A DNA stretch of 64,000 nt from a virus (IMGVR_UViG_3300032295_003763:96001-160000); one strand, 5' to 3'. Numbered from the stretch's first letter, positions 1 to 64,000 are shown. The notes: generated by a model from the sequence alone, not told the origin. Numbers and translations are program-made.

Positions 1-1296
1 GTAATATTTGTAGCATTTAATAAACATATAGCTGAAGAACTTAAACCTAAAGTACCTAAAGGCGTTAGAGTATCCACGATGCATTCTTTTGGATATGAAC
101 AGATATTACGTACCTACGGGAAAATTAATATAGATCATTTAAAAGTTAAAAAAATTATACAGGCTAAAGCAAAGGATTTATATTTAGCATTTTCTGAAAA
201 TAAGAATGAATACGCTGAAGATCTTTCTAGTCTCGTTGATTTATTAAGATTGAACCTATGTTCTTCCGTAGATGAGGTACTAGAAGTAGCATATAAGCAT
301 TCTTTGAATAATGCTTCTGATAGTTTGGTAAATGATGCTTTTATCATAATGAAAGAAATGAATAGAACACGAGATTCTATTGATTTCGTCGATATGATTT
401 ATATACCAGCATCGGAGGACATAAAGATTAAAGAGTTCGATTTGGTTTTAGTAGATGAATGTCAAGATTTATCAAAAAGTCAAATTCAACTTATGAAAAA
501 AATGAAATCCACAGGTGGTAGGATTATTGCAGTTGGTGATAGAAATCAAGCTATTTATGGGTTCGGTGGAGCAGATAGCCAATCTTTTCAATCTTTAACT
601 CAAATGGAAAATACGATACTACTACCTCTAAGTATATCGTATAGATGTAGTAAATTTGTTATTAGAGAAGCACAAAAAATAGTTCCAAGTATAGAATACT
701 CTGAACATGCTATTGAAGGTATAGTTAATCACAATGGATTGATGAGAAATATAAAGGATGGTGATTTTGTCCTTTGTAGAATGAATGCACCTCTAATATC
801 AACTGCTTTAAAGTTCTTGGCATCTGGATCAAAAGCGAGTGTAAAAGGTATTGATATTGGATCAAGAATCATTAGTAATCTTAAATCAACTAAAGAAAAT
901 GATTTAAAAAAATCATTACTTATCCTTAAGACTAAATACTTTAGAGCAAAAGAAGAACTTGAAAATTCAAATGATAGGAAATCTAGAGTTAAATTGATGT
1001 CATTAGAAGATATGCTCAATGCAACTCAAATACTTTCAGTAGGATGTCATACGATCGATGACGTAAAGCGTAAGATTAATGATTTATTCAGTGACACTGA
1101 AACTAAGGGCGTTATATTCTCATCCGCACATAAATCAAAAGGTCTTGAAGCCGATAATGTACACATACTTAAACCTGAACTCATGCCACTCAAAAATGTG
1201 ACATTAGACTGGGAAAAGGAACAAGAAAATAACTTACATTATGTTGCCATAACACGATCTAAAAATACTTTAAGTTATATTCAAGATTCTATATAA
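1..1296 (+). CDS. UvrD/Rep-like superfamily 1 helicase (5'-truncated by window edge)
   Basis: Frame is open from base 1 (VIFVAFNKHIAEEL...STMHSFG). Motifs VLVDECQD, AVGDRNQAIYGFGGA, SYRC, SAHKSKGLE, YVAITR are present; Walker A lies upstream of the window. Confidence 0.9.
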   Translation, partial: VIFVAFNKHIAEELKPKVPKGVRVSTMHSFGYEQILRTYGKINIDHLKVKKIIQAKAKDLYLAFSENKNEYAEDLSSLVDLLRLNLCSSVDEVLEVAYKHSLNNASDSLVNDAFIIMKEMNRTRDSIDFVDMIYIPASEDIKIKEFDLVLVDECQDLSKSQIQLMKKMKSTGGRIIAVGDRNQAIYGFGGADSQSFQSLTQMENTILLPLSISYRCSKFVIREAQKIVPSIEYSEHAIEGIVNHNGLMRNIKDGDFVLCRMNAPLISTALKFLASGSKASVKGIDIGSRIISNLKSTKENDLKKSLLILKTKYFRAKEELENSNDRKSRVKLMSLEDMLNATQILSVGCHTIDDVKRKINDLFSDTETKGVIFSSAHKSKGLEADNVHILKPELMPLKNVTLDWEKEQENNLHYVAITRSKNTLSYIQDSI

Positions 1297-2707
1297 GCTT
1301 TGATCCTTTAGTATCAGGGTCATCTGTTATTACAAATGCTTTATTAGCATTTACAACAATACCTAATCTTCTCATAAATGATCTATTTATCAAAATCGGA
1401 GTAGTTTTGGTCGATCTATTTATTGGAGAGAATTTTACATTTTTAACCAAAACATCATTAAATACTACATCTATTTTGATTATAGGTCTTTCATGTATTA
1501 CTTCTCCAACTTCTGTTTTTGAATACTCTACAATATCATTAACAAATGTTTTATCACCAATGCTCCAAATCAATTTCCCATCCTTTTCTTCTATCTTATC
1601 TGCGTGAATACTACAGGATTTAGAGCTATTTCCAGTATCAAATTTAGCTACGAGTTCACCTATACCAGGTATAGAGATATTTTCAAGATATCCTACTTCT
1701 AAATTATAATATGACCAGTTTGATTTATTTGTTGCATAATCAATAATCTTTGTAACTATAGGTTCACCTAAAACCTTAGATATACCTTCAGTTCCAGGAG
1801 ATGAATTTACTTCTAAGATATAAGGTTTATTTGTGTTTTTATCAATCATTATATCAACACCTGACCAATGGCAACCAACTGCAGTTGTCGCATCAAACGC
1901 TAATTGCTCAAGTTCAGGTGTAATCTCATAAGAATCAACTTTACCACCTAAAGAGTAATTTGTTCTAAAATCATCTTTTACGGATTCTCTTTTCATACAA
2001 CCTAATATTACTCTATTACCTGATTTTTCTTTTAATGGATTAAATTTTTTAACCAATACTTGAATCCTAACATCAAAATCAGCATCGATTTTTTCTTGAA
2101 TTAGAATTTCACTATCTGGATCTAACTTCTTAATTGTTTGATATACAGACTTTAAAGATGCATATGAATCTACTATCGATACACCTATACCTTGTGTTCC
2201 AGATATTAATTTTACTATAAGTGGGAATTTATTACCTACTATTTCTAAAGCAGTATCTAAGAACTTTATATCAGGTACTAGTGAATACTTTGGAACTGGT
2301 AAACCATACTCTTCCAGTATTTGTGATGTAATATATTTATTTTCACAAGTTTTAATAGAATCCAAAGAATTTACTATAAAATATCTTGCCTTCTCTAATT
2401 GATAAAATAATCTACGAGTATGTGAATTTTCTATAACCCCTCTTCTTGGAATAATAACAGTAGTATCTGGATCAATCAAAATTCTTTTAGAGTTATAGAT
2501 AATTAGATGACCGTTATATACCTTTTCTAAAAGTGCATTATTGATATCAATAACATGGCATTCTAACCCTCTTTCTTCACAAACAGCTTCAAAAGATTTA
2601 GTAGTAGGGCTACCATTTGATTTTCCAGTAAATATAATTACTTTAATAGCATCTTGTTTCGATTCATTCAGAAAGGAAGAATAATCTAAAATGGTTTTAG
2701 TTTCCAT
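1289..2707 (-). CDS. rimK: RimK-family ATP-grasp ligase fused to a C-terminal RimB-like (retropepsin-fold) protease
   Basis: ATP-grasp motifs CENKY, PLIVKLISGTQGIGV, LIQEKI, DFRTNYSLGG, GVDIM, LEVNSSPG. C-terminal AKFDTGN..SIHAD..ERP..PILINRSFM. Confidence 0.85.
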   Translation of the reverse strand: METKTILDYSSFLNESKQDAIKVIIFTGKSNGSPTTKSFEAVCEERGLECHVIDINNALLEKVYNGHLIIYNSKRILIDPDTTVIIPRRGVIENSHTRRLFYQLEKARYFIVNSLDSIKTCENKYITSQILEEYGLPVPKYSLVPDIKFLDTALEIVGNKFPLIVKLISGTQGIGVSIVDSYASLKSVYQTIKKLDPDSEILIQEKIDADFDVRIQVLVKKFNPLKEKSGNRVILGCMKRESVKDDFRTNYSLGGKVDSYEITPELEQLAFDATTAVGCHWSGVDIMIDKNTNKPYILEVNSSPGTEGISKVLGEPIVTKIIDYATNKSNWSYYNLEVGYLENISIPGIGELVAKFDTGNSSKSCSIHADKIEEKDGKLIWSIGDKTFVNDIVEYSKTEVGEVIHERPIIKIDVVFNDVLVKNVKFSPINRSTKTTPILINRSFMRRLGIVVNANKAFVITDDPDTKGSKLI

Positions 2708-2733
2708 ATGGGGATAAGTATAAATTTCTCATC

Positions 2734-2741
2734 TATATATC
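2734..2741 (-). promoter_or_regulatory. GATATATA putative late promoter (rimK fusion)
   Basis: Recurrent motif, 26 nt upstream of the start codon. Confidence 0.7.
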
Positions 2742-2750
2742 AAAAAATAT

Positions 2751-2783
2751 AAAAAGAAAAAGCCCAGAAATTATCTGGGCTTT
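2751..2783 (-). terminator. Intrinsic terminator after hsp20
   Basis: AAAGCCCAGA/TCTGGGCTTT stem with a minus-strand U-tract. Confidence 0.75.
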
Positions 2784-2786
2784 AAA

Positions 2787-3191
2787 TTATTTAATTTTAA
2801 TCTCAATTTCTTTTGATTTCTCTTTAATTTTAGGGATCTTTAATTCAAGAACTCCATTTTCATACGATGCTTCGATCTTACTACTATCCACACCAGAAGC
2901 TAACTTAAATTTGCGTTCGTATATACCAGTCCTGATTTCCGATAAATGTTCTTTATCTTTAGATGCTTTGTTAAGTTCTCTTTTAGCACGAATTTTCAAG
3001 ATAGAACTTTCGAAAGAAATTGAGATGTCTTCTTTCTTAACACCTGGGATTTCAGACATAATGTACCACGCATCATCACTCTCTGCAATATCTGTTGCAG
3101 GTATATACAAATAGCTACCTTTTGAATCTTGCATGTACATGCGTTCTGCCAAATCCATTTGGCGAAGTAGAGATGAAATTGAATCTAACAT
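2787..3191 (-). CDS. Small heat-shock protein Hsp20 (alpha-crystallin domain)
   Basis: PATDIAE..EIPGVKKEDISI..E.RTG.YERKF.L..IEASYENGVLELKIPK. Confidence 0.95.
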   Translation of the reverse strand: MLDSISSLLRQMDLAERMYMQDSKGSYLYIPATDIAESDDAWYIMSEIPGVKKEDISISFESSILKIRAKRELNKASKDKEHLSEIRTGIYERKFKLASGVDSSKIEASYENGVLELKIPKIKEKSKEIEIKIK

Positions 3192-3240
3192 AATATAATG
3201 GGTTATTTTTAATTAGTTCTTATTGAACTACATACATATA

Positions 3241-3326
3241 TGGCAAAAGTGTGCCAAAGTTCTTTTTTTTGATTTTTTAAGCCATTAAGTCATACATCAT
3301 AAAAAAATTGTCAGAGCGTATGACAA
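3241..3326. promoter_or_regulatory. Operator-like inverted repeats upstream of hsp20
   Basis: TGGCA-N6-TGCCA (3241-3256) and TTGTCA-N7-TGACAA (3308-3326). Confidence 0.4.
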
Positions 3327-3366
3327 CTTTTCTCAATAAATACCTAAAATGTCTTAGGAGAAATAT

Positions 3367-4293
3367 ATGAAAAACACATATTCAGTAGGATTAATTACCT
3401 ATAATAATGTAAATAGATTCCAAGAATGTATTTCTTACATTCCTAATTTAGATTCGAAACCATTCATAGTTGTCAATGATGGAAATCCCTATGATCCTAA
3501 AGAATATAGGGATGACATGATAATTCTACAGAATAAAAATAATAAAAAAATTGCAAAAAGTAAAAATCATATCCTAAAATATCTCATGACCTTTGATACT
3601 GATTGGATTTTTATTATCGAAGATGATATGAAAATAAAGGATCCTAAAGTATTTGATAGATATATTGAAGTAGCTAATGATAGTGGGATATTGCATTTTA
3701 ATTATGCTTTACACGGAAAAGATAATTGGAATGAAGAAAAAACTGACCCTATACCAAGATTAGTATATTCAAATGGCGTATCTCTTTATGAATATGCTGG
3801 GGGGTGTTTCCAATTATATCATAGATCCGTAATTGAAAAAATAGGTCTATACGATGAGTTCTTTAAAAACGCTTGGGAACATTTAGATATGACATATAGA
3901 GCTACATTATCTGGATTTCACACTCCATATTGGTTAGCATCAGATATTACAAATTCTCATGAATTTTTAGAGCAAATTGATGAAGAAGTAGAATCTAAAA
4001 TAAGCTCAAATAAACATAATCCCTATTATTACGAAGGATTATATTATTGGAAATTTAAATATGGTAAGTGGGTGAGTGATATTCCAGATTGGATTAATGA
4101 ACAATACCACCCAGACGAAATAATGAAGATGTTTTATTATAGACAATATGAAGACTTATCAAGATTGTTTTTCAATTATTATAAAGCAGATAAATGCTTA
4201 TATTTTGATAAGGAATTTACAAATGGACATGTTTTTGAAAATGTCTGGGGATTCGTAGATAGAAATAACAAACCTATTCTTTACACAAAGTAG
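3367..4293 (+). CDS. Glycosyltransferase family 2 (GT-A)
   Basis: GLITYN, IVVNDG, IFIIEDD, IGLYDEFF..EH.D. Paralogue of 60761..61564. Confidence 0.85.
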   Translation: MKNTYSVGLITYNNVNRFQECISYIPNLDSKPFIVVNDGNPYDPKEYRDDMIILQNKNNKKIAKSKNHILKYLMTFDTDWIFIIEDDMKIKDPKVFDRYIEVANDSGILHFNYALHGKDNWNEEKTDPIPRLVYSNGVSLYEYAGGCFQLYHRSVIEKIGLYDEFFKNAWEHLDMTYRATLSGFHTPYWLASDITNSHEFLEQIDEEVESKISSNKHNPYYYEGLYYWKFKYGKWVSDIPDWINEQYHPDEIMKMFYYRQYEDLSRLFFNYYKADKCLYFDKEFTNGHVFENVWGFVDRNNKPILYTK

Positions 4294-4897
4294 ATTCTGT
4301 ACACTTTGCAATCCAGTAAGAATCTGCTATATCATCTATAGGCTTAATCCAATTTTTCGTTTTCTTGAAATATGTTATTTCACTATTTAGTTTATCATAT
4401 AATTTCAAATTTAAACCAGTTAGTTCTACATCCAAAAACTTTTCAATCATTTGATTTTTATCAAACTTTCCACTCCCCGCTTTGGCTTTAACAGTATTTG
4501 CAGCAAAGAAATAAACATTATTTGATCCATATTTATTAACTAGACGCTCCCTTAGAATATACTGATAGCCTGCTATTTCCGCTAATCTGTTAGAACTTGC
4601 TCCAAATGCTAAATTTTCTAGACCTATTGCATCTATATCTGGAGGAAGATTTTGAATTAGGCATTCAGATAATATAATTGCATTTGTTGTAGATACTCGT
4701 TCTCTTTCGGTTACACTTGTACCATTTTGCACATCCAAACGCTGAATATCAATAATCGAAACTTCAGTATCCTGAAGATTCTTATGGCCTTTTGATTTTT
4801 CTTTGGGGAAAACCAAAAATGAACATTCTTTAGTTATTGTATCATAAATACATACAGACGGGTGATTTATCGAAAAATCTATTCCTGCTATTTTCAT
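4274..4897 (-). CDS. RuvC-like Holliday junction resolvase
   Basis: IAGIDFS, IGLE, VKAKAGSGKFDK, DDIADSYWI. Confidence 0.8.
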   Translation of the reverse strand: MKIAGIDFSINHPSVCIYDTITKECSFLVFPKEKSKGHKNLQDTEVSIIDIQRLDVQNGTSVTERERVSTTNAIILSECLIQNLPPDIDAIGLENLAFGASSNRLAEIAGYQYILRERLVNKYGSNNVYFFAANTVKAKAGSGKFDKNQMIEKFLDVELTGLNLKLYDKLNSEITYFKKTKNWIKPIDDIADSYWIAKCTESTLCKE

Positions 4898-5307
4898 TTA
4901 CTCTGTGATTCCAAAAGTTTATTAAATTCTCCAAACGATGAAACTGAAGATTCAGCTAATTTTATCATACTAGCCGCATCTATCCTTACTCTCTTTCCAT
5001 TATGTATAATGAATACTTTTTCTAAATTACCTTCATCACTCACTATGCTAACTATTCTACCTCGAATAGGTTTTTCATCCTCAAGTCGCTTCCCCGATAC
5101 ATAGTCTCCGATTTGAAATCTAGTTAATATCCATTGTTGAGCTTTATCTTTTTGGAATTCTAATTGTCCTCTATTATTAATTCTACCTAAATCAAATGCA
5201 GGATTCTCGTGACTTAAACGAGAATAATTGGATCCCCATCTGTTCAAAATATCAGATGGTGTCCAGGTTGATCCTGCAGTTTTTAATGATGATGTTACTT
5301 GTGGCAT
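4894..5307 (-). CDS. Hypothetical protein with a possible KOW/SH3-like segment
   Basis: FQIGDYVSG..IRGRIVSI; stop overlaps the start of the RuvC-like gene. Confidence 0.6.
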   Translation of the reverse strand: MPQVTSSLKTAGSTWTPSDILNRWGSNYSRLSHENPAFDLGRINNRGQLEFQKDKAQQWILTRFQIGDYVSGKRLEDEKPIRGRIVSIVSDEGNLEKVFIIHNGKRVRIDAASMIKLAESSVSSFGEFNKLLESQSK

Positions 5308-5328
5308 AATTTATAGTATTTTATTATC

Positions 5329-6945
5329 TTATCCTGTTACTTGTACTACTCTTGCTGAAACTACCCAATTAATGTTCTTTCCTGCTTCTCCAGTAGCTTG
5401 AAATAAAGGACCGCCTGATGTTGCATCAGCAGTCACATTTATATCCCATGCGTTATTATCTTCACCGATGATTTTTTTATCTACAGTTCCCACTAAAGCG
5501 ACACTCGAAGCTAAAGAACTTCTATCCATAGTAAAATATAATTTATATCCAGCTGATTCTCCATCAGAATCAGTTCTTCTCGCCACAACTAAACATTCCA
5601 CAGTCCAAGTTGAATCAGACGGAATAGCGGCTAAAAGTGAACTACCATCCAAATATAGGCTTACGGCTGAACCATTAGTAGTTGTACCCCTATAAATTAG
5701 ATTCATAGTTTGAGCATCGCCAGAAGTAGAAAAAGACCCAGAGGCGAATGCTATTTCTCCATGATTCGTTGCCTTAGCTTCATAACCCATGGCGGTACTA
5801 TAATTACCCTGGGCACCATTATTTCTTCCACCAACTATCGTAGAATAATTACCACTCGCTACTTGAACAGAATTAGATCTAGATGACTGTAAATCAACAG
5901 CATTGGATCCTCTCTTATCACCACCTGTTGAAGTACCATCAGGTAAATTCACAAGAAATGCACCAGTATTTTTGGGCTGTATAACTGCATCGATACTTGG
6001 ACTAGCACCAGTTGCTATAAGTCGAGATGCATGTATTGGTGTATTCGGTGATGTTGTGTTCAAACTTGGTGTAAACCCATCTAGACTACCCTGGTTACCC
6101 TGGTTACCTTGAGTTCCTTGCGTCCCTTGTGTTCCTTGATTACCCTGATTACCTTGAACTCCTGGATCACTTTGAGGTCCTTGTGTACCTGTACCCTGTG
6201 TCCCTTGAGGACCCTGACGACCTTGATTTCCCTGGTTACCTTGATTACCCTGGTTACCTTGATTACCTTGTGCGCCTTGAGCTCCTTGAGCCCCTTGCGT
6301 ACCTTGATTCCCTTGAGCACCTGTAATACTTTGAGGACCTTGGGTACCAACATTACCTTGATTTCCCTGGTTACCTTGACGACCTTGATTTCCCTGGTTA
6401 CCTTGATTTCCCTGGTTACCTTGACGACCTTGAGCACCCTGTGCTCCTTGTCTTCCTAATAAGCCTTGAGGACCTAATCCACCTTGAGTACCTTGGCGAC
6501 CTTGACGACCTTGATTACCCTGATTACCTTGACGACCTTGAGCACCAATTTGACCTTGAATACCTTGAAATCCTTGTGTACCTCTATTACCTTGAAATCC
6601 TTGTGTTCCACTTCCACCCTGTCTACCTTGCACACCTTGAATTCCACGTATACCTTGAGATCCTTGAATACCCTGGATACCCTGGATACCCCGTAGTCCT
6701 TGAGTACCTTGCGTTCCTTGATTACCTTGGATACCTCGAACGCCTTGGTTACCTTGAGATCCAGTTATACCTTGGAAACCTTGAGAACCAGATATACCTT
6801 GAATTCCACGTATACCTTGAGATCCTTGAATTCCTTGAGTACCTTGTTGACCTGGTGTTCCTTGAACTCCAATACCAATAGTTCCTTGGGTGCCTTGAAC
6901 ACCTTGGGTTCCTTGAACTCCTTGCGTACCTTGTGCTCCGTCCAT
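5329..6945 (-). CDS. Collagen-like (Gly-X-Gln) fibre protein with a C-terminal adhesin-like/tail-fibre domain
   Basis: About 285 aa of GXQ triplets, then YadA-like repeats (ASGNYSTIVGG, AQGNYSTAMG) and a beta-rich C-terminus. Confidence 0.85.
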   Translation of the reverse strand: MDGAQGTQGVQGTQGVQGTQGTIGIGVQGTPGQQGTQGIQGSQGIRGIQGISGSQGFQGITGSQGNQGVRGIQGNQGTQGTQGLRGIQGIQGIQGSQGIRGIQGVQGRQGGSGTQGFQGNRGTQGFQGIQGQIGAQGRQGNQGNQGRQGRQGTQGGLGPQGLLGRQGAQGAQGRQGNQGNQGNQGNQGRQGNQGNQGNVGTQGPQSITGAQGNQGTQGAQGAQGAQGNQGNQGNQGNQGNQGRQGPQGTQGTGTQGPQSDPGVQGNQGNQGTQGTQGTQGNQGNQGSLDGFTPSLNTTSPNTPIHASRLIATGASPSIDAVIQPKNTGAFLVNLPDGTSTGGDKRGSNAVDLQSSRSNSVQVASGNYSTIVGGRNNGAQGNYSTAMGYEAKATNHGEIAFASGSFSTSGDAQTMNLIYRGTTTNGSAVSLYLDGSSLLAAIPSDSTWTVECLVVARRTDSDGESAGYKLYFTMDRSSLASSVALVGTVDKKIIGEDNNAWDINVTADATSGGPLFQATGEAGKNINWVVSARVVQVTG

Positions 6946-6972
6946 AGTGTGTTTCTTATTATTATTCTACAC

Positions 6973-6980
6973 TATATATC
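6973..6980 (-). promoter_or_regulatory. GATATATA putative late promoter
   Basis: 27 nt upstream of 6945. Confidence 0.7.
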
Positions 6981-7018
6981 AAAAATTATTTTATCTTAAT
7001 TACCTTTTCTAAAATATA

Positions 7019-7026
7019 GATATATA
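7019..7026 (+). promoter_or_regulatory. GATATATA putative late promoter (divergent partner)
   Basis: 39 nt upstream of 7066; orientation flips with gene orientation. Confidence 0.7.
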
Positions 7027-7065
7027 ATGTATAATTATTATTTTCAATTTTAAGGAATACATTTT

Positions 7066-8088
7066 ATGACGGAAGAAGAAGCAAAACAAATGCTATCTCA
7101 AAGAGATGCTGAATTTAATTCTGTAAAGGAAGTGGGAGAAGATATTAGATTAGGTTCACCTACAATCCCACCACCTAAACCTAAGCCAAAAGCAGTTCAA
7201 ACAGAAGAACCTGAACCAGTAATGGAACAATCTATATCTGAACCTGCTATCCGTACAGTTCATTCTAATTTTGATATTGGTTGGTATGAAGTACCCTTAG
7301 ATTCTTTACCAACAAAGGGTTTATTTTATCCTAATGAATCCCGTCTTTTAATTAAGCCAGCAACGGTTTCAATCATTAGACATTTTTCTACAGTTGATGA
7401 TACAAATCCTTTAGAATTAAACGATGCATTCGATTATATCCTTGAGAATCTTGTAAGATTTAATGTTCCAGGTATGCCATCATCTTACAAGAATTTAAAA
7501 GATATTGACAAGTTATCAGTTATTTTACACGTAAGAGATGCTACGTTTAAAAATGGAGAATCAAAAATAGTTAGTGATATCACTTGTTCATGTGGACATA
7601 CTGATGCTAAAACTTTAAAATGGTCAGATTTTGAATTTTTCAATTTCAATCCTGAATTAATGCAGTTTTATAATTCAGAGAATAAAATATTTCAAGTTAA
7701 TTTCAATGATCCTATGCAATCAGATGTTGGATTAACCTTGCCTTCAATAGGCATGAGAAATTTTGTTCAGAGATATGTTACTAATAAAATTAAACAAAAG
7801 AGAACATACGACAAGTCTTTTGCAAATATAGCTCCATTTATTATGGATGATTGGTCATCTATAAATGAATCGTTGTATGATCAACAACTCGAACAATCTT
7901 CAGAATGGACGACATATCAATTTGCAGCATTTGTTAGAATAGTTGATTTAGTTAAAAAATCTACAACCTCAAGAATAAAGCACAAGTGTACAAGTTGCGG
8001 TGCAGAGGTCACCGCCCCAAGTAGCTTTCGAGGAGGAATTAAATCTCTCTTTATTCCAGACTTACAAAGTATCACTAGACAGGCTTGA
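7066..8088 (+). CDS. T4 gp26-like baseplate hub assembly protein
   Basis: LPTKGLFYP, D.LSVILHVR, two CxC/CxxC knuckles (TCSCGH, KCTSCG), C-terminal GGIKSLF. Confidence 0.65.
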   Translation: MTEEEAKQMLSQRDAEFNSVKEVGEDIRLGSPTIPPPKPKPKAVQTEEPEPVMEQSISEPAIRTVHSNFDIGWYEVPLDSLPTKGLFYPNESRLLIKPATVSIIRHFSTVDDTNPLELNDAFDYILENLVRFNVPGMPSSYKNLKDIDKLSVILHVRDATFKNGESKIVSDITCSCGHTDAKTLKWSDFEFFNFNPELMQFYNSENKIFQVNFNDPMQSDVGLTLPSIGMRNFVQRYVTNKIKQKRTYDKSFANIAPFIMDDWSSINESLYDQQLEQSSEWTTYQFAAFVRIVDLVKKSTTSRIKHKCTSCGAEVTAPSSFRGGIKSLFIPDLQSITRQA

Positions 8089-8302
8089 AGATAATCTATT
8101 TACCTTGTCTAGATTAGGTATGAGCTTGTTTGAATTAGAAGAAGTTCCATATTGGAGATATGAGACTATAATAGAAAAAACAAATCAATGGTTTGAATCA
8201 TTGAAACAAGCAAAGCAAAATAGAACAAATGGTAAAGATCAAGTCACTACTATTTTTGATATAAATGTAAATAAAAATCCGAATCTATGGACAACGAATT
8301 AA
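8000..8302 (+). CDS. T4 gp51-like hub assembly catalyst; start uncertain (possible frameshift extension of the upstream gene)
   Basis: SLFELEEVPYWRYE resembles the gp51 S..E.E.M.P.E motif. It follows the gp26-like gene; the first ATG is only at 8120. Confidence 0.5.
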   Translation: MQRSPPQVAFEEELNLSLFQTYKVSLDRLEDNLFTLSRLGMSLFELEEVPYWRYETIIEKTNQWFESLKQAKQNRTNGKDQVTTIFDINVNKNPNLWTTN

Positions 8303-10500
8303 TAGAAAAACTCATCAGTTCAGATGAATTGATAGTTAAAACAATAGAAGAAAATTCTCAATCATTAAATGTATTGATTGATGGATTTTCTTCTATTATG
8401 TCCATGACTACTATTGATGGTGATAAATTAGAAAAGCAAATAGAAGAACAAAGTGAAAAAGAAGCTGAAACTATTAAAGGGACTTTAACAGAAAGTATAA
8501 ATCAATCATCTAGTTTATCCCTCGAACAAGTTGCAGAAGCTGAGGCATCAGTTTCAGAAGGATCTATATTATCCGATGAAACAATAAATAGTCTTATAGA
8601 TGTCATATCAAATGTACAAACCGTTTTAGAAAATCTTAATACTGAAAGTTTATCTACTGTATCAACTGAAACAACACCAACTACAGAAGTTAATACAGGA
8701 AATTTAACTCAAGTTATAGATGATTTTAAAACGCTTTCAAATTTAAATTGGTGTACAGATTGGTTGAAATGCTTAGAAAAGATAATAGAACAGGCAGATG
8801 TAGTTAAAGAAGCACTAGGTTCTATACCGAGTGATAAAAAGGTTTCTTTAGGTATAAATGAAGATGACTTAAAAAAAGTAGATCAATCGATTCAAAAAGT
8901 AAAAGAAGATATTTCAACGGATATAAATCTTTCAGTTGCTAAAACCGAAATGATCGAACAGGCTACTCAATCCCCAGCATCATCAGAACTTTCAACTGGA
9001 TTTTTAAATAATTTTTCAGATTTAACTGAAAAAATAAGTTCATTTACAGAAAAAGTTGAAAACAATACGGTATCTCAAGAATCTTTCGTTAACAAAGTAA
9101 ATCAGTTCTCTGAAACAACAAGTAAAACAATAGAGAATACATTTACTTCATTTAGTGATACTACAAAAACTATTCTTGAAAAACCTAATACCTTTGAAAC
9201 ACTTCTACAAAGTAAAGTAATAACTGAAACAAAGCCACCAATGGAAATTGGAGTTGGGTTTGAGGAAATGGTAAATATGCCTATGCCTCCTTTGAATCAA
9301 CCAGCAGTCCCCATGCCCCAACCTCCACCACCAGCTATTTTAGGTTCAGAGCAAGGTACTGCAATGTCTCAGTTGATTCAAGTGTTACCTATGCCACCTA
9401 TGATAACTGAAATAGGTAAGGAATCAGTTTTAGAACAAGGCACACCAACTACAAGTGCAGTAAAGCAAGAAGTGGTCAATATACCGCCACCACCACCTCT
9501 AATTAGCCCAGAAATGTCATTTGAGGGATTATTAGGTCAAATACCAATGCCTGTCATTTCTGCACCACTAAGTCCTTTAAATATCGAAGATCTTTTATCT
9601 TTTAAAAATCCAACGGTAGAAACGACTAATATTTCAACAGAAATTAATAAAGAAGAAATAATTCCTTTAGATTTAGAAAAATTGTTTAATTTTGAGCCGA
9701 AGGTAATACCTGGTGGTACAATTAAAGAAACAAATACAAATTTTATAGGATTGCAAGAACCAGTAGGTTTTGAACAATTAAGTAATATGGGAACAACTTT
9801 AATTCCGCAACAGATAGAAAATATGGGATTTCAGATTGAAGCAAATCCAGAATTATCTGGAATGCAGATTAGTCCATTTACTGGAACACCTGAAATTGGA
9901 ACAACAGCAAATGAAACTTCAGTTCAGAACATTCAAAATCTGCCAATATCGAGTTTCAATCCTTTTGAAAATATGTTTCCTATGAAAAACCCTACTACTG
10001 CAGTAGGCTCAGTCATGCCAGAATCTACATTAGAAAAACCAACTAATTTATCTTCTAGTATTGAAGAAATATTTATAAAAAATCAAGAATCACCACAAAT
10101 TAATTTAGGAAATGCTATTTCAAAAATTCAAAATGAAATGCCACAAGCACCTTCTGAAATAGCGGCTTCTACAGAAGTAATGATGAATGAAGTAAATCTT
10201 CAACCTTTGGAATCTACACTATCATCGTCTATCACATCTTTAGGAGAAAATTTAAAAAGCTCAACACCTGCTCAAGTAACTCCAGTTACAACTGAAGGTG
10301 AATCAAATAATAATGTAATGAATGAAGTTTTAAATATGTTAACTAAACTCGATTCGACACTACAGACACTTTCTTCTTCGCAAGGAAGAAATATAGCTAT
10401 ACCATCATTAGGAAATTCTCTCAGTGATGCTCAGGCTAGAATGATAGGAAGACAGATAGCAAATGAATTAAAAGACAGTTTTTCTAGATTGTATAATTAA
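8287..10500 (+). CDS. Large acidic Ser/Thr/Glu/Pro-rich protein, possible hub or tape-measure-related virion protein
   Basis: 737-aa low-complexity ORF downstream of the gp26/gp51-like genes; function inferred from position only. Confidence 0.55.
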   Translation: MDNELIEKLISSDELIVKTIEENSQSLNVLIDGFSSIMSMTTIDGDKLEKQIEEQSEKEAETIKGTLTESINQSSSLSLEQVAEAEASVSEGSILSDETINSLIDVISNVQTVLENLNTESLSTVSTETTPTTEVNTGNLTQVIDDFKTLSNLNWCTDWLKCLEKIIEQADVVKEALGSIPSDKKVSLGINEDDLKKVDQSIQKVKEDISTDINLSVAKTEMIEQATQSPASSELSTGFLNNFSDLTEKISSFTEKVENNTVSQESFVNKVNQFSETTSKTIENTFTSFSDTTKTILEKPNTFETLLQSKVITETKPPMEIGVGFEEMVNMPMPPLNQPAVPMPQPPPPAILGSEQGTAMSQLIQVLPMPPMITEIGKESVLEQGTPTTSAVKQEVVNIPPPPPLISPEMSFEGLLGQIPMPVISAPLSPLNIEDLLSFKNPTVETTNISTEINKEEIIPLDLEKLFNFEPKVIPGGTIKETNTNFIGLQEPVGFEQLSNMGTTLIPQQIENMGFQIEANPELSGMQISPFTGTPEIGTTANETSVQNIQNLPISSFNPFENMFPMKNPTTAVGSVMPESTLEKPTNLSSSIEEIFIKNQESPQINLGNAISKIQNEMPQAPSEIAASTEVMMNEVNLQPLESTLSSSITSLGENLKSSTPAQVTPVTTEGESNNNVMNEVLNMLTKLDSTLQTLSSSQGRNIAIPSLGNSLSDAQARMIGRQIANELKDSFSRLYN

Positions 10501-10514
10501 AAAAGGAATTAATA

Positions 10515-11045
10515 GTGAATAATCAAAGTTCATTCAAAGGTAATTCTAAAAAAGATGACCCTAGAATAAATAATGAGATCATCTCTGAAACAGTTAGAGT
10601 TCTCGATGAAATTGGAAATCCAATTGGAATTATGAGTGTCCAAGAAGCTCTTACGATTGCTGAAGAAGAAAACAAGGATTTGATTGAAATATCACCTGAA
10701 GCAAAACCGCCAGTCGTAAAAGTAATTGAATACGGCAAATGGAAGTATAATAAGATTAAAGCTACTCAAAAAAATAATAAAGATAAGAAAACTACTAAAG
10801 AAGTTCGTTTTTCTATAAACATTAGTGATAATGATTTAAAAACTAAAATCAAAATGATAGAAAAGTTTTTAAAACAAGGTGATAATGTTTTAGTAAAAGT
10901 AATAATGAAAGGAAGAGAAAGAGTTAGAGAACAGTATGGTACAGATAAAATGAATAAAATTATATCAAGTTCTAAAGACTTTTATAAAAGTATATCTGAA
11001 GTCAAATTAGACAAAAACACTATTCAGTGCACAATGTTTTCTTAA
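10515..11045 (+). CDS. infC: Translation initiation factor IF-3
   Basis: PRINNEI..VRVLDE.G..IG..ALTIAEE..DLIEISP.AKPPVVKVIEYGKWKY; KEVRFS.NI..ND..TK..FL..GD.V.V..KGRE. Non-ATG start (GTG 10515, preceded in frame by ATA). Confidence 0.95.
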   Translation: MNNQSSFKGNSKKDDPRINNEIISETVRVLDEIGNPIGIMSVQEALTIAEEENKDLIEISPEAKPPVVKVIEYGKWKYNKIKATQKNNKDKKTTKEVRFSINISDNDLKTKIKMIEKFLKQGDNVLVKVIMKGRERVREQYGTDKMNKIISSSKDFYKSISEVKLDKNTIQCTMFS

Positions 11046-11620
11046 ACCATTGGAAAATCAATTAGATTCAACCAATCCTCTTTATTATCTTTAAAATTAT
11101 TCCATGTTAAATCTTCGGGTTTAACATGGATTGTTTTTTGTGCCCCCCTTTTTATTATACCTATACCATGATCGATATCAAATACATACATAGTTAAATC
11201 ACTAAATGATCTAAAGTGCACCCAAGCTTTCCATACATCTCCAGTCCAAACCTTTGATTCTCTCGGAACTAATTGCTCCCTCTCCCTAGAAGGTAAACAA
11301 TCATGTACCATAATGATACCACCTGTATTTAAATATTTTAGAGAATTTTGTATGTCTTTTATGACTTGATCCTTTTCATGTAATCCATCAACAAATATAA
11401 AATCGAAAAATAGATCATTAGAATTAAAGAAATCATCAGATGTCATTTTATGAGTAGCAGATCTTGCATTATTATCAGGATCAACACTTAATTTATATAA
11501 GCATTTTATTTGATTAAAGTTTTTACCGTCTCCAGTACCAATCTCTAAATATGATTTATACTGATGTTTCTTTATGTAATTATTTATTAATAAGGTGTGC
11601 ATATCTCCTAAATCCTTCAT
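11042..11620 (-). CDS. Class I SAM-dependent methyltransferase (Methyltransf_24-like); start may be 11602
   Basis: SYLEIG, SVDP, TSDDFF, FDFIFVDGLH, GGIIMVHDC, WTGDVWKA. Confidence 0.85.
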   Translation of the reverse strand: MKDLGDMHTLLINNYIKKHQYKSYLEIGTGDGKNFNQIKCLYKLSVDPDNNARSATHKMTSDDFFNSNDLFFDFIFVDGLHEKDQVIKDIQNSLKYLNTGGIIMVHDCLPSREREQLVPRESKVWTGDVWKAWVHFRSFSDLTMYVFDIDHGIGIIKRGAQKTIHVKPEDLTWNNFKDNKEDWLNLIDFPMV

Positions 11621-12152
11621 ATGGTTTTAATAATAATATAGACAAACTAAATTTATTTAAAACATAATTAAAAGAAAGCTGATCACGTATAGAATTATTT
11701 TTTACCTCATTCCACCACGCTTCATTAAATTCTCTCATATATGGAGTATTTTTTCGTATCAAAAAACCACTCGCTATCATTCCATTATACTCTGGATAAT
11801 TATCACTTCTATACTTTTGTATTTGTTTAAATATTACTTGAGGATCGTCTTTTTTTAGACGAATACATTCATTAGCTTCTTCGTAAATACAATTTCTATC
11901 GGGATGTTTCCAAGTCACTATGTCATAATTAAAATCAAATTTACTATTCAAACATTCAAAATTTGAATCTATCCATATAGAAAAATCATGTTCTGGTAAA
12001 TATTTATGTGGATTTAATTTTATTTCTCTAGCTAATAGTCTAGGGTTTTTATTATTTGAACAGCTAATTCTATAAAATGGATAATCTGAATTTATGATTG
12101 TTCCAGTTCTATCATAGTTTCCTATATTAGCTGTATAAATAATTACTTTCAT
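11580..12152 (-). CDS. DUF616/TOD1-MUCI70-like glycosyltransferase
   Basis: IYTANIGNYD, K.NPH.YL, SIWIDSN, HPDRNCIYEEA, RDQLSFNYV. Confidence 0.8.
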   Translation of the reverse strand: MKVIIYTANIGNYDRTGTIINSDYPFYRISCSNNKNPRLLAREIKLNPHKYLPEHDFSIWIDSNFECLNSKFDFNYDIVTWKHPDRNCIYEEANECIRLKKDDPQVIFKQIQKYRSDNYPEYNGMIASGFLIRKNTPYMREFNEAWWNEVKNNSIRDQLSFNYVLNKFSLSILLLKPYEGFRRYAHLINK

Positions 12153-12697
12153 TTTAATAAGTGTTTTGTACTTTTTATACTTCTAGAAAAATCTCCGCCT
12201 CTATACCAGTGATATACATATACACCATTCATTCTATACATTATTTGGTTTTGAGACAATGCTTTAAAATAAAATTCATTATCAATACCAAGCATTCCAT
12301 TTTCTCTAAATCCCCCAATATCTCTCCAAACCTTTTTACTTATTAATATTAATACCCCACTCATAGCATTTACTGGATCTTGAATTTGTGTAACTGAATC
12401 ATAGTAGTTATTAAAAAGTTGCAAACCTACTTCTCTATGATATTTCATATCATTTGTTTTTGGATCCCCATACAACTGCCAAGGACAACCTACTCTATTA
12501 GTATAACATGTAAAAAATCCTGATTCAGGATATTTTCTTACTATATCTTCTAATTGTTTTCCAAAAAATGATGTTGTAAAACAAGCATCTGCATCTAAAA
12601 AACAAACAAAATCGCTTTCACCTACTAAGTGCATAGAAGTATTATATGCAGCTCCTACATTTTTTCCAGTATTCCAAGGTATAATGTAATGTATCAT
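12149..12697 (-). CDS. GT2-like glycosyltransferase
   Basis: NVGAAYN, VCFLDAD, SGVLILISKKVW..IGGF..LGIDN, YVYHWYR. ATG 12697 preferred because TTG 12721 lies inside a terminator hairpin. Confidence 0.75.
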   Translation of the reverse strand: MIHYIIPWNTGKNVGAAYNTSMHLVGESDFVCFLDADACFTTSFFGKQLEDIVRKYPESGFFTCYTNRVGCPWQLYGDPKTNDMKYHREVGLQLFNNYYDSVTQIQDPVNAMSGVLILISKKVWRDIGGFRENGMLGIDNEFYFKALSQNQIMYRMNGVYVYHWYRGGDFSRSIKSTKHLLK

Positions 12698-12709
12698 ATT
12701 ATTCAAAAT

Positions 12710-12744
12710 AAAAAAACCCAATTATTATATAAAATAATTGGGTT
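12710..12744 (-). terminator. Terminator-like hairpin
   Basis: AACCCAATTATT/AATAATTGGGTT 12-bp stem with a U-tract. Confidence 0.55.
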
Positions 12745-12762
12745 ATTGTTTAGATTTTGAAT

Positions 12763-13005
12763 TTATTTATTTCCCATATAATTCTTTTTATATCTTTCTA
12801 TAAATTTCTTATATGATGTAGTAATCAATGGTGATTCCGATTTCATCAATTCTTCTTTAGCCTTAGCATATTCCTTCTCAGCAAATGGATACATTGTATC
12901 GCCTTCATGTGGCTGTACAAGATACTTTGGTGGATCATAGCTTTCTGTCTCGCCCTTATTAGCTTGTGCTAAATTTTGCATGTCTTTAACTGTTTTAATA
13001 TCCAT
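12763..13005 (-). CDS. Hypothetical protein
   Basis: 80-aa ORF with its own GATATATA promoter and terminator. Confidence 0.65.
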   Translation of the reverse strand: MDIKTVKDMQNLAQANKGETESYDPPKYLVQPHEGDTMYPFAEKEYAKAKEELMKSESPLITTSYKKFIERYKKNYMGNK

Positions 13006-13048
13006 GAGATTTATTTATTTTTATTATGAAATTTCATAATCTACACTC

Positions 13049-13056
13049 TATATATC
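13049..13056 (-). promoter_or_regulatory. GATATATA putative late promoter
   Basis: 43 nt upstream of 13005. Confidence 0.65.
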
Positions 13057-13061
13057 AAAAT

Positions 13062-16019
13062 TTAAATTGGATCTCTTAAAAATCCACCACCATTTTTACC
13101 AGCAGCACACCATTTCCATAAAAATAATAATAAAGGTATATTAATAAGACTTAATCTTTCCCATGTTGGAAGATCATCAATATACAGTGGCATAAGTTTA
13201 GTTATTTCTGGATCTATTTCATTCTTCGCTGGTGTAGATGGCGAAGGTGGTGGTAAGGTCGCACATAATGTAAAGCCTAGAGGTACACTAAAAACATTAA
13301 TTTTATTTTGTAATCCTATATTCTGTTGCTGTAATATTAAATTTTGTTTTTGTTTTTCAATTAAGTCTCTCGATTCTTGCTCAATTTCTTGCTGATTTTT
13401 TTGAATAGAAAGTTCTAGATTTTGTTTACTAAAAGTATTTTTCTTCAAATCACTTTCTTTATCAGCTATGTCCGATTTAAGTTTAGAAATAGTATTATTC
13501 AAACTAGCATTTTGATTTAGTTTTGAAGTTATTTCGGATTGCTTGCTTGAAATATCACCTTTAGCTTGCTGAATTTTTTGATTCGCATCAGGTGCTTGTT
13601 TATTTTGAATAGATTTTATTTCATTTTGCTTTGCATCTATTTCTCCCTTTAATGAATTTATTTTATTTTGGTTTTCATTTATTTTACTTATGTTTTCTGA
13701 TATTTTACTAGTATTATCTGCTATAGATTTTGACAATGTGGCAATTTTGTTTTGCACATCATTTATCTTTTTGGTGTTTTCTGTAATTTCAGATTTTCTT
13801 CTTTCTATATCTTTTTGCCTTCTTTCAAGATCTTCTTGGTTTCTTTTCATCCTTTCAATATTATCAGCTACTATTTTTTGGATATCTTTAACATGTTTAT
13901 CCAAATCTGAAGGTTTTAAAAGAGGTATATTAATTTCAGGAGAAGCATCTAATCTTTTACTAGTAGGCTCTTCCTTTATCTTACACATTGGTCTAATGGC
14001 AACTGGAAACCAAGCACTTTTAGGTCCAATTGGACCTAATGGACAATCAGATGTATTAAGTATAAAAACAAATGGAGAAGGTAAAACTCCACATTGGCCT
14101 ATTAAAACTACTATTAATGCAACTGGAGTATTTATAACCGTTAATGGTATCCAGATTATTGGACATGGGATAAATAAAGGTTTAGGGAAAATAGGTAAAA
14201 TCAATCCAACTGGCCAATGTACTGGTACCAAATTCATTATTGTTGCTAATGAACAAAATTTTCTCCACCATCTTAAGTCAAATATAGTAGGACTTTTAGA
14301 AGCATCCATTGGGATACCTTTATAATTAACATCACTACCTGCTGGTATATCTGGATCTTTTAAATCTGGTAATTCGCAACCTTGTGCTAATAAACTATCC
14401 TTTATAGTTGTATTTAGTTCATCAAAATATTTCTGAATTTCTATTTCTTCTATAGAAAGATCATCCAACTCTTTAATTAAAGGATCATATGTCTCTTTAA
14501 GTTTAATTGCGGATTTATTATAATATGACTTAATAAAATCAAGCCTATCTCCACCTCTAGCTATTGTCTCTATTCCCCATGCATAACCGTATTTATCTAC
14601 TACTTCAATTGCATTATTTATTTCTTTATCGAATTCCTCATCAGCTTTTTTGGAATTATTTATAATTTTATCAACGCCACCATCTATAGATAAATCTATT
14701 TTTCCAATGGATTCAATTAAAACATCTTGTAATAATTCTAATTTTTTATTACCATCTCTGGAAGTTTTATTCTTATCATATATAAAATTCGGAGTATTAT
14801 ACTTTTCAAACTTTATATCAATTTGTGATGCTAAATCTTTAATGTTTTTGTTTAGAATTTCTTTTAAAATTAGTAAATCTAAAAATACCCTTTCATCTAC
14901 TAAGCTTCTGATTATTTCATTCTGCTTTTTATTCAATCTTTCTATTTCAGAGTTCAAAGTATTAATTTTAAAAATATTAAGAGCAAATGTATTATCCTTT
15001 TCTTTTTGTTTTTGATTCCTTTGATTAGCTAAATCTCCCAATACCTTAAATTTTGGTTTATCCAGAGTATCTATAACTGTGTCCCAAAATCTTACAAATA
15101 TTTTTCCGATTTTTGCTTCTTGTTTTATTTGAGATATTCTAGTTTTAACTTGATTTAATCTCTCACCTTTTTTTTGTGATTCTTGAACTATAGGTTCAAG
15201 AACCTTTACACAATCTACAGCTACTTTGTCTTTTGGTCTATCTGTAGCATCATTTAAAGTATTTATATCCGAATTAATTATATCATCTCTCAATGTAGAA
15301 ATATCATTTCCATTTTTTAACGATTCGTTAGCTATTAATAATAAATTACCTATGTCTGTACGGCTTAATTCTTCCAATAAAATATCAGCAGGTGTCCCAA
15401 AGATATCTAAATTAGATAACGCATTAATAGCTTCATTCATTTGTGCGTTTCTATCTTCTAAAGAATTAGGATTATCTTCTGGTAAACTTGTATCTAAATT
15501 TTTAAATGCATCTTCAATACTTGTAGGACTACTTCCTTCTAATACCTTTGAGGGTTCACTAGGCGGAGCAACTGCTTCACATAATTTTTTAAAGTCCTCA
15601 AAAGTTACTTGGGGTGCTGGTGGTTCTTCTGGTTTACAAAAATTAACAGATGCTATATCTTCAAAGGTTATGGTAGGTAATTGATTTGTAACTTGAGCTG
15701 GAAGAACATTACACATAGCTTGTAATAATTCTTCTGGGGTAATATTATCTAGATCATTTCTAATTTCTGGTACTCTAGCACCCTCAACTATTGGATTTAA
15801 GTTATTTAGTGTATCGCTAATTTGTTTGACTTGTAAATCTAATTTTGATAAAGAGTCAATAGGATCCCCTACATTATTTGGAAGCAAATAATCCCCAACT
15901 TGAACTCCTTGTTCTATGACTTCTTTTTGAAATTCAATAGTTACATCCAATGAATTTTTAGCTAATTCACTGAGATCTTTAATATTTTGTTCTATTTCTG
16001 ATTTATAGTCAAGAGACAT
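13062..16019 (-). CDS. Large coiled-coil protein with Pro/Cys/Trp-rich hydrophobic segments; probable virion protein
   Basis: 985 aa; heptad-rich regions flank WWRKFCSLAT..HWPVGLILP..; late-type promoter. Confidence 0.6.
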   Translation of the reverse strand: MSLDYKSEIEQNIKDLSELAKNSLDVTIEFQKEVIEQGVQVGDYLLPNNVGDPIDSLSKLDLQVKQISDTLNNLNPIVEGARVPEIRNDLDNITPEELLQAMCNVLPAQVTNQLPTITFEDIASVNFCKPEEPPAPQVTFEDFKKLCEAVAPPSEPSKVLEGSSPTSIEDAFKNLDTSLPEDNPNSLEDRNAQMNEAINALSNLDIFGTPADILLEELSRTDIGNLLLIANESLKNGNDISTLRDDIINSDINTLNDATDRPKDKVAVDCVKVLEPIVQESQKKGERLNQVKTRISQIKQEAKIGKIFVRFWDTVIDTLDKPKFKVLGDLANQRNQKQKEKDNTFALNIFKINTLNSEIERLNKKQNEIIRSLVDERVFLDLLILKEILNKNIKDLASQIDIKFEKYNTPNFIYDKNKTSRDGNKKLELLQDVLIESIGKIDLSIDGGVDKIINNSKKADEEFDKEINNAIEVVDKYGYAWGIETIARGGDRLDFIKSYYNKSAIKLKETYDPLIKELDDLSIEEIEIQKYFDELNTTIKDSLLAQGCELPDLKDPDIPAGSDVNYKGIPMDASKSPTIFDLRWWRKFCSLATIMNLVPVHWPVGLILPIFPKPLFIPCPIIWIPLTVINTPVALIVVLIGQCGVLPSPFVFILNTSDCPLGPIGPKSAWFPVAIRPMCKIKEEPTSKRLDASPEINIPLLKPSDLDKHVKDIQKIVADNIERMKRNQEDLERRQKDIERRKSEITENTKKINDVQNKIATLSKSIADNTSKISENISKINENQNKINSLKGEIDAKQNEIKSIQNKQAPDANQKIQQAKGDISSKQSEITSKLNQNASLNNTISKLKSDIADKESDLKKNTFSKQNLELSIQKNQQEIEQESRDLIEKQKQNLILQQQNIGLQNKINVFSVPLGFTLCATLPPPSPSTPAKNEIDPEITKLMPLYIDDLPTWERLSLINIPLLLFLWKWCAAGKNGGGFLRDPI

Positions 16020-16042
16020 AAGATTACCTTTGTATAATACTC

Positions 16043-16050
16043 TATATATC
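16043..16050 (-). promoter_or_regulatory. GATATATA putative late promoter
   Basis: 23 nt upstream of 16019. Confidence 0.7.
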
Positions 16051-16057
16051 TTAAAAC

Positions 16058-16081
16058 AAAAAAAGCCGTCAAAGACGGCTT
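16058..16081 (-). terminator. Intrinsic terminator
   Basis: AAGCCGTC/GACGGCTT stem plus U-tract. Confidence 0.75.
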
Positions 16082-16100
16082 CTTAAACTGTTTGAATTGA

Positions 16101-16472
16101 TTATTTCAAACGCAACAAATAAACAAGCTTATGTGTCTCGTTAATCATATCCAATACGATATCTTGAATTTCAATATTTGATGAAATAAATTTTTCAGAT
16201 GACATTTCACAAAACATTTTTGCACATTCAGAATAATATTCTACCAAATCAACATTCAATATGCCTTTAATTTCAATATTAGCATTTTGAAGTTCTGGTG
16301 TGCCACCATTAGGATTTTTGCCCTTTGTTACTTCAACGAATCTGTCTGTTAATTCTTGAATTGTTTCATAATAAGAACCCAAAGCAACATGACTAGCATA
16401 TGTATTTGTTTGCCAGTGCCAAAGTTGTGTTTGAGCTTGCAATTTGAGTAAAAGTGGTATGTACTTTTCCAT
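16101..16472 (-). CDS. Dps/ferritin-like four-helix protein (DUF5856-like)
   Basis: Q.WHWQT..YASH.ALG.YYE....L.DRFVE ... K.VYLL.LK. Confidence 0.75.
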   Translation of the reverse strand: MEKYIPLLLKLQAQTQLWHWQTNTYASHVALGSYYETIQELTDRFVEVTKGKNPNGGTPELQNANIEIKGILNVDLVEYYSECAKMFCEMSSEKFISSNIEIQDIVLDMINETHKLVYLLRLK

Positions 16473-16491
16473 ATAAAAGGTTATTTTTATG

Positions 16492-16499
16492 TATATATC
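16492..16499 (-). promoter_or_regulatory. GATATATA putative late promoter
   Basis: 19 nt upstream of 16472. Confidence 0.7.
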
Positions 16500-16516
16500 A
16501 AAATAATTAATTGTTT

Positions 16517-16867
16517 TTATCCAAATGATACATTTGAATCTATCATTCTTTCTCTGAGCATCATTTCTGATTCTCGTCTCAAGTCTCTTAAAGATTCTAT
16601 CTTAGCTTCTTCAAGTTCTAAAGAATTTTGTAGATCCATAAGTTCGTCTTCTAAACTATGGAATTCTACAGATTCATTAATTGCTAATTTCAGAAATCTT
16701 TCTCTTTCTTCTGCATTCTTTCCATAATTTCCGTCTGATCTCCTGATAGCATCAGTCTCAATATTGAATCGATTTTTCTCAATATTATGTTTTAAAACAC
16801 GTATTGAGTTTCTCAATTGAGCAGTTCTCATTCTACTTTCAATGAGTTCTTGAGTATTAAACTCCAT
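16517..16867 (-). CDS. Coiled-coil hypothetical protein (weakly UvsY-like architecture)
   Basis: All-helical 116 aa with a central GKNAEERE turn. Confidence 0.55.
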   Translation of the reverse strand: MEFNTQELIESRMRTAQLRNSIRVLKHNIEKNRFNIETDAIRRSDGNYGKNAEERERFLKLAINESVEFHSLEDELMDLQNSLELEEAKIESLRDLRRESEMMLRERMIDSNVSFG

Positions 16868-16891
16868 AATACACTATCCCAAAATGAATAA

Positions 16892-17098
16892 TTAATTAAG
16901 TTTTGAATTTACAAGTTCTATTCTAAGATCATCTAACTCTTCACTTGACATTTTATCCCATCCATTATTATGGATAGTATTTCTTATTTCTTCTGTGTCT
17001 TGTGGTAGAGGATACTTTATGTATAATGCTAATATAATCATTTTTTCTTCTTTAGACAAATCTTCAAAAGATTTATCTATTTGTATTTCGTTAATCAT
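16892..17098 (-). CDS. Hypothetical protein
   Basis: 68-aa ORF in tandem. Confidence 0.55.
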   Translation of the reverse strand: MINEIQIDKSFEDLSKEEKMIILALYIKYPLPQDTEEIRNTIHNNGWDKMSSEELDDLRIELVNSKLN

Positions 17099-17175
17099 AA
17101 TAATAGGTTATGTTATCTATTTATTATATAACTTTTTATATGATTAAGAATCTGCAAAAATAGTAAGTTTAGGAA

Positions 17176-17514
17176 TTATATTTTATAATTTATTTGATAT
17201 TCTTTTAGTTTTGAATCGAAATGATTATTAAGACGCTTATAATTAAATTTTGCCATAATTTGATCAGCCATATCTAATAAGTTTTTGCTAATATCAGAAC
17301 ATGGGAGGATTATTAGATATCTTTCTTTATTAGTATCAGTTGAAGATAAAAATCGTATAGAATTTAAATTAGAGTTACTATTTAAAAGTTCATTTGATAA
17401 TGAAGTAAATAATCTGAACAGTTGATGCTCAAGAGGTGGCTCATGCTGTTGCATATAATTATTTATTTCATTATTTATCTGATTTTGTATATTATAGCCG
17501 TGAGGTGTAAACAT
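17176..17514 (-). CDS. Hypothetical protein
   Basis: 112-aa ORF downstream of the gp55-like gene. Confidence 0.55.
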   Translation of the reverse strand: MFTPHGYNIQNQINNEINNYMQQHEPPLEHQLFRLFTSLSNELLNSNSNLNSIRFLSSTDTNKERYLIILPCSDISKNLLDMADQIMAKFNYKRLNNHFDSKLKEYQINYKI

Positions 17515-17523
17515 ATTTGTATA

Positions 17524-17868
17524 TTAAATATTTCTAAAAAATTCATCATCGATCGAGATAAAATCTGTTGATTTTTGCTCATGGATTATATTCCATGTTT
17601 TAGCCATACCGTTTTTAATTACTTGAGAATAATAAGCAAAAACATTTTCAGATTTTTCAGGATTAAAATTTCTCCAATGTCTCATAACATCTGCTATACC
17701 AGAAGCTACACAATCTTCTCTATCCTCTGGATATTTGTATTTAAGAATCTTTGACATTTCATTAGACATTTTACAAATTAATTCAACAGCACGTGGTGTA
17801 AGTTCATCTCTTTTTTTCGATTCTATAATCTCTTTTAAAAGTTCTTTATTATTAACATACTGTGCCAT
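17524..17868 (-). CDS. gp55: T4 gp55-like late-transcription sigma factor (short form)
   Basis: YVNNKEL..EI, Y....EDC...G.......NFNPEKSEN.FAY.SQ..KN are the characteristic gp55 motifs. Confidence 0.8.
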   Translation of the reverse strand: MAQYVNNKELLKEIIESKKRDELTPRAVELICKMSNEMSKILKYKYPEDREDCVASGIADVMRHWRNFNPEKSENVFAYYSQVIKNGMAKTWNIIHEQKSTDFISIDDEFFRNI

Positions 17869-17898
17869 TGTAAATCCAGATTATTTTTATTACTACAT

Positions 17899-17906
17899 TA
17901 TATATC
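17899..17906 (-). promoter_or_regulatory. GATATATA motif upstream of the gp55-like gene
   Basis: 30 nt upstream of 17868. Confidence 0.65.
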
Positions 17907-17914
17907 AATTAAAC

Positions 17915-17949
17915 AAAAAAAGTTCGTAAATGTAATATTTACGAACTTT
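17915..17949 (-). terminator. Intrinsic terminator
   Basis: 13-bp stem AAAGTTCGTAAAT/ATTTACGAACTTT plus U-tract. Confidence 0.75.
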
Positions 17950-17969
17950 AAGTAATAAATAATATCTGT

Positions 17970-18227
17970 TTAAATACTAGCTTCTTTCTTTAAAGCTTCA
18001 ATATACTTCTCAAGGCTTTCTGCTGCATTTTTTACCTTTGTACTGTTCAAACTAGCCGATTCTAACTTTGTACCTAAATCTTTAAGATTACTTATGATTG
18101 TTGGTAATTGACTTATAGCTTGATTCATCGTAGCAACTGCTTTCGCTTTATCAGGTGCAGCATAAATGCTATTAGCATCTTCCTGCTCCTTTATCGAAAT
18201 ACCTAAAAATTCAGAAAAAGATTTCAT
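17970..18227 (-). CDS. Putative internal head protein
   Basis: N-terminus MKSFSEFL..IKE resembles the T4 capsid-targeting sequence. Confidence 0.55.
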   Translation of the reverse strand: MKSFSEFLGISIKEQEDANSIYAAPDKAKAVATMNQAISQLPTIISNLKDLGTKLESASLNSTKVKNAAESLEKYIEALKKEASI

Positions 18228-18236
18228 TTATGTAAA

Positions 18237-21143
18237 TTAAATTAATCTTAAAGATGATTTAGGAACGAAATCGCGAACACCGTTAATTTCTACCTCTACA
18301 GCTTCATCTAGGTTAGCATTCTCAAAAGCATCTTGAAACACTATGACTTTATGATTTGCTAATTCTCCATCAAATTCTGGAGAAACAATAGCATACATTT
18401 GTGTTCCTTCTAACTCCTCATGCCCTTCGTGCTCTTCATGTTCTTCTGAATCATCGGATTTATAGAATGAATAAGAAATTCCTGAATCTTCTGACTCAAA
18501 TTTTTCTAAATCCATCTTATCTTCTGAGCTCATACCCATAAATTTAGATGGTTCGCTGCTCAAAGGATTATATTCAGGATCCCATTCTTCATCATCTTCT
18601 TCATCTGGTGAATATTTATATGGATCCTTTACGAATGTGTCATCTAAATACTTTTTAAAACTATTAGGAACAGATTGCCATTTATTTGATATTTCAGCAT
18701 CCTCTACTTCCATTTCTATCCCTTTTCTAGAATAGTCAGGATTTTCATACATATCAATAGTATCTATAACATCCATATCGTCTATAACTTCGGACATAAC
18801 AGATTCTAATGGTTGTTCTTCCATAGTTGGTTCACTGCCCATTTCTATACCCATTTGATAATTATCTGCAGAAGTCATTTCAATCTTATTTTCTTGAGAT
18901 GACAAATTAGAAAATTCCTCTTCTGTTTGCTGACCATTTTGCAACATAATTATAGCAACGTGGCGTATAGAATCTATCGCTGTAATTCTACCTAAACCTT
19001 TACCTGTAACCTTTACCATATCTCCAACTTGGAAATCTCTTTGAGGTAATTCTTGAACATATGCAGTTGTACCCTTCTTCTTGTAATCTTCCAATTTTTC
19101 CATTTCTTCTGCATATTCTTCTTCATCAGAAACTTCTTCTTGTGAAGCGAGTCTCAATTCAGGGAATCTATAAGTTGATTGAGTACCATCTGAGAAAATA
19201 ACAGTTGCTGTTTTCTGAGCAGAGTCAATACCTGTAATCTTACCTACTCCCTTCTCAGCTACATCGACTTTATCACCAATGTTAAACAATCTTTCTGGAG
19301 TTTCTTGTACAAAAGCAGCTGTTCCTTTTGAGCCCTTTGTTTTTTTAGATTCATGCATAGATGAACCTTCAGGCTTTAATTCTATTTCTGAAAAGTCCAA
19401 ACGCTGTAAATTACCATCTTCTAATGATATAGTAGCCTTTTTCTGTACAGAATCTACAGAAACTATTCTACCTTCTTTTCCAGCATACATTACTAAATCA
19501 CCTACACCAAAATCCATATCTTCCATGAATTCTACTTCAAGTTCTGGAATTTCTTCAAAATCTATCATATCAATATCATCTTCTTCAGAACTTTCATATT
19601 CATAAGTTTTGAAAGTTTTCAATTGAGCTGTTTTTTCAGCATATGTGTTTTTAAGTTTGTTAATTTCAGAATACAATTCTCTTTTAACTGCTGAAATTTC
19701 ATCAGAACTGGATAATAAAATATCTTGTTGTGCTTCTTCAATTTTCAAAATATTTCTTTCGCATTCATCAATCTTATTTAGAATTACTCTTCTTTCATTC
19801 TCAATTTGTTGAATTGCTCTGTTTTCTGTAGATAAAAAGTCAGATAGACTTTCAGATATATCATAATTCAAAAACTCAAGAATAAAATCACGAGCTTGTG
19901 TTCCATTCATAGATGAATAAACTTTATTTTCATTCATGAAAGGATTTGTTTTAACGACAGTCACAGATCCACCCAATCTTAAAATGCTTGCTTTAATAGA
20001 TGGGTGATTCTTAGAAATAATAGTTTTAGCAAAATCAATCTCACAAAGTGTATCTATATTTTCATAGATAGCGTTGAAATTGTTGAGATCGTCTTGTTGA
20101 TTCCAACGGAAAATACCAGATTCAACAAGTTTATTATTTACTTCGGAAATATTTAATTTATTACCATTAAGAACAATAGACTTATCTGATACATTGATTT
20201 TCAAAACGTTATTGCCATATTCATAAGAAATAGTATTTCTATCAACAGCAACATTGTTTCGATTTATAATTGAATTTAAACGAACGAAATTTTCATTAAT
20301 TCTTCTCATTGAATCAATTTCAATAGGAGTGATCGTTTCATTCACTTTTTTGAAATAGTGGTTATCAATTGCAAAGTAATCTGAATTTTTCTCTACTAAA
20401 ACAAAAGAAAATACTGGATTTACAATACATTCTGTTGAAGTTCTAGAAATATTAAATTTAGATTTCGCTTCATTTGATTCAAATGTTTTCAACTGATTTT
20501 GAAGATTTCTGATGATTGGTTCATAGGAATAAATTTCCATTTCAGCAATCATAGCAGAACGTAAATCAGAGGATTTGTTTTCAATAAATTCACGTAAATT
20601 AGTTATCAAAGGCTTGTAAAATTTAGCAGATTTTGAATTTTCTAATGTATGAACAGCAGTAGCAACCGCTATTTCTTCTGCTAAGTTATTCTGTGCATCC
20701 ATAACGACTTTAACCGCTTCATTTATTGAAGGATCAAAACAGAATGGCTTAAGTTGTGCTACGAATTGCTCAGATAACAAAAAGTCTGGTGTTTCCATGA
20801 CTTTGCTTTTCTGATACCATTCAGTAACATATTGAATTCTTGGGTTATGATCCCATACTCCTGTATATCTAATTCTATCAAGAGCGCGAGAAATACCCAT
20901 ATCGTTAAGCTTATTAAGATTCTTTTCGCTATCCAAGAATCGTTTTACATGAATATCTGAGCTCTTAGTTTCACTCAATTTTTCATGTACAAGTGTACTT
21001 AACTTTTGTTCTGATACATTACCTGCTAATTCAAGGAGGCTTTCTAATACTTCACGAACAGCCGCATCAGAAGTGCTGTTCTTCAGTTTTTCTACTCTAT
21101 TCTTTAAGAAGGACATGCCGAATCCTTTATTTTTAATATACAT
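18237..21143 (-). CDS. Large acidic protein with a coiled coil and three KOW/SH3-like repeats; putative prohead core/virion protein
   Basis: 968 aa; 3x F.(V/I)GD.V...G+I..(V/I)DS; very acidic C-terminus; late-type promoter. Confidence 0.55.
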   Translation of the reverse strand: MYIKNKGFGMSFLKNRVEKLKNSTSDAAVREVLESLLELAGNVSEQKLSTLVHEKLSETKSSDIHVKRFLDSEKNLNKLNDMGISRALDRIRYTGVWDHNPRIQYVTEWYQKSKVMETPDFLLSEQFVAQLKPFCFDPSINEAVKVVMDAQNNLAEEIAVATAVHTLENSKSAKFYKPLITNLREFIENKSSDLRSAMIAEMEIYSYEPIIRNLQNQLKTFESNEAKSKFNISRTSTECIVNPVFSFVLVEKNSDYFAIDNHYFKKVNETITPIEIDSMRRINENFVRLNSIINRNNVAVDRNTISYEYGNNVLKINVSDKSIVLNGNKLNISEVNNKLVESGIFRWNQQDDLNNFNAIYENIDTLCEIDFAKTIISKNHPSIKASILRLGGSVTVVKTNPFMNENKVYSSMNGTQARDFILEFLNYDISESLSDFLSTENRAIQQIENERRVILNKIDECERNILKIEEAQQDILLSSSDEISAVKRELYSEINKLKNTYAEKTAQLKTFKTYEYESSEEDDIDMIDFEEIPELEVEFMEDMDFGVGDLVMYAGKEGRIVSVDSVQKKATISLEDGNLQRLDFSEIELKPEGSSMHESKKTKGSKGTAAFVQETPERLFNIGDKVDVAEKGVGKITGIDSAQKTATVIFSDGTQSTYRFPELRLASQEEVSDEEEYAEEMEKLEDYKKKGTTAYVQELPQRDFQVGDMVKVTGKGLGRITAIDSIRHVAIIMLQNGQQTEEEFSNLSSQENKIEMTSADNYQMGIEMGSEPTMEEQPLESVMSEVIDDMDVIDTIDMYENPDYSRKGIEMEVEDAEISNKWQSVPNSFKKYLDDTFVKDPYKYSPDEEDDEEWDPEYNPLSSEPSKFMGMSSEDKMDLEKFESEDSGISYSFYKSDDSEEHEEHEGHEELEGTQMYAIVSPEFDGELANHKVIVFQDAFENANLDEAVEVEINGVRDFVPKSSLRLI

Positions 21144-21162
21144 AAGTATAGTTTGTGTTATC

Positions 21163-21170
21163 TATATATC
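21163..21170 (-). promoter_or_regulatory. GATATATA putative late promoter
   Basis: 19 nt upstream of 21143. Confidence 0.7.
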
Positions 21171-21187
21171 AATAATTAAAATGTTTT

Positions 21188-22072
21188 TTACGCTTCATTG
21201 TCATTATTTTGCGTAATATTTTCTAATCCAACCTGATTTGCAAGATTCAGATTGTTCAATTGTGTAGAATTTTTGACTTGAATACTTACTCGATCGCTTG
21301 TAAACACAATATTTCCATTATCATCTCTACTTATTGCATCACTTGAAACAAAGTCAAGAATCTGGTTTCCTTTGAAAAACTGTGTGTTTTTGTCAAATAT
21401 TGGATAATATGTTTCAAGTTCGACTGTAAATTTCATATTTGTATTTACATTTTGGCTCGTAACTGATCCAAAACTCCATTGAAATAGTTTTTCTAAAGGC
21501 ATATCTGCAGGAAATCCCATTTGAAATGGTATTCTCACATAATTCCATCTAACAGACGAGGCTACCGTTGGCCAAAATACTTCTATTACCTTTTCCCAGA
21601 TCTTCCAAGAATCCTCTTGAGTATCAGCCTGTATCTCAATTTCAAAATTCATTTTCAAAGGAATGGAGTGCATTTTAGCACTATAAGTCAAAAGTTGGTT
21701 ATTTTCATCTTCCTTTACAAAATCCCCACGAACCAAATAATTTGTTAAAGAAGCTGTATTTATATTGACATTATTCATTTTTACCATACCCCTAGGCAAA
21801 ACATCAATATTTCCATCTACTTTTTTGGGCTGGATACAATCATTCCATTGTATATAAAAATCTTGTAATGTCCTTTCATCACCAGTAAGTGAATAATAGA
21901 AAGGAACATAATGAGTCTTTTTTTCAGTATCGGATAAAATGTAATCTAAATAAACCCTATCATTCAGAATATTGATAACACCTGCAATAACTGTACGGAT
22001 AAATATATTATCATAATTAAATTTATGATGAACCCCATCTATAGCTTGAACTGGAGTTGGTGTACCATTCAT
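21188..22072 (-). CDS. gp15: T4 gp15-like tail sheath stabiliser/terminator
   Basis: VPFYY, LPRG, IPLKMNFEIEI..D......WEK.IEVF, FTVELETYYP. Confidence 0.65.
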   Translation of the reverse strand: MNGTPTPVQAIDGVHHKFNYDNIFIRTVIAGVINILNDRVYLDYILSDTEKKTHYVPFYYSLTGDERTLQDFYIQWNDCIQPKKVDGNIDVLPRGMVKMNNVNINTASLTNYLVRGDFVKEDENNQLLTYSAKMHSIPLKMNFEIEIQADTQEDSWKIWEKVIEVFWPTVASSVRWNYVRIPFQMGFPADMPLEKLFQWSFGSVTSQNVNTNMKFTVELETYYPIFDKNTQFFKGNQILDFVSSDAISRDDNGNIVFTSDRVSIQVKNSTQLNNLNLANQVGLENITQNNDNEA

Positions 22073-22081
22073 GTTAAATCA

Positions 22082-22339
22082 TTAATTTTTCATCCTAAAA
22101 TCGGTCTTAGATTCACTTAATAAGATATTCAAGGATTTGGTCTGATAATCTACAACTATTTTATCTACTTTGAAGTATAATTTATTATACAGAATTATAT
22201 CTCCAATTCTTGGTAGAAAATCACTTTCTTTTATATATCCAGAAAGTTCTTTGTCATCTGAATAAGAAGCTTTACCGAAATCATTTATATCTTTTAGAAT
22301 ATAAACTTCGATCTCAAATTTTGTTTTTTTATTAAACAT
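22082..22339 (-). CDS. Hypothetical protein
   Basis: 85 aa; LPRIGDII..YFKVDKIV. Confidence 0.6.
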   Translation of the reverse strand: MFNKKTKFEIEVYILKDINDFGKASYSDDKELSGYIKESDFLPRIGDIILYNKLYFKVDKIVVDYQTKSLNILLSESKTDFRMKN

Positions 22340-22342
22340 ATA

Positions 22343-24013
22343 TTATATACATTTTTCTACTGTCAAATTAGAAAAATTATCTTTCAATGATGTAGTGATA
22401 GTCCAATCAAACAACTCCAAAGGTAATGGAGCATGGTTAATAACCATAATATTCATGTTATTATCTTTAGCGACCCTTCTTAAAATTTCAACAATCCTTG
22501 AAACATTATTTGGATCTAGAGAACTAAAAATCTCATCCAAAAACAATATATTTAAAGATGGAAATTTGAGTTTAAGCATTTTTATAATAGCAATCAATAC
22601 AGCAAAATCGAGCATCTTCAATTGACCTGTAGATAACTCTTCTATTGAAATTTCATATGAAAGCTGTGTAAGCTTCGCCTCAAATTGACCATCAAACTGA
22701 ACTTTAAATGGTAACTCTAATTCGGATAAAATAGAATTAATCTGATTATTCATAGGTTTAACAATATGTTCCATAACAGATTTTTTCAATCCATTATCAC
22801 CTAGAATTTCTTCAACAATTCTATTTATACCTTCCTTTTTCATTAACTCCTTTCTCTGAACTTGAATCTCCTCTAGTTTTTCCATATTTTGTTCAATGAT
22901 TCTACGGATACCATCGGTCTGCTGATTACTCTTTTTAGACTCTGTATCTTTGATCATTGATTGGATACTTCTAGATTTTGAATCAATATCAAACAGGCGA
23001 GACTCACATTCCTTTAGAGCCATCTTTGCTTTAGACATTCTTTCATCTAACTCTTTCGATTTCTCTTGTAGTTCTGTGAGTTTTAACTTATATGATTCTT
23101 CTTCAGTTAAAATTTCTTGAAATTTATGCTTATGTTCATCACTATCCAGAGGTGAACCGCATGTTGGACATTTTGAAGATTCATATAACCTTTTTTGTTT
23201 TGAAATAACTTCAAGGTTTGAATTAATTGATTGCTTACTCTTATAGATCTTCCTTTCTGCTTCTTCTAACTTTTCCTTCGCTTCGGACGCTTTTACCTTT
23301 TTTTCTTGAATACCATCTTTTCTAGAAATCAGGTCTTCATAGTTCTGTCTTAAAGCATTTATCTTTTCAGTATTATCTTCTTCAACTTTGCTTTCAACAA
23401 CAAGCAACTCTTGCTCGGCTTTTTTAATATTATCTTCTACAAATCTAATATTGTCTTCATATCTTGATAAAAGATTTTTAGTTTCATTTATCTCTTGCTT
23501 AATAACCTTAATCATTTTATTAATGGATTCAAGGCCAAATATACGGTCAACAATTTCCTTTTTATCACTAGGTGTCATTTTCAAAAATGATTTAAAATCA
23601 TTTATAGAAAGACTAATAGAATTGTTAAATATATTTTGAGGAATACCTATAAGGTTATCCTCAAGATACTCTTGAACATTCTTTACACCCGCTTCTTTAT
23701 ATTCAACTCCAGCTATTTTAAGAGTTAAACTATTTGGTAAGAATGTTCTGTTTATATCTATAGTACCTAAACGAGATTCAAAGGTAATATTTACTTCACC
23801 AGATTTATTTATTCGGTTAACACATTTAGCAATAGTTTTACCTGCAACCTTTCCATATAGACCAAGTTTTAAAACCTGACTTATAGTTGATTTACCAGTT
23901 CCATTTTCTCCAAAAATTTGATATAAACCTGGATTCGAAGGATCAAACTTAATAGTTTGCCATCTATTTCCATATGAGTTTATATTTCTGAATTTTACTT
24001 CTGTTAATTGCAT
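22343..24013 (-). CDS. gp46: Rad50/SbcC-like recombination ATPase (T4 gp46)
   Basis: Walker A GENGTGKS, zinc hook CPTC, signature LSTGQ, Walker B LFLDEIFSSLD, H-loop VINH. Confidence 0.95.
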   Translation of the reverse strand: MQLTEVKFRNINSYGNRWQTIKFDPSNPGLYQIFGENGTGKSTISQVLKLGLYGKVAGKTIAKCVNRINKSGEVNITFESRLGTIDINRTFLPNSLTLKIAGVEYKEAGVKNVQEYLEDNLIGIPQNIFNNSISLSINDFKSFLKMTPSDKKEIVDRIFGLESINKMIKVIKQEINETKNLLSRYEDNIRFVEDNIKKAEQELLVVESKVEEDNTEKINALRQNYEDLISRKDGIQEKKVKASEAKEKLEEAERKIYKSKQSINSNLEVISKQKRLYESSKCPTCGSPLDSDEHKHKFQEILTEEESYKLKLTELQEKSKELDERMSKAKMALKECESRLFDIDSKSRSIQSMIKDTESKKSNQQTDGIRRIIEQNMEKLEEIQVQRKELMKKEGINRIVEEILGDNGLKKSVMEHIVKPMNNQINSILSELELPFKVQFDGQFEAKLTQLSYEISIEELSTGQLKMLDFAVLIAIIKMLKLKFPSLNILFLDEIFSSLDPNNVSRIVEILRRVAKDNNMNIMVINHAPLPLELFDWTITTSLKDNFSNLTVEKCI

Positions 24014-24021
24014 AATAATTT

Positions 24022-25914
24022 TTAGAAAAGTGTAACCTTTTTAAAATCAAATCCTAATCCAAATTCAGCTTGATGCCCAAGTATAAATCCAGGTTGTGAA
24101 TTTTGTGCAAATTCAGTAATAGAATATGTGTCAGCAGAACAAACCGATGGTAATGTTATATTAAGGAAATTAGTACCTTCTTTACATTCCAAATGATGAA
24201 AATGACCTTTGATAACTAAATGATAATAACGTTTTCCATCACCAAATAAATTGACAAGCTCATCACCTTTCTTTTTAGCTAAATTCGCATCACCGTGATG
24301 TGAGATTATACATATATTTTCACGATTCTGATTAATAATACCATCTTTCGCAAGTATAACATTAATCTTGTCTGCCCATTCTCTTTGTAAAAATCTATAA
24401 ACGATTTTAGCAGCAGTTCTGTTTTTATCATCATGCCTTTGTGATCCAATTCTATCATGATTCCCTTCAAGACCTAACAATTCTATTGACTTAAAATTGG
24501 TATTCTCAATGATAGTAGAAAATAAAATATGAAATAAATCCAATGCATAAAATATTTGATCATCTTGGAACATATCCATCTGTCTATGAATACCATGATG
24601 AAGCCCATCTTCCATTATAGATTCTGTTATATCGCCACCGCAAAGAATGGTCAGATGTTCATATTTACTTGATTCTCTACAAATGTGAAAAGCCATTTGT
24701 TCAAATCTTTCTTTAGCTATTTCTTTATTATAGCCTCTACCATAAATAGGATGTTCATAGCATTTACCGATATGAAGATCACTCATAAAACAGAATAATC
24801 TGGGATATTGCTTACCATCTGTTTCAGATTTTTTTTCAATTGTAGAAAACTTAATAGTTTCTCTTTGTCTTGGTCTATTTTCATCAAAATATTTATTTAG
24901 ACAGGTTTCGATCCATTGCTTCTCAGATTGAATTTCCAATAAATTCTTTTGAGAATCTTTAAATCTTTTCTCATAATATTCTGATTTCTTCTCAACCATC
25001 TTTTTCATACCAGCAGATTCTTTCGCTTTCAATGCGAATTCAGCTAATTCTTCTTCGGTATGATTTTCAACTATATGTTGTGGAAATAGTTTATCCTTTG
25101 TTATATTAAAACAACGGATAATTTTCTTCAATTCTGTAAATGTAAGATATGGAAAGTCTTGGCTAATCGTATTTTGAGTCACGTATGGGTACTTACGATA
25201 AATATCTTCCATTTGATGAAGGGATAAAGAACCCACGAGTGGATAACTATCTCTAACTAAAATGTTGTAATGATATCTAGTAATCTTTCCATTTTCATCT
25301 CGGTCTACCCACCATTTAGAACGATTATCATAATCATCAGATGCATCTTTAATCAAATTTTCATCTAATAATTGATATAATTCTTTAGATTTTTCTAATG
25401 GGTCATACAAACTAGATTGTACATAGTCTGAATCATAATCCGCATTATATGTTCCACCAAGATCAAAAAATGTCTTAGTATAAGTTCTCGCAGTTCTCTG
25501 AGAAAATGGAAAATTAGATTCTATGAACTGGATATATGTGCCATCTGGTAATGTATTTTTAAGCACCAAAAGCAATTCACCAATTCTAGATGTATACTTC
25601 TTATCTGGATCAGTTTTAGTAAACTGAGAAAGATGTAGAATTTCATTTACAATCTGATTAATTGAATCACCATTTTCAGATTCACGATTCTTACTTTTAG
25701 ATGAAGATTCTGCTAAAAGTGATTTATATGTATTATATTCATCTTCAGAAATTCTACCTTTAATATAAGCAGCTTCTATTTTTGATTGAACATCAGTCCA
25801 CCATTCTTGTGTGTATCCTAAGTTGAATAATGCTTCAACTAATGTCAATTTGTTTGAACGCGAAACTGCCTCAAGCGTTGCTAATATTTGTTTAAATACG
25901 TTTAAGTCTAACAT
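24022..25914 (-). CDS. Calcineurin-like metallophosphoesterase with a long N-terminal extension containing a DUF3102-like segment
   Basis: SDLHIG, GGDI, GNHDR, HHGD, GHFHH; N-terminal IGELL..LK..LP.G....FIE.NFPFSQRTA. Confidence 0.75.
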   Translation of the reverse strand: MLDLNVFKQILATLEAVSRSNKLTLVEALFNLGYTQEWWTDVQSKIEAAYIKGRISEDEYNTYKSLLAESSSKSKNRESENGDSINQIVNEILHLSQFTKTDPDKKYTSRIGELLLVLKNTLPDGTYIQFIESNFPFSQRTARTYTKTFFDLGGTYNADYDSDYVQSSLYDPLEKSKELYQLLDENLIKDASDDYDNRSKWWVDRDENGKITRYHYNILVRDSYPLVGSLSLHQMEDIYRKYPYVTQNTISQDFPYLTFTELKKIIRCFNITKDKLFPQHIVENHTEEELAEFALKAKESAGMKKMVEKKSEYYEKRFKDSQKNLLEIQSEKQWIETCLNKYFDENRPRQRETIKFSTIEKKSETDGKQYPRLFCFMSDLHIGKCYEHPIYGRGYNKEIAKERFEQMAFHICRESSKYEHLTILCGGDITESIMEDGLHHGIHRQMDMFQDDQIFYALDLFHILFSTIIENTNFKSIELLGLEGNHDRIGSQRHDDKNRTAAKIVYRFLQREWADKINVILAKDGIINQNRENICIISHHGDANLAKKKGDELVNLFGDGKRYYHLVIKGHFHHLECKEGTNFLNITLPSVCSADTYSITEFAQNSQPGFILGHQAEFGLGFDFKKVTLF

Positions 25915-25933
25915 ACCTTGATTCTCTTAATGA

Positions 25934-27040
25934 TTAATCTTCCTCTTTTATTGCATCAAACAATAAAGTTATTTTATTTTCAACTTTATTCTTTGTCTCT
26001 TCGTCATATTCCAAATTTTTAATTAGTTCTTTGGATAATGATATTATATCAAACTTTGGGGATGCTTCATTTTCAAAGTCAAACTCAAAATCACTTTCAA
26101 AATTAAGCAGTTCATCTTCCTCAATTTGAACTATCTCTATACTTCTTTGAGTATTTAGTGATTGAACAAATCCTGGAATGTCTAATTCTTCAAGCCATTT
26201 TCGAGTTACTTTCAAATCTACAAATTTATTTTTAAATATTGCAGAAATATGTTCTCTACTTAATTCTAGCAAAGAATCGAAATTTGTAGTAATATATTCT
26301 GGCGAATAATCATTTTCTACAAATTGTTCTTCAAAACTTTCCAGATCTAACAAGTATATTCCCTTTTTATTACCTATATCTGATCTAGTCATATGATATG
26401 GGCATCCTATAAGGGTAATAAAATTACTCACCTTTTGTCTGTAGTGTATGTGTCCTCCATAAACTTTTTTATGTTTTCTATAGGTTTCTGGGTTATTACC
26501 ATGTTCAATAGTTACCTTACCATTAAATCTAGCATCTTTTATATCAGTATGAACAAATAAAACATCAGATGAATTAGATTCTAAAAATTCCTTTTCTTCT
26601 TCTGAATTCATACCCCAAGGCATAAGTAATAGATTTCTATTTTCGGTTTTTATTGTTTCGGGACTGTTATAAACATAAACATTTTCTAAAGCAGAGATAC
26701 AAGAAAGTGAATGAACTTGAGCAGAGTCTTTAGTCCAGCAGTCATGATTACCTGTAATGACAAAAACTCCTGTATCTGAAAAGATTTGTCCTAAATCTCT
26801 AAAGATTTCAATACAAGAGTTCATTACTAGAATATTTAACGATTGCCTTGAATCAAATATATCACCAAGAATAAAACAAGCATCACCTTCTCGTTTATTC
26901 TCTTTTACGAAAGGAATAAAAAAATTATAAAAATAGTCAGTTTGTATCTTTAACCATTCTGGATTATTAGATTTTATACCGAAGTGTAAATCTGATATTA
27001 AAAAAAGACGTTTAATATTTTTTTGATTAGAAACAGGCAT
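25934..27040 (-). CDS. gp47: Mre11/SbcD-like recombination nuclease (T4 gp47)
   Basis: SDLHFG, LGDIFD, GNHD, MPW, GHIH, IGCPY; upstream of gp46. Confidence 0.9.
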   Translation of the reverse strand: MPVSNQKNIKRLFLISDLHFGIKSNNPEWLKIQTDYFYNFFIPFVKENKREGDACFILGDIFDSRQSLNILVMNSCIEIFRDLGQIFSDTGVFVITGNHDCWTKDSAQVHSLSCISALENVYVYNSPETIKTENRNLLLMPWGMNSEEEKEFLESNSSDVLFVHTDIKDARFNGKVTIEHGNNPETYRKHKKVYGGHIHYRQKVSNFITLIGCPYHMTRSDIGNKKGIYLLDLESFEEQFVENDYSPEYITTNFDSLLELSREHISAIFKNKFVDLKVTRKWLEELDIPGFVQSLNTQRSIEIVQIEEDELLNFESDFEFDFENEASPKFDIISLSKELIKNLEYDEETKNKVENKITLLFDAIKEED

Positions 27041-27058
27041 AAACCTTACCAAAGAGGA

Positions 27059-27436
27059 TTAACGAATGGCTACATTAGTTACAAAATCAACACAACACCT
27101 ATAGACTGATTCTAATCTAGATCCCCCATCAAACTGACAGAGAATATTTGGTTCTATAAGATTATTTTCCTTTGGATGAAGTTCAGCTATAAAACAATGT
27201 GTGCCTTTTATAACTATTTGAACTTTATCGATTTTTTCAATTTCATCTAGAACCAACATAAGTTGATTCCAATCTCTTTCTGGTGACCAAGTTTCTGTCA
27301 TAGGGACACCTTCAAATGCCAAATAACATACTCCTGATACTTCTCTCGTAGGTAAATTAGTAAATTTAGCTAACCTATAATTTGAACGTTCTGCTACATA
27401 ATCAATAGGTTTTAAATAAATATCATCTTTGTACAT
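27059..27436 (-). CDS. Hypothetical phage protein
   Basis: DWNQLM.V...IE ... VY..CVDFV motif. Confidence 0.65.
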   Translation of the reverse strand: MYKDDIYLKPIDYVAERSNYRLAKFTNLPTREVSGVCYLAFEGVPMTETWSPERDWNQLMLVLDEIEKIDKVQIVIKGTHCFIAELHPKENNLIEPNILCQFDGGSRLESVYRCCVDFVTNVAIR

Positions 27437-27447
27437 AAATTTATTCT

Positions 27448-27657
27448 TTATTTAAAATTATATTCTGAAAGTATATTTTTTAAATTGTTTGGAAATTCTT
27501 CAAAAGATATTATAGTATAATTATTTGCATCTAAATCATTATCATAAATCCATTGATCTATATCTTCACGAGATTCAAATACTTTGTTTTTATCCGATTC
27601 TTTAAGAATCTGTATATCATAAATATTACAATTTGTTTGTAAAACTATGAATTGCAT
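27448..27657 (-). CDS. Hypothetical protein
   Basis: 69-aa ORF in tandem. Confidence 0.55.
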   Translation of the reverse strand: MQFIVLQTNCNIYDIQILKESDKNKVFESREDIDQWIYDNDLDANNYTIISFEEFPNNLKNILSEYNFK

Positions 27658-27689
27658 AAGAATAATTATGTTAATATAATAGTTTTTTA

Positions 27690-28211
27690 CTAATTATCCA
27701 AATTTTTATTATCATTTTCATCATCTAAATCATCCTTTCCCCCATGTCCATCTAATTTATCTTCACCTGATTCTTCTATAAGATCATCAATATAGTCATC
27801 TTCTTCCAATTCGTAATCCATATCATCTATTTGAGCAGTCGTATAAATCCCCTTATCTATACATTCCCTTGTAAAATCGTATTCAATTTGAGCTTCTGTG
27901 GGCTGATGCCAGCTAGTATTCGTAATGATTGCCATAGCTGCACTTATAGGTACTTCTAAGTTTACATTCTCAAAATTACTCATTGTTGATATTTTTTCAA
28001 ATAAATCTACTAAAAAATTTTCAGCTGAAGATTTTAATGTGGCTGAATATTTTGTTTTCAAAATAACATCTCTATCTTTTAAAGATAAGTCTTTATCTGA
28101 TAACAAATTAGGTGTTTTTAGTTTTTTAATGTTTCCATCTAATTTTAAATTATTCTTAATTTTTGAATCAGAACCTTCTTTTTTTTCGTTATTTCCTTTA
28201 TTCTCTTTCAT
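27690..28211 (-). CDS. Hypothetical protein with basic N-terminus and acidic C-terminus
   Basis: 173-aa ORF with its own GATATATA motif. Confidence 0.65.
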   Translation of the reverse strand: MKENKGNNEKKEGSDSKIKNNLKLDGNIKKLKTPNLLSDKDLSLKDRDVILKTKYSATLKSSAENFLVDLFEKISTMSNFENVNLEVPISAAMAIITNTSWHQPTEAQIEYDFTRECIDKGIYTTAQIDDMDYELEEDDYIDDLIEESGEDKLDGHGGKDDLDDENDNKNLDN

Positions 28212-28238
28212 AATAGTCCGATTATATTTGATTATTTG

Positions 28239-28246
28239 TATATATC
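28239..28246 (-). promoter_or_regulatory. GATATATA putative late promoter
   Basis: 27 nt upstream of 28211. Confidence 0.7.
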
Positions 28247-28299
28247 AATTTACCATAAATTACTCAAAATGAACTTTTAAAAAAATGATATTATTTTAC

Positions 28300-28307
28300 G
28301 ATATATA
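28300..28307 (+). promoter_or_regulatory. GATATATA putative late promoter (divergent partner)
   Basis: 20 nt upstream of 28328. Confidence 0.7.
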
Positions 28308-28327
28308 AGAAAAAACAAGGATTTACG

Positions 28328-28576
28328 ATGGCCAACAGAATTGTAAAAACATTTGAAGAATTTATTTCTTTTGAAATCGAAGATTCCGAAGTTCATATAC
28401 ATATTGAACCAAAAGAAACTGAAGAAATCTCTGAACCTGAAATCACTACAGGTGATGATGTAATTGTTGATATCCCTTTGATGAACTTATCCCAAGATGA
28501 TTCAGAAGAAGACATGGATTCCGAAGAAGATGAAACACCAGAAAGTGATACTGATGGTGAAGAAGACGAAGAATAA
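28328..28576 (+). CDS. Highly acidic small protein, putative internal head protein
   Basis: N-terminal IVKTFEEFI (capsid-targeting-like); D/E-rich; ends EEDEE. Confidence 0.65.
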   Translation: MANRIVKTFEEFISFEIEDSEVHIHIEPKETEEISEPEITTGDDVIVDIPLMNLSQDDSEEDMDSEEDETPESDTDGEEDEE

Positions 28577-28578
28577 TA

Positions 28579-28602
28579 AAAAGCCCTTATATAAGGGCTT
28601 TT
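28579..28602. terminator. Bidirectional terminator between convergent genes
   Basis: Perfect palindrome AAAAGCCCTTATATAAGGGCTTTT. Confidence 0.8.
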
Positions 28603-28605
28603 CTT

Positions 28606-28893
28606 TTATTCAAACGATTCTATAATTTCTTCCTTTGTTCTTAGACCAGTTATTCTATTAACTAGTTCCCCGTTCTTAAATATTAGCATAGTAGGTACAC
28701 TTCGTATACCATATTCAATAGCTAACCCTTGATTAGAATCAACATCAACTTTAACCACTTTAATAGGAGTAGTGGATGATATTTCGTCTAATATTGGATT
28801 TAATGCTTTGCAAGGTCCACACCAACTTGCACTAAAATCAACAATTACTCTCTCAAGAGATTTAAAAGATTCGATATTAAAATTATTTTCCAT
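28606..28893 (-). CDS. trxA: Thioredoxin
   Basis: VDFSASWCGPCK, KVDVD, GIRSVPTM. Confidence 0.95.
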   Translation of the reverse strand: MENNFNIESFKSLERVIVDFSASWCGPCKALNPILDEISSTTPIKVVKVDVDSNQGLAIEYGIRSVPTMLIFKNGELVNRITGLRTKEEIIESFE

Positions 28894-29215
28894 AAGTATT
28901 GTATGATGTTATTTTTTTAAATAATCTTTTTTCTAATGACTCTATTAAAGAAAAATCCCAGCATTCATTTAGATATTCATCCATTTCTGAGGTGTAATTA
29001 AACCATTCACCTCTTATATGAAAGTTTGTAAACCTTTCATGTAATTTCTTTTCAGTTTTTCTATCCCCCCAAACTGCTCCGAGTATCTTAAGATCATGAG
29101 GAGTACCAACTTGTAAATTTTCTAGTCTACGCTTTAAACCTTTAAGTGTGGTATATCCTATTTTAACAGCATTGGAATTTGTGTCTAAAATGAAGTATAT
29201 TATATCTTCATTCAT
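28883..29215 (-). CDS. GIY-YIG nuclease, T5orf172/MUG113 family
   Basis: IYFI..VKIGYT..RRL..LQ.G.P..E..LH..F..GEWF. Confidence 0.85.
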   Translation of the reverse strand: MNEDIIYFILDTNSNAVKIGYTTLKGLKRRLENLQVGTPHDLKILGAVWGDRKTEKKLHERFTNFHIRGEWFNYTSEMDEYLNECWDFSLIESLEKRLFKKITSYNTYGK

Positions 29216-29256
29216 TTTTATAGATTTATTTTCAAACCTATATATTCACATAAGTT

Positions 29257-29898
29257 TTAAATTGTGATTTTCTTTTCCCAAACCATAAAATTTACATCAA
29301 ATCTTCTTGGGTATGGATGTTCAGCAACAAGATTGAATTTTTTTGAAATCATATCATTAATATTTATACCATCATCTTCCCAATAAATAAGACCTGCGTT
29401 TTTATCATCTATCCCAACTGGAATAAATCTCTTATTTTCATTAACAGTAATAAATTTACCATCATTCTTTAATGAATCGTATATAAAATCAATATCTTCT
29501 TCTGGGGTCGGACTATGTTGCAAAACATAAATTGATATAATTGTATCGAATTTTTGGAAAAAATTTACCTTTTCATCTTCTGTTAAAGGTGTTGAAACTG
29601 GTATAAACTTTTTACTTGCAACGAATTGAGTTGCTGCTTGGAGCATAGGCAAACTAAAATCAAAACCATAACAAATACACCCTAAAGAGCTTATAAGCCC
29701 CTTTGATATTCTACCTACCCCACAACCATAATCTCCAATTACAGCATCATTGAATGCATATACATTATCTATGAAAAGTTTTACAGTTGTTTGAGTTTCC
29801 ATATCAAATTTATAGGAAACACCTGGTTCTGGTGAAAGACAAATTTCTTTAGCATGACCAATATCTCTTGGGTAAAACGCTTCTTTAACGTAATTCAT
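29257..29898 (-). CDS. Class I SAM-dependent methyltransferase
   Basis: DYGCGVGRI, GFDFS..ML, VLQH, LK.DG. Confidence 0.85.
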   Translation of the reverse strand: MNYVKEAFYPRDIGHAKEICLSPEPGVSYKFDMETQTTVKLFIDNVYAFNDAVIGDYGCGVGRISKGLISSLGCICYGFDFSLPMLQAATQFVASKKFIPVSTPLTEDEKVNFFQKFDTIISIYVLQHSPTPEEDIDFIYDSLKNDGKFITVNENKRFIPVGIDDKNAGLIYWEDDGININDMISKKFNLVAEHPYPRRFDVNFMVWEKKITI

Positions 29899-29902
29899 AA
29901 AA

Positions 29903-30913
29903 TTATCCTATACTAAATTCTTCAGCTAAGATAGTTAATTCTTCTCTAATTTTTTGAAATGGAACATCCCATTCACCATACTTAACTTGTCTAAATAATT
30001 TAACAGAATCATACCATTTTGAAGTTTCTTCAGGAACTGCCCATGTATAATATGGCATAACAGGAGTAATAATCCAAGTAGGAATCCCCATAGCTCCTGC
30101 CAAATGTGCTATAGAAGTACAAGAAGTTATTACTAAATCAAGACTAGCTATTATATTTGCTGTATCTTCCCAAGATTTTAAAGAATCTCTTAAATCTGAA
30201 AAAGGTAAGCCATCTATACAATTTTCATCTCTTTGAAGAGAATAAAATGTTGTATTTGGAACATCGTGCAAATTAATCATTAATTCAGGTGGGAATCTTC
30301 TATGTTGTTCATCTTCAAATTTAGGATTACCACTCCAACGTATTCCAACCTTTAAGGTATTTGTTTTTGCATAGAGTTTTGTTGGACTTTGGGGGATTAT
30401 AAAAGGTGATCCATCTAAATCATCATATTCCATATTTAATAGAAACGGAGAAGACATAGCTGGAACCCAATAATTATAATGAGCACCCATTACAATCTCA
30501 TTATCTACACAAATATATCCATGTCTAGAAAATAACTCTTTTAATTCAGGGGCGCATGATACAAGAACTCTCGCTCCCATATCTATAAATCTTTTAGCGA
30601 AACGAAAATTTGCTATTTGATCTCCAAATCCACCTTCACACCTAAAAAGAAGGGTTTTATTATCTAATGACTCATCTTTCCAAATTTTACCAGGAACTGG
30701 AGGTAATCCAAATACATCTATGTATCTACCATAGTTAAAGTGTTCAAATGCCTTTTTCATATTTCTATGGCGCATTTCATGCCAACCTAAATTGAAAAGT
30801 ACTCTTAAATCATCCTGTGGTTGATTGCGAAGTATATCTTCACTAATTTCTGGAAATCCATTTTTTGAGGCATCTAATGCCATATCTAATGGATGAATAG
30901 TCTTTTTTATCAT
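29903..30913 (-). CDS. TPR + GT9-like (GT-B) glycosyltransferase
   Basis: Short TPR (VLFNLGW), EGGFGDQI.F.RF, VGIRWSGNP, FYSLQ, SWEDTA.II..LDLVIT.CTS.AHLAGAMG.PTW, WY.SVKLFRQ..GEW. Confidence 0.85.
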   Translation of the reverse strand: MIKKTIHPLDMALDASKNGFPEISEDILRNQPQDDLRVLFNLGWHEMRHRNMKKAFEHFNYGRYIDVFGLPPVPGKIWKDESLDNKTLLFRCEGGFGDQIANFRFAKRFIDMGARVLVSCAPELKELFSRHGYICVDNEIVMGAHYNYWVPAMSSPFLLNMEYDDLDGSPFIIPQSPTKLYAKTNTLKVGIRWSGNPKFEDEQHRRFPPELMINLHDVPNTTFYSLQRDENCIDGLPFSDLRDSLKSWEDTANIIASLDLVITSCTSIAHLAGAMGIPTWIITPVMPYYTWAVPEETSKWYDSVKLFRQVKYGEWDVPFQKIREELTILAEEFSIG

Positions 30914-30972
30914 AGTAGAAAATGCACAAAAATATAATAATAGTAATTATATGAAATATATGTTTTTTGTTC

Positions 30973-33900
30973 TTACAAATTTGAAATAAAAATACTATGA
31001 GCCGATCCAGCTTCCGCATCAAACCAATTTGTAAGTAATCCTACTTGAACTGGGTTTGATCTAAATATGATATCCCCTAAACCTAATTCTCCATTTGAAT
31101 TATTACCCCAAGCCCAAAGTGTGCCATTTGTTTTAATAGCTAATGTATGTTGATTTTTACTAGAAATCCTTGACCAATCTGTAAGATTTCCTATCCGTAA
31201 AAAAGCTCTATTATTTAATGAAGCAGCTCCTATACGACTACTATCATTTGTACCCATTCCCCAAAGAGTTCCATCTGTTCTTATTGCCATTGTATATTGA
31301 GTACCAGCAGAAACTCTCTGCCAATCTGTAAGTGTCCCGATTTGAACGGGGGAAGAATATGATGTTTTATCATCTGTCCCTAATTGACCACTTGCATTAT
31401 GACCCCATCCCCAAAGAGTTCCATTTGTTTTTATTGCCATTGTATGACTATCTCCCGTTGTAACTCTCTGCCAATCTGTAAGTGTGCCTACTTGAACAGG
31501 AGATGAATAGTTTACCGCATTATTTGTCCCTAATCTACCTGATACAGTATTATTACCCCAAGCCCAAAGTGTGCCATTTGTTTTTATTGCCATTGTAAAT
31601 AAATTTCCAGCCTCAACACTTTGCCAATCTGTGAGTGTGCCTACTTGAACTGGGGATGAAGATAATGTAGTATTACCTGTTCCTAATTGACCTTGTGCAT
31701 TTTGACCCCAGGCCCAAAGAGTTCCATTTGTTCTTATTGCCATTGTATGTTGATTACCAGCAGATACGGTTTGCCAATTTGTATCAGCTCCTATTTGAAT
31801 AGGAGATGAAGTTTGAACAAAAGAATTATTACCTAAACCTCCAAATGAATTACTCCCCCAAGCCCAAAGAGTTCCGTTTGTTTTTACAGCCATTGTATGA
31901 AATGAACCCATCGAAACACTTTGCCAATTCGTATCTGCTCCTACTTGAAGAGGAGATGAATAATTAGTTGTATTCCCTGTTCCTAATTGTCCTTGTCCAT
32001 TAAAACCCCAAGCCCAAAGAGTTCCGTTTGTTTTTATTGCCATTGTACTACTACTTTCTGCAGCTATACTTTGCCAATCTGTAAGAGTTCCTACCTGTAC
32101 TGGTGAACTAGCATTATTTGTGTTGTTAATACCCAATTGACCAAATATATTCACACCCCATGACCATAAACTATTATTAGTTCTTACAGACAATGTATGA
32201 TTAATACCCGTAGCTACTAATGACCACCCTGTAAGTGTCCCCACTTGGACAGGTGACGATGTACCTCCTGCTGCTCTTCCAAGATATACCGATTCCCCAG
32301 CACTATAAATTTCCCGTAATGTATTAATAGCAAATGCAAAAGAAATACCTGTAGCTACAGTATCCCAGTTCGTCAAAGTTCCAATTTGTACTGGGCTTGA
32401 ATAAGTAACAAAATCATTTGTTCCTAATTGACCTTGAGTATTATCACCCCAAGCCCATAAAGTACCATTTGTTTTTATTGCAAAAGTAAAATTATGACTA
32501 GCGAATACTTTATTCCAATCTGTAAGAGTACCTACCTGAACAGGAGAAGAACGAGATGTTGTGTTACTTGTTCCTAGTTGACCGAGAGTATTAATCCCCC
32601 AAGCCCATAAAGTACCATTTGTTCTTATAGCCATAGTATGTGAGGAACTAGCTACAACACTCATCCAACCCCCAAGTGTTCCAATTTGAACTGGGGATAA
32701 TAATGCTGTATTATTTCCTGTTCCTAATTGACCTAGAATGTTCTCACCCCAAGCCCAAAGAGTTCCACCTGCTCGTATTGCCATTGTATGACTATTTCCA
32801 GCAGAAACACTGCTCCAATCCGTAAGCGTCCCTACCTGTACAGGTGAATTTCTAAGTGATCTATCATTCAGTCCCAATTGACCAGAACTATTCCTCCCCC
32901 AAGCCCAAAGACTTCCATCTGTTTTTATAGCAATATTATAACCATCACCAGGAGAAACAAATGACCAATTAGCAAGTGATCCTATTTGAACTGGTGAAGA
33001 TCCTGATACTGGTCTTCCTATAAATAATTCATTTAAACCAGTGGTATAAATTCTATTATTAGTAGTTATTGCTACAGAATGTGAACTTCCAGCTGAAACA
33101 TTTTGCCAATTTGTAAGTGCACCTACTTGAACTGGAGAGCTTTGATTTGTTGTATTTCCTAAACCAAGTTGAGCAAATTGATTGTTACCCCAAGCCCAAA
33201 GAGTCCCATTTGTTTTTACAGCCATTGTATGACTAGAACCAGCAGATACCTTACTCCAATCTGTTAGAACTCCAATTTGAACTGGAGAAGACCTATTACC
33301 AAAGACAATACCATTACCTAGTGCTCCATTAGACTGGGATCCCCATCCCCAAAGAGTCCCATTCGTTCTTATAGCCATCGTATGATTTTGATTCGCAGAA
33401 ACACTTTGCCAATTCGTATCTGCTCCTACTTGAAGAGGGGATGAATAGTTAGTTAGATTGCTTGTTCCTAGACGACCAGTTGCATTATTACCCCAAGCCC
33501 AAAGAGTTCCGTTTGTTTTTATTGCCATTGAATGACTTAAACCCGCAGAAACACTTTGCCAATCTGTGAGTATGCCTATCTGTACTGGTGAAGAATAACT
33601 TGTAGTATTACTGCTTCCTACTACACCATTTGCATTACTCCCCCATCCCCAAAGAGTTCCATTTGTTTTTATCGCTAAAGTATGTAATTGTCCCGCAGAA
33701 ACACTTTGCCAGTCTGTCAATGTGCCTACTTGAACTGGTGATTGTCTACTTGTTCTATCATTTAAACCTAATGCACCTACACCGTTATTACCCCAAGCCC
33801 AAAGAGTTCCGTTTGTTTTTATTGCCATTGTAAAAAATAAACCCGCAGAAACACTTTGCCAGTCTGTCAATGTGCCTACTTGAATAGGAGAGGAATAAAT

Positions 33901-34158
33901 GTTATCAAAATTACCCAATCCTAATTGACCATCTGTATTAGCACCCCATCCCCAAAGAGTTCCGTTTGTTTTTACAGACATTGTATGAGACCAACTAGAA
34001 GAAATGCTTTGCCAATTTGTATTAGCATCTAATTCAGTAAATTCAACTGCCGAAAATCCTCTACCTAATTCTCCAAAAGTAGATGAACCAGTAGACCAAA
34101 TATATCTTTCTATTATTATTACTATTTTTCTTGCCTGAACTATAATATCTTTTATCAT
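30973..34158 (-). CDS. RCC1-repeat beta-propeller protein (21 repeats), probable receptor-binding appendage
   Basis: 21 copies of ~50-aa TLWAWGxNxxGQLG...SSPVQVGTLTDW..VSAG..HTMAIKTNG. Confidence 0.9.
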   Translation of the reverse strand: MIKDIIVQARKIVIIIERYIWSTGSSTFGELGRGFSAVEFTELDANTNWQSISSSWSHTMSVKTNGTLWGWGANTDGQLGLGNFDNIYSSPIQVGTLTDWQSVSAGLFFTMAIKTNGTLWAWGNNGVGALGLNDRTSRQSPVQVGTLTDWQSVSAGQLHTLAIKTNGTLWGWGSNANGVVGSSNTTSYSSPVQIGILTDWQSVSAGLSHSMAIKTNGTLWAWGNNATGRLGTSNLTNYSSPLQVGADTNWQSVSANQNHTMAIRTNGTLWGWGSQSNGALGNGIVFGNRSSPVQIGVLTDWSKVSAGSSHTMAVKTNGTLWAWGNNQFAQLGLGNTTNQSSPVQVGALTNWQNVSAGSSHSVAITTNNRIYTTGLNELFIGRPVSGSSPVQIGSLANWSFVSPGDGYNIAIKTDGSLWAWGRNSSGQLGLNDRSLRNSPVQVGTLTDWSSVSAGNSHTMAIRAGGTLWAWGENILGQLGTGNNTALLSPVQIGTLGGWMSVVASSSHTMAIRTNGTLWAWGINTLGQLGTSNTTSRSSPVQVGTLTDWNKVFASHNFTFAIKTNGTLWAWGDNTQGQLGTNDFVTYSSPVQIGTLTNWDTVATGISFAFAINTLREIYSAGESVYLGRAAGGTSSPVQVGTLTGWSLVATGINHTLSVRTNNSLWSWGVNIFGQLGINNTNNASSPVQVGTLTDWQSIAAESSSTMAIKTNGTLWAWGFNGQGQLGTGNTTNYSSPLQVGADTNWQSVSMGSFHTMAVKTNGTLWAWGSNSFGGLGNNSFVQTSSPIQIGADTNWQTVSAGNQHTMAIRTNGTLWAWGQNAQGQLGTGNTTLSSSPVQVGTLTDWQSVEAGNLFTMAIKTNGTLWAWGNNTVSGRLGTNNAVNYSSPVQVGTLTDWQRVTTGDSHTMAIKTNGTLWGWGHNASGQLGTDDKTSYSSPVQIGTLTDWQRVSAGTQYTMAIRTDGTLWGMGTNDSSRIGAASLNNRAFLRIGNLTDWSRISSKNQHTLAIKTNGTLWAWGNNSNGELGLGDIIFRSNPVQVGLLTNWFDAEAGSAHSIFISNL

Positions 34159-34178
34159 AATTAATTCACTTTTTTGAT

Positions 34179-34628
34179 TTATAATGGTTCATTTGGCCAT
34201 ATAACTTCATCAGGTGAAGTATAATTAGTAATATCTCTTAATTCTTGTCTGTATATTCTCCATTCTTGCCTTTTTTCTTCACTCAAAGGAGAATCAGGTA
34301 ATTGTGTCCAATCACTTTCAAACAATAACCTATTACGCCTTTCTCTGATTTCTATCCATTTATATTCATTTTCCTGTTGAATTTCTTCTTCAGTCTTAGC
34401 TCTTCTTGTTTGATATTCAACAACTTCATCGTCTCCAATTTCAAAGTATGATCCACTAATTACGGAGTTTTCCATATTTGGTGCTTCAACGAATCTAAAA
34501 GGATACCAACCATATTCTTTTAATGTTTCATTATCAAATAAATAAAAATTGGAGAAATTTTGCCAATTTTTAGGCAAATCTCTATTATGATCTACAACTT
34601 GATTATTTTCTACTCTTGCGTATTTCAT
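34179..34628 (-). CDS. Tail fibre assembly chaperone
   Basis: W..IRERRN.LL.ESDWTQLPDSPL....W..YRQELRDIT....WP. Confidence 0.9.
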   Translation of the reverse strand: MKYARVENNQVVDHNRDLPKNWQNFSNFYLFDNETLKEYGWYPFRFVEAPNMENSVISGSYFEIGDDEVVEYQTRRAKTEEEIQQENEYKWIEIRERRNRLLFESDWTQLPDSPLSEEKRQEWRIYRQELRDITNYTSPDEVIWPNEPL

Positions 34629-34634
34629 ACTACA

Positions 34635-35006
34635 TTATATATTTTGACCACCAACAAAACCATACCAGTTTGTTCCACCATCTGTTGTTACAAAAGAAAA
34701 TACATCTCGTTTTCCATTTGTACTCGTTAAAGTAGGTGCAGTACCACTAGGCCATTTGATTGCAGGTGCCCACGCTACTCCTCTTGCTGTCCCATCTGCT
34801 GTAAAAATAAGAGTAAAACTGCCAGCAAAAGAACTTGATGGTACATTTGAAATAGTCATTAATGTAATACTAGCATTTAAACTCACATTAAAAATATTAC
34901 CATTAGACAAATTCAATGTAAGTTGACCAGCCGATATAGTAGGAGAAGTATAAATCTCTTTATAATTCTTTAACGTTCCTTTATCTATCGTTCCTAAAAA
35001 ATCCAT
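34635..35006 (-). CDS. Tail-fibre-associated small beta protein
   Basis: LNLSNGNIF.V.L..SFTLI...W....KWP.GTAPTLT....DVFSF.T.DGG.NWYG. Confidence 0.7.
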   Translation of the reverse strand: MDFLGTIDKGTLKNYKEIYTSPTISAGQLTLNLSNGNIFNVSLNASITLMTISNVPSSSFAGSFTLIFTADGTARGVAWAPAIKWPSGTAPTLTSTNGKRDVFSFVTTDGGTNWYGFVGGQNI

Positions 35007-35021
35007 TTTAAAACATTATTT

Positions 35022-35291
35022 TTAAACAAATGTCGTAATAAGTCCTGTTATATGAACAAGATAAAACTTATCGGATGCTGGCACAACTGCAAACGCTACA
35101 GTTAAAGTATCAACTGTTATTATATCGATATCTACCGCAACTTGTTCATATGTACTTTCATCCCATACTTGTACAATTAATTGTTGCCAACCTAGATTAT
35201 GAGTAACGGTAAAAACATTATTAATACCATCGCAATCAATTCTGAATCTATTATGACTCATTCCACTACTTGATATTACTGTTCCTGCCAT
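35022..35291 (-). CDS. Small fibre/baseplate-associated domain protein
   Basis: FTVTHNLG....VQVWD...Y..V..D. Confidence 0.65.
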   Translation of the reverse strand: MAGTVISSSGMSHNRFRIDCDGINNVFTVTHNLGWQQLIVQVWDESTYEQVAVDIDIITVDTLTVAFAVVPASDKFYLVHITGLITTFV

Positions 35292-35306
35292 ATAATTTCA
35301 TTTATT

Positions 35307-38300
35307 TTATACTACATTGAATTGACCATGTGAAGTAACTACAACCCATGATGTATTAGCAATTATACAAATCACCTCAATAGCAGCATATGCAATTCCA
35401 GTTGAATAATTAACTGATTCTATATATCCACCCGTTCCAGTTGTTGTTGTGAGTGATAAAAACGATATAGATTGACTAGCATTTTGAGCGATTCTATAAC
35501 CATTTGTACTCCTACTAACAATTCTAAATGAATCACCAACTGATGCTGTCGATGGAAGAGTAAATATCAATTGACTAACTCCATTTGAGATGTAATTAGA
35601 ATTACTTACTATAGATGTATTTATAGTAACTGTTGTCCATGCACTACTTCCTCCAGATGGACCTTGAGTACCTTGAACTCCTAATATACCTTGAATACCT
35701 TGTACACCTTGAGTACCTTGATTTCCTTGGTTTCCTTGAGTTCCTTGTGGACCCTGAGTACCTTGATTTCCTTGGTTACCTTGAGTTCCTTGTGGACCCT
35801 GTGTACCTTGAACTCCTTGAGTTCCCTGATTACCTTGGTTTCCTTGATTACCCTGAGCACCTTGAGTACCTTGATTTCCTTGGTTACCTTGGTTTCCTTG
35901 AGTTCCTTGTGGACCCTGAGTACCTTGATTTCCTTGGTTACCTTGAGTTCCTTGTGTACCTTGAACTCCTTGAGTTCCCTGATTACCTTGGTTACCTTGA
36001 TTACCCTGTGTACCCTGAGTACCTTGAGTACCCTGAACTCCTTGATCCCCTTGAGTTCCTTGTGATCCCTTTATACCTTGGTCACCTTGAGTACCTTGGT
36101 TTCCTTGATTACCCTGAGCACCTTGGGTTCCTTGGGTTCCTTGGGTTCCTTGTACACCCTGTACGCCTTGTGTACCTTGGAATCCTTGATTTCCTTGATT
36201 ACCTTGGTTTCCTTGATTACCCTGAGTACCTTGAGTACCTTGAGTACCCTGTGTTCCTTGAACTCCTTGAGTTCCTTGGTTTCCTTGATTGCCCTGAGTA
36301 CCTTGCACTCCTTGAGTACCTTGAGTACCCTGTGTCCCTTGAACTCCTTGAGTTCCTTGGTTTCCTTGAGTTCCTTGGTTTCCTTGATTACCTTGGTTTC
36401 CTTGATTGCCCTGAGTACCTTGCACTCCTTGAGTACCTTGAGTACCCTGTGTCCCTTGATTACCTTGAACTCCTTGTGTTCCTTGGTTTCCTTGATTTCC
36501 TTGATTACCTTGGTTTCCTTGATTACCCTGAGTACCTTGAACTCCTTGTGTTCCTTGGTTACCTTGATTACCTTGGTTTCCTTGATTACCTTGTCTACCC
36601 TGTACACCTTGTACACCCTGAGTACCTTGAGTACCCTGTGTACCTTGAACTCCTTGTGTTCCTTGGTTTCCTTGATTGCCTTGGTTTCCTTGATTGCCCT
36701 GAGTGCCTTGAGTACCCTGTACACCTTGAGTTCCTTGAGTACCCTGTGTACCTTGCACTCCTTGAGTACCTTGGGTTCCCTGAGTACCTTGAACTCCTTG
36801 AGTTCCTTGAGTACCCTGTGTACCTTGCACTCCTTGAGTACCTTGGGTTCCCTGAGTACCCTGAGCACCTTGAGTACCCTGCACTCCTTGAGTTCCTTGG
36901 TTTCCTTGATTGCCTTGGTTTCCTTGATTACCTTGGTTTCCTTGATTACCCTGAGTACCTTGAGTACCCTGTGTACCTTGAACGCCTTGAACACCCTGAG
37001 TACCTTGATTACCTTGGTTTCCTTGATTACCCTGAGTACCTTGAGTACCTTGTGTACCTTGGCTACCTTGATTACCTTGATTACCTTGGTTGCCCTGATT
37101 ACCCTGGGTTCCTTGAACACCTTGAGTACCTTGATTTCCTTGGTTTCCTTGGTTGCCCTGATTACCCTGGTTACCCTGGGTTCCTTGAACACCTTGAGTG
37201 CCTTGGCTACCTTGATTACCTTGGTTACCCTGAGCACCTTGAGTACCTTGTGTTCCCTGAGTGCCTTGAACTCCTTGAGTCCCCTGATTACCTTGATTAC
37301 CTTGAGTACCTTGAACTCCTTGTGTTCCTTGATTACCTTGGTTTCCTTGATTACCTTGTGCTCCCTGAGTACCTTGAACTCCTTGAGTCCCCTGATTACC
37401 TTGGTTACCCTGAGTACCTTGAGTGCCTTGTACACCTTGAGTGCCTTGATTACCCTGAGTGCCTTGAACTCCTTGAGTCCCCTGATTACCTTGGTTACCT
37501 TGGTTACCTTGATTACCTTGGGTTCCCTGAGTGCCTTGAACTCCTTGAGTTCCCTGATTACCCTGATTACCTTGGTTACCTTGAGTTCCCTGAGTGCCTT
37601 GAACTCCTTGAGTTCCCTGATTACCTTGGTTGCCCTGGGTTCCTTGAACTCCTTGAACTCCTTGAATTCCTTGTGTACCCTGACTTCCCTGGTTACCTTG
37701 TGGACCTTGCGTACCAGTTGGACCCAATGTAGTGACTACATAAGAATAATGTTGAGTACCTTCGGTATAAAATGTAACAGTTCTATTTTGGTTATCTAAA
37801 TTATTCAGATATAAATTAAGTATTAACCTATCTGTTAAATTTAGAGAAGCAGTTGTTGCTACGGCATTTGCCTTTACTTCTACTGGTGTAGTGTTATTTA
37901 CTGACCATCCAATAGCAACTGTATCAGAAGTAAACAACAATGTAGTAGTTGCTCCATCATATTTAGATACAGTAAAGTAATATTGTAAATCATCATTTTC
38001 AGCATTTTTAGTCCAATAGATATAAGCGTGCCAAAGACCATTTGGAATCAAAATAACATTCGGATCCCCAGAATTTGTGATCCAGCCTGAATCAACAAGA
38101 ACATTTTGTTGATTAGCAGTCAAATTGGTTACTACTGTCGTTTGTCCAGCAGTAGTTGTAGATTTTGATAATTGTCTATAAGGACTTGGGGTTTGTGCTA
38201 CGGACGAATTAAGGAAATAACTGATACCTCCAGAAATTCCACTTATACCTTCATTTCCTTGGGTACCTTGAACTCCTTGAACCCCTTGGACACCTTGTGT

Positions 38301-41300
38301 ACCTTGAGTTCCCTGATTACCTTGGTTACCTTGGTTACCTTGGTTGCCCTGAACGCCTTGTGTACCTTGAGTTCCTTGATTGCCTTGGTTACCCTGATTT
38401 CCTTGATTACCTTGAGTACCTTGAACCCCTTGAGTTCCTTGATTACCTTGGTTACCCTGATTTCCTTGATTACCTTGAGTACCTTGAACCCCTTGAGTTC
38501 CTTGATTACCTTGATTTCCTTGGTTGCCCTGAACGCCTTGTGTACCTTGAGTTCCTTGAGTACCCTGATTTCCTTGGTTACCTTGAGTACCCTGTACGCC
38601 TTGAGTACCTTGGTTTCCTTGGTTACCTTGATTGCCCTGAACGCCTTGTGTACCTTGAGTTCCTTGATTACCCTGATTTCCTTGGTTACCTTGATTACCT
38701 TGATTACCTTGGTTACCTTGAGTACCTTGAACTCCTTGTGTACCCTGATTTCCTTGAGTACCTTGAGTACCTTGAACTCCTTGGTCACCCTGTGTACCTT
38801 GATTACCTTGGTTGCCCTGAACGCCTTGTGTACCTTGGGTTCCTTGATTACCTTGGTTGCCCTGATTACCCTGATTTCCTTGGTTACCTTGAGTACCTTG
38901 AACTCCTTGTGTTCCTTGATTACCTTGGTTGCCTTGGTTACCCTGATTTCCTTGAACTCCTTGTGTACCTTGAGTTCCTTGATTACCCTGAACTCCTTGA
39001 TCTCCTTGGTTACCTTGATTACCTTGAACTCCTTGTGTACCTTGGGTTCCTTGATTACCCTGATTACCTTGGGCTCCTTGAGTTCCTTGAACACCCTGGT
39101 CTCCTTGAGTTCCTTGGTTTCCTTGGTTTCCTTGATTGCCCTGAGTGCCTTGAGTACCCTGTACACCTTGAGTTCCTTGGTTACCCTGATTTCCTTGGGT
39201 ACCTTGAACACCCTGATCCCCTTGGGTTCCTTGATTACCCTGATTTCCTTGGGTACCTTGAACACCCTGATCCCCTTGGGTTCCTTGATTACCCTGATTA
39301 CCTTGAGCTCCTTGAGTACCTTGGTTGCCCTGATTTCCTTGGGTACCTTGAACACCCTGATCTCCTTGGGTTCCTTGATTACCCTGATTACCCTGATTAC
39401 CCTGATTACCTTGAGCTCCTTGAGTACCTTGGTTGCCCTGATTTCCTTGAGTCCCTTGAACACCCTGATCTCCTTGGGTTCCTTGATTACCCTGATTACC
39501 CTGATTACCTTGAGCTCCTTGAGTACCTTGGTTACCCTGATTTCCTTGAGTCCCTTGAACCCCTTGAGACCCTTGAGACCCTTGACTACCTTGAGTACCC
39601 TGAACACCTTGATCTCCTTGTGTACCTTGGTTTCCTTGATTACCTTGGGTTCCCTGAGTACCTTGATTTCCTTGATTACCTTGGTTACCCTGAGTTCCTT
39701 GCACTCCTTGAGTACCTTGATTACCTTGATTACCTTGATTACCTTGGTTGCCCTGGTTACCCTGGGTTCCTTGAACACCTTGAGTACCTTGAGTACCCTG
39801 TTCACCATTCAATCCATTATAACCAGAAATACCTTGTAAACCTGTTATACCCTGAATACCCTGTGTCCCTTGTGGACCCTGAGTACCTTGATTCCCTTGG
39901 TTACCTTGGTTACCCTGTCTTCCTTGATTACCTTGATTGCCTTGAGTACCCTGAACTCCTTGAACACCTTGGGTCCCTTGAACCCCTTGAGTTCCTTGAT
40001 TGCCTTGAGTACCCTGAACTCCTTGAACACCTTGGGTCCCTTGAACCCCTTGAGTTCCTTGATTTCCTTGGTTACCTTGATTTCCTTGGTTACCTTGAGT
40101 ACCTTGAACCCCTTGAGCTCCTTGAACCCCTTGCGTACCTTGAGCACCATCAAAACCTAAAGTCCCTTGAACTCCTTGAGGACCTTGAGCACCATCAAAA
40201 CCTAAAGTCCCTTGAACACCTTGAGCACCTTGAGCACCATCAAAACCTAAAGTCCCTTGAACACCTTGAGCACCTTGAGTACCTTGATTGCCTTGAACTC
40301 CCGTATCACCTTGTGTACCCTGGACACCTTGAGCACCTTGAGCACCATCTAATGGAGCTGGATAATCTATCCATAGTCCAGTGGAAGTTTGATAACCCAA
40401 ATATGCACCATCAGCTGGTGTTGTTATTGTAACATCATTTAAATCATCTAAATTAATATTAGTAACTGATTCTCCCCCACCAGAAGAAAGACTTCGTATT
40501 AATCCACCTTGAATAAAAATCGCATCACTACCACTTGATAAATCAGTTGCCCCACCTCTTATTACTAGATACCCAAGAAAAACAGCATTTTGTAAAGTTA
40601 TAGGGGATTCAGCAAATGCTTCATAAGGAAGCCCATTTAAAGCAGAACCTAAACTTGAATACTCCTTAACACCATAATAAACAATAATATCACTAGGCGA
40701 ATCTGGTATTTGAAATAATCTCTGTACAGACCATTTATTAGTAGATACAGTAGCTAATGTTCCATCTCCATCATCATAACTTGCTGGATCTATATCTGTA
40801 TAAAAAGTTCCTGAATTATTATCATACACAAATCCACCACTTCCGTCTGCATACATTCTACATAAACTCGAAGGAGTACTTGGTGTTAATGTAGTTATAT
40901 CGGGTTCAAATGGATCACTTGAATAATTATTACCTATAATATAGGCTTTACCAGATGCCCTATCTATTCTGAGATTATTACCATTTGCAGATATATTTAA
41001 ACCTTCTTTTTTAATCGGTCCAAGTGTATTTAAGATTTCATATACCTTATGATTTACACCATATGAAGTAAATGGATCAGTTGTTACTAAATTTACATTT
41101 GTAAGATTTATATGACATAAATGACCAATAACAATATAATTCTTATAATCATCGTCTGTAAATGGTGTTGTTTTTTGCTGTAGAGCTCCAGTACTATCAA
41201 TATAAATATAAGTAAATGGGTCAGTTAATAAATTTGTGATAGTTTGGTTTGCGAATGCATTCCATTTTACTTCAGTAATATCCTGTGAAAGTTCTCCTGA

Positions 41301-41747
41301 AACAATTGAGTGTGTGACTATTTGACCTTGACCTTCTGAAACATTAAATGTAGTTCCACCGATTGTAGCACTTAAAAAACCCCCTGTTTTTATACCTGTA
41401 ATTTCTATCCCTTCAATATTATTATTTTCTTCTACTAACCATTTATTATCCCCATAATATACAATAGTTATACCCTGACCTTTACCATCCCATAAATATT
41501 GCGAGTTACCTTGAATAGTAGCACCAGTATCACTACTATTAGGCTTAATGATAATATTACTTACATAATTTGCAGTATCTAATATATGTAACTTATAGCC
41601 AAAAGAAATTATACTCCCAGACGCTGTAATCTGAGGTAGCGTTAATATAGAACCCCCAGCATTAGAACCAGTTACTCGAACTAATTCATAAAGTTGATTT
41701 ATACTAAGATTACCAGTTGACCAATTATATGTATTTTTATACCCCAT
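35307..41747 (-). CDS. Giant collagen-like fibre protein (2146 aa) with two GXQ tracts split by a globular domain
   Basis: N-terminal ~465-aa fibre-type domain; GXQ tracts 40346-38229 and 37724-35652; C-terminal TLPSTASVGD fibre module. Confidence 0.9.
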   Translation of the reverse strand: MGYKNTYNWSTGNLSINQLYELVRVTGSNAGGSILTLPQITASGSIISFGYKLHILDTANYVSNIIIKPNSSDTGATIQGNSQYLWDGKGQGITIVYYGDNKWLVEENNNIEGIEITGIKTGGFLSATIGGTTFNVSEGQGQIVTHSIVSGELSQDITEVKWNAFANQTITNLLTDPFTYIYIDSTGALQQKTTPFTDDDYKNYIVIGHLCHINLTNVNLVTTDPFTSYGVNHKVYEILNTLGPIKKEGLNISANGNNLRIDRASGKAYIIGNNYSSDPFEPDITTLTPSTPSSLCRMYADGSGGFVYDNNSGTFYTDIDPASYDDGDGTLATVSTNKWSVQRLFQIPDSPSDIIVYYGVKEYSSLGSALNGLPYEAFAESPITLQNAVFLGYLVIRGGATDLSSGSDAIFIQGGLIRSLSSGGGESVTNINLDDLNDVTITTPADGAYLGYQTSTGLWIDYPAPLDGAQGAQGVQGTQGDTGVQGNQGTQGAQGVQGTLGFDGAQGAQGVQGTLGFDGAQGPQGVQGTLGFDGAQGTQGVQGAQGVQGTQGNQGNQGNQGNQGTQGVQGTQGVQGVQGTQGNQGTQGVQGTQGVQGVQGTQGNQGNQGRQGNQGNQGNQGTQGPQGTQGIQGITGLQGISGYNGLNGEQGTQGTQGVQGTQGNQGNQGNQGNQGNQGTQGVQGTQGNQGNQGNQGTQGTQGNQGNQGTQGDQGVQGTQGSQGSQGSQGVQGTQGNQGNQGTQGAQGNQGNQGNQGTQGDQGVQGTQGNQGNQGTQGAQGNQGNQGNQGNQGTQGDQGVQGTQGNQGNQGTQGAQGNQGNQGTQGDQGVQGTQGNQGNQGTQGDQGVQGTQGNQGNQGTQGVQGTQGTQGNQGNQGNQGTQGDQGVQGTQGAQGNQGNQGTQGTQGVQGNQGNQGDQGVQGNQGTQGTQGVQGNQGNQGNQGNQGTQGVQGTQGNQGNQGNQGNQGNQGTQGTQGVQGNQGNQGTQGDQGVQGTQGTQGNQGTQGVQGTQGNQGNQGNQGNQGNQGNQGTQGTQGVQGNQGNQGNQGTQGVQGTQGNQGNQGTQGTQGTQGVQGNQGNQGNQGTQGVQGTQGNQGNQGNQGNQGTQGVQGTQGNQGNQGNQGNQGTQGTQGVQGNQGNQGNQGNQGTQGTQGVQGVQGVQGTQGNEGISGISGGISYFLNSSVAQTPSPYRQLSKSTTTAGQTTVVTNLTANQQNVLVDSGWITNSGDPNVILIPNGLWHAYIYWTKNAENDDLQYYFTVSKYDGATTTLLFTSDTVAIGWSVNNTTPVEVKANAVATTASLNLTDRLILNLYLNNLDNQNRTVTFYTEGTQHYSYVVTTLGPTGTQGPQGNQGSQGTQGIQGVQGVQGTQGNQGNQGTQGVQGTQGTQGNQGNQGNQGTQGVQGTQGTQGNQGNQGNQGNQGTQGVQGTQGNQGTQGVQGTQGTQGNQGNQGTQGVQGTQGAQGNQGNQGNQGTQGVQGTQGNQGNQGTQGVQGTQGTQGTQGAQGNQGNQGSQGTQGVQGTQGNQGNQGNQGNQGNQGTQGVQGTQGNQGNQGNQGNQGSQGTQGTQGTQGNQGNQGNQGTQGVQGVQGTQGTQGTQGNQGNQGNQGNQGNQGNQGTQGVQGTQGAQGTQGTQGTQGVQGTQGTQGTQGVQGTQGTQGTQGVQGTQGTQGTQGVQGTQGTQGNQGNQGNQGNQGTQGVQGTQGTQGTQGVQGVQGRQGNQGNQGNQGNQGTQGVQGTQGNQGNQGNQGNQGNQGTQGVQGNQGTQGTQGTQGVQGTQGNQGNQGNQGNQGTQGNQGTQGVQGTQGTQGTQGVQGTQGNQGNQGTQGVQGTQGTQGTQGTQGNQGNQGNQGNQGFQGTQGVQGVQGTQGTQGTQGAQGNQGNQGTQGDQGIKGSQGTQGDQGVQGTQGTQGTQGNQGNQGNQGTQGVQGTQGTQGNQGNQGTQGPQGTQGNQGNQGNQGTQGAQGNQGNQGNQGTQGVQGTQGPQGTQGNQGNQGTQGPQGTQGNQGNQGTQGVQGIQGILGVQGTQGPSGGSSAWTTVTINTSIVSNSNYISNGVSQLIFTLPSTASVGDSFRIVSRSTNGYRIAQNASQSISFLSLTTTTGTGGYIESVNYSTGIAYAAIEVICIIANTSWVVVTSHGQFNVV
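35652..40346. repeat. 9-bp coding tandem repeat (sense CAA GGT/GGA NNN), interrupted at 37725-38228
   Basis: ccttg periodicity every 9 nt. Confidence 0.95.
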
Positions 41748-41813
41748 TGGGTATTGATTTTTATTTTATTTGGGATTATACCTTTATGGGTACAATTTAT
41801 ATTCTCCTTTGCC

Positions 41814-41821
41814 TATATATC
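41814..41821 (-). promoter_or_regulatory. GATATATA putative late promoter
   Basis: 66 nt upstream of 41747. Confidence 0.6.
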
Positions 41822-41895
41822 TTAAAATCAAAGTCTAAACTATAGTCATAGACATTATTAAGAATTAAGAAATGTATTCTCAAATATTTTCAAGA

Positions 41896-43542
41896 TTAAA
41901 CAATCGAGCCCGTTCCAAGATAAGTCCAATTTTGACCATTTAGGTCTCCTCTCCATACTCTACTTGTTGTAGATGCAGCTTGAGCAACTGATGGAACATT
42001 ATATGGGCCTACAGTTCCTTCTCCTGTCGTTTTGACTCTTGTTTCGACATATTGATATTGTGAATCTCTATACAAATTTAATACATACGTTCTTGGAGAT
42101 GTTGTATTTCCAAATCTACCGCAATACACTATATTTTTAATAGAGTATTTAGAACCTTGATTATCTATTTTATAATACCAGTTTTGAGTATCACCATCAG
42201 TATTAACTAATCCTTTCGCCAACCATAAGTCTGCTGAATTTCCTGCTATAGTTGCAGATGCTGAACCTACAGCAGCATTAGGGGCTGAATAAATATTACC
42301 ATTTCCTGCATTTAGTGTGATATAACCATTTGTACTCAAATATAAATTTGTACTAGATACACCATTAGATGCAAATGTAGGAATTGTTATAGCTGTAGAA
42401 CTATTACCATCATCTGCATTTGTGAATGTTCCAGAATATAATGTATATCCAGTTGCGTCTGAAGGGAATGCTATCGTATTTGTAGAGAATCTCCATCCGA
42501 ATCTTGTTGATATTGCATTATAGTTTTGTAAAATTTCAGTTGGGGATAATGCTCTATTATAAACTTGAACAATTGGAATTTTACCATCGATAGTTTCCAA
42601 GTCGTCCCATCTACGAGCAATATAATAACCCAATCCACTTGATAATGGGGTTACACTTGTTGTAAGTGTAGATTCTTGAGTTCCATTTTTGTATAATCTT
42701 ACAGTTGTACCATCATAAGTAACTGCAGCATTATACCAAACTCCAGTTGAAGGGGTAAACCCCGCTGGAACTTTGAATCCATCGGCAGAAGTAAAAAAAC
42801 CACCTGTTATTTTTCCATCCCAAGGACTTGCACAAAATCCCAAAACAAAATTTATGTTACTTGCATCAACATATCTTTCTGTTATAATTTGAGGGATTAC
42901 ATTTGTTGAAGGAATAGAGTCTAACTTAAACCAAGCATTTACTGTGAAATTTGTTAGTGCCCCACCACTAAAATCAGAAATTGAAACGTGGTCATTTGTT
43001 CCATCGAAATCTAATAAACCTCCATCATTAGCATCAACAGAAAATGTAGGAGAATTTACAAGAGTCCCATTATTACTATTATTACTGAAATCATACCAAG
43101 TAGAACCAACAAGGGGATATGAATCTAAGAAACCTGAATCTAAATTCATTACTAATCCACTTGTAACAATAGAAGGATAAATTCTATTTACTAAAATATA
43201 TCTACCAGTCCCCTTTAACCATGTAATAGCATCTGCCAACGTAGAATGATTAGTCTGACCAAACATTTCTTGAAGTTTATTAATAGTTTGCAATAATTCG
43301 GATTCTGTTGTTCCAACAGTTATCCATGCAGTAGGTCTTCCTTCTTCAAGTGCTGTAAACCCTTGAGAGTAAGTATCAGAATAAATAATAAAACCATTAG
43401 GATTATTTACCCCACTCCACCATTTATATCCTGAATAGTTAGCTTCATAAAAATCGTCACCTATACCTATTGCAACATTACCCTTTTGAATAGTATTAGG
43501 TATAGAAGAACCATTATTAAATGTTATAGGATTCCTTGACAT
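41896..43542 (-). CDS. LamG/concanavalin A-like domain protein with a C-terminal NIDO-like domain
   Basis: GLVMNLD..SYP..GSTWYD.S..NNGTLVN.PTF..FDGTND..FTV.AWFK..WYN.AVTYDG..LY.NG..YNRALS..EI.QNYNA; then DDG.S..I.IP.F....LYLSTNGYITL. Confidence 0.85.
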   Translation of the reverse strand: MSRNPITFNNGSSIPNTIQKGNVAIGIGDDFYEANYSGYKWWSGVNNPNGFIIYSDTYSQGFTALEEGRPTAWITVGTTESELLQTINKLQEMFGQTNHSTLADAITWLKGTGRYILVNRIYPSIVTSGLVMNLDSGFLDSYPLVGSTWYDFSNNSNNGTLVNSPTFSVDANDGGLLDFDGTNDHVSISDFSGGALTNFTVNAWFKLDSIPSTNVIPQIITERYVDASNINFVLGFCASPWDGKITGGFFTSADGFKVPAGFTPSTGVWYNAAVTYDGTTVRLYKNGTQESTLTTSVTPLSSGLGYYIARRWDDLETIDGKIPIVQVYNRALSPTEILQNYNAISTRFGWRFSTNTIAFPSDATGYTLYSGTFTNADDGNSSTAITIPTFASNGVSSTNLYLSTNGYITLNAGNGNIYSAPNAAVGSASATIAGNSADLWLAKGLVNTDGDTQNWYYKIDNQGSKYSIKNIVYCGRFGNTTSPRTYVLNLYRDSQYQYVETRVKTTGEGTVGPYNVPSVAQAASTTSRVWRGDLNGQNWTYLGTGSIV

Positions 43543-43543
43543 A

Positions 43544-46500
43544 TTAGTAAGTTGGATCTTTTAAAGTCAGCATATTAGTAATTAAAGGCTGACGAGTTAA
43601 GTTAAATACAATAGCAGTTCCAGTTGCACTAGGATCTTTATAATTTGTAATACAATCAGTACCTATTACCATACCATAAGAACCACTAGAACTTACACCC
43701 ACATCGGTTATTACTCCATAGTTTGTTGAAGAATCACTATAAAATATTACGTCACTCAGTTCGCAATAATAATCTGAATATGTCTTAGCATCAATCTTTA
43801 TAATAATTGCTGGATTACCAGATGTGTATGATTTTACAATACTATTTTTAAGTATTACTAAATTTTGAACATTATTTGTATCAGGGAAGTGTTTAATAAT
43901 TCCATTTGTTGATGTCGATGTTCCATGTATAGAACCTAAAACAAATGAAAATGCTACTGCACCTGTCACTGAAACAACTTCAACACTAGAAGAAGTTGAA
44001 TATAAATTACATCTTGATAAACTTACTTCAGAAAGTGTAGATAAGGATGCTGATGATAAGTCTAATATCATTCCAGCAGATTTAACTGTTATATCTGTTA
44101 GTTTTACTCTAACATCAGATGCACCATTTGTAGATAAAAATTTACTTGATGAGTTTGATAATATAAATTTACTTTGAATTAAACTATCATCATAAGTTGA
44201 ACCATTATCTTTTCCAGTTATTGAAAGAGCATCTATATGTGCCATATCGAATAAAATAGAACTACCAGAATATGTTATAGAAGTACTAGAATTTAATTCA
44301 ATGTATAAACTTGTTAAATCATTAGTCCATGTTGGTGATGTTGTCTCTGAATAAATCCCAGGTAAAATATGTATAGTATAGCCGTTTAAACTATTTGTCG
44401 ATAAATAATTAATTGCAGATACTATTGTTCTCCAAGGTTTTGTTAAATCACCCACAACTGGATTATATGCAGAATAAGGACCAACGTATCCTGCATCACT
44501 GGAAGAATCTGATCCATAATTATCAACATATAAAATATTTTTAAATTGGAAATTAGGTCCAATAGCACCTTGAACACCTATAATACCTTGAATACCCTGA
44601 ATACCCTGAATACCTTGAACACCTTGATCTCCTTGAGTTCCTTGAACACCTTGATCACCTTGAGTGCCTTGGTTGCCTTGAGCACCATCATAACCTTGAT
44701 CTCCTTGAGTTCCTTGAACACCTTGAGCACCATCATAACCTTGATCACCTTGAGTGCCTTGGTTACCTTGAGCACCATCATAACCTTGATCGCCTTGAGT
44801 GCCTTGAACACCTTGAGTACCGTCATAACCTTGATCACCTTGAGTGCCTTGGTTACCTTGGTTACCCTGAGTACCTTGAACACCTTGATCCCCCTGGGTT
44901 CCTTGATTGCCCTGATTACCTTGATTACCCTGGTTACCTTGAACTCCTTGAATCCCTTGGGTTCCCTGAACTCCTTGAGTACCTTGACTACCTTGGTTAC
45001 CTTGGTTACCTTGATTTCCTTGGGTACCTTGAACACCCTGATCACCTTGGGATCCTTGATTCCCTTGATTCCCCTGGTTACCTTGAGTACCTTGGTTACC
45101 TTGAGTACCTTGAACTCCTTGATCTCCTTGGGTGCCTTGATTTCCCTGATTTCCTTGATTGCCCTGATTCCCTTGGTTACCTTGAACCCCCTGAATCCCT
45201 TGGGTTCCCTGAACTCCTTGAGTACCTTGACTACCTTGGTTTCCTTGGTTTCCTTGGTTTCCTTGATTACCCTGTGTACCTTGAACACCTTGATCTCCTT
45301 GAGTTCCTTGATTACCCTGATTACCCTGATTTCCTTGGTTACCTTGATTTCCTTGAACACCTTGAATCCCTTGCGTTCCTTGAGCACCTTGATTTCCTTG
45401 ATTCCCTTGGTTACCTTGATTTCCTTGATTCCCTTGGTTACCCTGAACACCTTGATCTCCTTGGGTGCCTTGGTTACCTTGATTTCCTTGGTTACCTTGA
45501 TTTCCTTGAACACCTTGAATCCCTTGCGTTCCTTGAGCACCTTGATTTCCTTGATTCCCTTGGTTACCTTGATTTCCTTGATTCCCTTGGTTACCTTGGT
45601 TACCTTGAGTACCCTGAACACCTTGAGTTCCCTGTGAACCTTGGTTACCCTGATTACCTTGATTACCTTGGTTACCTTGATTACCTTGAGTACCCTGAAC
45701 ACCTTGAGTTCCCTGTGAACCTTGATTGCCCTGATTTCCTTGGTTACCTTGAGTACCTTGAGTACCTTGAGTTCCCTGAACGCCTTGTGTACCTTGTGTA
45801 CCTTGGTTGCCTTGATTACCTTGATTACCCTGGTTACCTTGATTACCTTGAACTCCTTGAGTACCCTGAGCACCTTGATTTCCTTGGTTACCTTGGTTTC
45901 CTTGTGTACCCTGAGTTCCTTGATTACCTTGATTACCCTGAGTACCTTGAACACCTTGTGTTCCTTGGTTACCTTGATTTCCTTGATTACCCTGGTTACC
46001 TTGATTACCCTGAACACCTTGAATCCCTTGAGTACCTTGAGCACCTTGATTTCCTTGGTTACCTTGGTTACCTTGGTTTCCTTGTGTACCTTGAGTTCCC
46101 TGAACACCTTGTGTACCTTGAACCCCTTGAGTGCCCTGCGTACCTTGGTTTCCTTGATTACCCTGATTACCTTGAGTTCCCTGTACACCTTGTGTACCTT
46201 GAACCCCTTGAGTACCTTGGGTTCCTTGATTACCTTGGTTACCCTGATTTCCTTGATTACCCTGAACACCTTGAGTACCTTGAACTCCTTGAGTGCCCTG
46301 TGTACCTTGGTTACCTTGATTCCCTTGATTACCCTGAACTCCTTGAATTCCTTGAGTACCCTGAGCACCTTGATTCCCTTGATTACCTTGGTTTCCTTGA
46401 TTACCCTGATTGCCTTGGTTACCCTGATTACCTTGAGTACCTTGAACCCCTTGGGCACCCTGTGTACCTTGGTTACCTTGATTCCCTTGATTACCCTGAA

Positions 46501-47677
46501 CTCCTTGAATTCCTTGAGTACCCTGAGCACCTTGATTCCCTTGATTACCTTGATTACCTTGGTTACCTTGGTTACCTTGAGTACCTTGAACCCCTTGTGT
46601 ACCTTGAACTCCCTGAGTACCCTGTGTACCTTGAACCCCTTGAGTTCCCTGTGTACCCTGCTCACCATTTAAACCATTATAACCAGATATACCCTGAAGA
46701 CCAGTAATACCTTGTACCCCTTGAGTACCTTGTGGTCCTTGATTACCTTGGTTACCTTGGTTACCTTGGTTACCTTGTCTTCCTTGATTGCCCTGATTAC
46801 CCTGAGCCCCTTGGACACCTTGTGTACCCTGTGTTCCTTGATTACCTTGATAACCCTGAACACCTTGTTCACCTTGAGTTCCTTGAACACCCTGAGCACC
46901 TTGAGCACCCTGTGAACCATCTATACCTTGATAACCTTGTGATCCCACAAAACCATCTTTACCTTGAAGACCTTGAGTACCCTGTGCACCGTTTATACCT
47001 TGATAGCCCTGGTCTCCACGTTCTCCTTGATCACCTTTAATACTAATACCAATGGGACCCTGTAAACCAATTTGACCTTGCTGTCCAGTTATGCCTTGAT
47101 TACCTTGTTGACCATTCGGACCTTGAAATCCTTGAATACCTCTTAAACCTTGAATACCTTGAGTACCTTGAGTACCTCTTCCTTGAACACCTTGAGTTCC
47201 TTGCAAACCCTGAACACCTTGTTCACCCAATCCAGATTGCTGAGGACCTAATGCTCCTTGATTACCTTGATTTCCTTGTCTACCTTGAGATCCAGAACAC
47301 CCCTGTGGACCTTGACTACCATCTGATCCATCTGTACCATCTGAACCAGAAAGACCTTGAGGACCTTGATCACCCAGCCCCGATTGTTGAGGCCCCATAA
47401 CACCTTGCAAGCCTATACCAGTAGGCCCCTGATGTCCTTGATAACCTACTATACCTCGAACACCTTGAAATCCTTGATTACCAACAGGTCCCTGAATACC
47501 TTGGATACCACGCAAACCTTGAATACCTTGGTTTCCTTGAGTACCACGTCCTTGTGTACCCTGCGGTCCCTGTATACCTTGTAAACCTTGATCTCCAATA
47601 CCTTGAAGACCTTGTATACCTTGAAATCCTAATACTCCATTGGTTTCATCAAGAATAATGTTATAAATAATTGACAT
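43544..47677 (-). CDS. Collagen-like fibre protein (1377 aa) with a C-terminal right-handed beta-helix-like domain
   Basis: ~1030 aa of GXQ triplets; C-terminal LYVD..GSD..G..KPWRTI..AI..TIHILPG.YSE. Confidence 0.88.
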   Translation of the reverse strand: MSIIYNIILDETNGVLGFQGIQGLQGIGDQGLQGIQGPQGTQGRGTQGNQGIQGLRGIQGIQGPVGNQGFQGVRGIVGYQGHQGPTGIGLQGVMGPQQSGLGDQGPQGLSGSDGTDGSDGSQGPQGCSGSQGRQGNQGNQGALGPQQSGLGEQGVQGLQGTQGVQGRGTQGTQGIQGLRGIQGFQGPNGQQGNQGITGQQGQIGLQGPIGISIKGDQGERGDQGYQGINGAQGTQGLQGKDGFVGSQGYQGIDGSQGAQGAQGVQGTQGEQGVQGYQGNQGTQGTQGVQGAQGNQGNQGRQGNQGNQGNQGNQGPQGTQGVQGITGLQGISGYNGLNGEQGTQGTQGVQGTQGTQGVQGTQGVQGTQGNQGNQGNQGNQGNQGAQGTQGIQGVQGNQGNQGNQGTQGAQGVQGTQGNQGNQGNQGNQGNQGNQGNQGAQGTQGIQGVQGNQGNQGNQGTQGTQGVQGTQGVQGNQGNQGNQGNQGTQGTQGVQGTQGVQGTQGNQGNQGNQGTQGTQGVQGTQGVQGTQGTQGNQGNQGNQGNQGAQGTQGIQGVQGNQGNQGNQGNQGNQGTQGVQGTQGNQGNQGTQGTQGNQGNQGNQGAQGTQGVQGNQGNQGNQGNQGNQGTQGTQGVQGTQGTQGTQGNQGNQGNQGSQGTQGVQGTQGNQGNQGNQGNQGNQGSQGTQGVQGTQGNQGNQGNQGNQGNQGNQGNQGAQGTQGIQGVQGNQGNQGNQGNQGTQGDQGVQGNQGNQGNQGNQGNQGNQGAQGTQGIQGVQGNQGNQGNQGNQGNQGTQGDQGVQGTQGNQGNQGNQGNQGSQGTQGVQGTQGIQGVQGNQGNQGNQGNQGNQGTQGDQGVQGTQGNQGTQGNQGNQGNQGSQGDQGVQGTQGNQGNQGNQGSQGTQGVQGTQGIQGVQGNQGNQGNQGNQGTQGDQGVQGTQGNQGNQGTQGDQGYDGTQGVQGTQGDQGYDGAQGNQGTQGDQGYDGAQGVQGTQGDQGYDGAQGNQGTQGDQGVQGTQGDQGVQGIQGIQGIQGIIGVQGAIGPNFQFKNILYVDNYGSDSSSDAGYVGPYSAYNPVVGDLTKPWRTIVSAINYLSTNSLNGYTIHILPGIYSETTSPTWTNDLTSLYIELNSSTSITYSGSSILFDMAHIDALSITGKDNGSTYDDSLIQSKFILSNSSSKFLSTNGASDVRVKLTDITVKSAGMILDLSSASLSTLSEVSLSRCNLYSTSSSVEVVSVTGAVAFSFVLGSIHGTSTSTNGIIKHFPDTNNVQNLVILKNSIVKSYTSGNPAIIIKIDAKTYSDYYCELSDVIFYSDSSTNYGVITDVGVSSSGSYGMVIGTDCITNYKDPSATGTAIVFNLTRQPLITNMLTLKDPTY
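44555..47638. repeat. 9-bp coding tandem repeat (GXQ collagen)
   Basis: ccttg/ccctg periodicity. Confidence 0.95.
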
Positions 47678-47709
47678 GCTAAAGGTAATCTTTAATTGCC
47701 ATAAATAAA

Positions 47710-47752
47710 TTATGGAATTCCTCGGTTATATATCCGAAATGGAATTCCATAA
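47710..47752 (-). promoter_or_regulatory. GATATATA motif (47727-47734) enclosed in a long inverted repeat
   Basis: TTATGGAATTCC/GGAATTCCATAA outer arms plus TCGG/CCGA inner arms around the motif. Confidence 0.6.
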
Positions 47753-47793
47753 AGTAATAAAAAGGCAAATTTTATTTTCTTGGGTATTTTTAT

Positions 47794-49956
47794 TTATCTC
47801 AATCGTTCTACCGAAAACTGAAGTGGATTAGTAGAAATACAAATAACTTCAAACATTGGTTTACCATTTGCATCTTCGAATTCTCCCGATGCTATACTTG
47901 TAATTTGAATAGAGTACGGAGCAGTCAATTTCGATACATTTTGAGCATCTGTTAATACGAAAAATCTAAAAATTCCAAAAGTATTATCAACATCTACACC
48001 CGCCCCACCAAAAGAAACTTTTAAGCTTTGGCCAACTTTCCATTTATTTAGAGTATCATCAACAAATAAGACTATATTTCTATCAGAATTTAAGATATTT
48101 ACTGTATCAATTCTTAAGTAATTATTTGCTGGCTGTAAAGGATGTGTATAATTCCAAGAATCCGCACCCTTGAACCAGTCTTGTTCCATTATGGTTATAG
48201 GTTTATTTGTAAGATTATACGATCCAAATGTATTCCTTAGTCTTACTCTATTTACAATACTTCTATCTACTTCAATACCATCAACTTTTGGTTCAGTATA
48301 TAAAATATCAGCATTATATGAAACTGATATAGGAGTATTATTATTTATTAGATCTTGAAACTGTTGATAGTTTCTATCAATCAATTCAATAATAGCCCCT
48401 GTATCCTTTATTAAAGCATCTGATGCCTGTAAAGAATTTTCAACAGCTGTTAATCTTGCTTGTATTTCTTCTTCAACTGTGCTATTTATTAAAGATTGTT
48501 CTACATCTTCTACTCTTGTCTTTAAATTACTAAGTTCAAAAACAGCAGTTTCTAAATTGCGAGATGCTCTAACCATTTCATTCATGGCTCCAACATACAC
48601 TTCTAATGAAAATGTAGAATAATCATTAACCGATGTTTCGATCGCTGCATCTTCTGTATTTACATCAAATCTAAAACGAACTGCAATGTTATATGAAGTA
48701 CCATTAGTACCTAAAATTGAATCAGGTTTGATTTTAGATAATGTAGGTATTTTACCACCACCATCGTCAGTTGGATCAACATTATCTAAGAATAAAACAC
48801 CAAATAAATTAGTCTCTGCTTGATCTGGGAATCCCTTTGGGAAGGTTTCATAATAAACTAAGACAGCATTAAATTCAAAACTGCTAGAAGCCTCAGTTGC
48901 ATTAAATTGATGCCAAGAATTTATTCTTGAATCTTGGACAGCACCTAAATATGAATTTAGGTCAAAATCAACCATAATACCATCAAGGCGCGATCTTAGA
49001 TATGTAACTGGTGTAAATTTACCAGTTTGTATATTTACACCTGTTATACGGAGCTTATCATTTCTCCAATCGTCAAATCGTACTGGCTCAGAAAAATATG
49101 AATTTGCTTGTGGACTAGGGAACCAATATCCACTCTCCCAAGTATCAGTCGTTTCATTATATTTTTCTAATGTATAATCAGTATTACTATAGGATCCAGT
49201 ATCAGAGTCAAAATAACCCAAAAAGTTCAATCCAAATGGATGAGTATCATTAGGACCTCTACCAACGATATACTCATTCTTCAATGGATCCGTTGGAGTA
49301 TTTTGAATATACATATCTGGGAAATAGTTTTCATCCGATACGGATTTAAACATTACAACTGGTGTATTACCATCTTTTGTGGGTATATGACAAAAGAATT
49401 CTGTAAATGTATTTGCAGTATGTCTTACAGAATTAACAACATCAATTTCGCCAATATACTTTACTACTCTACTATAATCAATCCCACCAGTAGTTGTACC
49501 ATCAGATTCATCTTCTTCAACAAATCTTTGCCCAGTTACTAAATTTGATACTTCCGATGTATTAGCTTCTCTAAATCTTAAAGCACCTATTTCTTTCATC
49601 CATTTCCAAAATAATCTTTCAGAAACAGTTCTATTGCTTATCTGGTTATAATCTTCTTTTGATGTAAGAAGCGTTTCAAAATTTAATAGATAGTTTTGAA
49701 AAGATTCTGATAAATATCTATTCCAATCGCTACCAGTTACCTGTAAATATGCCCCTGGGATAGTATCTAATTGAATTGTATTTGAATCAGCTGTATTATC
49801 TAAAATTTTTGGTATGTTCAATAATACATATTTACTAAAACGCATAGTTCTCGAATCATCTCCATATGCAAAAGACATATCTTCTGCAGTAGAAGGCATT
49901 ATATAAAATGTACCACCTTGCGTTTTAATCGGTTTAATAAATGGAGTAACTGCCAT
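47794..49956 (-). CDS. Putative virion structural protein (possible fibre anchor) with a coiled coil
   Basis: 720 aa; heads the fibre cluster; late-type promoter; FEFNAVLVYY..NLFGVLFLD. Confidence 0.55.
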   Translation of the reverse strand: MAVTPFIKPIKTQGGTFYIMPSTAEDMSFAYGDDSRTMRFSKYVLLNIPKILDNTADSNTIQLDTIPGAYLQVTGSDWNRYLSESFQNYLLNFETLLTSKEDYNQISNRTVSERLFWKWMKEIGALRFREANTSEVSNLVTGQRFVEEDESDGTTTGGIDYSRVVKYIGEIDVVNSVRHTANTFTEFFCHIPTKDGNTPVVMFKSVSDENYFPDMYIQNTPTDPLKNEYIVGRGPNDTHPFGLNFLGYFDSDTGSYSNTDYTLEKYNETTDTWESGYWFPSPQANSYFSEPVRFDDWRNDKLRITGVNIQTGKFTPVTYLRSRLDGIMVDFDLNSYLGAVQDSRINSWHQFNATEASSSFEFNAVLVYYETFPKGFPDQAETNLFGVLFLDNVDPTDDGGGKIPTLSKIKPDSILGTNGTSYNIAVRFRFDVNTEDAAIETSVNDYSTFSLEVYVGAMNEMVRASRNLETAVFELSNLKTRVEDVEQSLINSTVEEEIQARLTAVENSLQASDALIKDTGAIIELIDRNYQQFQDLINNNTPISVSYNADILYTEPKVDGIEVDRSIVNRVRLRNTFGSYNLTNKPITIMEQDWFKGADSWNYTHPLQPANNYLRIDTVNILNSDRNIVLFVDDTLNKWKVGQSLKVSFGGAGVDVDNTFGIFRFFVLTDAQNVSKLTAPYSIQITSIASGEFEDANGKPMFEVICISTNPLQFSVERLR

Positions 49957-49996
49957 GGTTTCTTTGTATTTAAGTAAATTAATTTATGATATACAC

Positions 49997-50004
49997 TATA
50001 TATC
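49997..50004 (-). promoter_or_regulatory. GATATATA putative late promoter
   Basis: 40 nt upstream of 49956. Confidence 0.7.
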
Positions 50005-50024
50005 AAAAATAAAAATTAAGTATT

Positions 50025-50050
50025 AAAAAAGCCTCAGTTAGAGGCTTTTT
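50025..50050 (-). terminator. Terminator at the end of the topoisomerase operon
   Basis: AAAAAGCCTC/GAGGCTTTTT stem. Confidence 0.75.
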
Positions 50051-50754
50051 AAATCGTGTTCATAAAAATAATCAATTCCACAACATTGAAAATTGCTTTT
50101 TTCATATTTAGTTAAAATGGTTTTGTGCATATGTCCATAAACCCAGAGTTTTGGAGCATAACCATTGTGTTCAATTACTTTTGAATATAATAAATCAAGT
50201 CTCTTTCTTTCATTGATTAGTTCTTGTTCTAATCTAGGATCAAGTGCAATAAAACTTTTTACAATATGATTCAATTCAGTAGGCCAAACAAAAGATGGGC
50301 AATTATGCGTACACACCACATCTATTTTAATATCATCGTCCACAATATCTTTAATATCAGGAATTATGTATGGAAGTTCTTCTCCCTTCCAATATGATAT
50401 TCCAGCTTTTCTATGTACTCTATCAATAGAAATAGCACCACCTACAATCAAAATATTTTTGTTTTCTACATTAATAACTGAAAAATCTTTTAAGAATTTT
50501 ATATTACTATAATCAAAAGGACAATTTTCATAATAATCTGGATTATCATGATTCCCTCTAAACACATACAGCGTATTATTTCGTTCAACTAAATGTTCAT
50601 TTATGGAATTAAGATATTCTTTATCATTATCTAATGGTCTAAATCCTACACCAAAGTCCCCTACTTGAATCATATGGGTATTTTTGTAACTACTTTCCTC
50701 TAGAGTTTTAAGGAAAGTTCTGAAATTACCATGAATATCACCGATAAATATCAT
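50038..50754 (-). CDS. Calcineurin-like metallophosphoesterase
   Basis: GDIHG, QVGDFG, RGNHD, GGA.SIDR, THNCP, YGHMH. Confidence 0.9.
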   Translation of the reverse strand: MIFIGDIHGNFRTFLKTLEESSYKNTHMIQVGDFGVGFRPLDNDKEYLNSINEHLVERNNTLYVFRGNHDNPDYYENCPFDYSNIKFLKDFSVINVENKNILIVGGAISIDRVHRKAGISYWKGEELPYIIPDIKDIVDDDIKIDVVCTHNCPSFVWPTELNHIVKSFIALDPRLEQELINERKRLDLLYSKVIEHNGYAPKLWVYGHMHKTILTKYEKSNFQCCGIDYFYEHDLKSL

Positions 50755-52127
50755 TCTTCAATCTCCAATTCATCTTCAATTTCTTCTTCTGGTCCTTCCC
50801 ATATATTTATACCATTCAATTCTTTAGGTTGTCTAAATTCATCAAAGAGGCTATTAGCTACTTTAATTTTCGCCTTTGTTACAAATTTCAATGATTTCAA
50901 TACTTTTTCTTGTAATTTGACATCTTGATTAAAAGTTTTAAGTCTTTGAGTTTCTTCTTTAATTGAGATTTCTGTTTCTTTTATCGTCTCTGCATTTAGA
51001 GATGATAATCGAATTACATCTAATCTATCAGAAATAGCATTAGGATATTTCTTCAAGAAATCTAAAACTTGTTGTCTGTTTCTTTTAGACTCAAGCATAT
51101 ATTTCAAATATTCAAGCTTTGCTTTTAAAAATTCTAATTCATAAGAAGATTTATCTCTTCTATACATTAACACTTCTAATTTAAGAATTTCAAGATAATC
51201 TTTGAAATCATCCAAGTAATCCTCAATAGTATCATATTCAACTACTGTTTTATCTTTAATGAATACGATTGATTCTTTAACTACAATACGTGTGAACTTT
51301 TCAATTTGTAATTTAAATGAAGCCCAATTTTCTGCGGTATCGGATCTTCCAAATTTTAAGAGAATATCAATATCCTCTTGGGATTCATTGATAAAATCAA
51401 AATCATAATATTCAGACAAATCTCTTACACGATCTATGAATCGTTCATACTTTATAACAGGTGGTAATCCCTTAACCCGTATTGTTCTTTTAGATTCATC
51501 AATCTCTAAATTAGACTCAATAAGCCAAGATGAGTCCATACCTTTAACTTTAGTAATCTTACCTTGAAAACCTTTATATGATGGCTTTAAAGATTTAATT
51601 TTACCAGAAAGATAATCTTTGATTGATGTAGAAGATCTAGGCAGAATAACTGATTTATAACCAACCGCTATACCCATTACTCCAGTAAACATACCTAGTG
51701 GCATACCTACTTTTAAATAATCAATTTCAGAAATCTCCCCCTTATTTAAAAAGGACATTTCCGAAATAAGTTCTAAACTACCTTTACTTAGCTTTACAGA
51801 TGTATATCTTGGTGCTGCTGGATGATCTTTAAAGGGTGTACCAAAGTTACCATCACCTTCTAAAAGACTCTCTGCTACTGAATGAGGCTTTGCTAAACGA
51901 GCAATAGCATTAGCTAGGGAAGCATCGCCATGAGAGTATCCAGATTCAGTCACACTTCCAATCAAACTATTTGTTTTTTGAAATGTTTTAGGTGCACATG
52001 AAAGTATCATTCTTTGTACATTAGTCAAGCAATCATGCCAATCAGGAATACCTCTGTGCTCTAATGTATAAAAAGCATATTCTCTAAAATTTATATCAAT
52101 ATGTTCAGTTATAGTAAGGCGTTCCAT
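50751..52127 (-). CDS. gp52: Type II topoisomerase breakage-reunion subunit (gp52/GyrA-ParC-like)
   Basis: R.IPD..D.L..VQR, Y.HGDASL, G.GNFG, AAPRYT (catalytic Tyr), GIAVGY. Confidence 0.9.
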   Translation of the reverse strand: MERLTITEHIDINFREYAFYTLEHRGIPDWHDCLTNVQRMILSCAPKTFQKTNSLIGSVTESGYSHGDASLANAIARLAKPHSVAESLLEGDGNFGTPFKDHPAAPRYTSVKLSKGSLELISEMSFLNKGEISEIDYLKVGMPLGMFTGVMGIAVGYKSVILPRSSTSIKDYLSGKIKSLKPSYKGFQGKITKVKGMDSSWLIESNLEIDESKRTIRVKGLPPVIKYERFIDRVRDLSEYYDFDFINESQEDIDILLKFGRSDTAENWASFKLQIEKFTRIVVKESIVFIKDKTVVEYDTIEDYLDDFKDYLEILKLEVLMYRRDKSSYELEFLKAKLEYLKYMLESKRNRQQVLDFLKKYPNAISDRLDVIRLSSLNAETIKETEISIKEETQRLKTFNQDVKLQEKVLKSLKFVTKAKIKVANSLFDEFRQPKELNGINIWEGPEEEIEDELEIEE

Positions 52128-53173
52128 TGCTCGTTCTCTCTTTTAAAATAAATAGGTACATAATCTTTTAATTCTTCAGTCTCTTCAGCATTAAACCAGT
52201 ATGACAAATAAAGCATATCACTTGCTAAATCTTCCATACCTTTTAATTTACAAATATCATGTCCAATTTTACAGACATGATAATCTATTTTTTTCAATTT
52301 AATCAAATATAACAGATAACCATATGCAAATTCAAATCCTCTGGTAATTAGGATTGTATGCAATTTATCATATTCATCTTTATATTCTATTTTATATTTT
52401 TCAATAAAATTATCAAGTATTATAGTTCTAATTTTTTCTGAAACATTATCCTTTAATTCACTTTGAGTTTCTTTCAAAAGAAGTTTCCAATTCCTTAAGG
52501 TCTCATTACCGAATTCAGTTAAACTATTAGTACCATCTAATCTATGTTGGATAGTAGCCAAAGTTTGTGGATTATTATGGAATTTAAAAAATTTGGAAGC
52601 TGAAAGTAAGAATCTCCATCCATTTAAAGATTGAATATTTGTAAATTTTACAATATCAATAATATCTCTTGTATGCACAACTGATGATAAATGAATAAAA
52701 GGTTCGGTTAGTAATACTTCTCTATCAAATGATTTAACATTATATGGTATAGATATAAAGTGTTGAACATACTTTTTATCAATATCATGATAAATCTGAT
52801 CTCGTAGATGGTAATTACAATACACTAAATCACAACCTACTCTTTCAAGTTCTTTAACTTGTTCTTCTAAATAAGTATTCGACCACAGATCATCATCATC
52901 TAAATAAGAAATATATGATCCTCTAGAATTTTCTATACCTATATTTCTGGCATATCCAGATCCACAGTTATCTGGAACATCTATTAATCGTACTCTTTCT
53001 TTACATTGAGATAATAGGAAATTTAAATCTGATTCTATATTATACGACTCTTCTTTTACTACAATAACTTCCCAACTTTGATATGTTTGATATATCAAAT
53101 TACTAAAAGAATCTTTAATATGATCTTTTCTTTTCCCATTAGTTGGGTAAATTACACTTACTAGTTTTGGCAT
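52109..53173 (-). CDS. Glycosyltransferase family 2 with a helical C-terminal extension
   Basis: LVSVIYPT, QTY..WEVIVV, ARNIGI..SRG.YI.YLDDDD.W. Confidence 0.85.
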   Translation of the reverse strand: MPKLVSVIYPTNGKRKDHIKDSFSNLIYQTYQSWEVIVVKEESYNIESDLNFLLSQCKERVRLIDVPDNCGSGYARNIGIENSRGSYISYLDDDDLWSNTYLEEQVKELERVGCDLVYCNYHLRDQIYHDIDKKYVQHFISIPYNVKSFDREVLLTEPFIHLSSVVHTRDIIDIVKFTNIQSLNGWRFLLSASKFFKFHNNPQTLATIQHRLDGTNSLTEFGNETLRNWKLLLKETQSELKDNVSEKIRTIILDNFIEKYKIEYKDEYDKLHTILITRGFEFAYGYLLYLIKLKKIDYHVCKIGHDICKLKGMEDLASDMLYLSYWFNAEETEELKDYVPIYFKRENEQWNALL

Positions 53174-53174
53174 T

Positions 53175-54983
53175 TTAATTCACAGGAGTTGATAACCAAA
53201 TCTTTCTATCTTCTACATTCTCACCCATTGCGATTTGAAGTGATTTATTAGCCTTCTTATCAGCAACAATTTTAACAAGATTCATATTTTTATAGACCCA
53301 TTCCCAATCTTGAGAATTCATAGAGCCAAGACCTTTCAAATACCTTACATCTTCAGATTTCTTATTTTTCACAGTTCTATTAAATTCATCTTTAGAATAA
53401 AAATATTTTCTTTTTACGCCTTGTCCAACTCTAACTAGAGGAGATTTTAATATCAATAATTTACCTGATTTAATTACATTTGGAAACCATTTCCAAATAA
53501 AATTAATAAGCAAGGATGATATATGATGCCCATCTGGATCCGCATCAGCAGCAATGATAATTTTTTCCCATTTCAAATCAACTTCTTTCCCTGGTTCTAA
53601 TCCCATTATATGAATCAAATCCAGAACTTCTTTATTGGATGCTAAATCCTTTACAGTCCTTACATTCTTAACTTTACCTTTCAAAGCATATACACCATCA
53701 GTCTGAGGATTTCTACCTTGACAAAGACCACCAGCTGCAGAATGACCTTCACATATAAATAGATTTACTTGCTTTTTAGCAGGGGGCGTATATTTATCAC
53801 TAATTTGGACTTTAGATTGTCTTTTAGCTGAACGAACTTTTCTTAAACTTTCAGCGTCATTTTTCTCTTGAATTAACTTCTTAATTTCTTTGAAATAACG
53901 CCATTTTGATATTTCTCTTTTTACTTTCGGTAGCATTTGCTTTGAAAGTATTTCTTCCATTTCAGATTTAGGAGTTACGAATTTAGTTTTATTTTGATCC
54001 CCAAATCTGACATTCTGAGCAGGCAAGTCAAAAACAACCATCATTTCATAAAAATGATGTGCAGTAGTGCTATCAAATACTTCATTAATAGTATCTCTCA
54101 ATATATTTATATGAGATCCAGTACATAATGCACCATTAATGAACCCCAATGTAGATGAATCTTGAAATGATTTGAATACCCATACATTACCTAATTCATT
54201 TTTTATATGCATAAAATCTTCATGAATTATGGGTGCATTTAAATCCAGTTTTTTACCATCAAAATAAACTTCAAAATTCAAAGTTGATATATCCTTTGAA
54301 ACCTTTATAAGCAAGTTTCTAAGGATCATTTTTGTATAAACTATATCATATTCTGGAGAACAATTCTCAAAGACATTACTTCTAGGTTTAAACCTGATGA
54401 TAGTTCCAGTCTTATTTTTTTTAGTGGCTTTTTTAATTTCTTTATATTCAATTTTGGTAAAATTTACCCATTTTTGCTTATAAATTATTGAACCATTACA
54501 TGTTTCTATCTCTAACCAATCCGAAAGAATAGTACAAAGAGAAACACCCATACCATTCATACCCACTACTGTAGAACCATTCTCTTCATTAAAGAAATTG
54601 CTACCGCTTCTTAATTTGGTTAAGGCTGTTTCAATATTTGTTAAACCTGTTTTGGGGTTTTTCTTTTCACCATCTTTAAACCCTCTACCAGTATCTTCAA
54701 CTTCTATAACCCCTTCCTTTGAATCAAATCTAACTATAACAGATTGCATAGGTTTCTTTTCACGAGCACATCTCTTTGCTTCATCTATAGCATTATCAAT
54801 AACTTCATCAATTATTTTCCAATATGCTATGGAAATAGATCTAAGTTCAGATAAAAAATAACCATCTCTATAAATTGGAATCTTTTCATCGGATTTAGTT
54901 ATAGACCCAACATACAGTGCTGGCCTTTTAAGAACATGTTCATGATCTTCAAATGCAACTATGTCTCTTTCTGATTTTGCCAT
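53175..54983 (-). CDS. gp39: Type II topoisomerase ATPase/TOPRIM subunit (gp39+60 fused, GyrB-like)
   Basis: EHVLKRP..YVGS, EVIDNAIDE, DTGRG, GMNGMG, QNKTK, EGHSA, LKGK, DADPDG.HI, YLKGLG. Confidence 0.93.
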   Translation of the reverse strand: MAKSERDIVAFEDHEHVLKRPALYVGSITKSDEKIPIYRDGYFLSELRSISIAYWKIIDEVIDNAIDEAKRCAREKKPMQSVIVRFDSKEGVIEVEDTGRGFKDGEKKNPKTGLTNIETALTKLRSGSNFFNEENGSTVVGMNGMGVSLCTILSDWLEIETCNGSIIYKQKWVNFTKIEYKEIKKATKKNKTGTIIRFKPRSNVFENCSPEYDIVYTKMILRNLLIKVSKDISTLNFEVYFDGKKLDLNAPIIHEDFMHIKNELGNVWVFKSFQDSSTLGFINGALCTGSHINILRDTINEVFDSTTAHHFYEMMVVFDLPAQNVRFGDQNKTKFVTPKSEMEEILSKQMLPKVKREISKWRYFKEIKKLIQEKNDAESLRKVRSAKRQSKVQISDKYTPPAKKQVNLFICEGHSAAGGLCQGRNPQTDGVYALKGKVKNVRTVKDLASNKEVLDLIHIMGLEPGKEVDLKWEKIIIAADADPDGHHISSLLINFIWKWFPNVIKSGKLLILKSPLVRVGQGVKRKYFYSKDEFNRTVKNKKSEDVRYLKGLGSMNSQDWEWVYKNMNLVKIVADKKANKSLQIAMGENVEDRKIWLSTPVN

Positions 54984-55014
54984 GATTTTAAACTAAAGGA
55001 AATAATTAATAAAG

Positions 55015-55045
55015 CAAAGATAATAAAAACTAATGAATATTCAAA
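55015..55045 (-). promoter_or_regulatory. Bacteroidota-type housekeeping promoter TTTG-N19-TATCTTTG
   Basis: Exact -33/-7 consensus upstream of the topoisomerase operon. Confidence 0.75.
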
Positions 55046-55075
55046 ATATATTTTTAAAAACAAATTTGTTCAAAA

Positions 55076-55109
55076 ATAAAAAGGGAGAGCTCCCTTACTA
55101 GCTCTCCCT
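55076..55109 (-). terminator. Terminator after the tail tube gene
   Basis: AGGGAGAGCT/AGCTCTCCCT stem plus U-tract. Confidence 0.75.
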
Positions 55110-55154
55110 CTAATGAAATACAAGTTATTTGAAAACTTGAATTTAAATTTATTT

Positions 55155-55724
55155 TTACAATGTGATATCTTCCCAGTAGTCAGCTCTAAGTTTAAACCCT
55201 GTTACTTTGAATATATTTTGATTTGTGTAATCTAATGACATCTGAGTAATTGGGCTACTAGGGAAAACACTTGCAAATATCCATGTACGGATAATATCCC
55301 CATTTTTCTTGTACAAATGGATAGTCATAAGAGATTGCTTTGAAGCATATGATAACTTAGGAGTCATTGCGCCAGTTAAAGGATCACGGACTAAGTCACA
55401 CCATCTACGAAGTGCTTTATACACATACATAGAATTATCATTATTAACGTTAACTTCAAAATCTAATTCAACATCAGTATATGTATTAGCTACAATTGAT
55501 CCAGCATATGATCTTTTATGACCTTTGAATGTTTGTTCTGTTGGAGTTGGCATTTGTTCAACATTCAAACCTCTTACTGCAATAACATTTTCAATTATCA
55601 ATTCTTTATCCCATACAGTTACACCTGGAGGTGGAATTAAAGAAACTTGGAACAGATTCAAATACACAGGTTCGAATTGTTCCATACCTGCTTTCGAGTT
55701 TTTATAGTGTGGTAAAAGTCCCAT
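55155..55724 (-). CDS. gp19: Tail tube protein (T4 gp19-like)
   Basis: EPVYLNLF.V, W.DL..DPLTG, Y.K.GD..R.W....FP, F...ADYW; downstream of the sheath gene. Confidence 0.8.
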   Translation of the reverse strand: MGLLPHYKNSKAGMEQFEPVYLNLFQVSLIPPPGVTVWDKELIIENVIAVRGLNVEQMPTPTEQTFKGHKRSYAGSIVANTYTDVELDFEVNVNNDNSMYVYKALRRWCDLVRDPLTGAMTPKLSYASKQSLMTIHLYKKNGDIIRTWIFASVFPSSPITQMSLDYTNQNIFKVTGFKLRADYWEDITL

Positions 55725-55788
55725 TGTTTTCGGGTTCTTATTTTTATCTTTCGTTTTTAAACGATTTTATCGTTTATTCTTCTTTTAC

Positions 55789-55796
55789 TATATATC
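55789..55796 (-). promoter_or_regulatory. GATATATA putative late promoter (tail tube)
   Basis: 64 nt upstream of 55724. Confidence 0.7.
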
Positions 55797-55841
55797 AAAA
55801 TATAAAATTAAAATATTTTTATATTAGATAATAAAGCCTTT

Positions 55842-56216
55842 TTATTCACTAGTGTAGAATCTTCTTGGATTTTTTCCAATAAGAATATTTAAAATCTTAT
55901 CGGGAGTTCCTTTTACATTATCAAGCATACCGCCATCTAAAGTATTTATTTTCAATAAATTACCTTCTAATGAAAAGTCATGCTCAATTTCATTTATCAA
56001 CACTTTTACAATAGGTTTTCCTTTAAGTATCTCTTCTCCTATAATTTGGATTTCAATACCCGCTTCTGATGCTGAACCTGCTATTTCATTCACATATTGT
56101 ATAAGCATTTCTTTATCAGTCGCTATATCTTTATTCAGTGAAGTTGCCTCAATATTATTTGATTCGTATTGAGACAACTTCTTTGAATTATATTCTGAAA
56201 ATGTTAATATTTTCAT
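55842..56216 (-). CDS. Hypothetical protein, putative internal head protein
   Basis: N-terminus MKILTFSEY; lies between the sheath and tube genes. Confidence 0.6.
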   Translation of the reverse strand: MKILTFSEYNSKKLSQYESNNIEATSLNKDIATDKEMLIQYVNEIAGSASEAGIEIQIIGEEILKGKPIVKVLINEIEHDFSLEGNLLKINTLDGGMLDNVKGTPDKILNILIGKNPRRFYTSE

Positions 56217-56257
56217 TGTAGTCCTATTGTAAAGTGGTCGAATTTGACCACTTTATG

Positions 56258-59200
56258 TTAAACAAATTGGAATGCAGAAGCATTTGCTCCACCAGTTTTG
56301 GTGACTGTGATTCTAGAAATTGCAATTTGAATACCTCTTGCAGGCTCAACAGCAATATCTATAATCGCCTTGTTTTGATCAATAATTTCAGGTGGATTGT
56401 TTGTTTCATCCATTTGTGTGAAGAAGTTGTAAATACCACCAGCAGATCTTACACCATCTAAGAATGTATCCACAATCGATTTGATTTCCAAACGAGTTGT
56501 AGCATCGTTAAATTCAAAGATGTATCTTGCTAAAATATCTTCAACACCTTCTTCAATTGTGATGAGCAAGTCTCTAACATGAACATTGTTCAAAGCAGAA
56601 GGAACTTTCTGATATGCTGTTTGATTTCCATAAATCATAGTTCCTATTCTCGCTCTCTTAACAATTGGGTTTAAACCAAATGGTTCGAGTGACTCGCGAT
56701 CTCCGTCTGACAAATCTATTTCAGGACCTACCAATCTACTATCGGACAAGATACCTCTTCTAGGACCTGCAACGATTGAATATGGGAAACCATTAATAAA
56801 TTTGAGAACAAAATTATTAGAAACATGTGCAGCAGGAGGAACTGTTAAATTCTTAGTTCCATCTCTCAATATCAAGTATGGGAAGAAGAATGCTGCATGT
56901 TTCGCTCCATTCAATTCATCAGGTAATGAATATGAGAAGCTTGGTCCAAGAGTCTGATTACCACCTGTTGCAATATATGATGTATTCAAAAGTGGTCTTG
57001 GGTTTCCACCTACTGGATCTGGTTCATCTGTAAATCTAGGATCTGTAGATGCCTCAAATTGTTTAGCAGAAGGAGGATTCAAGATAGCCAAACACTTAAG
57101 TCTTTCCTTTGCTAATTTAGCAAGGATATTCTTAGGATAGTTGTTTGGTTGTAAACCACCATCAAAAGTATCAATAATATAACGGAATTGAATTACATCT
57201 CTACTTGTAAGAGCTTCGAATAAGTTAGTATTCTCAAGAACTTCATAAATTTTCTCCATTTGAGATTGTTTATTTGTTCTATCTCCAGGTAAGTGATATG
57301 ATGTAAGTTTGAATCCGCTTAATCCAGAGAATTCATATGTACTTACGAAATCATCAATATTCTTATATCTAGTAACTGTTTTATCACCAGCACCAAATTC
57401 ATTATTTATAAGAATAGGTTGATTTACTGTATAACGGAATCTGAAAAGAGATGTCAATTCATCAAAGATCTTTCTCTTTCTGATGATTTTTGTAAGTCTA
57501 TAAACATCTGCACCTTCGTCATCTGTAGTATATGATACTAAATATTGGCCTACTTCCAATCCTACTGCGTCTTCTACATTAATATCTACTTCAGATTTTG
57601 TACCGTTCCATGATTGAACTACAAAAGTTGCGGAGAAAGAATCCGCTAAAGGATAAATATAGAAATCACCACCAGTATTCACAGAACCTGCTTTTTCATA
57701 ATTCAATATATCAATGAAAGGTCCTATTTGAGTATATGTTCCAGTTACCGCACCTTGTAAGTTAAGTGCTACAGCAGGTTCACCAGAGTTATTTGTTGTA
57801 ATAACCGTCGATCCATCAAATACATCTGTGATTTCAACTGTTGCATCCGCTGTAATATCCCCGCCTGTTCCATCAGCTGTATAGTATCCAATAACTTGGA
57901 ATATTTCATTACCAGTACTTGTAGATGCACCCATATAATCAAGTTCAGCTACAAAGCTACCTGTAGCTAAATTAGTACCATTACCAGGTGCACTCAAAGC
58001 CCAGTATGTTGTACCAACAACATATGCAGCATCAGGCTGACCTGTAAGTGCAGCATTTACTTCAATGTATGTAGTAGATTCTGTTACAACTGTACTTAAA
58101 GTACTATCTTCATATGCTCTAATTTCTAAAACAGGAACACCATCAGTATCTGTGGTTTTAATGTATTTTAAGAAATAAAAGTCTGTAGGGCTATAATAAT
58201 ACTTATCACCATCTACTAAGAATCCTGAATCATAATCTTTATAAACTTGTGAATACTGATAACAGACAAATCTATTTACAGTACCACTTGTGTTAAAAGT
58301 AATCAAATCTGGTGTATAAGCGATAGTTATTTGATCTCCTGATAAATCTGGAAATTCTTGAGCACCAAAAGTAGATGTGTAATAACTAGGATTCAAAGAC
58401 ATATCCTGTAAAGAAATTATGTTATTTACAGGAACAATAGTATTTGTTGATCCATTAAGAATAGGAGCATCATTCACATCAACATAGAATGTTGTTGTAT
58501 CTACTTTATTCTTAATTAATACTTCATCACCATCATCTATAGATGCTGTGTGATCTCCACTCAAAGTTACAGATGACAAGAATGTAACAACTACACTTGC
58601 ACTTGTAGTCGCATTAGCTGACATTGTTACAACACCACTTGTAATATCTGTGATATAAGTACCAGAAGGAATACCTACACCTGAAAGTGGTTGATTTACA
58701 CGGAGTTGCGTAGTTGAAGTAGGTGTGAATGTATCATCACCTGATGTCAACGCTACTGTTTGTGTAGTTGTAAATGAAGCACCTAATACATTTACAGGTG
58801 TCATTGTCAATTCACCTGATTTATTTGGATGTGAGAATGTAATCTTCAGTACTGTATTGCCATTTGAATCTAAAGTTTCTTGCTTAGATTCAACTTTTGC
58901 CCAGTTTCCACTATCCATTTCTATTAATGAACCACCAACTGTCAAATTGCTTACGATAAACTGATATTCAGCATATTTTGCTACTGATGTAGATAAAGGA
59001 CGCTTAAGAACTAATACATTCTTAAATGCACCCAAAATACCTTTACCTTTATATGATTCAGTATAGAAATCACCAGAAGTTTCTGCATCATATACAGTTG
59101 TATCGAAAGAACCTGTTTTTTCTGTGAATTGGAATTCTTCCTTTACATTTGTCTTATATGATAACATATCTAAATAGTCTACAGTATATGCAGGGTCAGC

Positions 59201-60163
59201 CAAGTGGTGACCAACTACATCATATCTTGAAGTAGAAGTTTCATAATCAGCTAAAGCTTCTTTATTGAATGCTAAAAATACTCCAGTTGTAGCTACGCTA
59301 TTATTAACAATCGTATCAAGAGAATGGTTAACACCATTACCGTCAACAAAATCAGGTATCAAACATCCTGTAAATCTTGCAACTGTATTAATTTCTTCAG
59401 AAGACAAGAATGCATTCAATTGTGATTTAAGAATACCTCTATCACTGAAATACTTTGAGAATACAGGATCAGTTGCAAGTTTCTTATAGTTTGTCCAATT
59501 ACCTTGAACTATAATAACTTCAACAAAATAATCTGCTATATAATCGAATTCTTCAATGTATGCTGGTTTCTCTTCTCCTGATTGACCGTACCAATCACGA
59601 GCTGTGATATCAAAGCCATTTACTGCTGTTTTCTTTATGATAACAGATAAAGGACCTTGACTCAAATTCACAACATGCAACAATTTACCCGTATTAAGAG
59701 CATTTGCATTTGCAATTGCAATCATATTACTTTCATCTGGGAACCAGAATCTTTGGGTATTATAAAAGTTTGAATAAAGAGCTTTAGTTACAATACCGTT
59801 TGATTCAGCGGTATCAACCGAGAATGATCTATACTCAACCGCATCTCCGCCTTGAGTAATAGGTTGATTATTAAGTGGTAACAAATTGAGACCAAATACT
59901 GGTCCAATTTCCAAACATGTAAATAATGATCTATGGAAGAAACTACCTCTTGATTCCAAGAAGGGATCTATTTCTCCAAATATTCGTCTCGCAGTCTTCA
60001 CATCTGGAAGGTATACTGGGGAGTTGAAAGGTCCTTTTCTTGAGAAACCTACAACAAGACGAACAGTCTGAGTATTCAATATAATACTTTCTGAAGCGTC
60101 AAATTCTAATGTGTATACACCAGATGCTTTGAACTGGGTCAAATCCAGTTTAATCTTAGCCAT
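56258..60163 (-). CDS. gp18: Tail sheath protein (T4 gp18-like), enlarged to ~1300 aa
   Basis: SGVYTLEFD.S, VVGFSRKGPFN.P; C-terminal VPPAAHV, AGPRRG, LNPIV, YGNQT, NVHVRDLL, FEFNDATTR, DETNNPPEIID. ATG 60163 preferred over TTG 60190. Confidence 0.92.
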   Translation of the reverse strand: MAKIKLDLTQFKASGVYTLEFDASESIILNTQTVRLVVGFSRKGPFNSPVYLPDVKTARRIFGEIDPFLESRGSFFHRSLFTCLEIGPVFGLNLLPLNNQPITQGGDAVEYRSFSVDTAESNGIVTKALYSNFYNTQRFWFPDESNMIAIANANALNTGKLLHVVNLSQGPLSVIIKKTAVNGFDITARDWYGQSGEEKPAYIEEFDYIADYFVEVIIVQGNWTNYKKLATDPVFSKYFSDRGILKSQLNAFLSSEEINTVARFTGCLIPDFVDGNGVNHSLDTIVNNSVATTGVFLAFNKEALADYETSTSRYDVVGHHLADPAYTVDYLDMLSYKTNVKEEFQFTEKTGSFDTTVYDAETSGDFYTESYKGKGILGAFKNVLVLKRPLSTSVAKYAEYQFIVSNLTVGGSLIEMDSGNWAKVESKQETLDSNGNTVLKITFSHPNKSGELTMTPVNVLGASFTTTQTVALTSGDDTFTPTSTTQLRVNQPLSGVGIPSGTYITDITSGVVTMSANATTSASVVVTFLSSVTLSGDHTASIDDGDEVLIKNKVDTTTFYVDVNDAPILNGSTNTIVPVNNIISLQDMSLNPSYYTSTFGAQEFPDLSGDQITIAYTPDLITFNTSGTVNRFVCYQYSQVYKDYDSGFLVDGDKYYYSPTDFYFLKYIKTTDTDGVPVLEIRAYEDSTLSTVVTESTTYIEVNAALTGQPDAAYVVGTTYWALSAPGNGTNLATGSFVAELDYMGASTSTGNEIFQVIGYYTADGTGGDITADATVEITDVFDGSTVITTNNSGEPAVALNLQGAVTGTYTQIGPFIDILNYEKAGSVNTGGDFYIYPLADSFSATFVVQSWNGTKSEVDINVEDAVGLEVGQYLVSYTTDDEGADVYRLTKIIRKRKIFDELTSLFRFRYTVNQPILINNEFGAGDKTVTRYKNIDDFVSTYEFSGLSGFKLTSYHLPGDRTNKQSQMEKIYEVLENTNLFEALTSRDVIQFRYIIDTFDGGLQPNNYPKNILAKLAKERLKCLAILNPPSAKQFEASTDPRFTDEPDPVGGNPRPLLNTSYIATGGNQTLGPSFSYSLPDELNGAKHAAFFFPYLILRDGTKNLTVPPAAHVSNNFVLKFINGFPYSIVAGPRRGILSDSRLVGPEIDLSDGDRESLEPFGLNPIVKRARIGTMIYGNQTAYQKVPSALNNVHVRDLLITIEEGVEDILARYIFEFNDATTRLEIKSIVDTFLDGVRSAGGIYNFFTQMDETNNPPEIIDQNKAIIDIAVEPARGIQIAISRITVTKTGGANASAFQFV

Positions 60164-60211
60164 AATTAAGAAGCATAATTTTTCCTCCAATAGAGGTCGT
60201 TTTCTATTTTC

Positions 60212-60219
60212 TATATATC
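60212..60219 (-). promoter_or_regulatory. GATATATA putative late promoter (tail sheath)
   Basis: 48 nt upstream of 60163. Confidence 0.7.
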
Positions 60220-60301
60220 AAATTAAATTTTGAAATTTAGTAAAAAACATGAAAAATCAAATAATAAATATAATTATATTCTTGAATAAGAGTAGTAAAA
60301 T

Positions 60302-60330
60302 AAAAAAACCCAACTCGAAAAGAGTAGGGT
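60302..60330 (-). terminator. Terminator-like hairpin
   Basis: ACCCAACTC/GAGTAGGGT imperfect stem plus U-tract. Confidence 0.55.
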
Positions 60331-60358
60331 ATTTTTATTTCTAAGTCTAAAAATTAGT

Positions 60359-60688
60359 TTATTTATTTTTAGAAAAGTAGAATTTTAAAATGTTTAATAA
60401 GGACGGTCTTTTAAATTCTGAACGATAGATTTCTTTAGCAAATGCCTCCTTTACAGCCATTCTATCGAAATCTTTAATTTCTTTCAAAGAGTCTTCATAT
60501 AATCTTTCAATATATGATTCATTCTTAAAAATGATACTAGACGAAGATTGCTTTCTATTATCTAGGATTCTAGATCTATTTTTAGAATTTGATTTCAGAA
60601 ATATGATGGTGTTTTCTACACCATTTTCATCTAAAACCTTGATAGCATCATCTTCGACAATAACTGAAACATCATTATGATATTCCAT
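60359..60688 (-). CDS. Hypothetical protein
   Basis: 109-aa ORF with a host-type promoter. Confidence 0.6.
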   Translation of the reverse strand: MEYHNDVSVIVEDDAIKVLDENGVENTIIFLKSNSKNRSRILDNRKQSSSSIIFKNESYIERLYEDSLKEIKDFDRMAVKEAFAKEIYRSEFKRPSLLNILKFYFSKNK

Positions 60689-60728
60689 ATTTTCCTCTTT
60701 TATTATTTAGAAATAATATATTCAATTA

Positions 60729-60759
60729 CAAATATAGTATAAAGAATAATAAAAACAAA
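60729..60759 (-). promoter_or_regulatory. Bacteroidota-type promoter TTTG-N19-TATATTTG
   Basis: Exact -33/-7 consensus. Confidence 0.7.
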
Positions 60760-60760
60760 A

Positions 60761-61564
60761 TTATATTTTCAATTTCAATAAAGATAATAAAAGCTCTTCG
60801 GTTGATGCCTTTGGTATGTCTAATGGATTACAACCATGTTTCATAGAAAAATAAATATCAGCACCCCTTAGCCTCTCTTCATATTTTTCATCCTTTTGTA
60901 TAGTAGTATTTCTAAATTCAGATCCATCTCCAATATATTGATGCGCATTTGCAATATCTGCAAAATACCAAAAAGGTGGATGTAATTCTTCTTTAATTAT
61001 TCTATACGTAAAATCTACATGCTCATGTATATTATAAAATCTTTCGTCCAAATAACCTACTCTTTCTATACACTCTCGATGCATATACATTAAAGGACCT
61101 GAACACCAATGATAAAAACAAATTTGAATATCATTATAATCAACACAATATACTGGAGTAGGGTGGTTGATTGTCCCATCACTATGTCTATTAGCATTAC
61201 CATAACCCTGTAATGCATAATTGAAATGTTTTATACCAGATATCTCAGATGCTTCAATATATTTTTGAAAAATAGAGGTATCCTTAATAACTATATCATC
61301 TTCTAGTATAAATATATGCTCACAACCTTGACCCATCAAATATCGTATAGCCGAGTTTTTAGCTATGGCTACACCTTTATTTATAGAGTGTTGTATAACA
61401 TCATATCTATTTTGATAAATAGAATGATCATACGGTGTTCCATCATTTACTATAACAACATTCTCAATGAAATCTGGAAGTGTATTAAGTAATGATTGTA
61501 GTCTAGTTGGAGAATTATATGTTGTAATCCCAATACCTATTTTTTTATAATCTATTTGTTCCAT
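60761..61564 (-). CDS. Glycosyltransferase family 2 (paralogue of 3367..4293)
   Basis: GITTYN, IVNDG, GVA.AKN, IFILEDD, SGIKHFNYAL, VGYLDERF..EHVD. Confidence 0.85.
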   Translation of the reverse strand: MEQIDYKKIGIGITTYNSPTRLQSLLNTLPDFIENVVIVNDGTPYDHSIYQNRYDVIQHSINKGVAIAKNSAIRYLMGQGCEHIFILEDDIVIKDTSIFQKYIEASEISGIKHFNYALQGYGNANRHSDGTINHPTPVYCVDYNDIQICFYHWCSGPLMYMHRECIERVGYLDERFYNIHEHVDFTYRIIKEELHPPFWYFADIANAHQYIGDGSEFRNTTIQKDEKYEERLRGADIYFSMKHGCNPLDIPKASTEELLLSLLKLKI

Positions 61565-62048
61565 AATATTCTGGGTCTATTATTGCTAAACCTTTTTCTT
61601 GTAAATTATAAATATCAAAGTGTTTAGATGTTAAATAATAATATGCTTTTCCAATATTTGACAATAAATTATCACAATGGATTATATCAAAATTGTGGTA
61701 TATCTGAACTTTAAGATCTATACTTTCCTCAGTAACTTCATAAAAATGAGGTAAAAAATTATAGTTAGGCTTATAATTCCCATAACCAATTCTATCTGTT
61801 ACTAAATCGGTTATTGTGTAAAGATCCATTAAAGTCAAATGAACAAATCCTTTCATTATCGGAATAACATCGCTATAATTATAATAGGATTCTTCGTTTT
61901 TATCATTTATCGTAAGAATATTATTTTCTAGTACATTTAAAACCTTAGATATACCTGATTTTGTTATTACAAAGGTACCAGGCGTTATTGCAGTTTTAAG
62001 AAGATCTACGTCATCCCTTTTAACATGAGTTATCATATCAATCCTCAC
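61545..62048 (-). CDS. Hypothetical phage protein
   Basis: 167 aa; ends HFDIYNL.EKGLAI. Confidence 0.65.
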
Positions 62049-63042
62049 ATATTCTCTTTAAAGATTCTAATTGGTCTGGTGTTAAATCTTGTTTCGGTAT
62101 GTGTAGTTTAACTCTTATGTATGTTTTACCACCAACAAAAGGACCTTCACACAAACGTATTAGAGTATCTGTATCAAACCATTTTTCTATATAATAAGTA
62201 TATTTATAATCTTTATCATTAAACATACTTATATTTTTTGATGAACCTGTGACTAAATCAATATATCGTACTTCATCAGTAATAACAATGTCATTACCCA
62301 CTCTTTCATGATTATCTTCAGGTTGTTCAATTACCTTTATTATAACATCACCCCTATGTCCTCTTTGATTTGGAGATTCATGACCTCCATGTCGTATCCT
62401 TAACGCTGTAGTTTTATCTATACCCTTTGGTATATCAACGATAATTGTAAAGTCCTCTAATAAAAATCCATCTTTACATCCTGGAGGACATGTTTCTTTT
62501 CTTCTTTTAATTGAACCCGCACCTTTACAAGTATTACAAGGCTGTCGCTGTTCTACTCTAAAATAGCCATTACCCCTAACTTCAACAACAACTCCGCTCC
62601 CACCACAATTATTACATCTTACATGTGTATCTGCACAACTACTACACCAAGTTTTTCTTTTATACTTAACAGTTTTCTTAGCACCAAAAGCAGCATCCTT
62701 TATACTGCAATAACAATCAACTTCTAACGGTGGTATAGCTACTTCCCTTCTTTCAAATACTTCTTCAGTAAAACTAAATCCAGAAAAGAAACCATCCGTT
62801 GATGAAAACATATCACTCCAATTACCAGAAAAACTATTACCTGAACTTTGGAAATCATATTGTTTTCTTTTAGTAGCATCAGATAATACTTGATATGCTT
62901 CATTGATTTCTTTAAATCTTTCTGCACCTTCTGGATTTTTATCTGGATGATATTTCAAAGATAATGTTCTGAATGCTCTCTTAATTTCGTCTTGAGTTGC
63001 ACCTGAATTCAATTCTAGTATTTCGTAATAATTCTTTTTCAT
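62038..63042 (-). CDS. dnaJ: DnaJ co-chaperone
   Basis: J-domain with YHPDKN, G/F-rich linker, CxxCxGxG zinc fingers, C-terminal domain. Confidence 0.93.
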
Positions 63043-63087
63043 TTAAGAAGCTCTTTGTGGATTTTATATTATATCTTAAAATATAAT

Positions 63088-63118
63088 TTTGTTTTTATTA
63101 TTTTTTTTCTTATCTTTG
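63088..63118 (+). promoter_or_regulatory. Bacteroidota-type promoter TTTG-N19-TATCTTTG, 4 nt before the ATG
   Basis: Exact consensus. Confidence 0.75.
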
Positions 63119-63122
63119 TTCT

Positions 63123-63833
63123 ATGAAAATAAAAAATACATTTTTAGAATTAGTAGGAACTACTGTTCCTCATGGATATGAATCTTTGATCTATCCTTTA
63201 TTACCTAAGCACGATTTAGATCCCTTCGGTAATGCTTACATACATATAGGTGATACCAAACCTAAAGTAATGTTTACTGCACACTTAGATACCTTTAGTA
63301 AAGGAGATCCTGAAAAAATCAATCATAAAATTTCAGGCAATATAATAAAAACTAATGGTAAAACAATACTAGGAGCAGATGATAAAGCAGGCGTTGCACT
63401 ATTAATTTCTATGATTGAAGCTCAAGTACCTGGCCTTTATTATTTTTTCACTGCTGAAGAAGTAGGTAGATACGGTTCAAGATTTGCCGCTGAATCTCAT
63501 GAATTTAATAGTTTAGGATCAAAGATAAAAAATGTAATTAGTTTTGATCGTAAAGGATATAATTCAATTATAACGCACCAGTCGAATATCAGAACTTGTG
63601 ATGATAAATTTGCAATGAAATTATCATCAGATTTTAAAAATTATGGAATTAACCTAGAATTAGATTCAAATGGAAGCTATACAGATTCCTTTAGTTTTTT
63701 AGATAAAAAGAATATTAAAAACTGTACAAATATCTCAGTAGGTTATTTTAACCCTCATAGTAATAAAGAAACTCAAGATATTGAGTTTTTACAAAAGCTT
63801 TCAGACGCTTGTATATCTATGAATTGGGATTAA
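63123..63833 (+). CDS. M28/M20-family zinc peptidase
   Basis: FTAHLDT, LGADDKAG, AEEVG, FDRKG, G.YTD, N.SVGY..H. Confidence 0.85.
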   Translation: MKIKNTFLELVGTTVPHGYESLIYPLLPKHDLDPFGNAYIHIGDTKPKVMFTAHLDTFSKGDPEKINHKISGNIIKTNGKTILGADDKAGVALLISMIEAQVPGLYYFFTAEEVGRYGSRFAAESHEFNSLGSKIKNVISFDRKGYNSIITHQSNIRTCDDKFAMKLSSDFKNYGINLELDSNGSYTDSFSFLDKKNIKNCTNISVGYFNPHSNKETQDIEFLQKLSDACISMNWD

Positions 63834-63835
63834 AC

Positions 63836-63863
63836 AAAAAAACCCATCGAATCCGATGGGTTT
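63836..63863. terminator. Terminator between convergent genes
   Basis: AAACCCATCG/CGATGGGTTT stem. Confidence 0.75.
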
Positions 63864-63881
63864 AGATTGTTTAATTAAGAA

Positions 63882-64000
63882 TTAATATAGGCCACTTCTC
63901 ATTTTACCAGCACCCATGCCCTTTTCACTATAAGATTCTTTTTCATAATCAGGAGTTTCCAAAGATTCTTCAAATTGAGAAACCAATTCTTCAAGTTTAA
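63882..64000 (-). CDS. 3' end of a hypothetical gene running in from beyond the window
   Basis: Open frame ...KLEELVSQFEESLETPDYEKESYSEKGMGAGKMRSGLY* ends just before the terminator. Confidence 0.5.
   Translation of the reverse strand, partial: KLEELVSQFEESLETPDYEKESYSEKGMGAGKMRSGLY

Follow-up and report, generated by a model that had tools for sequence, protein, structure and literature searches.

BclA, from the exosporium of Bacillus anthracis, is a Thr-rich collagen-like filament that is O-glycosylated and carries a methylated terminal sugar, the enzymes being encoded nearby. Glycosyltransferases (GTs) of family GT9 are classically LPS heptosyltransferases. Mycobacteriophages glycosylate their own virion proteins, in this case with other GT families and on capsid and tail-tube proteins; to our knowledge, virion protein glycosylation has been documented for very few phages.

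TibC is a protein O-heptosyltransferase encoded beside its repeat-protein substrate TibA (PMC4358343). The BAHT enzymes (TibC/TibA, Aah/AIDA-I; PDB 4rap, 4rb4) are soluble, cytoplasmic GT-B enzymes of GT9 type that hyper-glycosylate Ser residues of the repeat adhesin encoded by the adjacent gene, before its export (PMC4358343). FlmG, the flagellin O-glycosyltransferase of Caulobacter crescentus, is soluble, binds its flagellin substrate through a TPR domain and transfers pseudaminic acid to flagellins in the cytoplasm, before assembly (PMC7591256). Collagen-like proteins are common in phages (PMC3368898), and the T4-like cyano- and pelagimyophages of aquatic environments have a hypervariable fibre region, the host recognition cluster, containing tail fibres, collagen repeats, concanavalin-like domains and GTs; the pelagimyophage GTs were ascribed to host O-antigen modification and RCC1 was not mentioned (PMC7029224).

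Here we report the gene content, folds, synteny and co-occurrence of a ten-gene locus (g1 to g10) in a 64,000-nt stretch of viral DNA (the window). Like the host recognition cluster, it is a hypervariable fibre region of aquatic phages with the same kinds of genes. Its GT, g9, is predicted to be a soluble cytoplasmic enzyme like the BAHT enzymes, and its gene adjoins that of an RCC1 protein; the substrate fold is a β-helix for BAHT and, as we propose, a β-propeller for g9. The fibre proteins g2 and g4 resemble BclA in being Thr-rich and collagen-like, and we propose a surface location for them. The triplets of BclA are G-P-T, whereas here they are G-X-Q in tracts several-fold longer and, unlike in BclA, the GT is accompanied by RCC1 propellers rather than by collagen. 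We found no publication describing such an RCC1/GT9 cassette.

Gene content and transcription context

The locus consists of ten ORFs, all on the minus strand between positions 29257 and 49956 and spaced by 1-148 nt. The first-pass annotation had described ten co-oriented genes, and the ORFs fill exactly the interval that it gave:

47794..49956, minus strand: g1, conserved virion-type protein, 720 aa, with a central coiled coil (~448-537)
43544..47677, minus strand: g2, collagen-like fibre protein, 1377 aa, 335 G-X-Y triplets
41896..43542, minus strand: g3, LamG/concanavalin-like protein, 548 aa, domain at 180-337 and a separate C-terminal domain
35307..41747, minus strand: g4, fibre protein, 2146 aa, 467 G-X-Y triplets
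35022..35291, minus strand: g5, small protein, 89 aa, matching phrog_8309, phrog_2647 and phrog_16122 (E about 1e-8)
34635..35006, minus strand: g6, 123 aa, corresponding in full to the tip domain at the C-terminus of tail-fibre proteins
34179..34628, minus strand: g7, tail-fibre assembly chaperone, 149 aa (Phage_tail_APC PF16778, phrog_4912)
30973..34158, minus strand: g8, RCC1-repeat protein, 1061 aa, 21 blades
29903..30913, minus strand: g9, soluble glycosyltransferase, 336 aa, TPR-like helix pairs and a GT-B domain of GT9 type
29257..29898, minus strand: g10, class I SAM-dependent methyltransferase (MT), 213 aa, starting 4 nt after g9

Co-orientation extends past these ten genes, and the minus strand carries most of the window. 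A late-promoter-like motif, GATATATA, stands 5' of g1, g2 and g4, and likewise before the sheath and tube genes. The signals located were:

49997-50004: GATATATA, upstream of g1
47727-47734: GATATATA, upstream of g2
41814-41821: GATATATA, upstream of g4
35421-35428: GATATATA, inside the 3' end of g4
28578-28603, minus strand: intrinsic-terminator-like hairpin, 11-bp stem followed by a T run

Transcription of the unit probably stops at the hairpin, which is separated from g10 by a T5orf172 gene and a thioredoxin gene. The late-promoter-like motifs, together with the tail-fibre PHROG matches of g6, g7 and both ends of g4, bear out the earlier reading of the region as a virion fibre locus.

The g2 protein has 276 triplets in one unbroken run and then a 335-aa C-terminal domain, for which no homologue was found in PDB, Pfam, PHROG or the databases within the length range searched, with the sole exception of a 100% identical copy in a closely related contig (G001). 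The order in g4 is a tail-fibre-like N-terminal domain (1-467, matching the tail-fibre families phrog_16641 and phrog_5668), a 236-triplet run, a 166-aa globular knot, a 231-triplet run and a tail-fibre-like C-terminal tip (2035-2146, phrog_5073 and phrog_819). Together, the two proteins contain 802 G-X-Y triplets (GTQ 227, GNQ 276, GVQ 113); Gln occupies Y in 89-96% of them and Pro is almost absent. The count of 227 agrees with the well over a hundred Gly-Thr-Gln triplets noted at first. The Pfam collagen repeat (PF01391) was matched at a tract edge (E 2.4e-8), and the G-X-Y tracts are long and uninterrupted. For the tracts of 231-276 triplets the predicted length is ~200-240 nm (0.286 nm per residue), close to that of vertebrate fibrillar collagen; judged from their sequence, such unbroken tracts would imply very long appendages.

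The LamG domain of g3 was matched by Laminin_G_3 (PF13385, E 2e-22), by phrog_8510 ('virion structural protein', E 2e-23) and by an S-layer-domain protein (PDB 4qvs, E 1.5e-9). A NIDO domain had also been assigned to g3; Pfam did not confirm it, no NIDO profile matching residues 340-548 at E<=10, where only GEVED appeared (E 1.9). The other labels of the first pass (collagen, LamG, RCC1, chaperone, TPR-GT and methyltransferase) hold. g5 resembles C-terminal domains of virion or decoration proteins. The tail-fibre matches of g6 (phrog_7760, E 3e-18; phrog_9017, E 9e-17) correspond to a domain that, in relatives, is the end of a fibre gene, often collagen-bearing, directly 5' of the RCC1 gene. 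g7 is well above the PF16778 cut-off (E 1.3e-18, 67 bits vs 26.6) and matches phrog_4912 (E 6e-20).

No match to g1 was found in Pfam or PHROG; its homologues form >1000 clusters of steady length (712-734 aa), and in one relative (G003) g1 is not syntenic with the GT. In a model with pLDDT 66.6 (AF2), its C-terminal domain appears weakly similar to gp10-type tailspike/baseplate attachment domains, the best matches, to N-terminal domains of CBA120 TSP4 and to a baseplate protein of a Klebsiella phage, having a VIA Z of 6.8, below the reliable range.

The glycosyltransferase and its structural relatives

In an AF2/AlphaFold model with pLDDT 94.2, g9 is predicted to consist of two TPR-like helix pairs (~8-64; residues 1-65 form four or five TPR-like helices) and a GT-B domain (80-336). 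The family profile of g9 matches TPR at positions 3-63, in the N-terminal ~65 residues (single-stretch E ~4e-5 to 1e-3). Since this N-terminus is joined to a GT-B fold whose model is closest to GT9, the label TPR-glycosyltransferase given earlier is right. The relatives of g9 amount to 31,952 representatives, many of which are fused to TPR arrays or sulfotransferases.

The best structural matches were WaaC/WaaF and other GT9 enzymes (PDB 2h1h, 1psw, 3tov; Z 15-16.7). Precisely, VIA Z was 16.7 (3tov), 16.1 (WaaF), 15.9 (TibC) and 15.3 (WaaC), over 225-244 residues, with a Foldseek probability of 1.00 for the GT9 match; the next, unrelated tier was at a VIA Z of 13 or below. Two motifs are common to g9 and these enzymes, a G-D motif that follows β1 and a C-lobe motif that contains H, whereas WaaC/WaaF and the others have no TPR cap and act on the lipid-linked LPS core. 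The structural match to TibC covers 244 residues at an rmsd of 3.0 Å and a sequence identity of about 13%; in both proteins the N-lobe is four-stranded and the catalytic domain has an Asp ~12 residues from its start. TibC begins with a β-barrel (1-97; PMC4358343), where g9 has instead its TPR-like helical cap. The four-Cys iron finger of TibC is absent from g9, whose C-lobe has no insertion; Cys residues of g9 are at 92, 120, 135, 232 and 265, and no Cys stands in the invariant or >=90%-conserved columns of the family alignment (A1). The modelled order of g9, an N-terminal TPR and a C-terminal GT-B domain, recalls FlmG, this being a likeness of architecture and not of compared sequences; FlmG has 596 aa with a ~300-aa TPR domain, compared with no more than about two TPR-like repeats in g9.

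D98, in the 'EGGFGD' stretch (GGxGD motif) right after strand 87-91, is conserved in at least 90% of 37 relatives and, judged by its position, may correspond to the catalytic Asp of the G-D motif in WaaC (D13) and TibC (D110); conservation also extends to H270 and further motif residues of GT9 type. Position 265, which on a motif reading rather than an alignment we take to be the apparent Asp of the GT9 'DSG' motif, is Cys in g9 and Asp in many family members. g9 further differs from the GT9 set in being below the Pfam threshold of PF01075 (11.3 bits vs 22, E 0.21, residues 251-279 only), a score that reaches 44.9 bits in some fused relatives. A search of the 200-kb fragment, about 52% of the genome, revealed no genes for ADP-heptose synthesis. 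The sub-threshold PF01075 score, Cys265, the lack of ADP-heptose genes in that fragment and the classical LPS role of GT9 count against an action of g9 on g8.

Genes that accompany the glycosyltransferase

The survey covered 80 IMG/VR loci whose GT is a homologue of g9 (39-97% identity). An RCC1 gene was present in all of the 75 loci having DNA upstream of the GT, and ended within 100 nt of the GT start in 63 of the 70 loci with at least 1 kb upstream. For collagen, we required 15 or more triplets and counted as well-flanked those loci where 6 kb or more lay upstream of the GT. Collagen was found in 11 of 42 well-flanked loci and was absent from 31; at >=70% GT identity it was found in 9/14, often directly 5' of the RCC1 gene, and in the 55-70% band in 0/9. 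Two cultured cyanophages, BUCT-ZZ01 and S-SRM01, have RCC1 and GT side by side, and their loci have no collagen gene. Among cellular GT relatives (n=80, 28-44% identity) only three, all among the four closest, have an RCC1 neighbour. A GT homologue occurs in five of 50,697 phage records, and among the 75 phage records with RCC1 proteins the GT is present only in the two closest to g8. Since in ~80 phage loci the GT travels with the propeller gene and not with collagen genes, it probably decorates the propeller. The adjacency of RCC1 and GT could also reflect a non-enzymatic partnership, which counts against the action of g9 on g8.

The earlier proposal had made collagen the GT substrate and had suggested looking for co-occurrence of the two; this check, now run, came out largely against collagen (11/42, 0/9, neither cyanophage). 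The further idea of a glycan bait for Bacteroidota finds no support here, cyanophages being the closest cultured relatives of the module.

The RCC1 protein g8 (PF25390, E 1e-277, 920 bits; PF00415 in 17 stretches; RCC1/WD40_RLD in Pfam) has blades of ~50 aa, which make three seven-bladed propellers, and nearly every blade bears an S-S-P-V-Q-V/I-G motif. In relatives, the partner RCC1 proteins measure 1 to 8 times ~360 aa, i.e. 1-8 tandem propellers. SSP density is 0.4-0.95 per 50 aa in 18/19 GT-linked RCC1 sequences, the exception being the RCC1 protein of S-SRM01, which has no SSP and adjoins the most distant GT, and SSP is absent from all six GT-less phage RCC1 proteins considered (6/6), a contrast confounded by phylogeny because the GT-linked RCC1s are one subfamily. 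By sequence and Pfam, no recognisable virion-attachment domain was found in g8; this and the SSP-less partner in S-SRM01 count against g8 as a glycosylated virion protein.

The conserved order of the cassette is RCC1, TPR-capped GT9-fold GT, 0-3 variable tailoring enzymes and tail-fibre chaperone, a g7 homologue standing after the cassette in most relatives; in one relative, the cassette adjoins terminase and portal genes. g10 (PF08241, PF08242, PF13847; E 5e-10 to 2e-9) has homologues 3' of the GT in 13/80 viral loci and in a Patescibacteria contig (L083). The slot between GT and chaperone holds a GT2 in 25 loci, a Methyltransf_24/TylF-like O-methyltransferase in 17, a g10-like MT in 13 and a GT25 in 10; in other loci the slot is taken by a DXD GT, or the GT itself carries a fused sulfotransferase. 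This is the arrangement expected where one enzyme primes a glycan and others tailor it. As relatives have more sugar-tailoring enzymes at the same place, the glycosylated, methyl-capped appendage proposed earlier is plausible, except for collagen as its substrate.

Proposed role and alternative readings

We infer a substrate, a site, a sugar and a virion location of the RCC1 protein as follows. In an uncultured jumbo myovirus of the T4-like kind, the region would be an accessory-fibre module for host recognition, expressed late and making two very long collagen-like fibres, a LamG protein, fibre-tip proteins, a chaperone and a three-propeller RCC1 protein. Soluble g9 would bind the newly made propeller through its TPR-like cap and attach the first sugar in the cytoplasm, ahead of virion assembly, as FlmG does; the candidate sites are the Ser-Ser-Pro motifs, one per blade of g8. 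g10 would then methylate that sugar, relatives using instead GT2, GT25, TylF-like O-methyltransferases or the fused sulfotransferase. To this reading, in which the GT primes and the MT tailors a glycan on the propeller in the manner of TibC/TibA and FlmG/flagellin, we give about even odds. It is based on RCC1-GT synteny, cyanophage adjacency, the specificity control, the TibC/FlmG-like fold, the tailoring slot, the structural late context and the SSP frequency in GT-linked RCC1s.

The target of the GT and MT during infection might instead be the LPS core or a different glycan of the host envelope, e.g. to block superinfection; they would then stand among fibre genes only because this region is a hypervariable host recognition cluster. 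The typical function of GT9 and two further GT2 genes, in the window and outside the ten-gene locus, agree with this, as does the interpretation of pelagimyophage GTs (PMC7029224). It leaves unexplained the near-invariant RCC1 adjacency over 39-97% identity and its loss in cellular relatives, the TPR cap, which in FlmG binds a protein substrate (PMC7591256), and the late-operon placement before a fibre chaperone, and we regard it as unlikely. Slightly harder to credit is a non-structural pair, in which the propeller has a targeting or regulatory role and leads the GT to another substrate (in the host or elsewhere in the virion, a protein in either case), or in which the GT-like protein has no catalytic activity and helps to assemble the propeller: the missing attachment domain of g8, C265 in place of Asp and the PHROGs category of RCC1 proteins ('DNA, RNA and nucleotide metabolism') speak for it, whereas Asp98, H270 and other motif residues are conserved, tandem arrays of up to eight propellers suit a fibre better than an adaptor, and tailoring enzymes accompany the GT.

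O-glycosylation of the G-T-Q tracts of g2 and g4 by GT and MT, giving a BclA-like, methyl-capped fibre coat of 200-400 nm, is to us the least probable of these alternatives. The triplets are abundant, in the same locus and in the same orientation, collagen accompanies the GT in most well-flanked loci of the closest clade, and the collagen region of BclA is itself glycosylated with a methylated terminal sugar. Nevertheless, collagen is missing where RCC1 is always there (31/42 loci, 9/9 in the 55-70% band, both cyanophages), three more collagen-like genes of this same genome are far from the GT, and the GT is very rare in phage records, yet collagen-like phage proteins are common (PMC3368898).

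The preferred reading, modification of the RCC1 propeller, can be extended more tentatively, and with less than even probability, to aquatic T4-like and jumbo phages in general. These may have a self-contained cytoplasmic system in which a TPR-GT9 hyper-glycosylates RCC1 fibre blades (1-8 propellers), perhaps at SSP, and interchangeable methyl-, sulfo- and glycosyl-transferases diversify the glycan, giving a programmable glyco-adhesin, here at the tips of 200-400 nm collagen fibres. Close homologues of the cassette form 1632 clusters and it is present in cultured cyanophages, so that it is experimentally tractable. Should receptor-binding propellers be decorated by the cassette, host-range determination and virion stability in abundant aquatic phages would gain a post-translational layer, and the principle of TibC and FlmG, a protein GT beside its repeat substrate, would be extended to viruses and to β-propellers.

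The genome fragment and its appendage locus

The source IMG/VR record is a single sequence of 199,927 bp, about 52% complete according to CheckV, and the window spans its bases 96001-160000. Genes of the record, among them those for the tail tube, a tail sheath of 1310 aa, the topoisomerase II subunits and gp46/gp47-like SbcCD, identify the source virus as a distant T4-like myovirus. A DNA search against cultured phages returned no close relative, and topoisomerase II shares about 29% identity with that of known phages. The features of the window considered in this analysis are as follows.

Features of the window
5329-6945 (-): collagen-like gene, 538 aa
22343-24013 (-): 556-aa product matching SbcC-like (gp46-type) families
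24022-25914 (-): 630-aa product, C-terminal half matching exonuclease families
25934-27052: gp47/SbcD-like gene
28578-28603: strong terminator-like hairpin
28606-28893 (-): thioredoxin gene
28883-29215 (-): T5orf172/MUG113-domain gene
29257-49956 (-): appendage locus, ten genes
52109-53173 (-): GT2-family glycosyltransferase gene
56258-60190 (-): tail sheath gene
60761-61564 (-): GT2-family glycosyltransferase gene
62038-63042 (-): full-length DnaJ homologue (J domain, CxxCxGxG, C-terminal domain)

The tail sheath is about twice the usual size, and its sheath-family matches (phrog_34521, phrog_23) are confined to the C-terminal ~350 residues. The two adjoining genes at 22343-25914, which match recombination-nuclease families and are upstream of the gp47/SbcD-like gene, may represent a split or duplicated gp46. 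One of the two GT2-family genes separates the genes for the topoisomerase II subunits, and the other lies a short way upstream of the sheath operon; they could act in the glycan pathway of the locus, or in DNA or host modification.

The locus consists of ten minus-strand ORFs, numbered from g1 to g10 in the direction of transcription and separated by gaps of 1-148 nt. Their positions are exactly those given by the first-pass annotation, whose account of the locus and its gene content was confirmed, while the NIDO domain it had assigned to g3 found no support in the Pfam scan. The locus is a fibre module.

Genes of the locus
g1: 720 aa; no family, central coiled coil
g2: 1377 aa; collagen-like, with a C-terminal domain (335 aa) of unknown fold
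g3: 548 aa; Laminin_G_3 (E 2e-22)
g4: 2146 aa; collagen-like, tail-fibre PHROG matches at both ends
g5: 89 aa; C-terminal domain of virion-protein type
g6: 123 aa; tip domain of tail fibre (E 3e-18)
g7: 149 aa; chaperone, Phage_tail_APC (E 1e-18)
g8: 1061 aa; RCC1 (E 1e-277)
g9: 336 aa; glycosyltransferase (GT), GT9 fold, TPR cap
g10: 213 aa; class I SAM methyltransferase (E 5e-10)

The family of g1 comprises more than 1000 clusters of constant length (712-734 aa), on contigs up to 320 kb, and in another relative the g1 homologue is not syntenic with the GT. Its structural model was mediocre (pLDDT 66.6) and gave no Foldseek match at E ≤ 0.001; VIA structural-similarity matches of its C-terminal domain to gp10-type tailspike/baseplate attachment domains (Z ≤ 6.8) were too weak for an assignment. 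Probably g1 is a conserved protein that serves in the baseplate or as a fibre anchor, and not a member of the variable cassette formed by the RCC1 gene, the GT, the tailoring enzymes and the chaperone.

The proposed late-promoter motif GATATATA has 17 occurrences in the window, where 6.8 would be expected, and 15 of the 17 are on the minus strand. The genes for the sheath, the tube, g1, g2 and g4 are preceded by it at a distance of 22-67 nt, and one further copy, within the 3′ end of g4, precedes g5. Since g8, g9 and g10 have no such motif of their own, and a strong terminator-like hairpin comes after the two small genes (T5orf172 and thioredoxin) that follow g10, the GT and the methyltransferase appear to share a transcript with the fibre genes.

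Together g2 and g4 contain 802 G-X-Y triplets (276 GNQ, 227 GTQ, 113 GVQ), with Gln at the Y position in 89-96% and Pro almost absent. The unbroken runs of 276, 236 and 231 triplets correspond to about 237, 203 and 198 nm, calculated at the standard rise of 0.286 nm per residue, so that g4 would form two ~200-nm rods joined by a 166-residue knot. Gross misassembly of these tracts, which lie at 35.7-40.3 kb and 44.6-46.9 kb, is unlikely, as judged from the coding repeats, which are ~70% alike, and from a 97%-related contig of a different sample, in which these long tracts recur and the g2 C-terminus is identical. Searches of Pfam, PHROGs and the PDB, and of 5.8 billion proteins at near lengths, returned nothing similar to the C-terminal (tip) domain of g2. 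Three further collagen-like genes are present elsewhere in the genome fragment, two of them outside the window (genome positions 174472-175737 and 199155-199925). The third, at 5329-6945, is far from the GT cassette; it encodes ~91 G-X-Q triplets and C-terminal 'GNYSTxxGG'-type repeats reminiscent of YadA-head motifs.

Identity of the glycosyltransferase

At default thresholds the g9 sequence had no match in the PDB, NCBIfam or Pfam, the GT9 match of g9 alone in Pfam being below threshold (E 0.21); the informative routes to its identity were the family profile and the fold. Its relatives include 1632 close clusters, mostly 73-94% identical and from phage-like contigs, within a family of 31,952 representatives at 50% clustering, in which many members have 3-6 tandem copies (counted as matched stretches) in giant proteins. 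Among eight relatives scanned with Pfam, five contained a sulfotransferase domain and two TPR repeats.

The AlphaFold model of g9 (pLDDT 94, from a 37-sequence alignment) shows a GT-B fold at residues 80-336, and its best structural matches are GT9 enzymes throughout, the next tier being at Z ≤ 13.

Best structural matches of g9
3tov: GT9 family protein, Z 16.7
1psw: WaaF, Z 16.1
4rap / 4rb4: TibC, Z 15.9
2h1h and others: WaaC, Z 15.3

At least 90% of relatives retain Asp98, which lies in the 'GGFGD' immediately following the first strand and, by position, coincides with the catalytic Asp of WaaC and TibC. As in TibC (PMC4358343), the N-lobe sheath of the model is four-stranded. Two features that define the bacterial autotransporter heptosyltransferases (BAHT), the β-barrel and the four-Cys iron finger of TibC, are absent; g9 is like the BAHT enzymes in mechanism, yet outside their family. 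The model has helix pairs at residues 8-64, and over positions 3-63 the family profile matches TPR repeats, among them those of OGT and SPINDLY. FlmG has the same TPR plus GT-B architecture and binds flagellin through its TPR domain (PMC7591256). No gene of the ADP-heptose pathway (PF01467, PF13580) turned up in the 200-kb fragment, which says little given that the record is only ~52% complete.

Genes that accompany the glycosyltransferase

We surveyed 80 IMG/VR loci with g9 homologues (39-97% identity), taking at most 10 kb of flank and comparing all their ORFs with the proteins of the window. An RCC1-repeat gene was present in all of the 75 loci having upstream DNA. Of the 70 loci with 1 kb or more of upstream DNA, 63 had an RCC1 gene ending no more than ~100 nt before the GT start; in the others it lay within 2 kb. 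The first-pass annotation had proposed that the GT glycosylates the collagen fibres and had named co-occurrence of the two as a check; collagen (at least 15 triplets) was found in only 11 of the 42 loci whose upstream DNA reached 6 kb or more, against 75/75 for RCC1. By GT identity, collagen accompanied 9/14 homologues at ≥70%, 0/9 at 55-70% and 2/19 at 35-55%.

In the cultured cyanophages BUCT-ZZ01 and S-SRM01 an RCC1 gene is directly upstream of the GT homologue, with annotated tail-fibre genes beside it and no collagen within 12 kb. The RCC1 gene of BUCT-ZZ01, a Synechococcus phage, is annotated as 'BNR repeat domain protein'. The GT homologue of this phage (8281-9996 of the extracted locus, 571 aa) has a C-terminal extension of ~230 residues with a 'GCGxxxL' motif and a sub-threshold Methyltransf_11 match (E 0.007), without BLAST similarity to g10, and may be a GT-methyltransferase fusion.

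As controls, we considered cellular GT relatives (28-44% identity), of which only 3/80 had an RCC1 neighbour, all among the four closest, and 75 phage records with RCC1 proteins, among which the GT was present in just two, those closest to g8. Both controls show that the RCC1-GT linkage is specific. The literature searched on RCC1, phage, tail fibre and glycosyltransferase yielded no publication describing an RCC1/GT9 cassette.

Between the GT and the g7-like chaperone, relatives have 0-3 small genes, assigned by Pfam as follows.

Genes in the variable slot
GT2: 25 loci
Methyltransf_24/TylF-like O-methyltransferase: 17 loci
g10-like methyltransferase: 13 loci
GT25: 10 loci
DXD-type GT: also present

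In more distant loci a sulfotransferase is fused to the GT itself. In one relative, GT1/GT4-methyltransferase and GT4-GT9 fusion genes lie just upstream; collagen gene, RCC1 gene, GT and chaperone then follow in this order, and terminase and portal genes begin ~4 kb downstream. From its gene content, we read this slot as the signature of a priming transferase with interchangeable glycan-tailoring enzymes. The methyltransferases and other tailoring genes therein uphold, in general form, the methyl-capped glycan of the first-pass annotation.

The RCC1 propellers as candidate substrate

The sizes of the partner RCC1 proteins are quantised (~375, 725, 1065, 1430, 1800, 2140, 2480 and 2870 aa), corresponding to one to eight tandem seven-bladed propellers, which suggests a beads-on-a-string fibre. 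Single-propeller forms in distant loci share the N-terminal leader 'MPNFSGxWxLxEQxQAxAAGxW'. In g8 and 15 single-propeller relatives each blade carries [R/K]-S-S-P-V-Q-[V/I]-G, with Ser-Ser-Pro (SSP) nearly invariant. Of 19 GT-linked RCC1 sequences, 18 contain SSP at 0.4-0.95 per 50 residues; the exception, which has none, is that of S-SRM01, adjoining the most distant GT. In six GT-less phage RCC1 proteins SSP has zero occurrences. Because the GT-linked proteins form one subfamily, this contrast is suggestive only, and SSP is a candidate glycosylation site. The N-G-T sequon of g8 ('KTNGTLW') was also weighed as a possible HMW1C-like N-glycosylation site but discarded, as it is not conserved (relatives mostly have Asp there).

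On the comparative evidence, we give about an even chance to the RCC1 propeller being the GT substrate. That the GT and methyltransferase act instead on the host envelope is improbable, and less probable again is that RCC1 and GT form a non-structural pair. Glycosylation of the collagen, which does accompany most of the closest GT homologues and is rare or missing beside the others, we regard as the least probable of these readings. Most likely, the locus-terminal enzymes glycosylate and methylate a virion protein, for which the RCC1 propeller would be the candidate.
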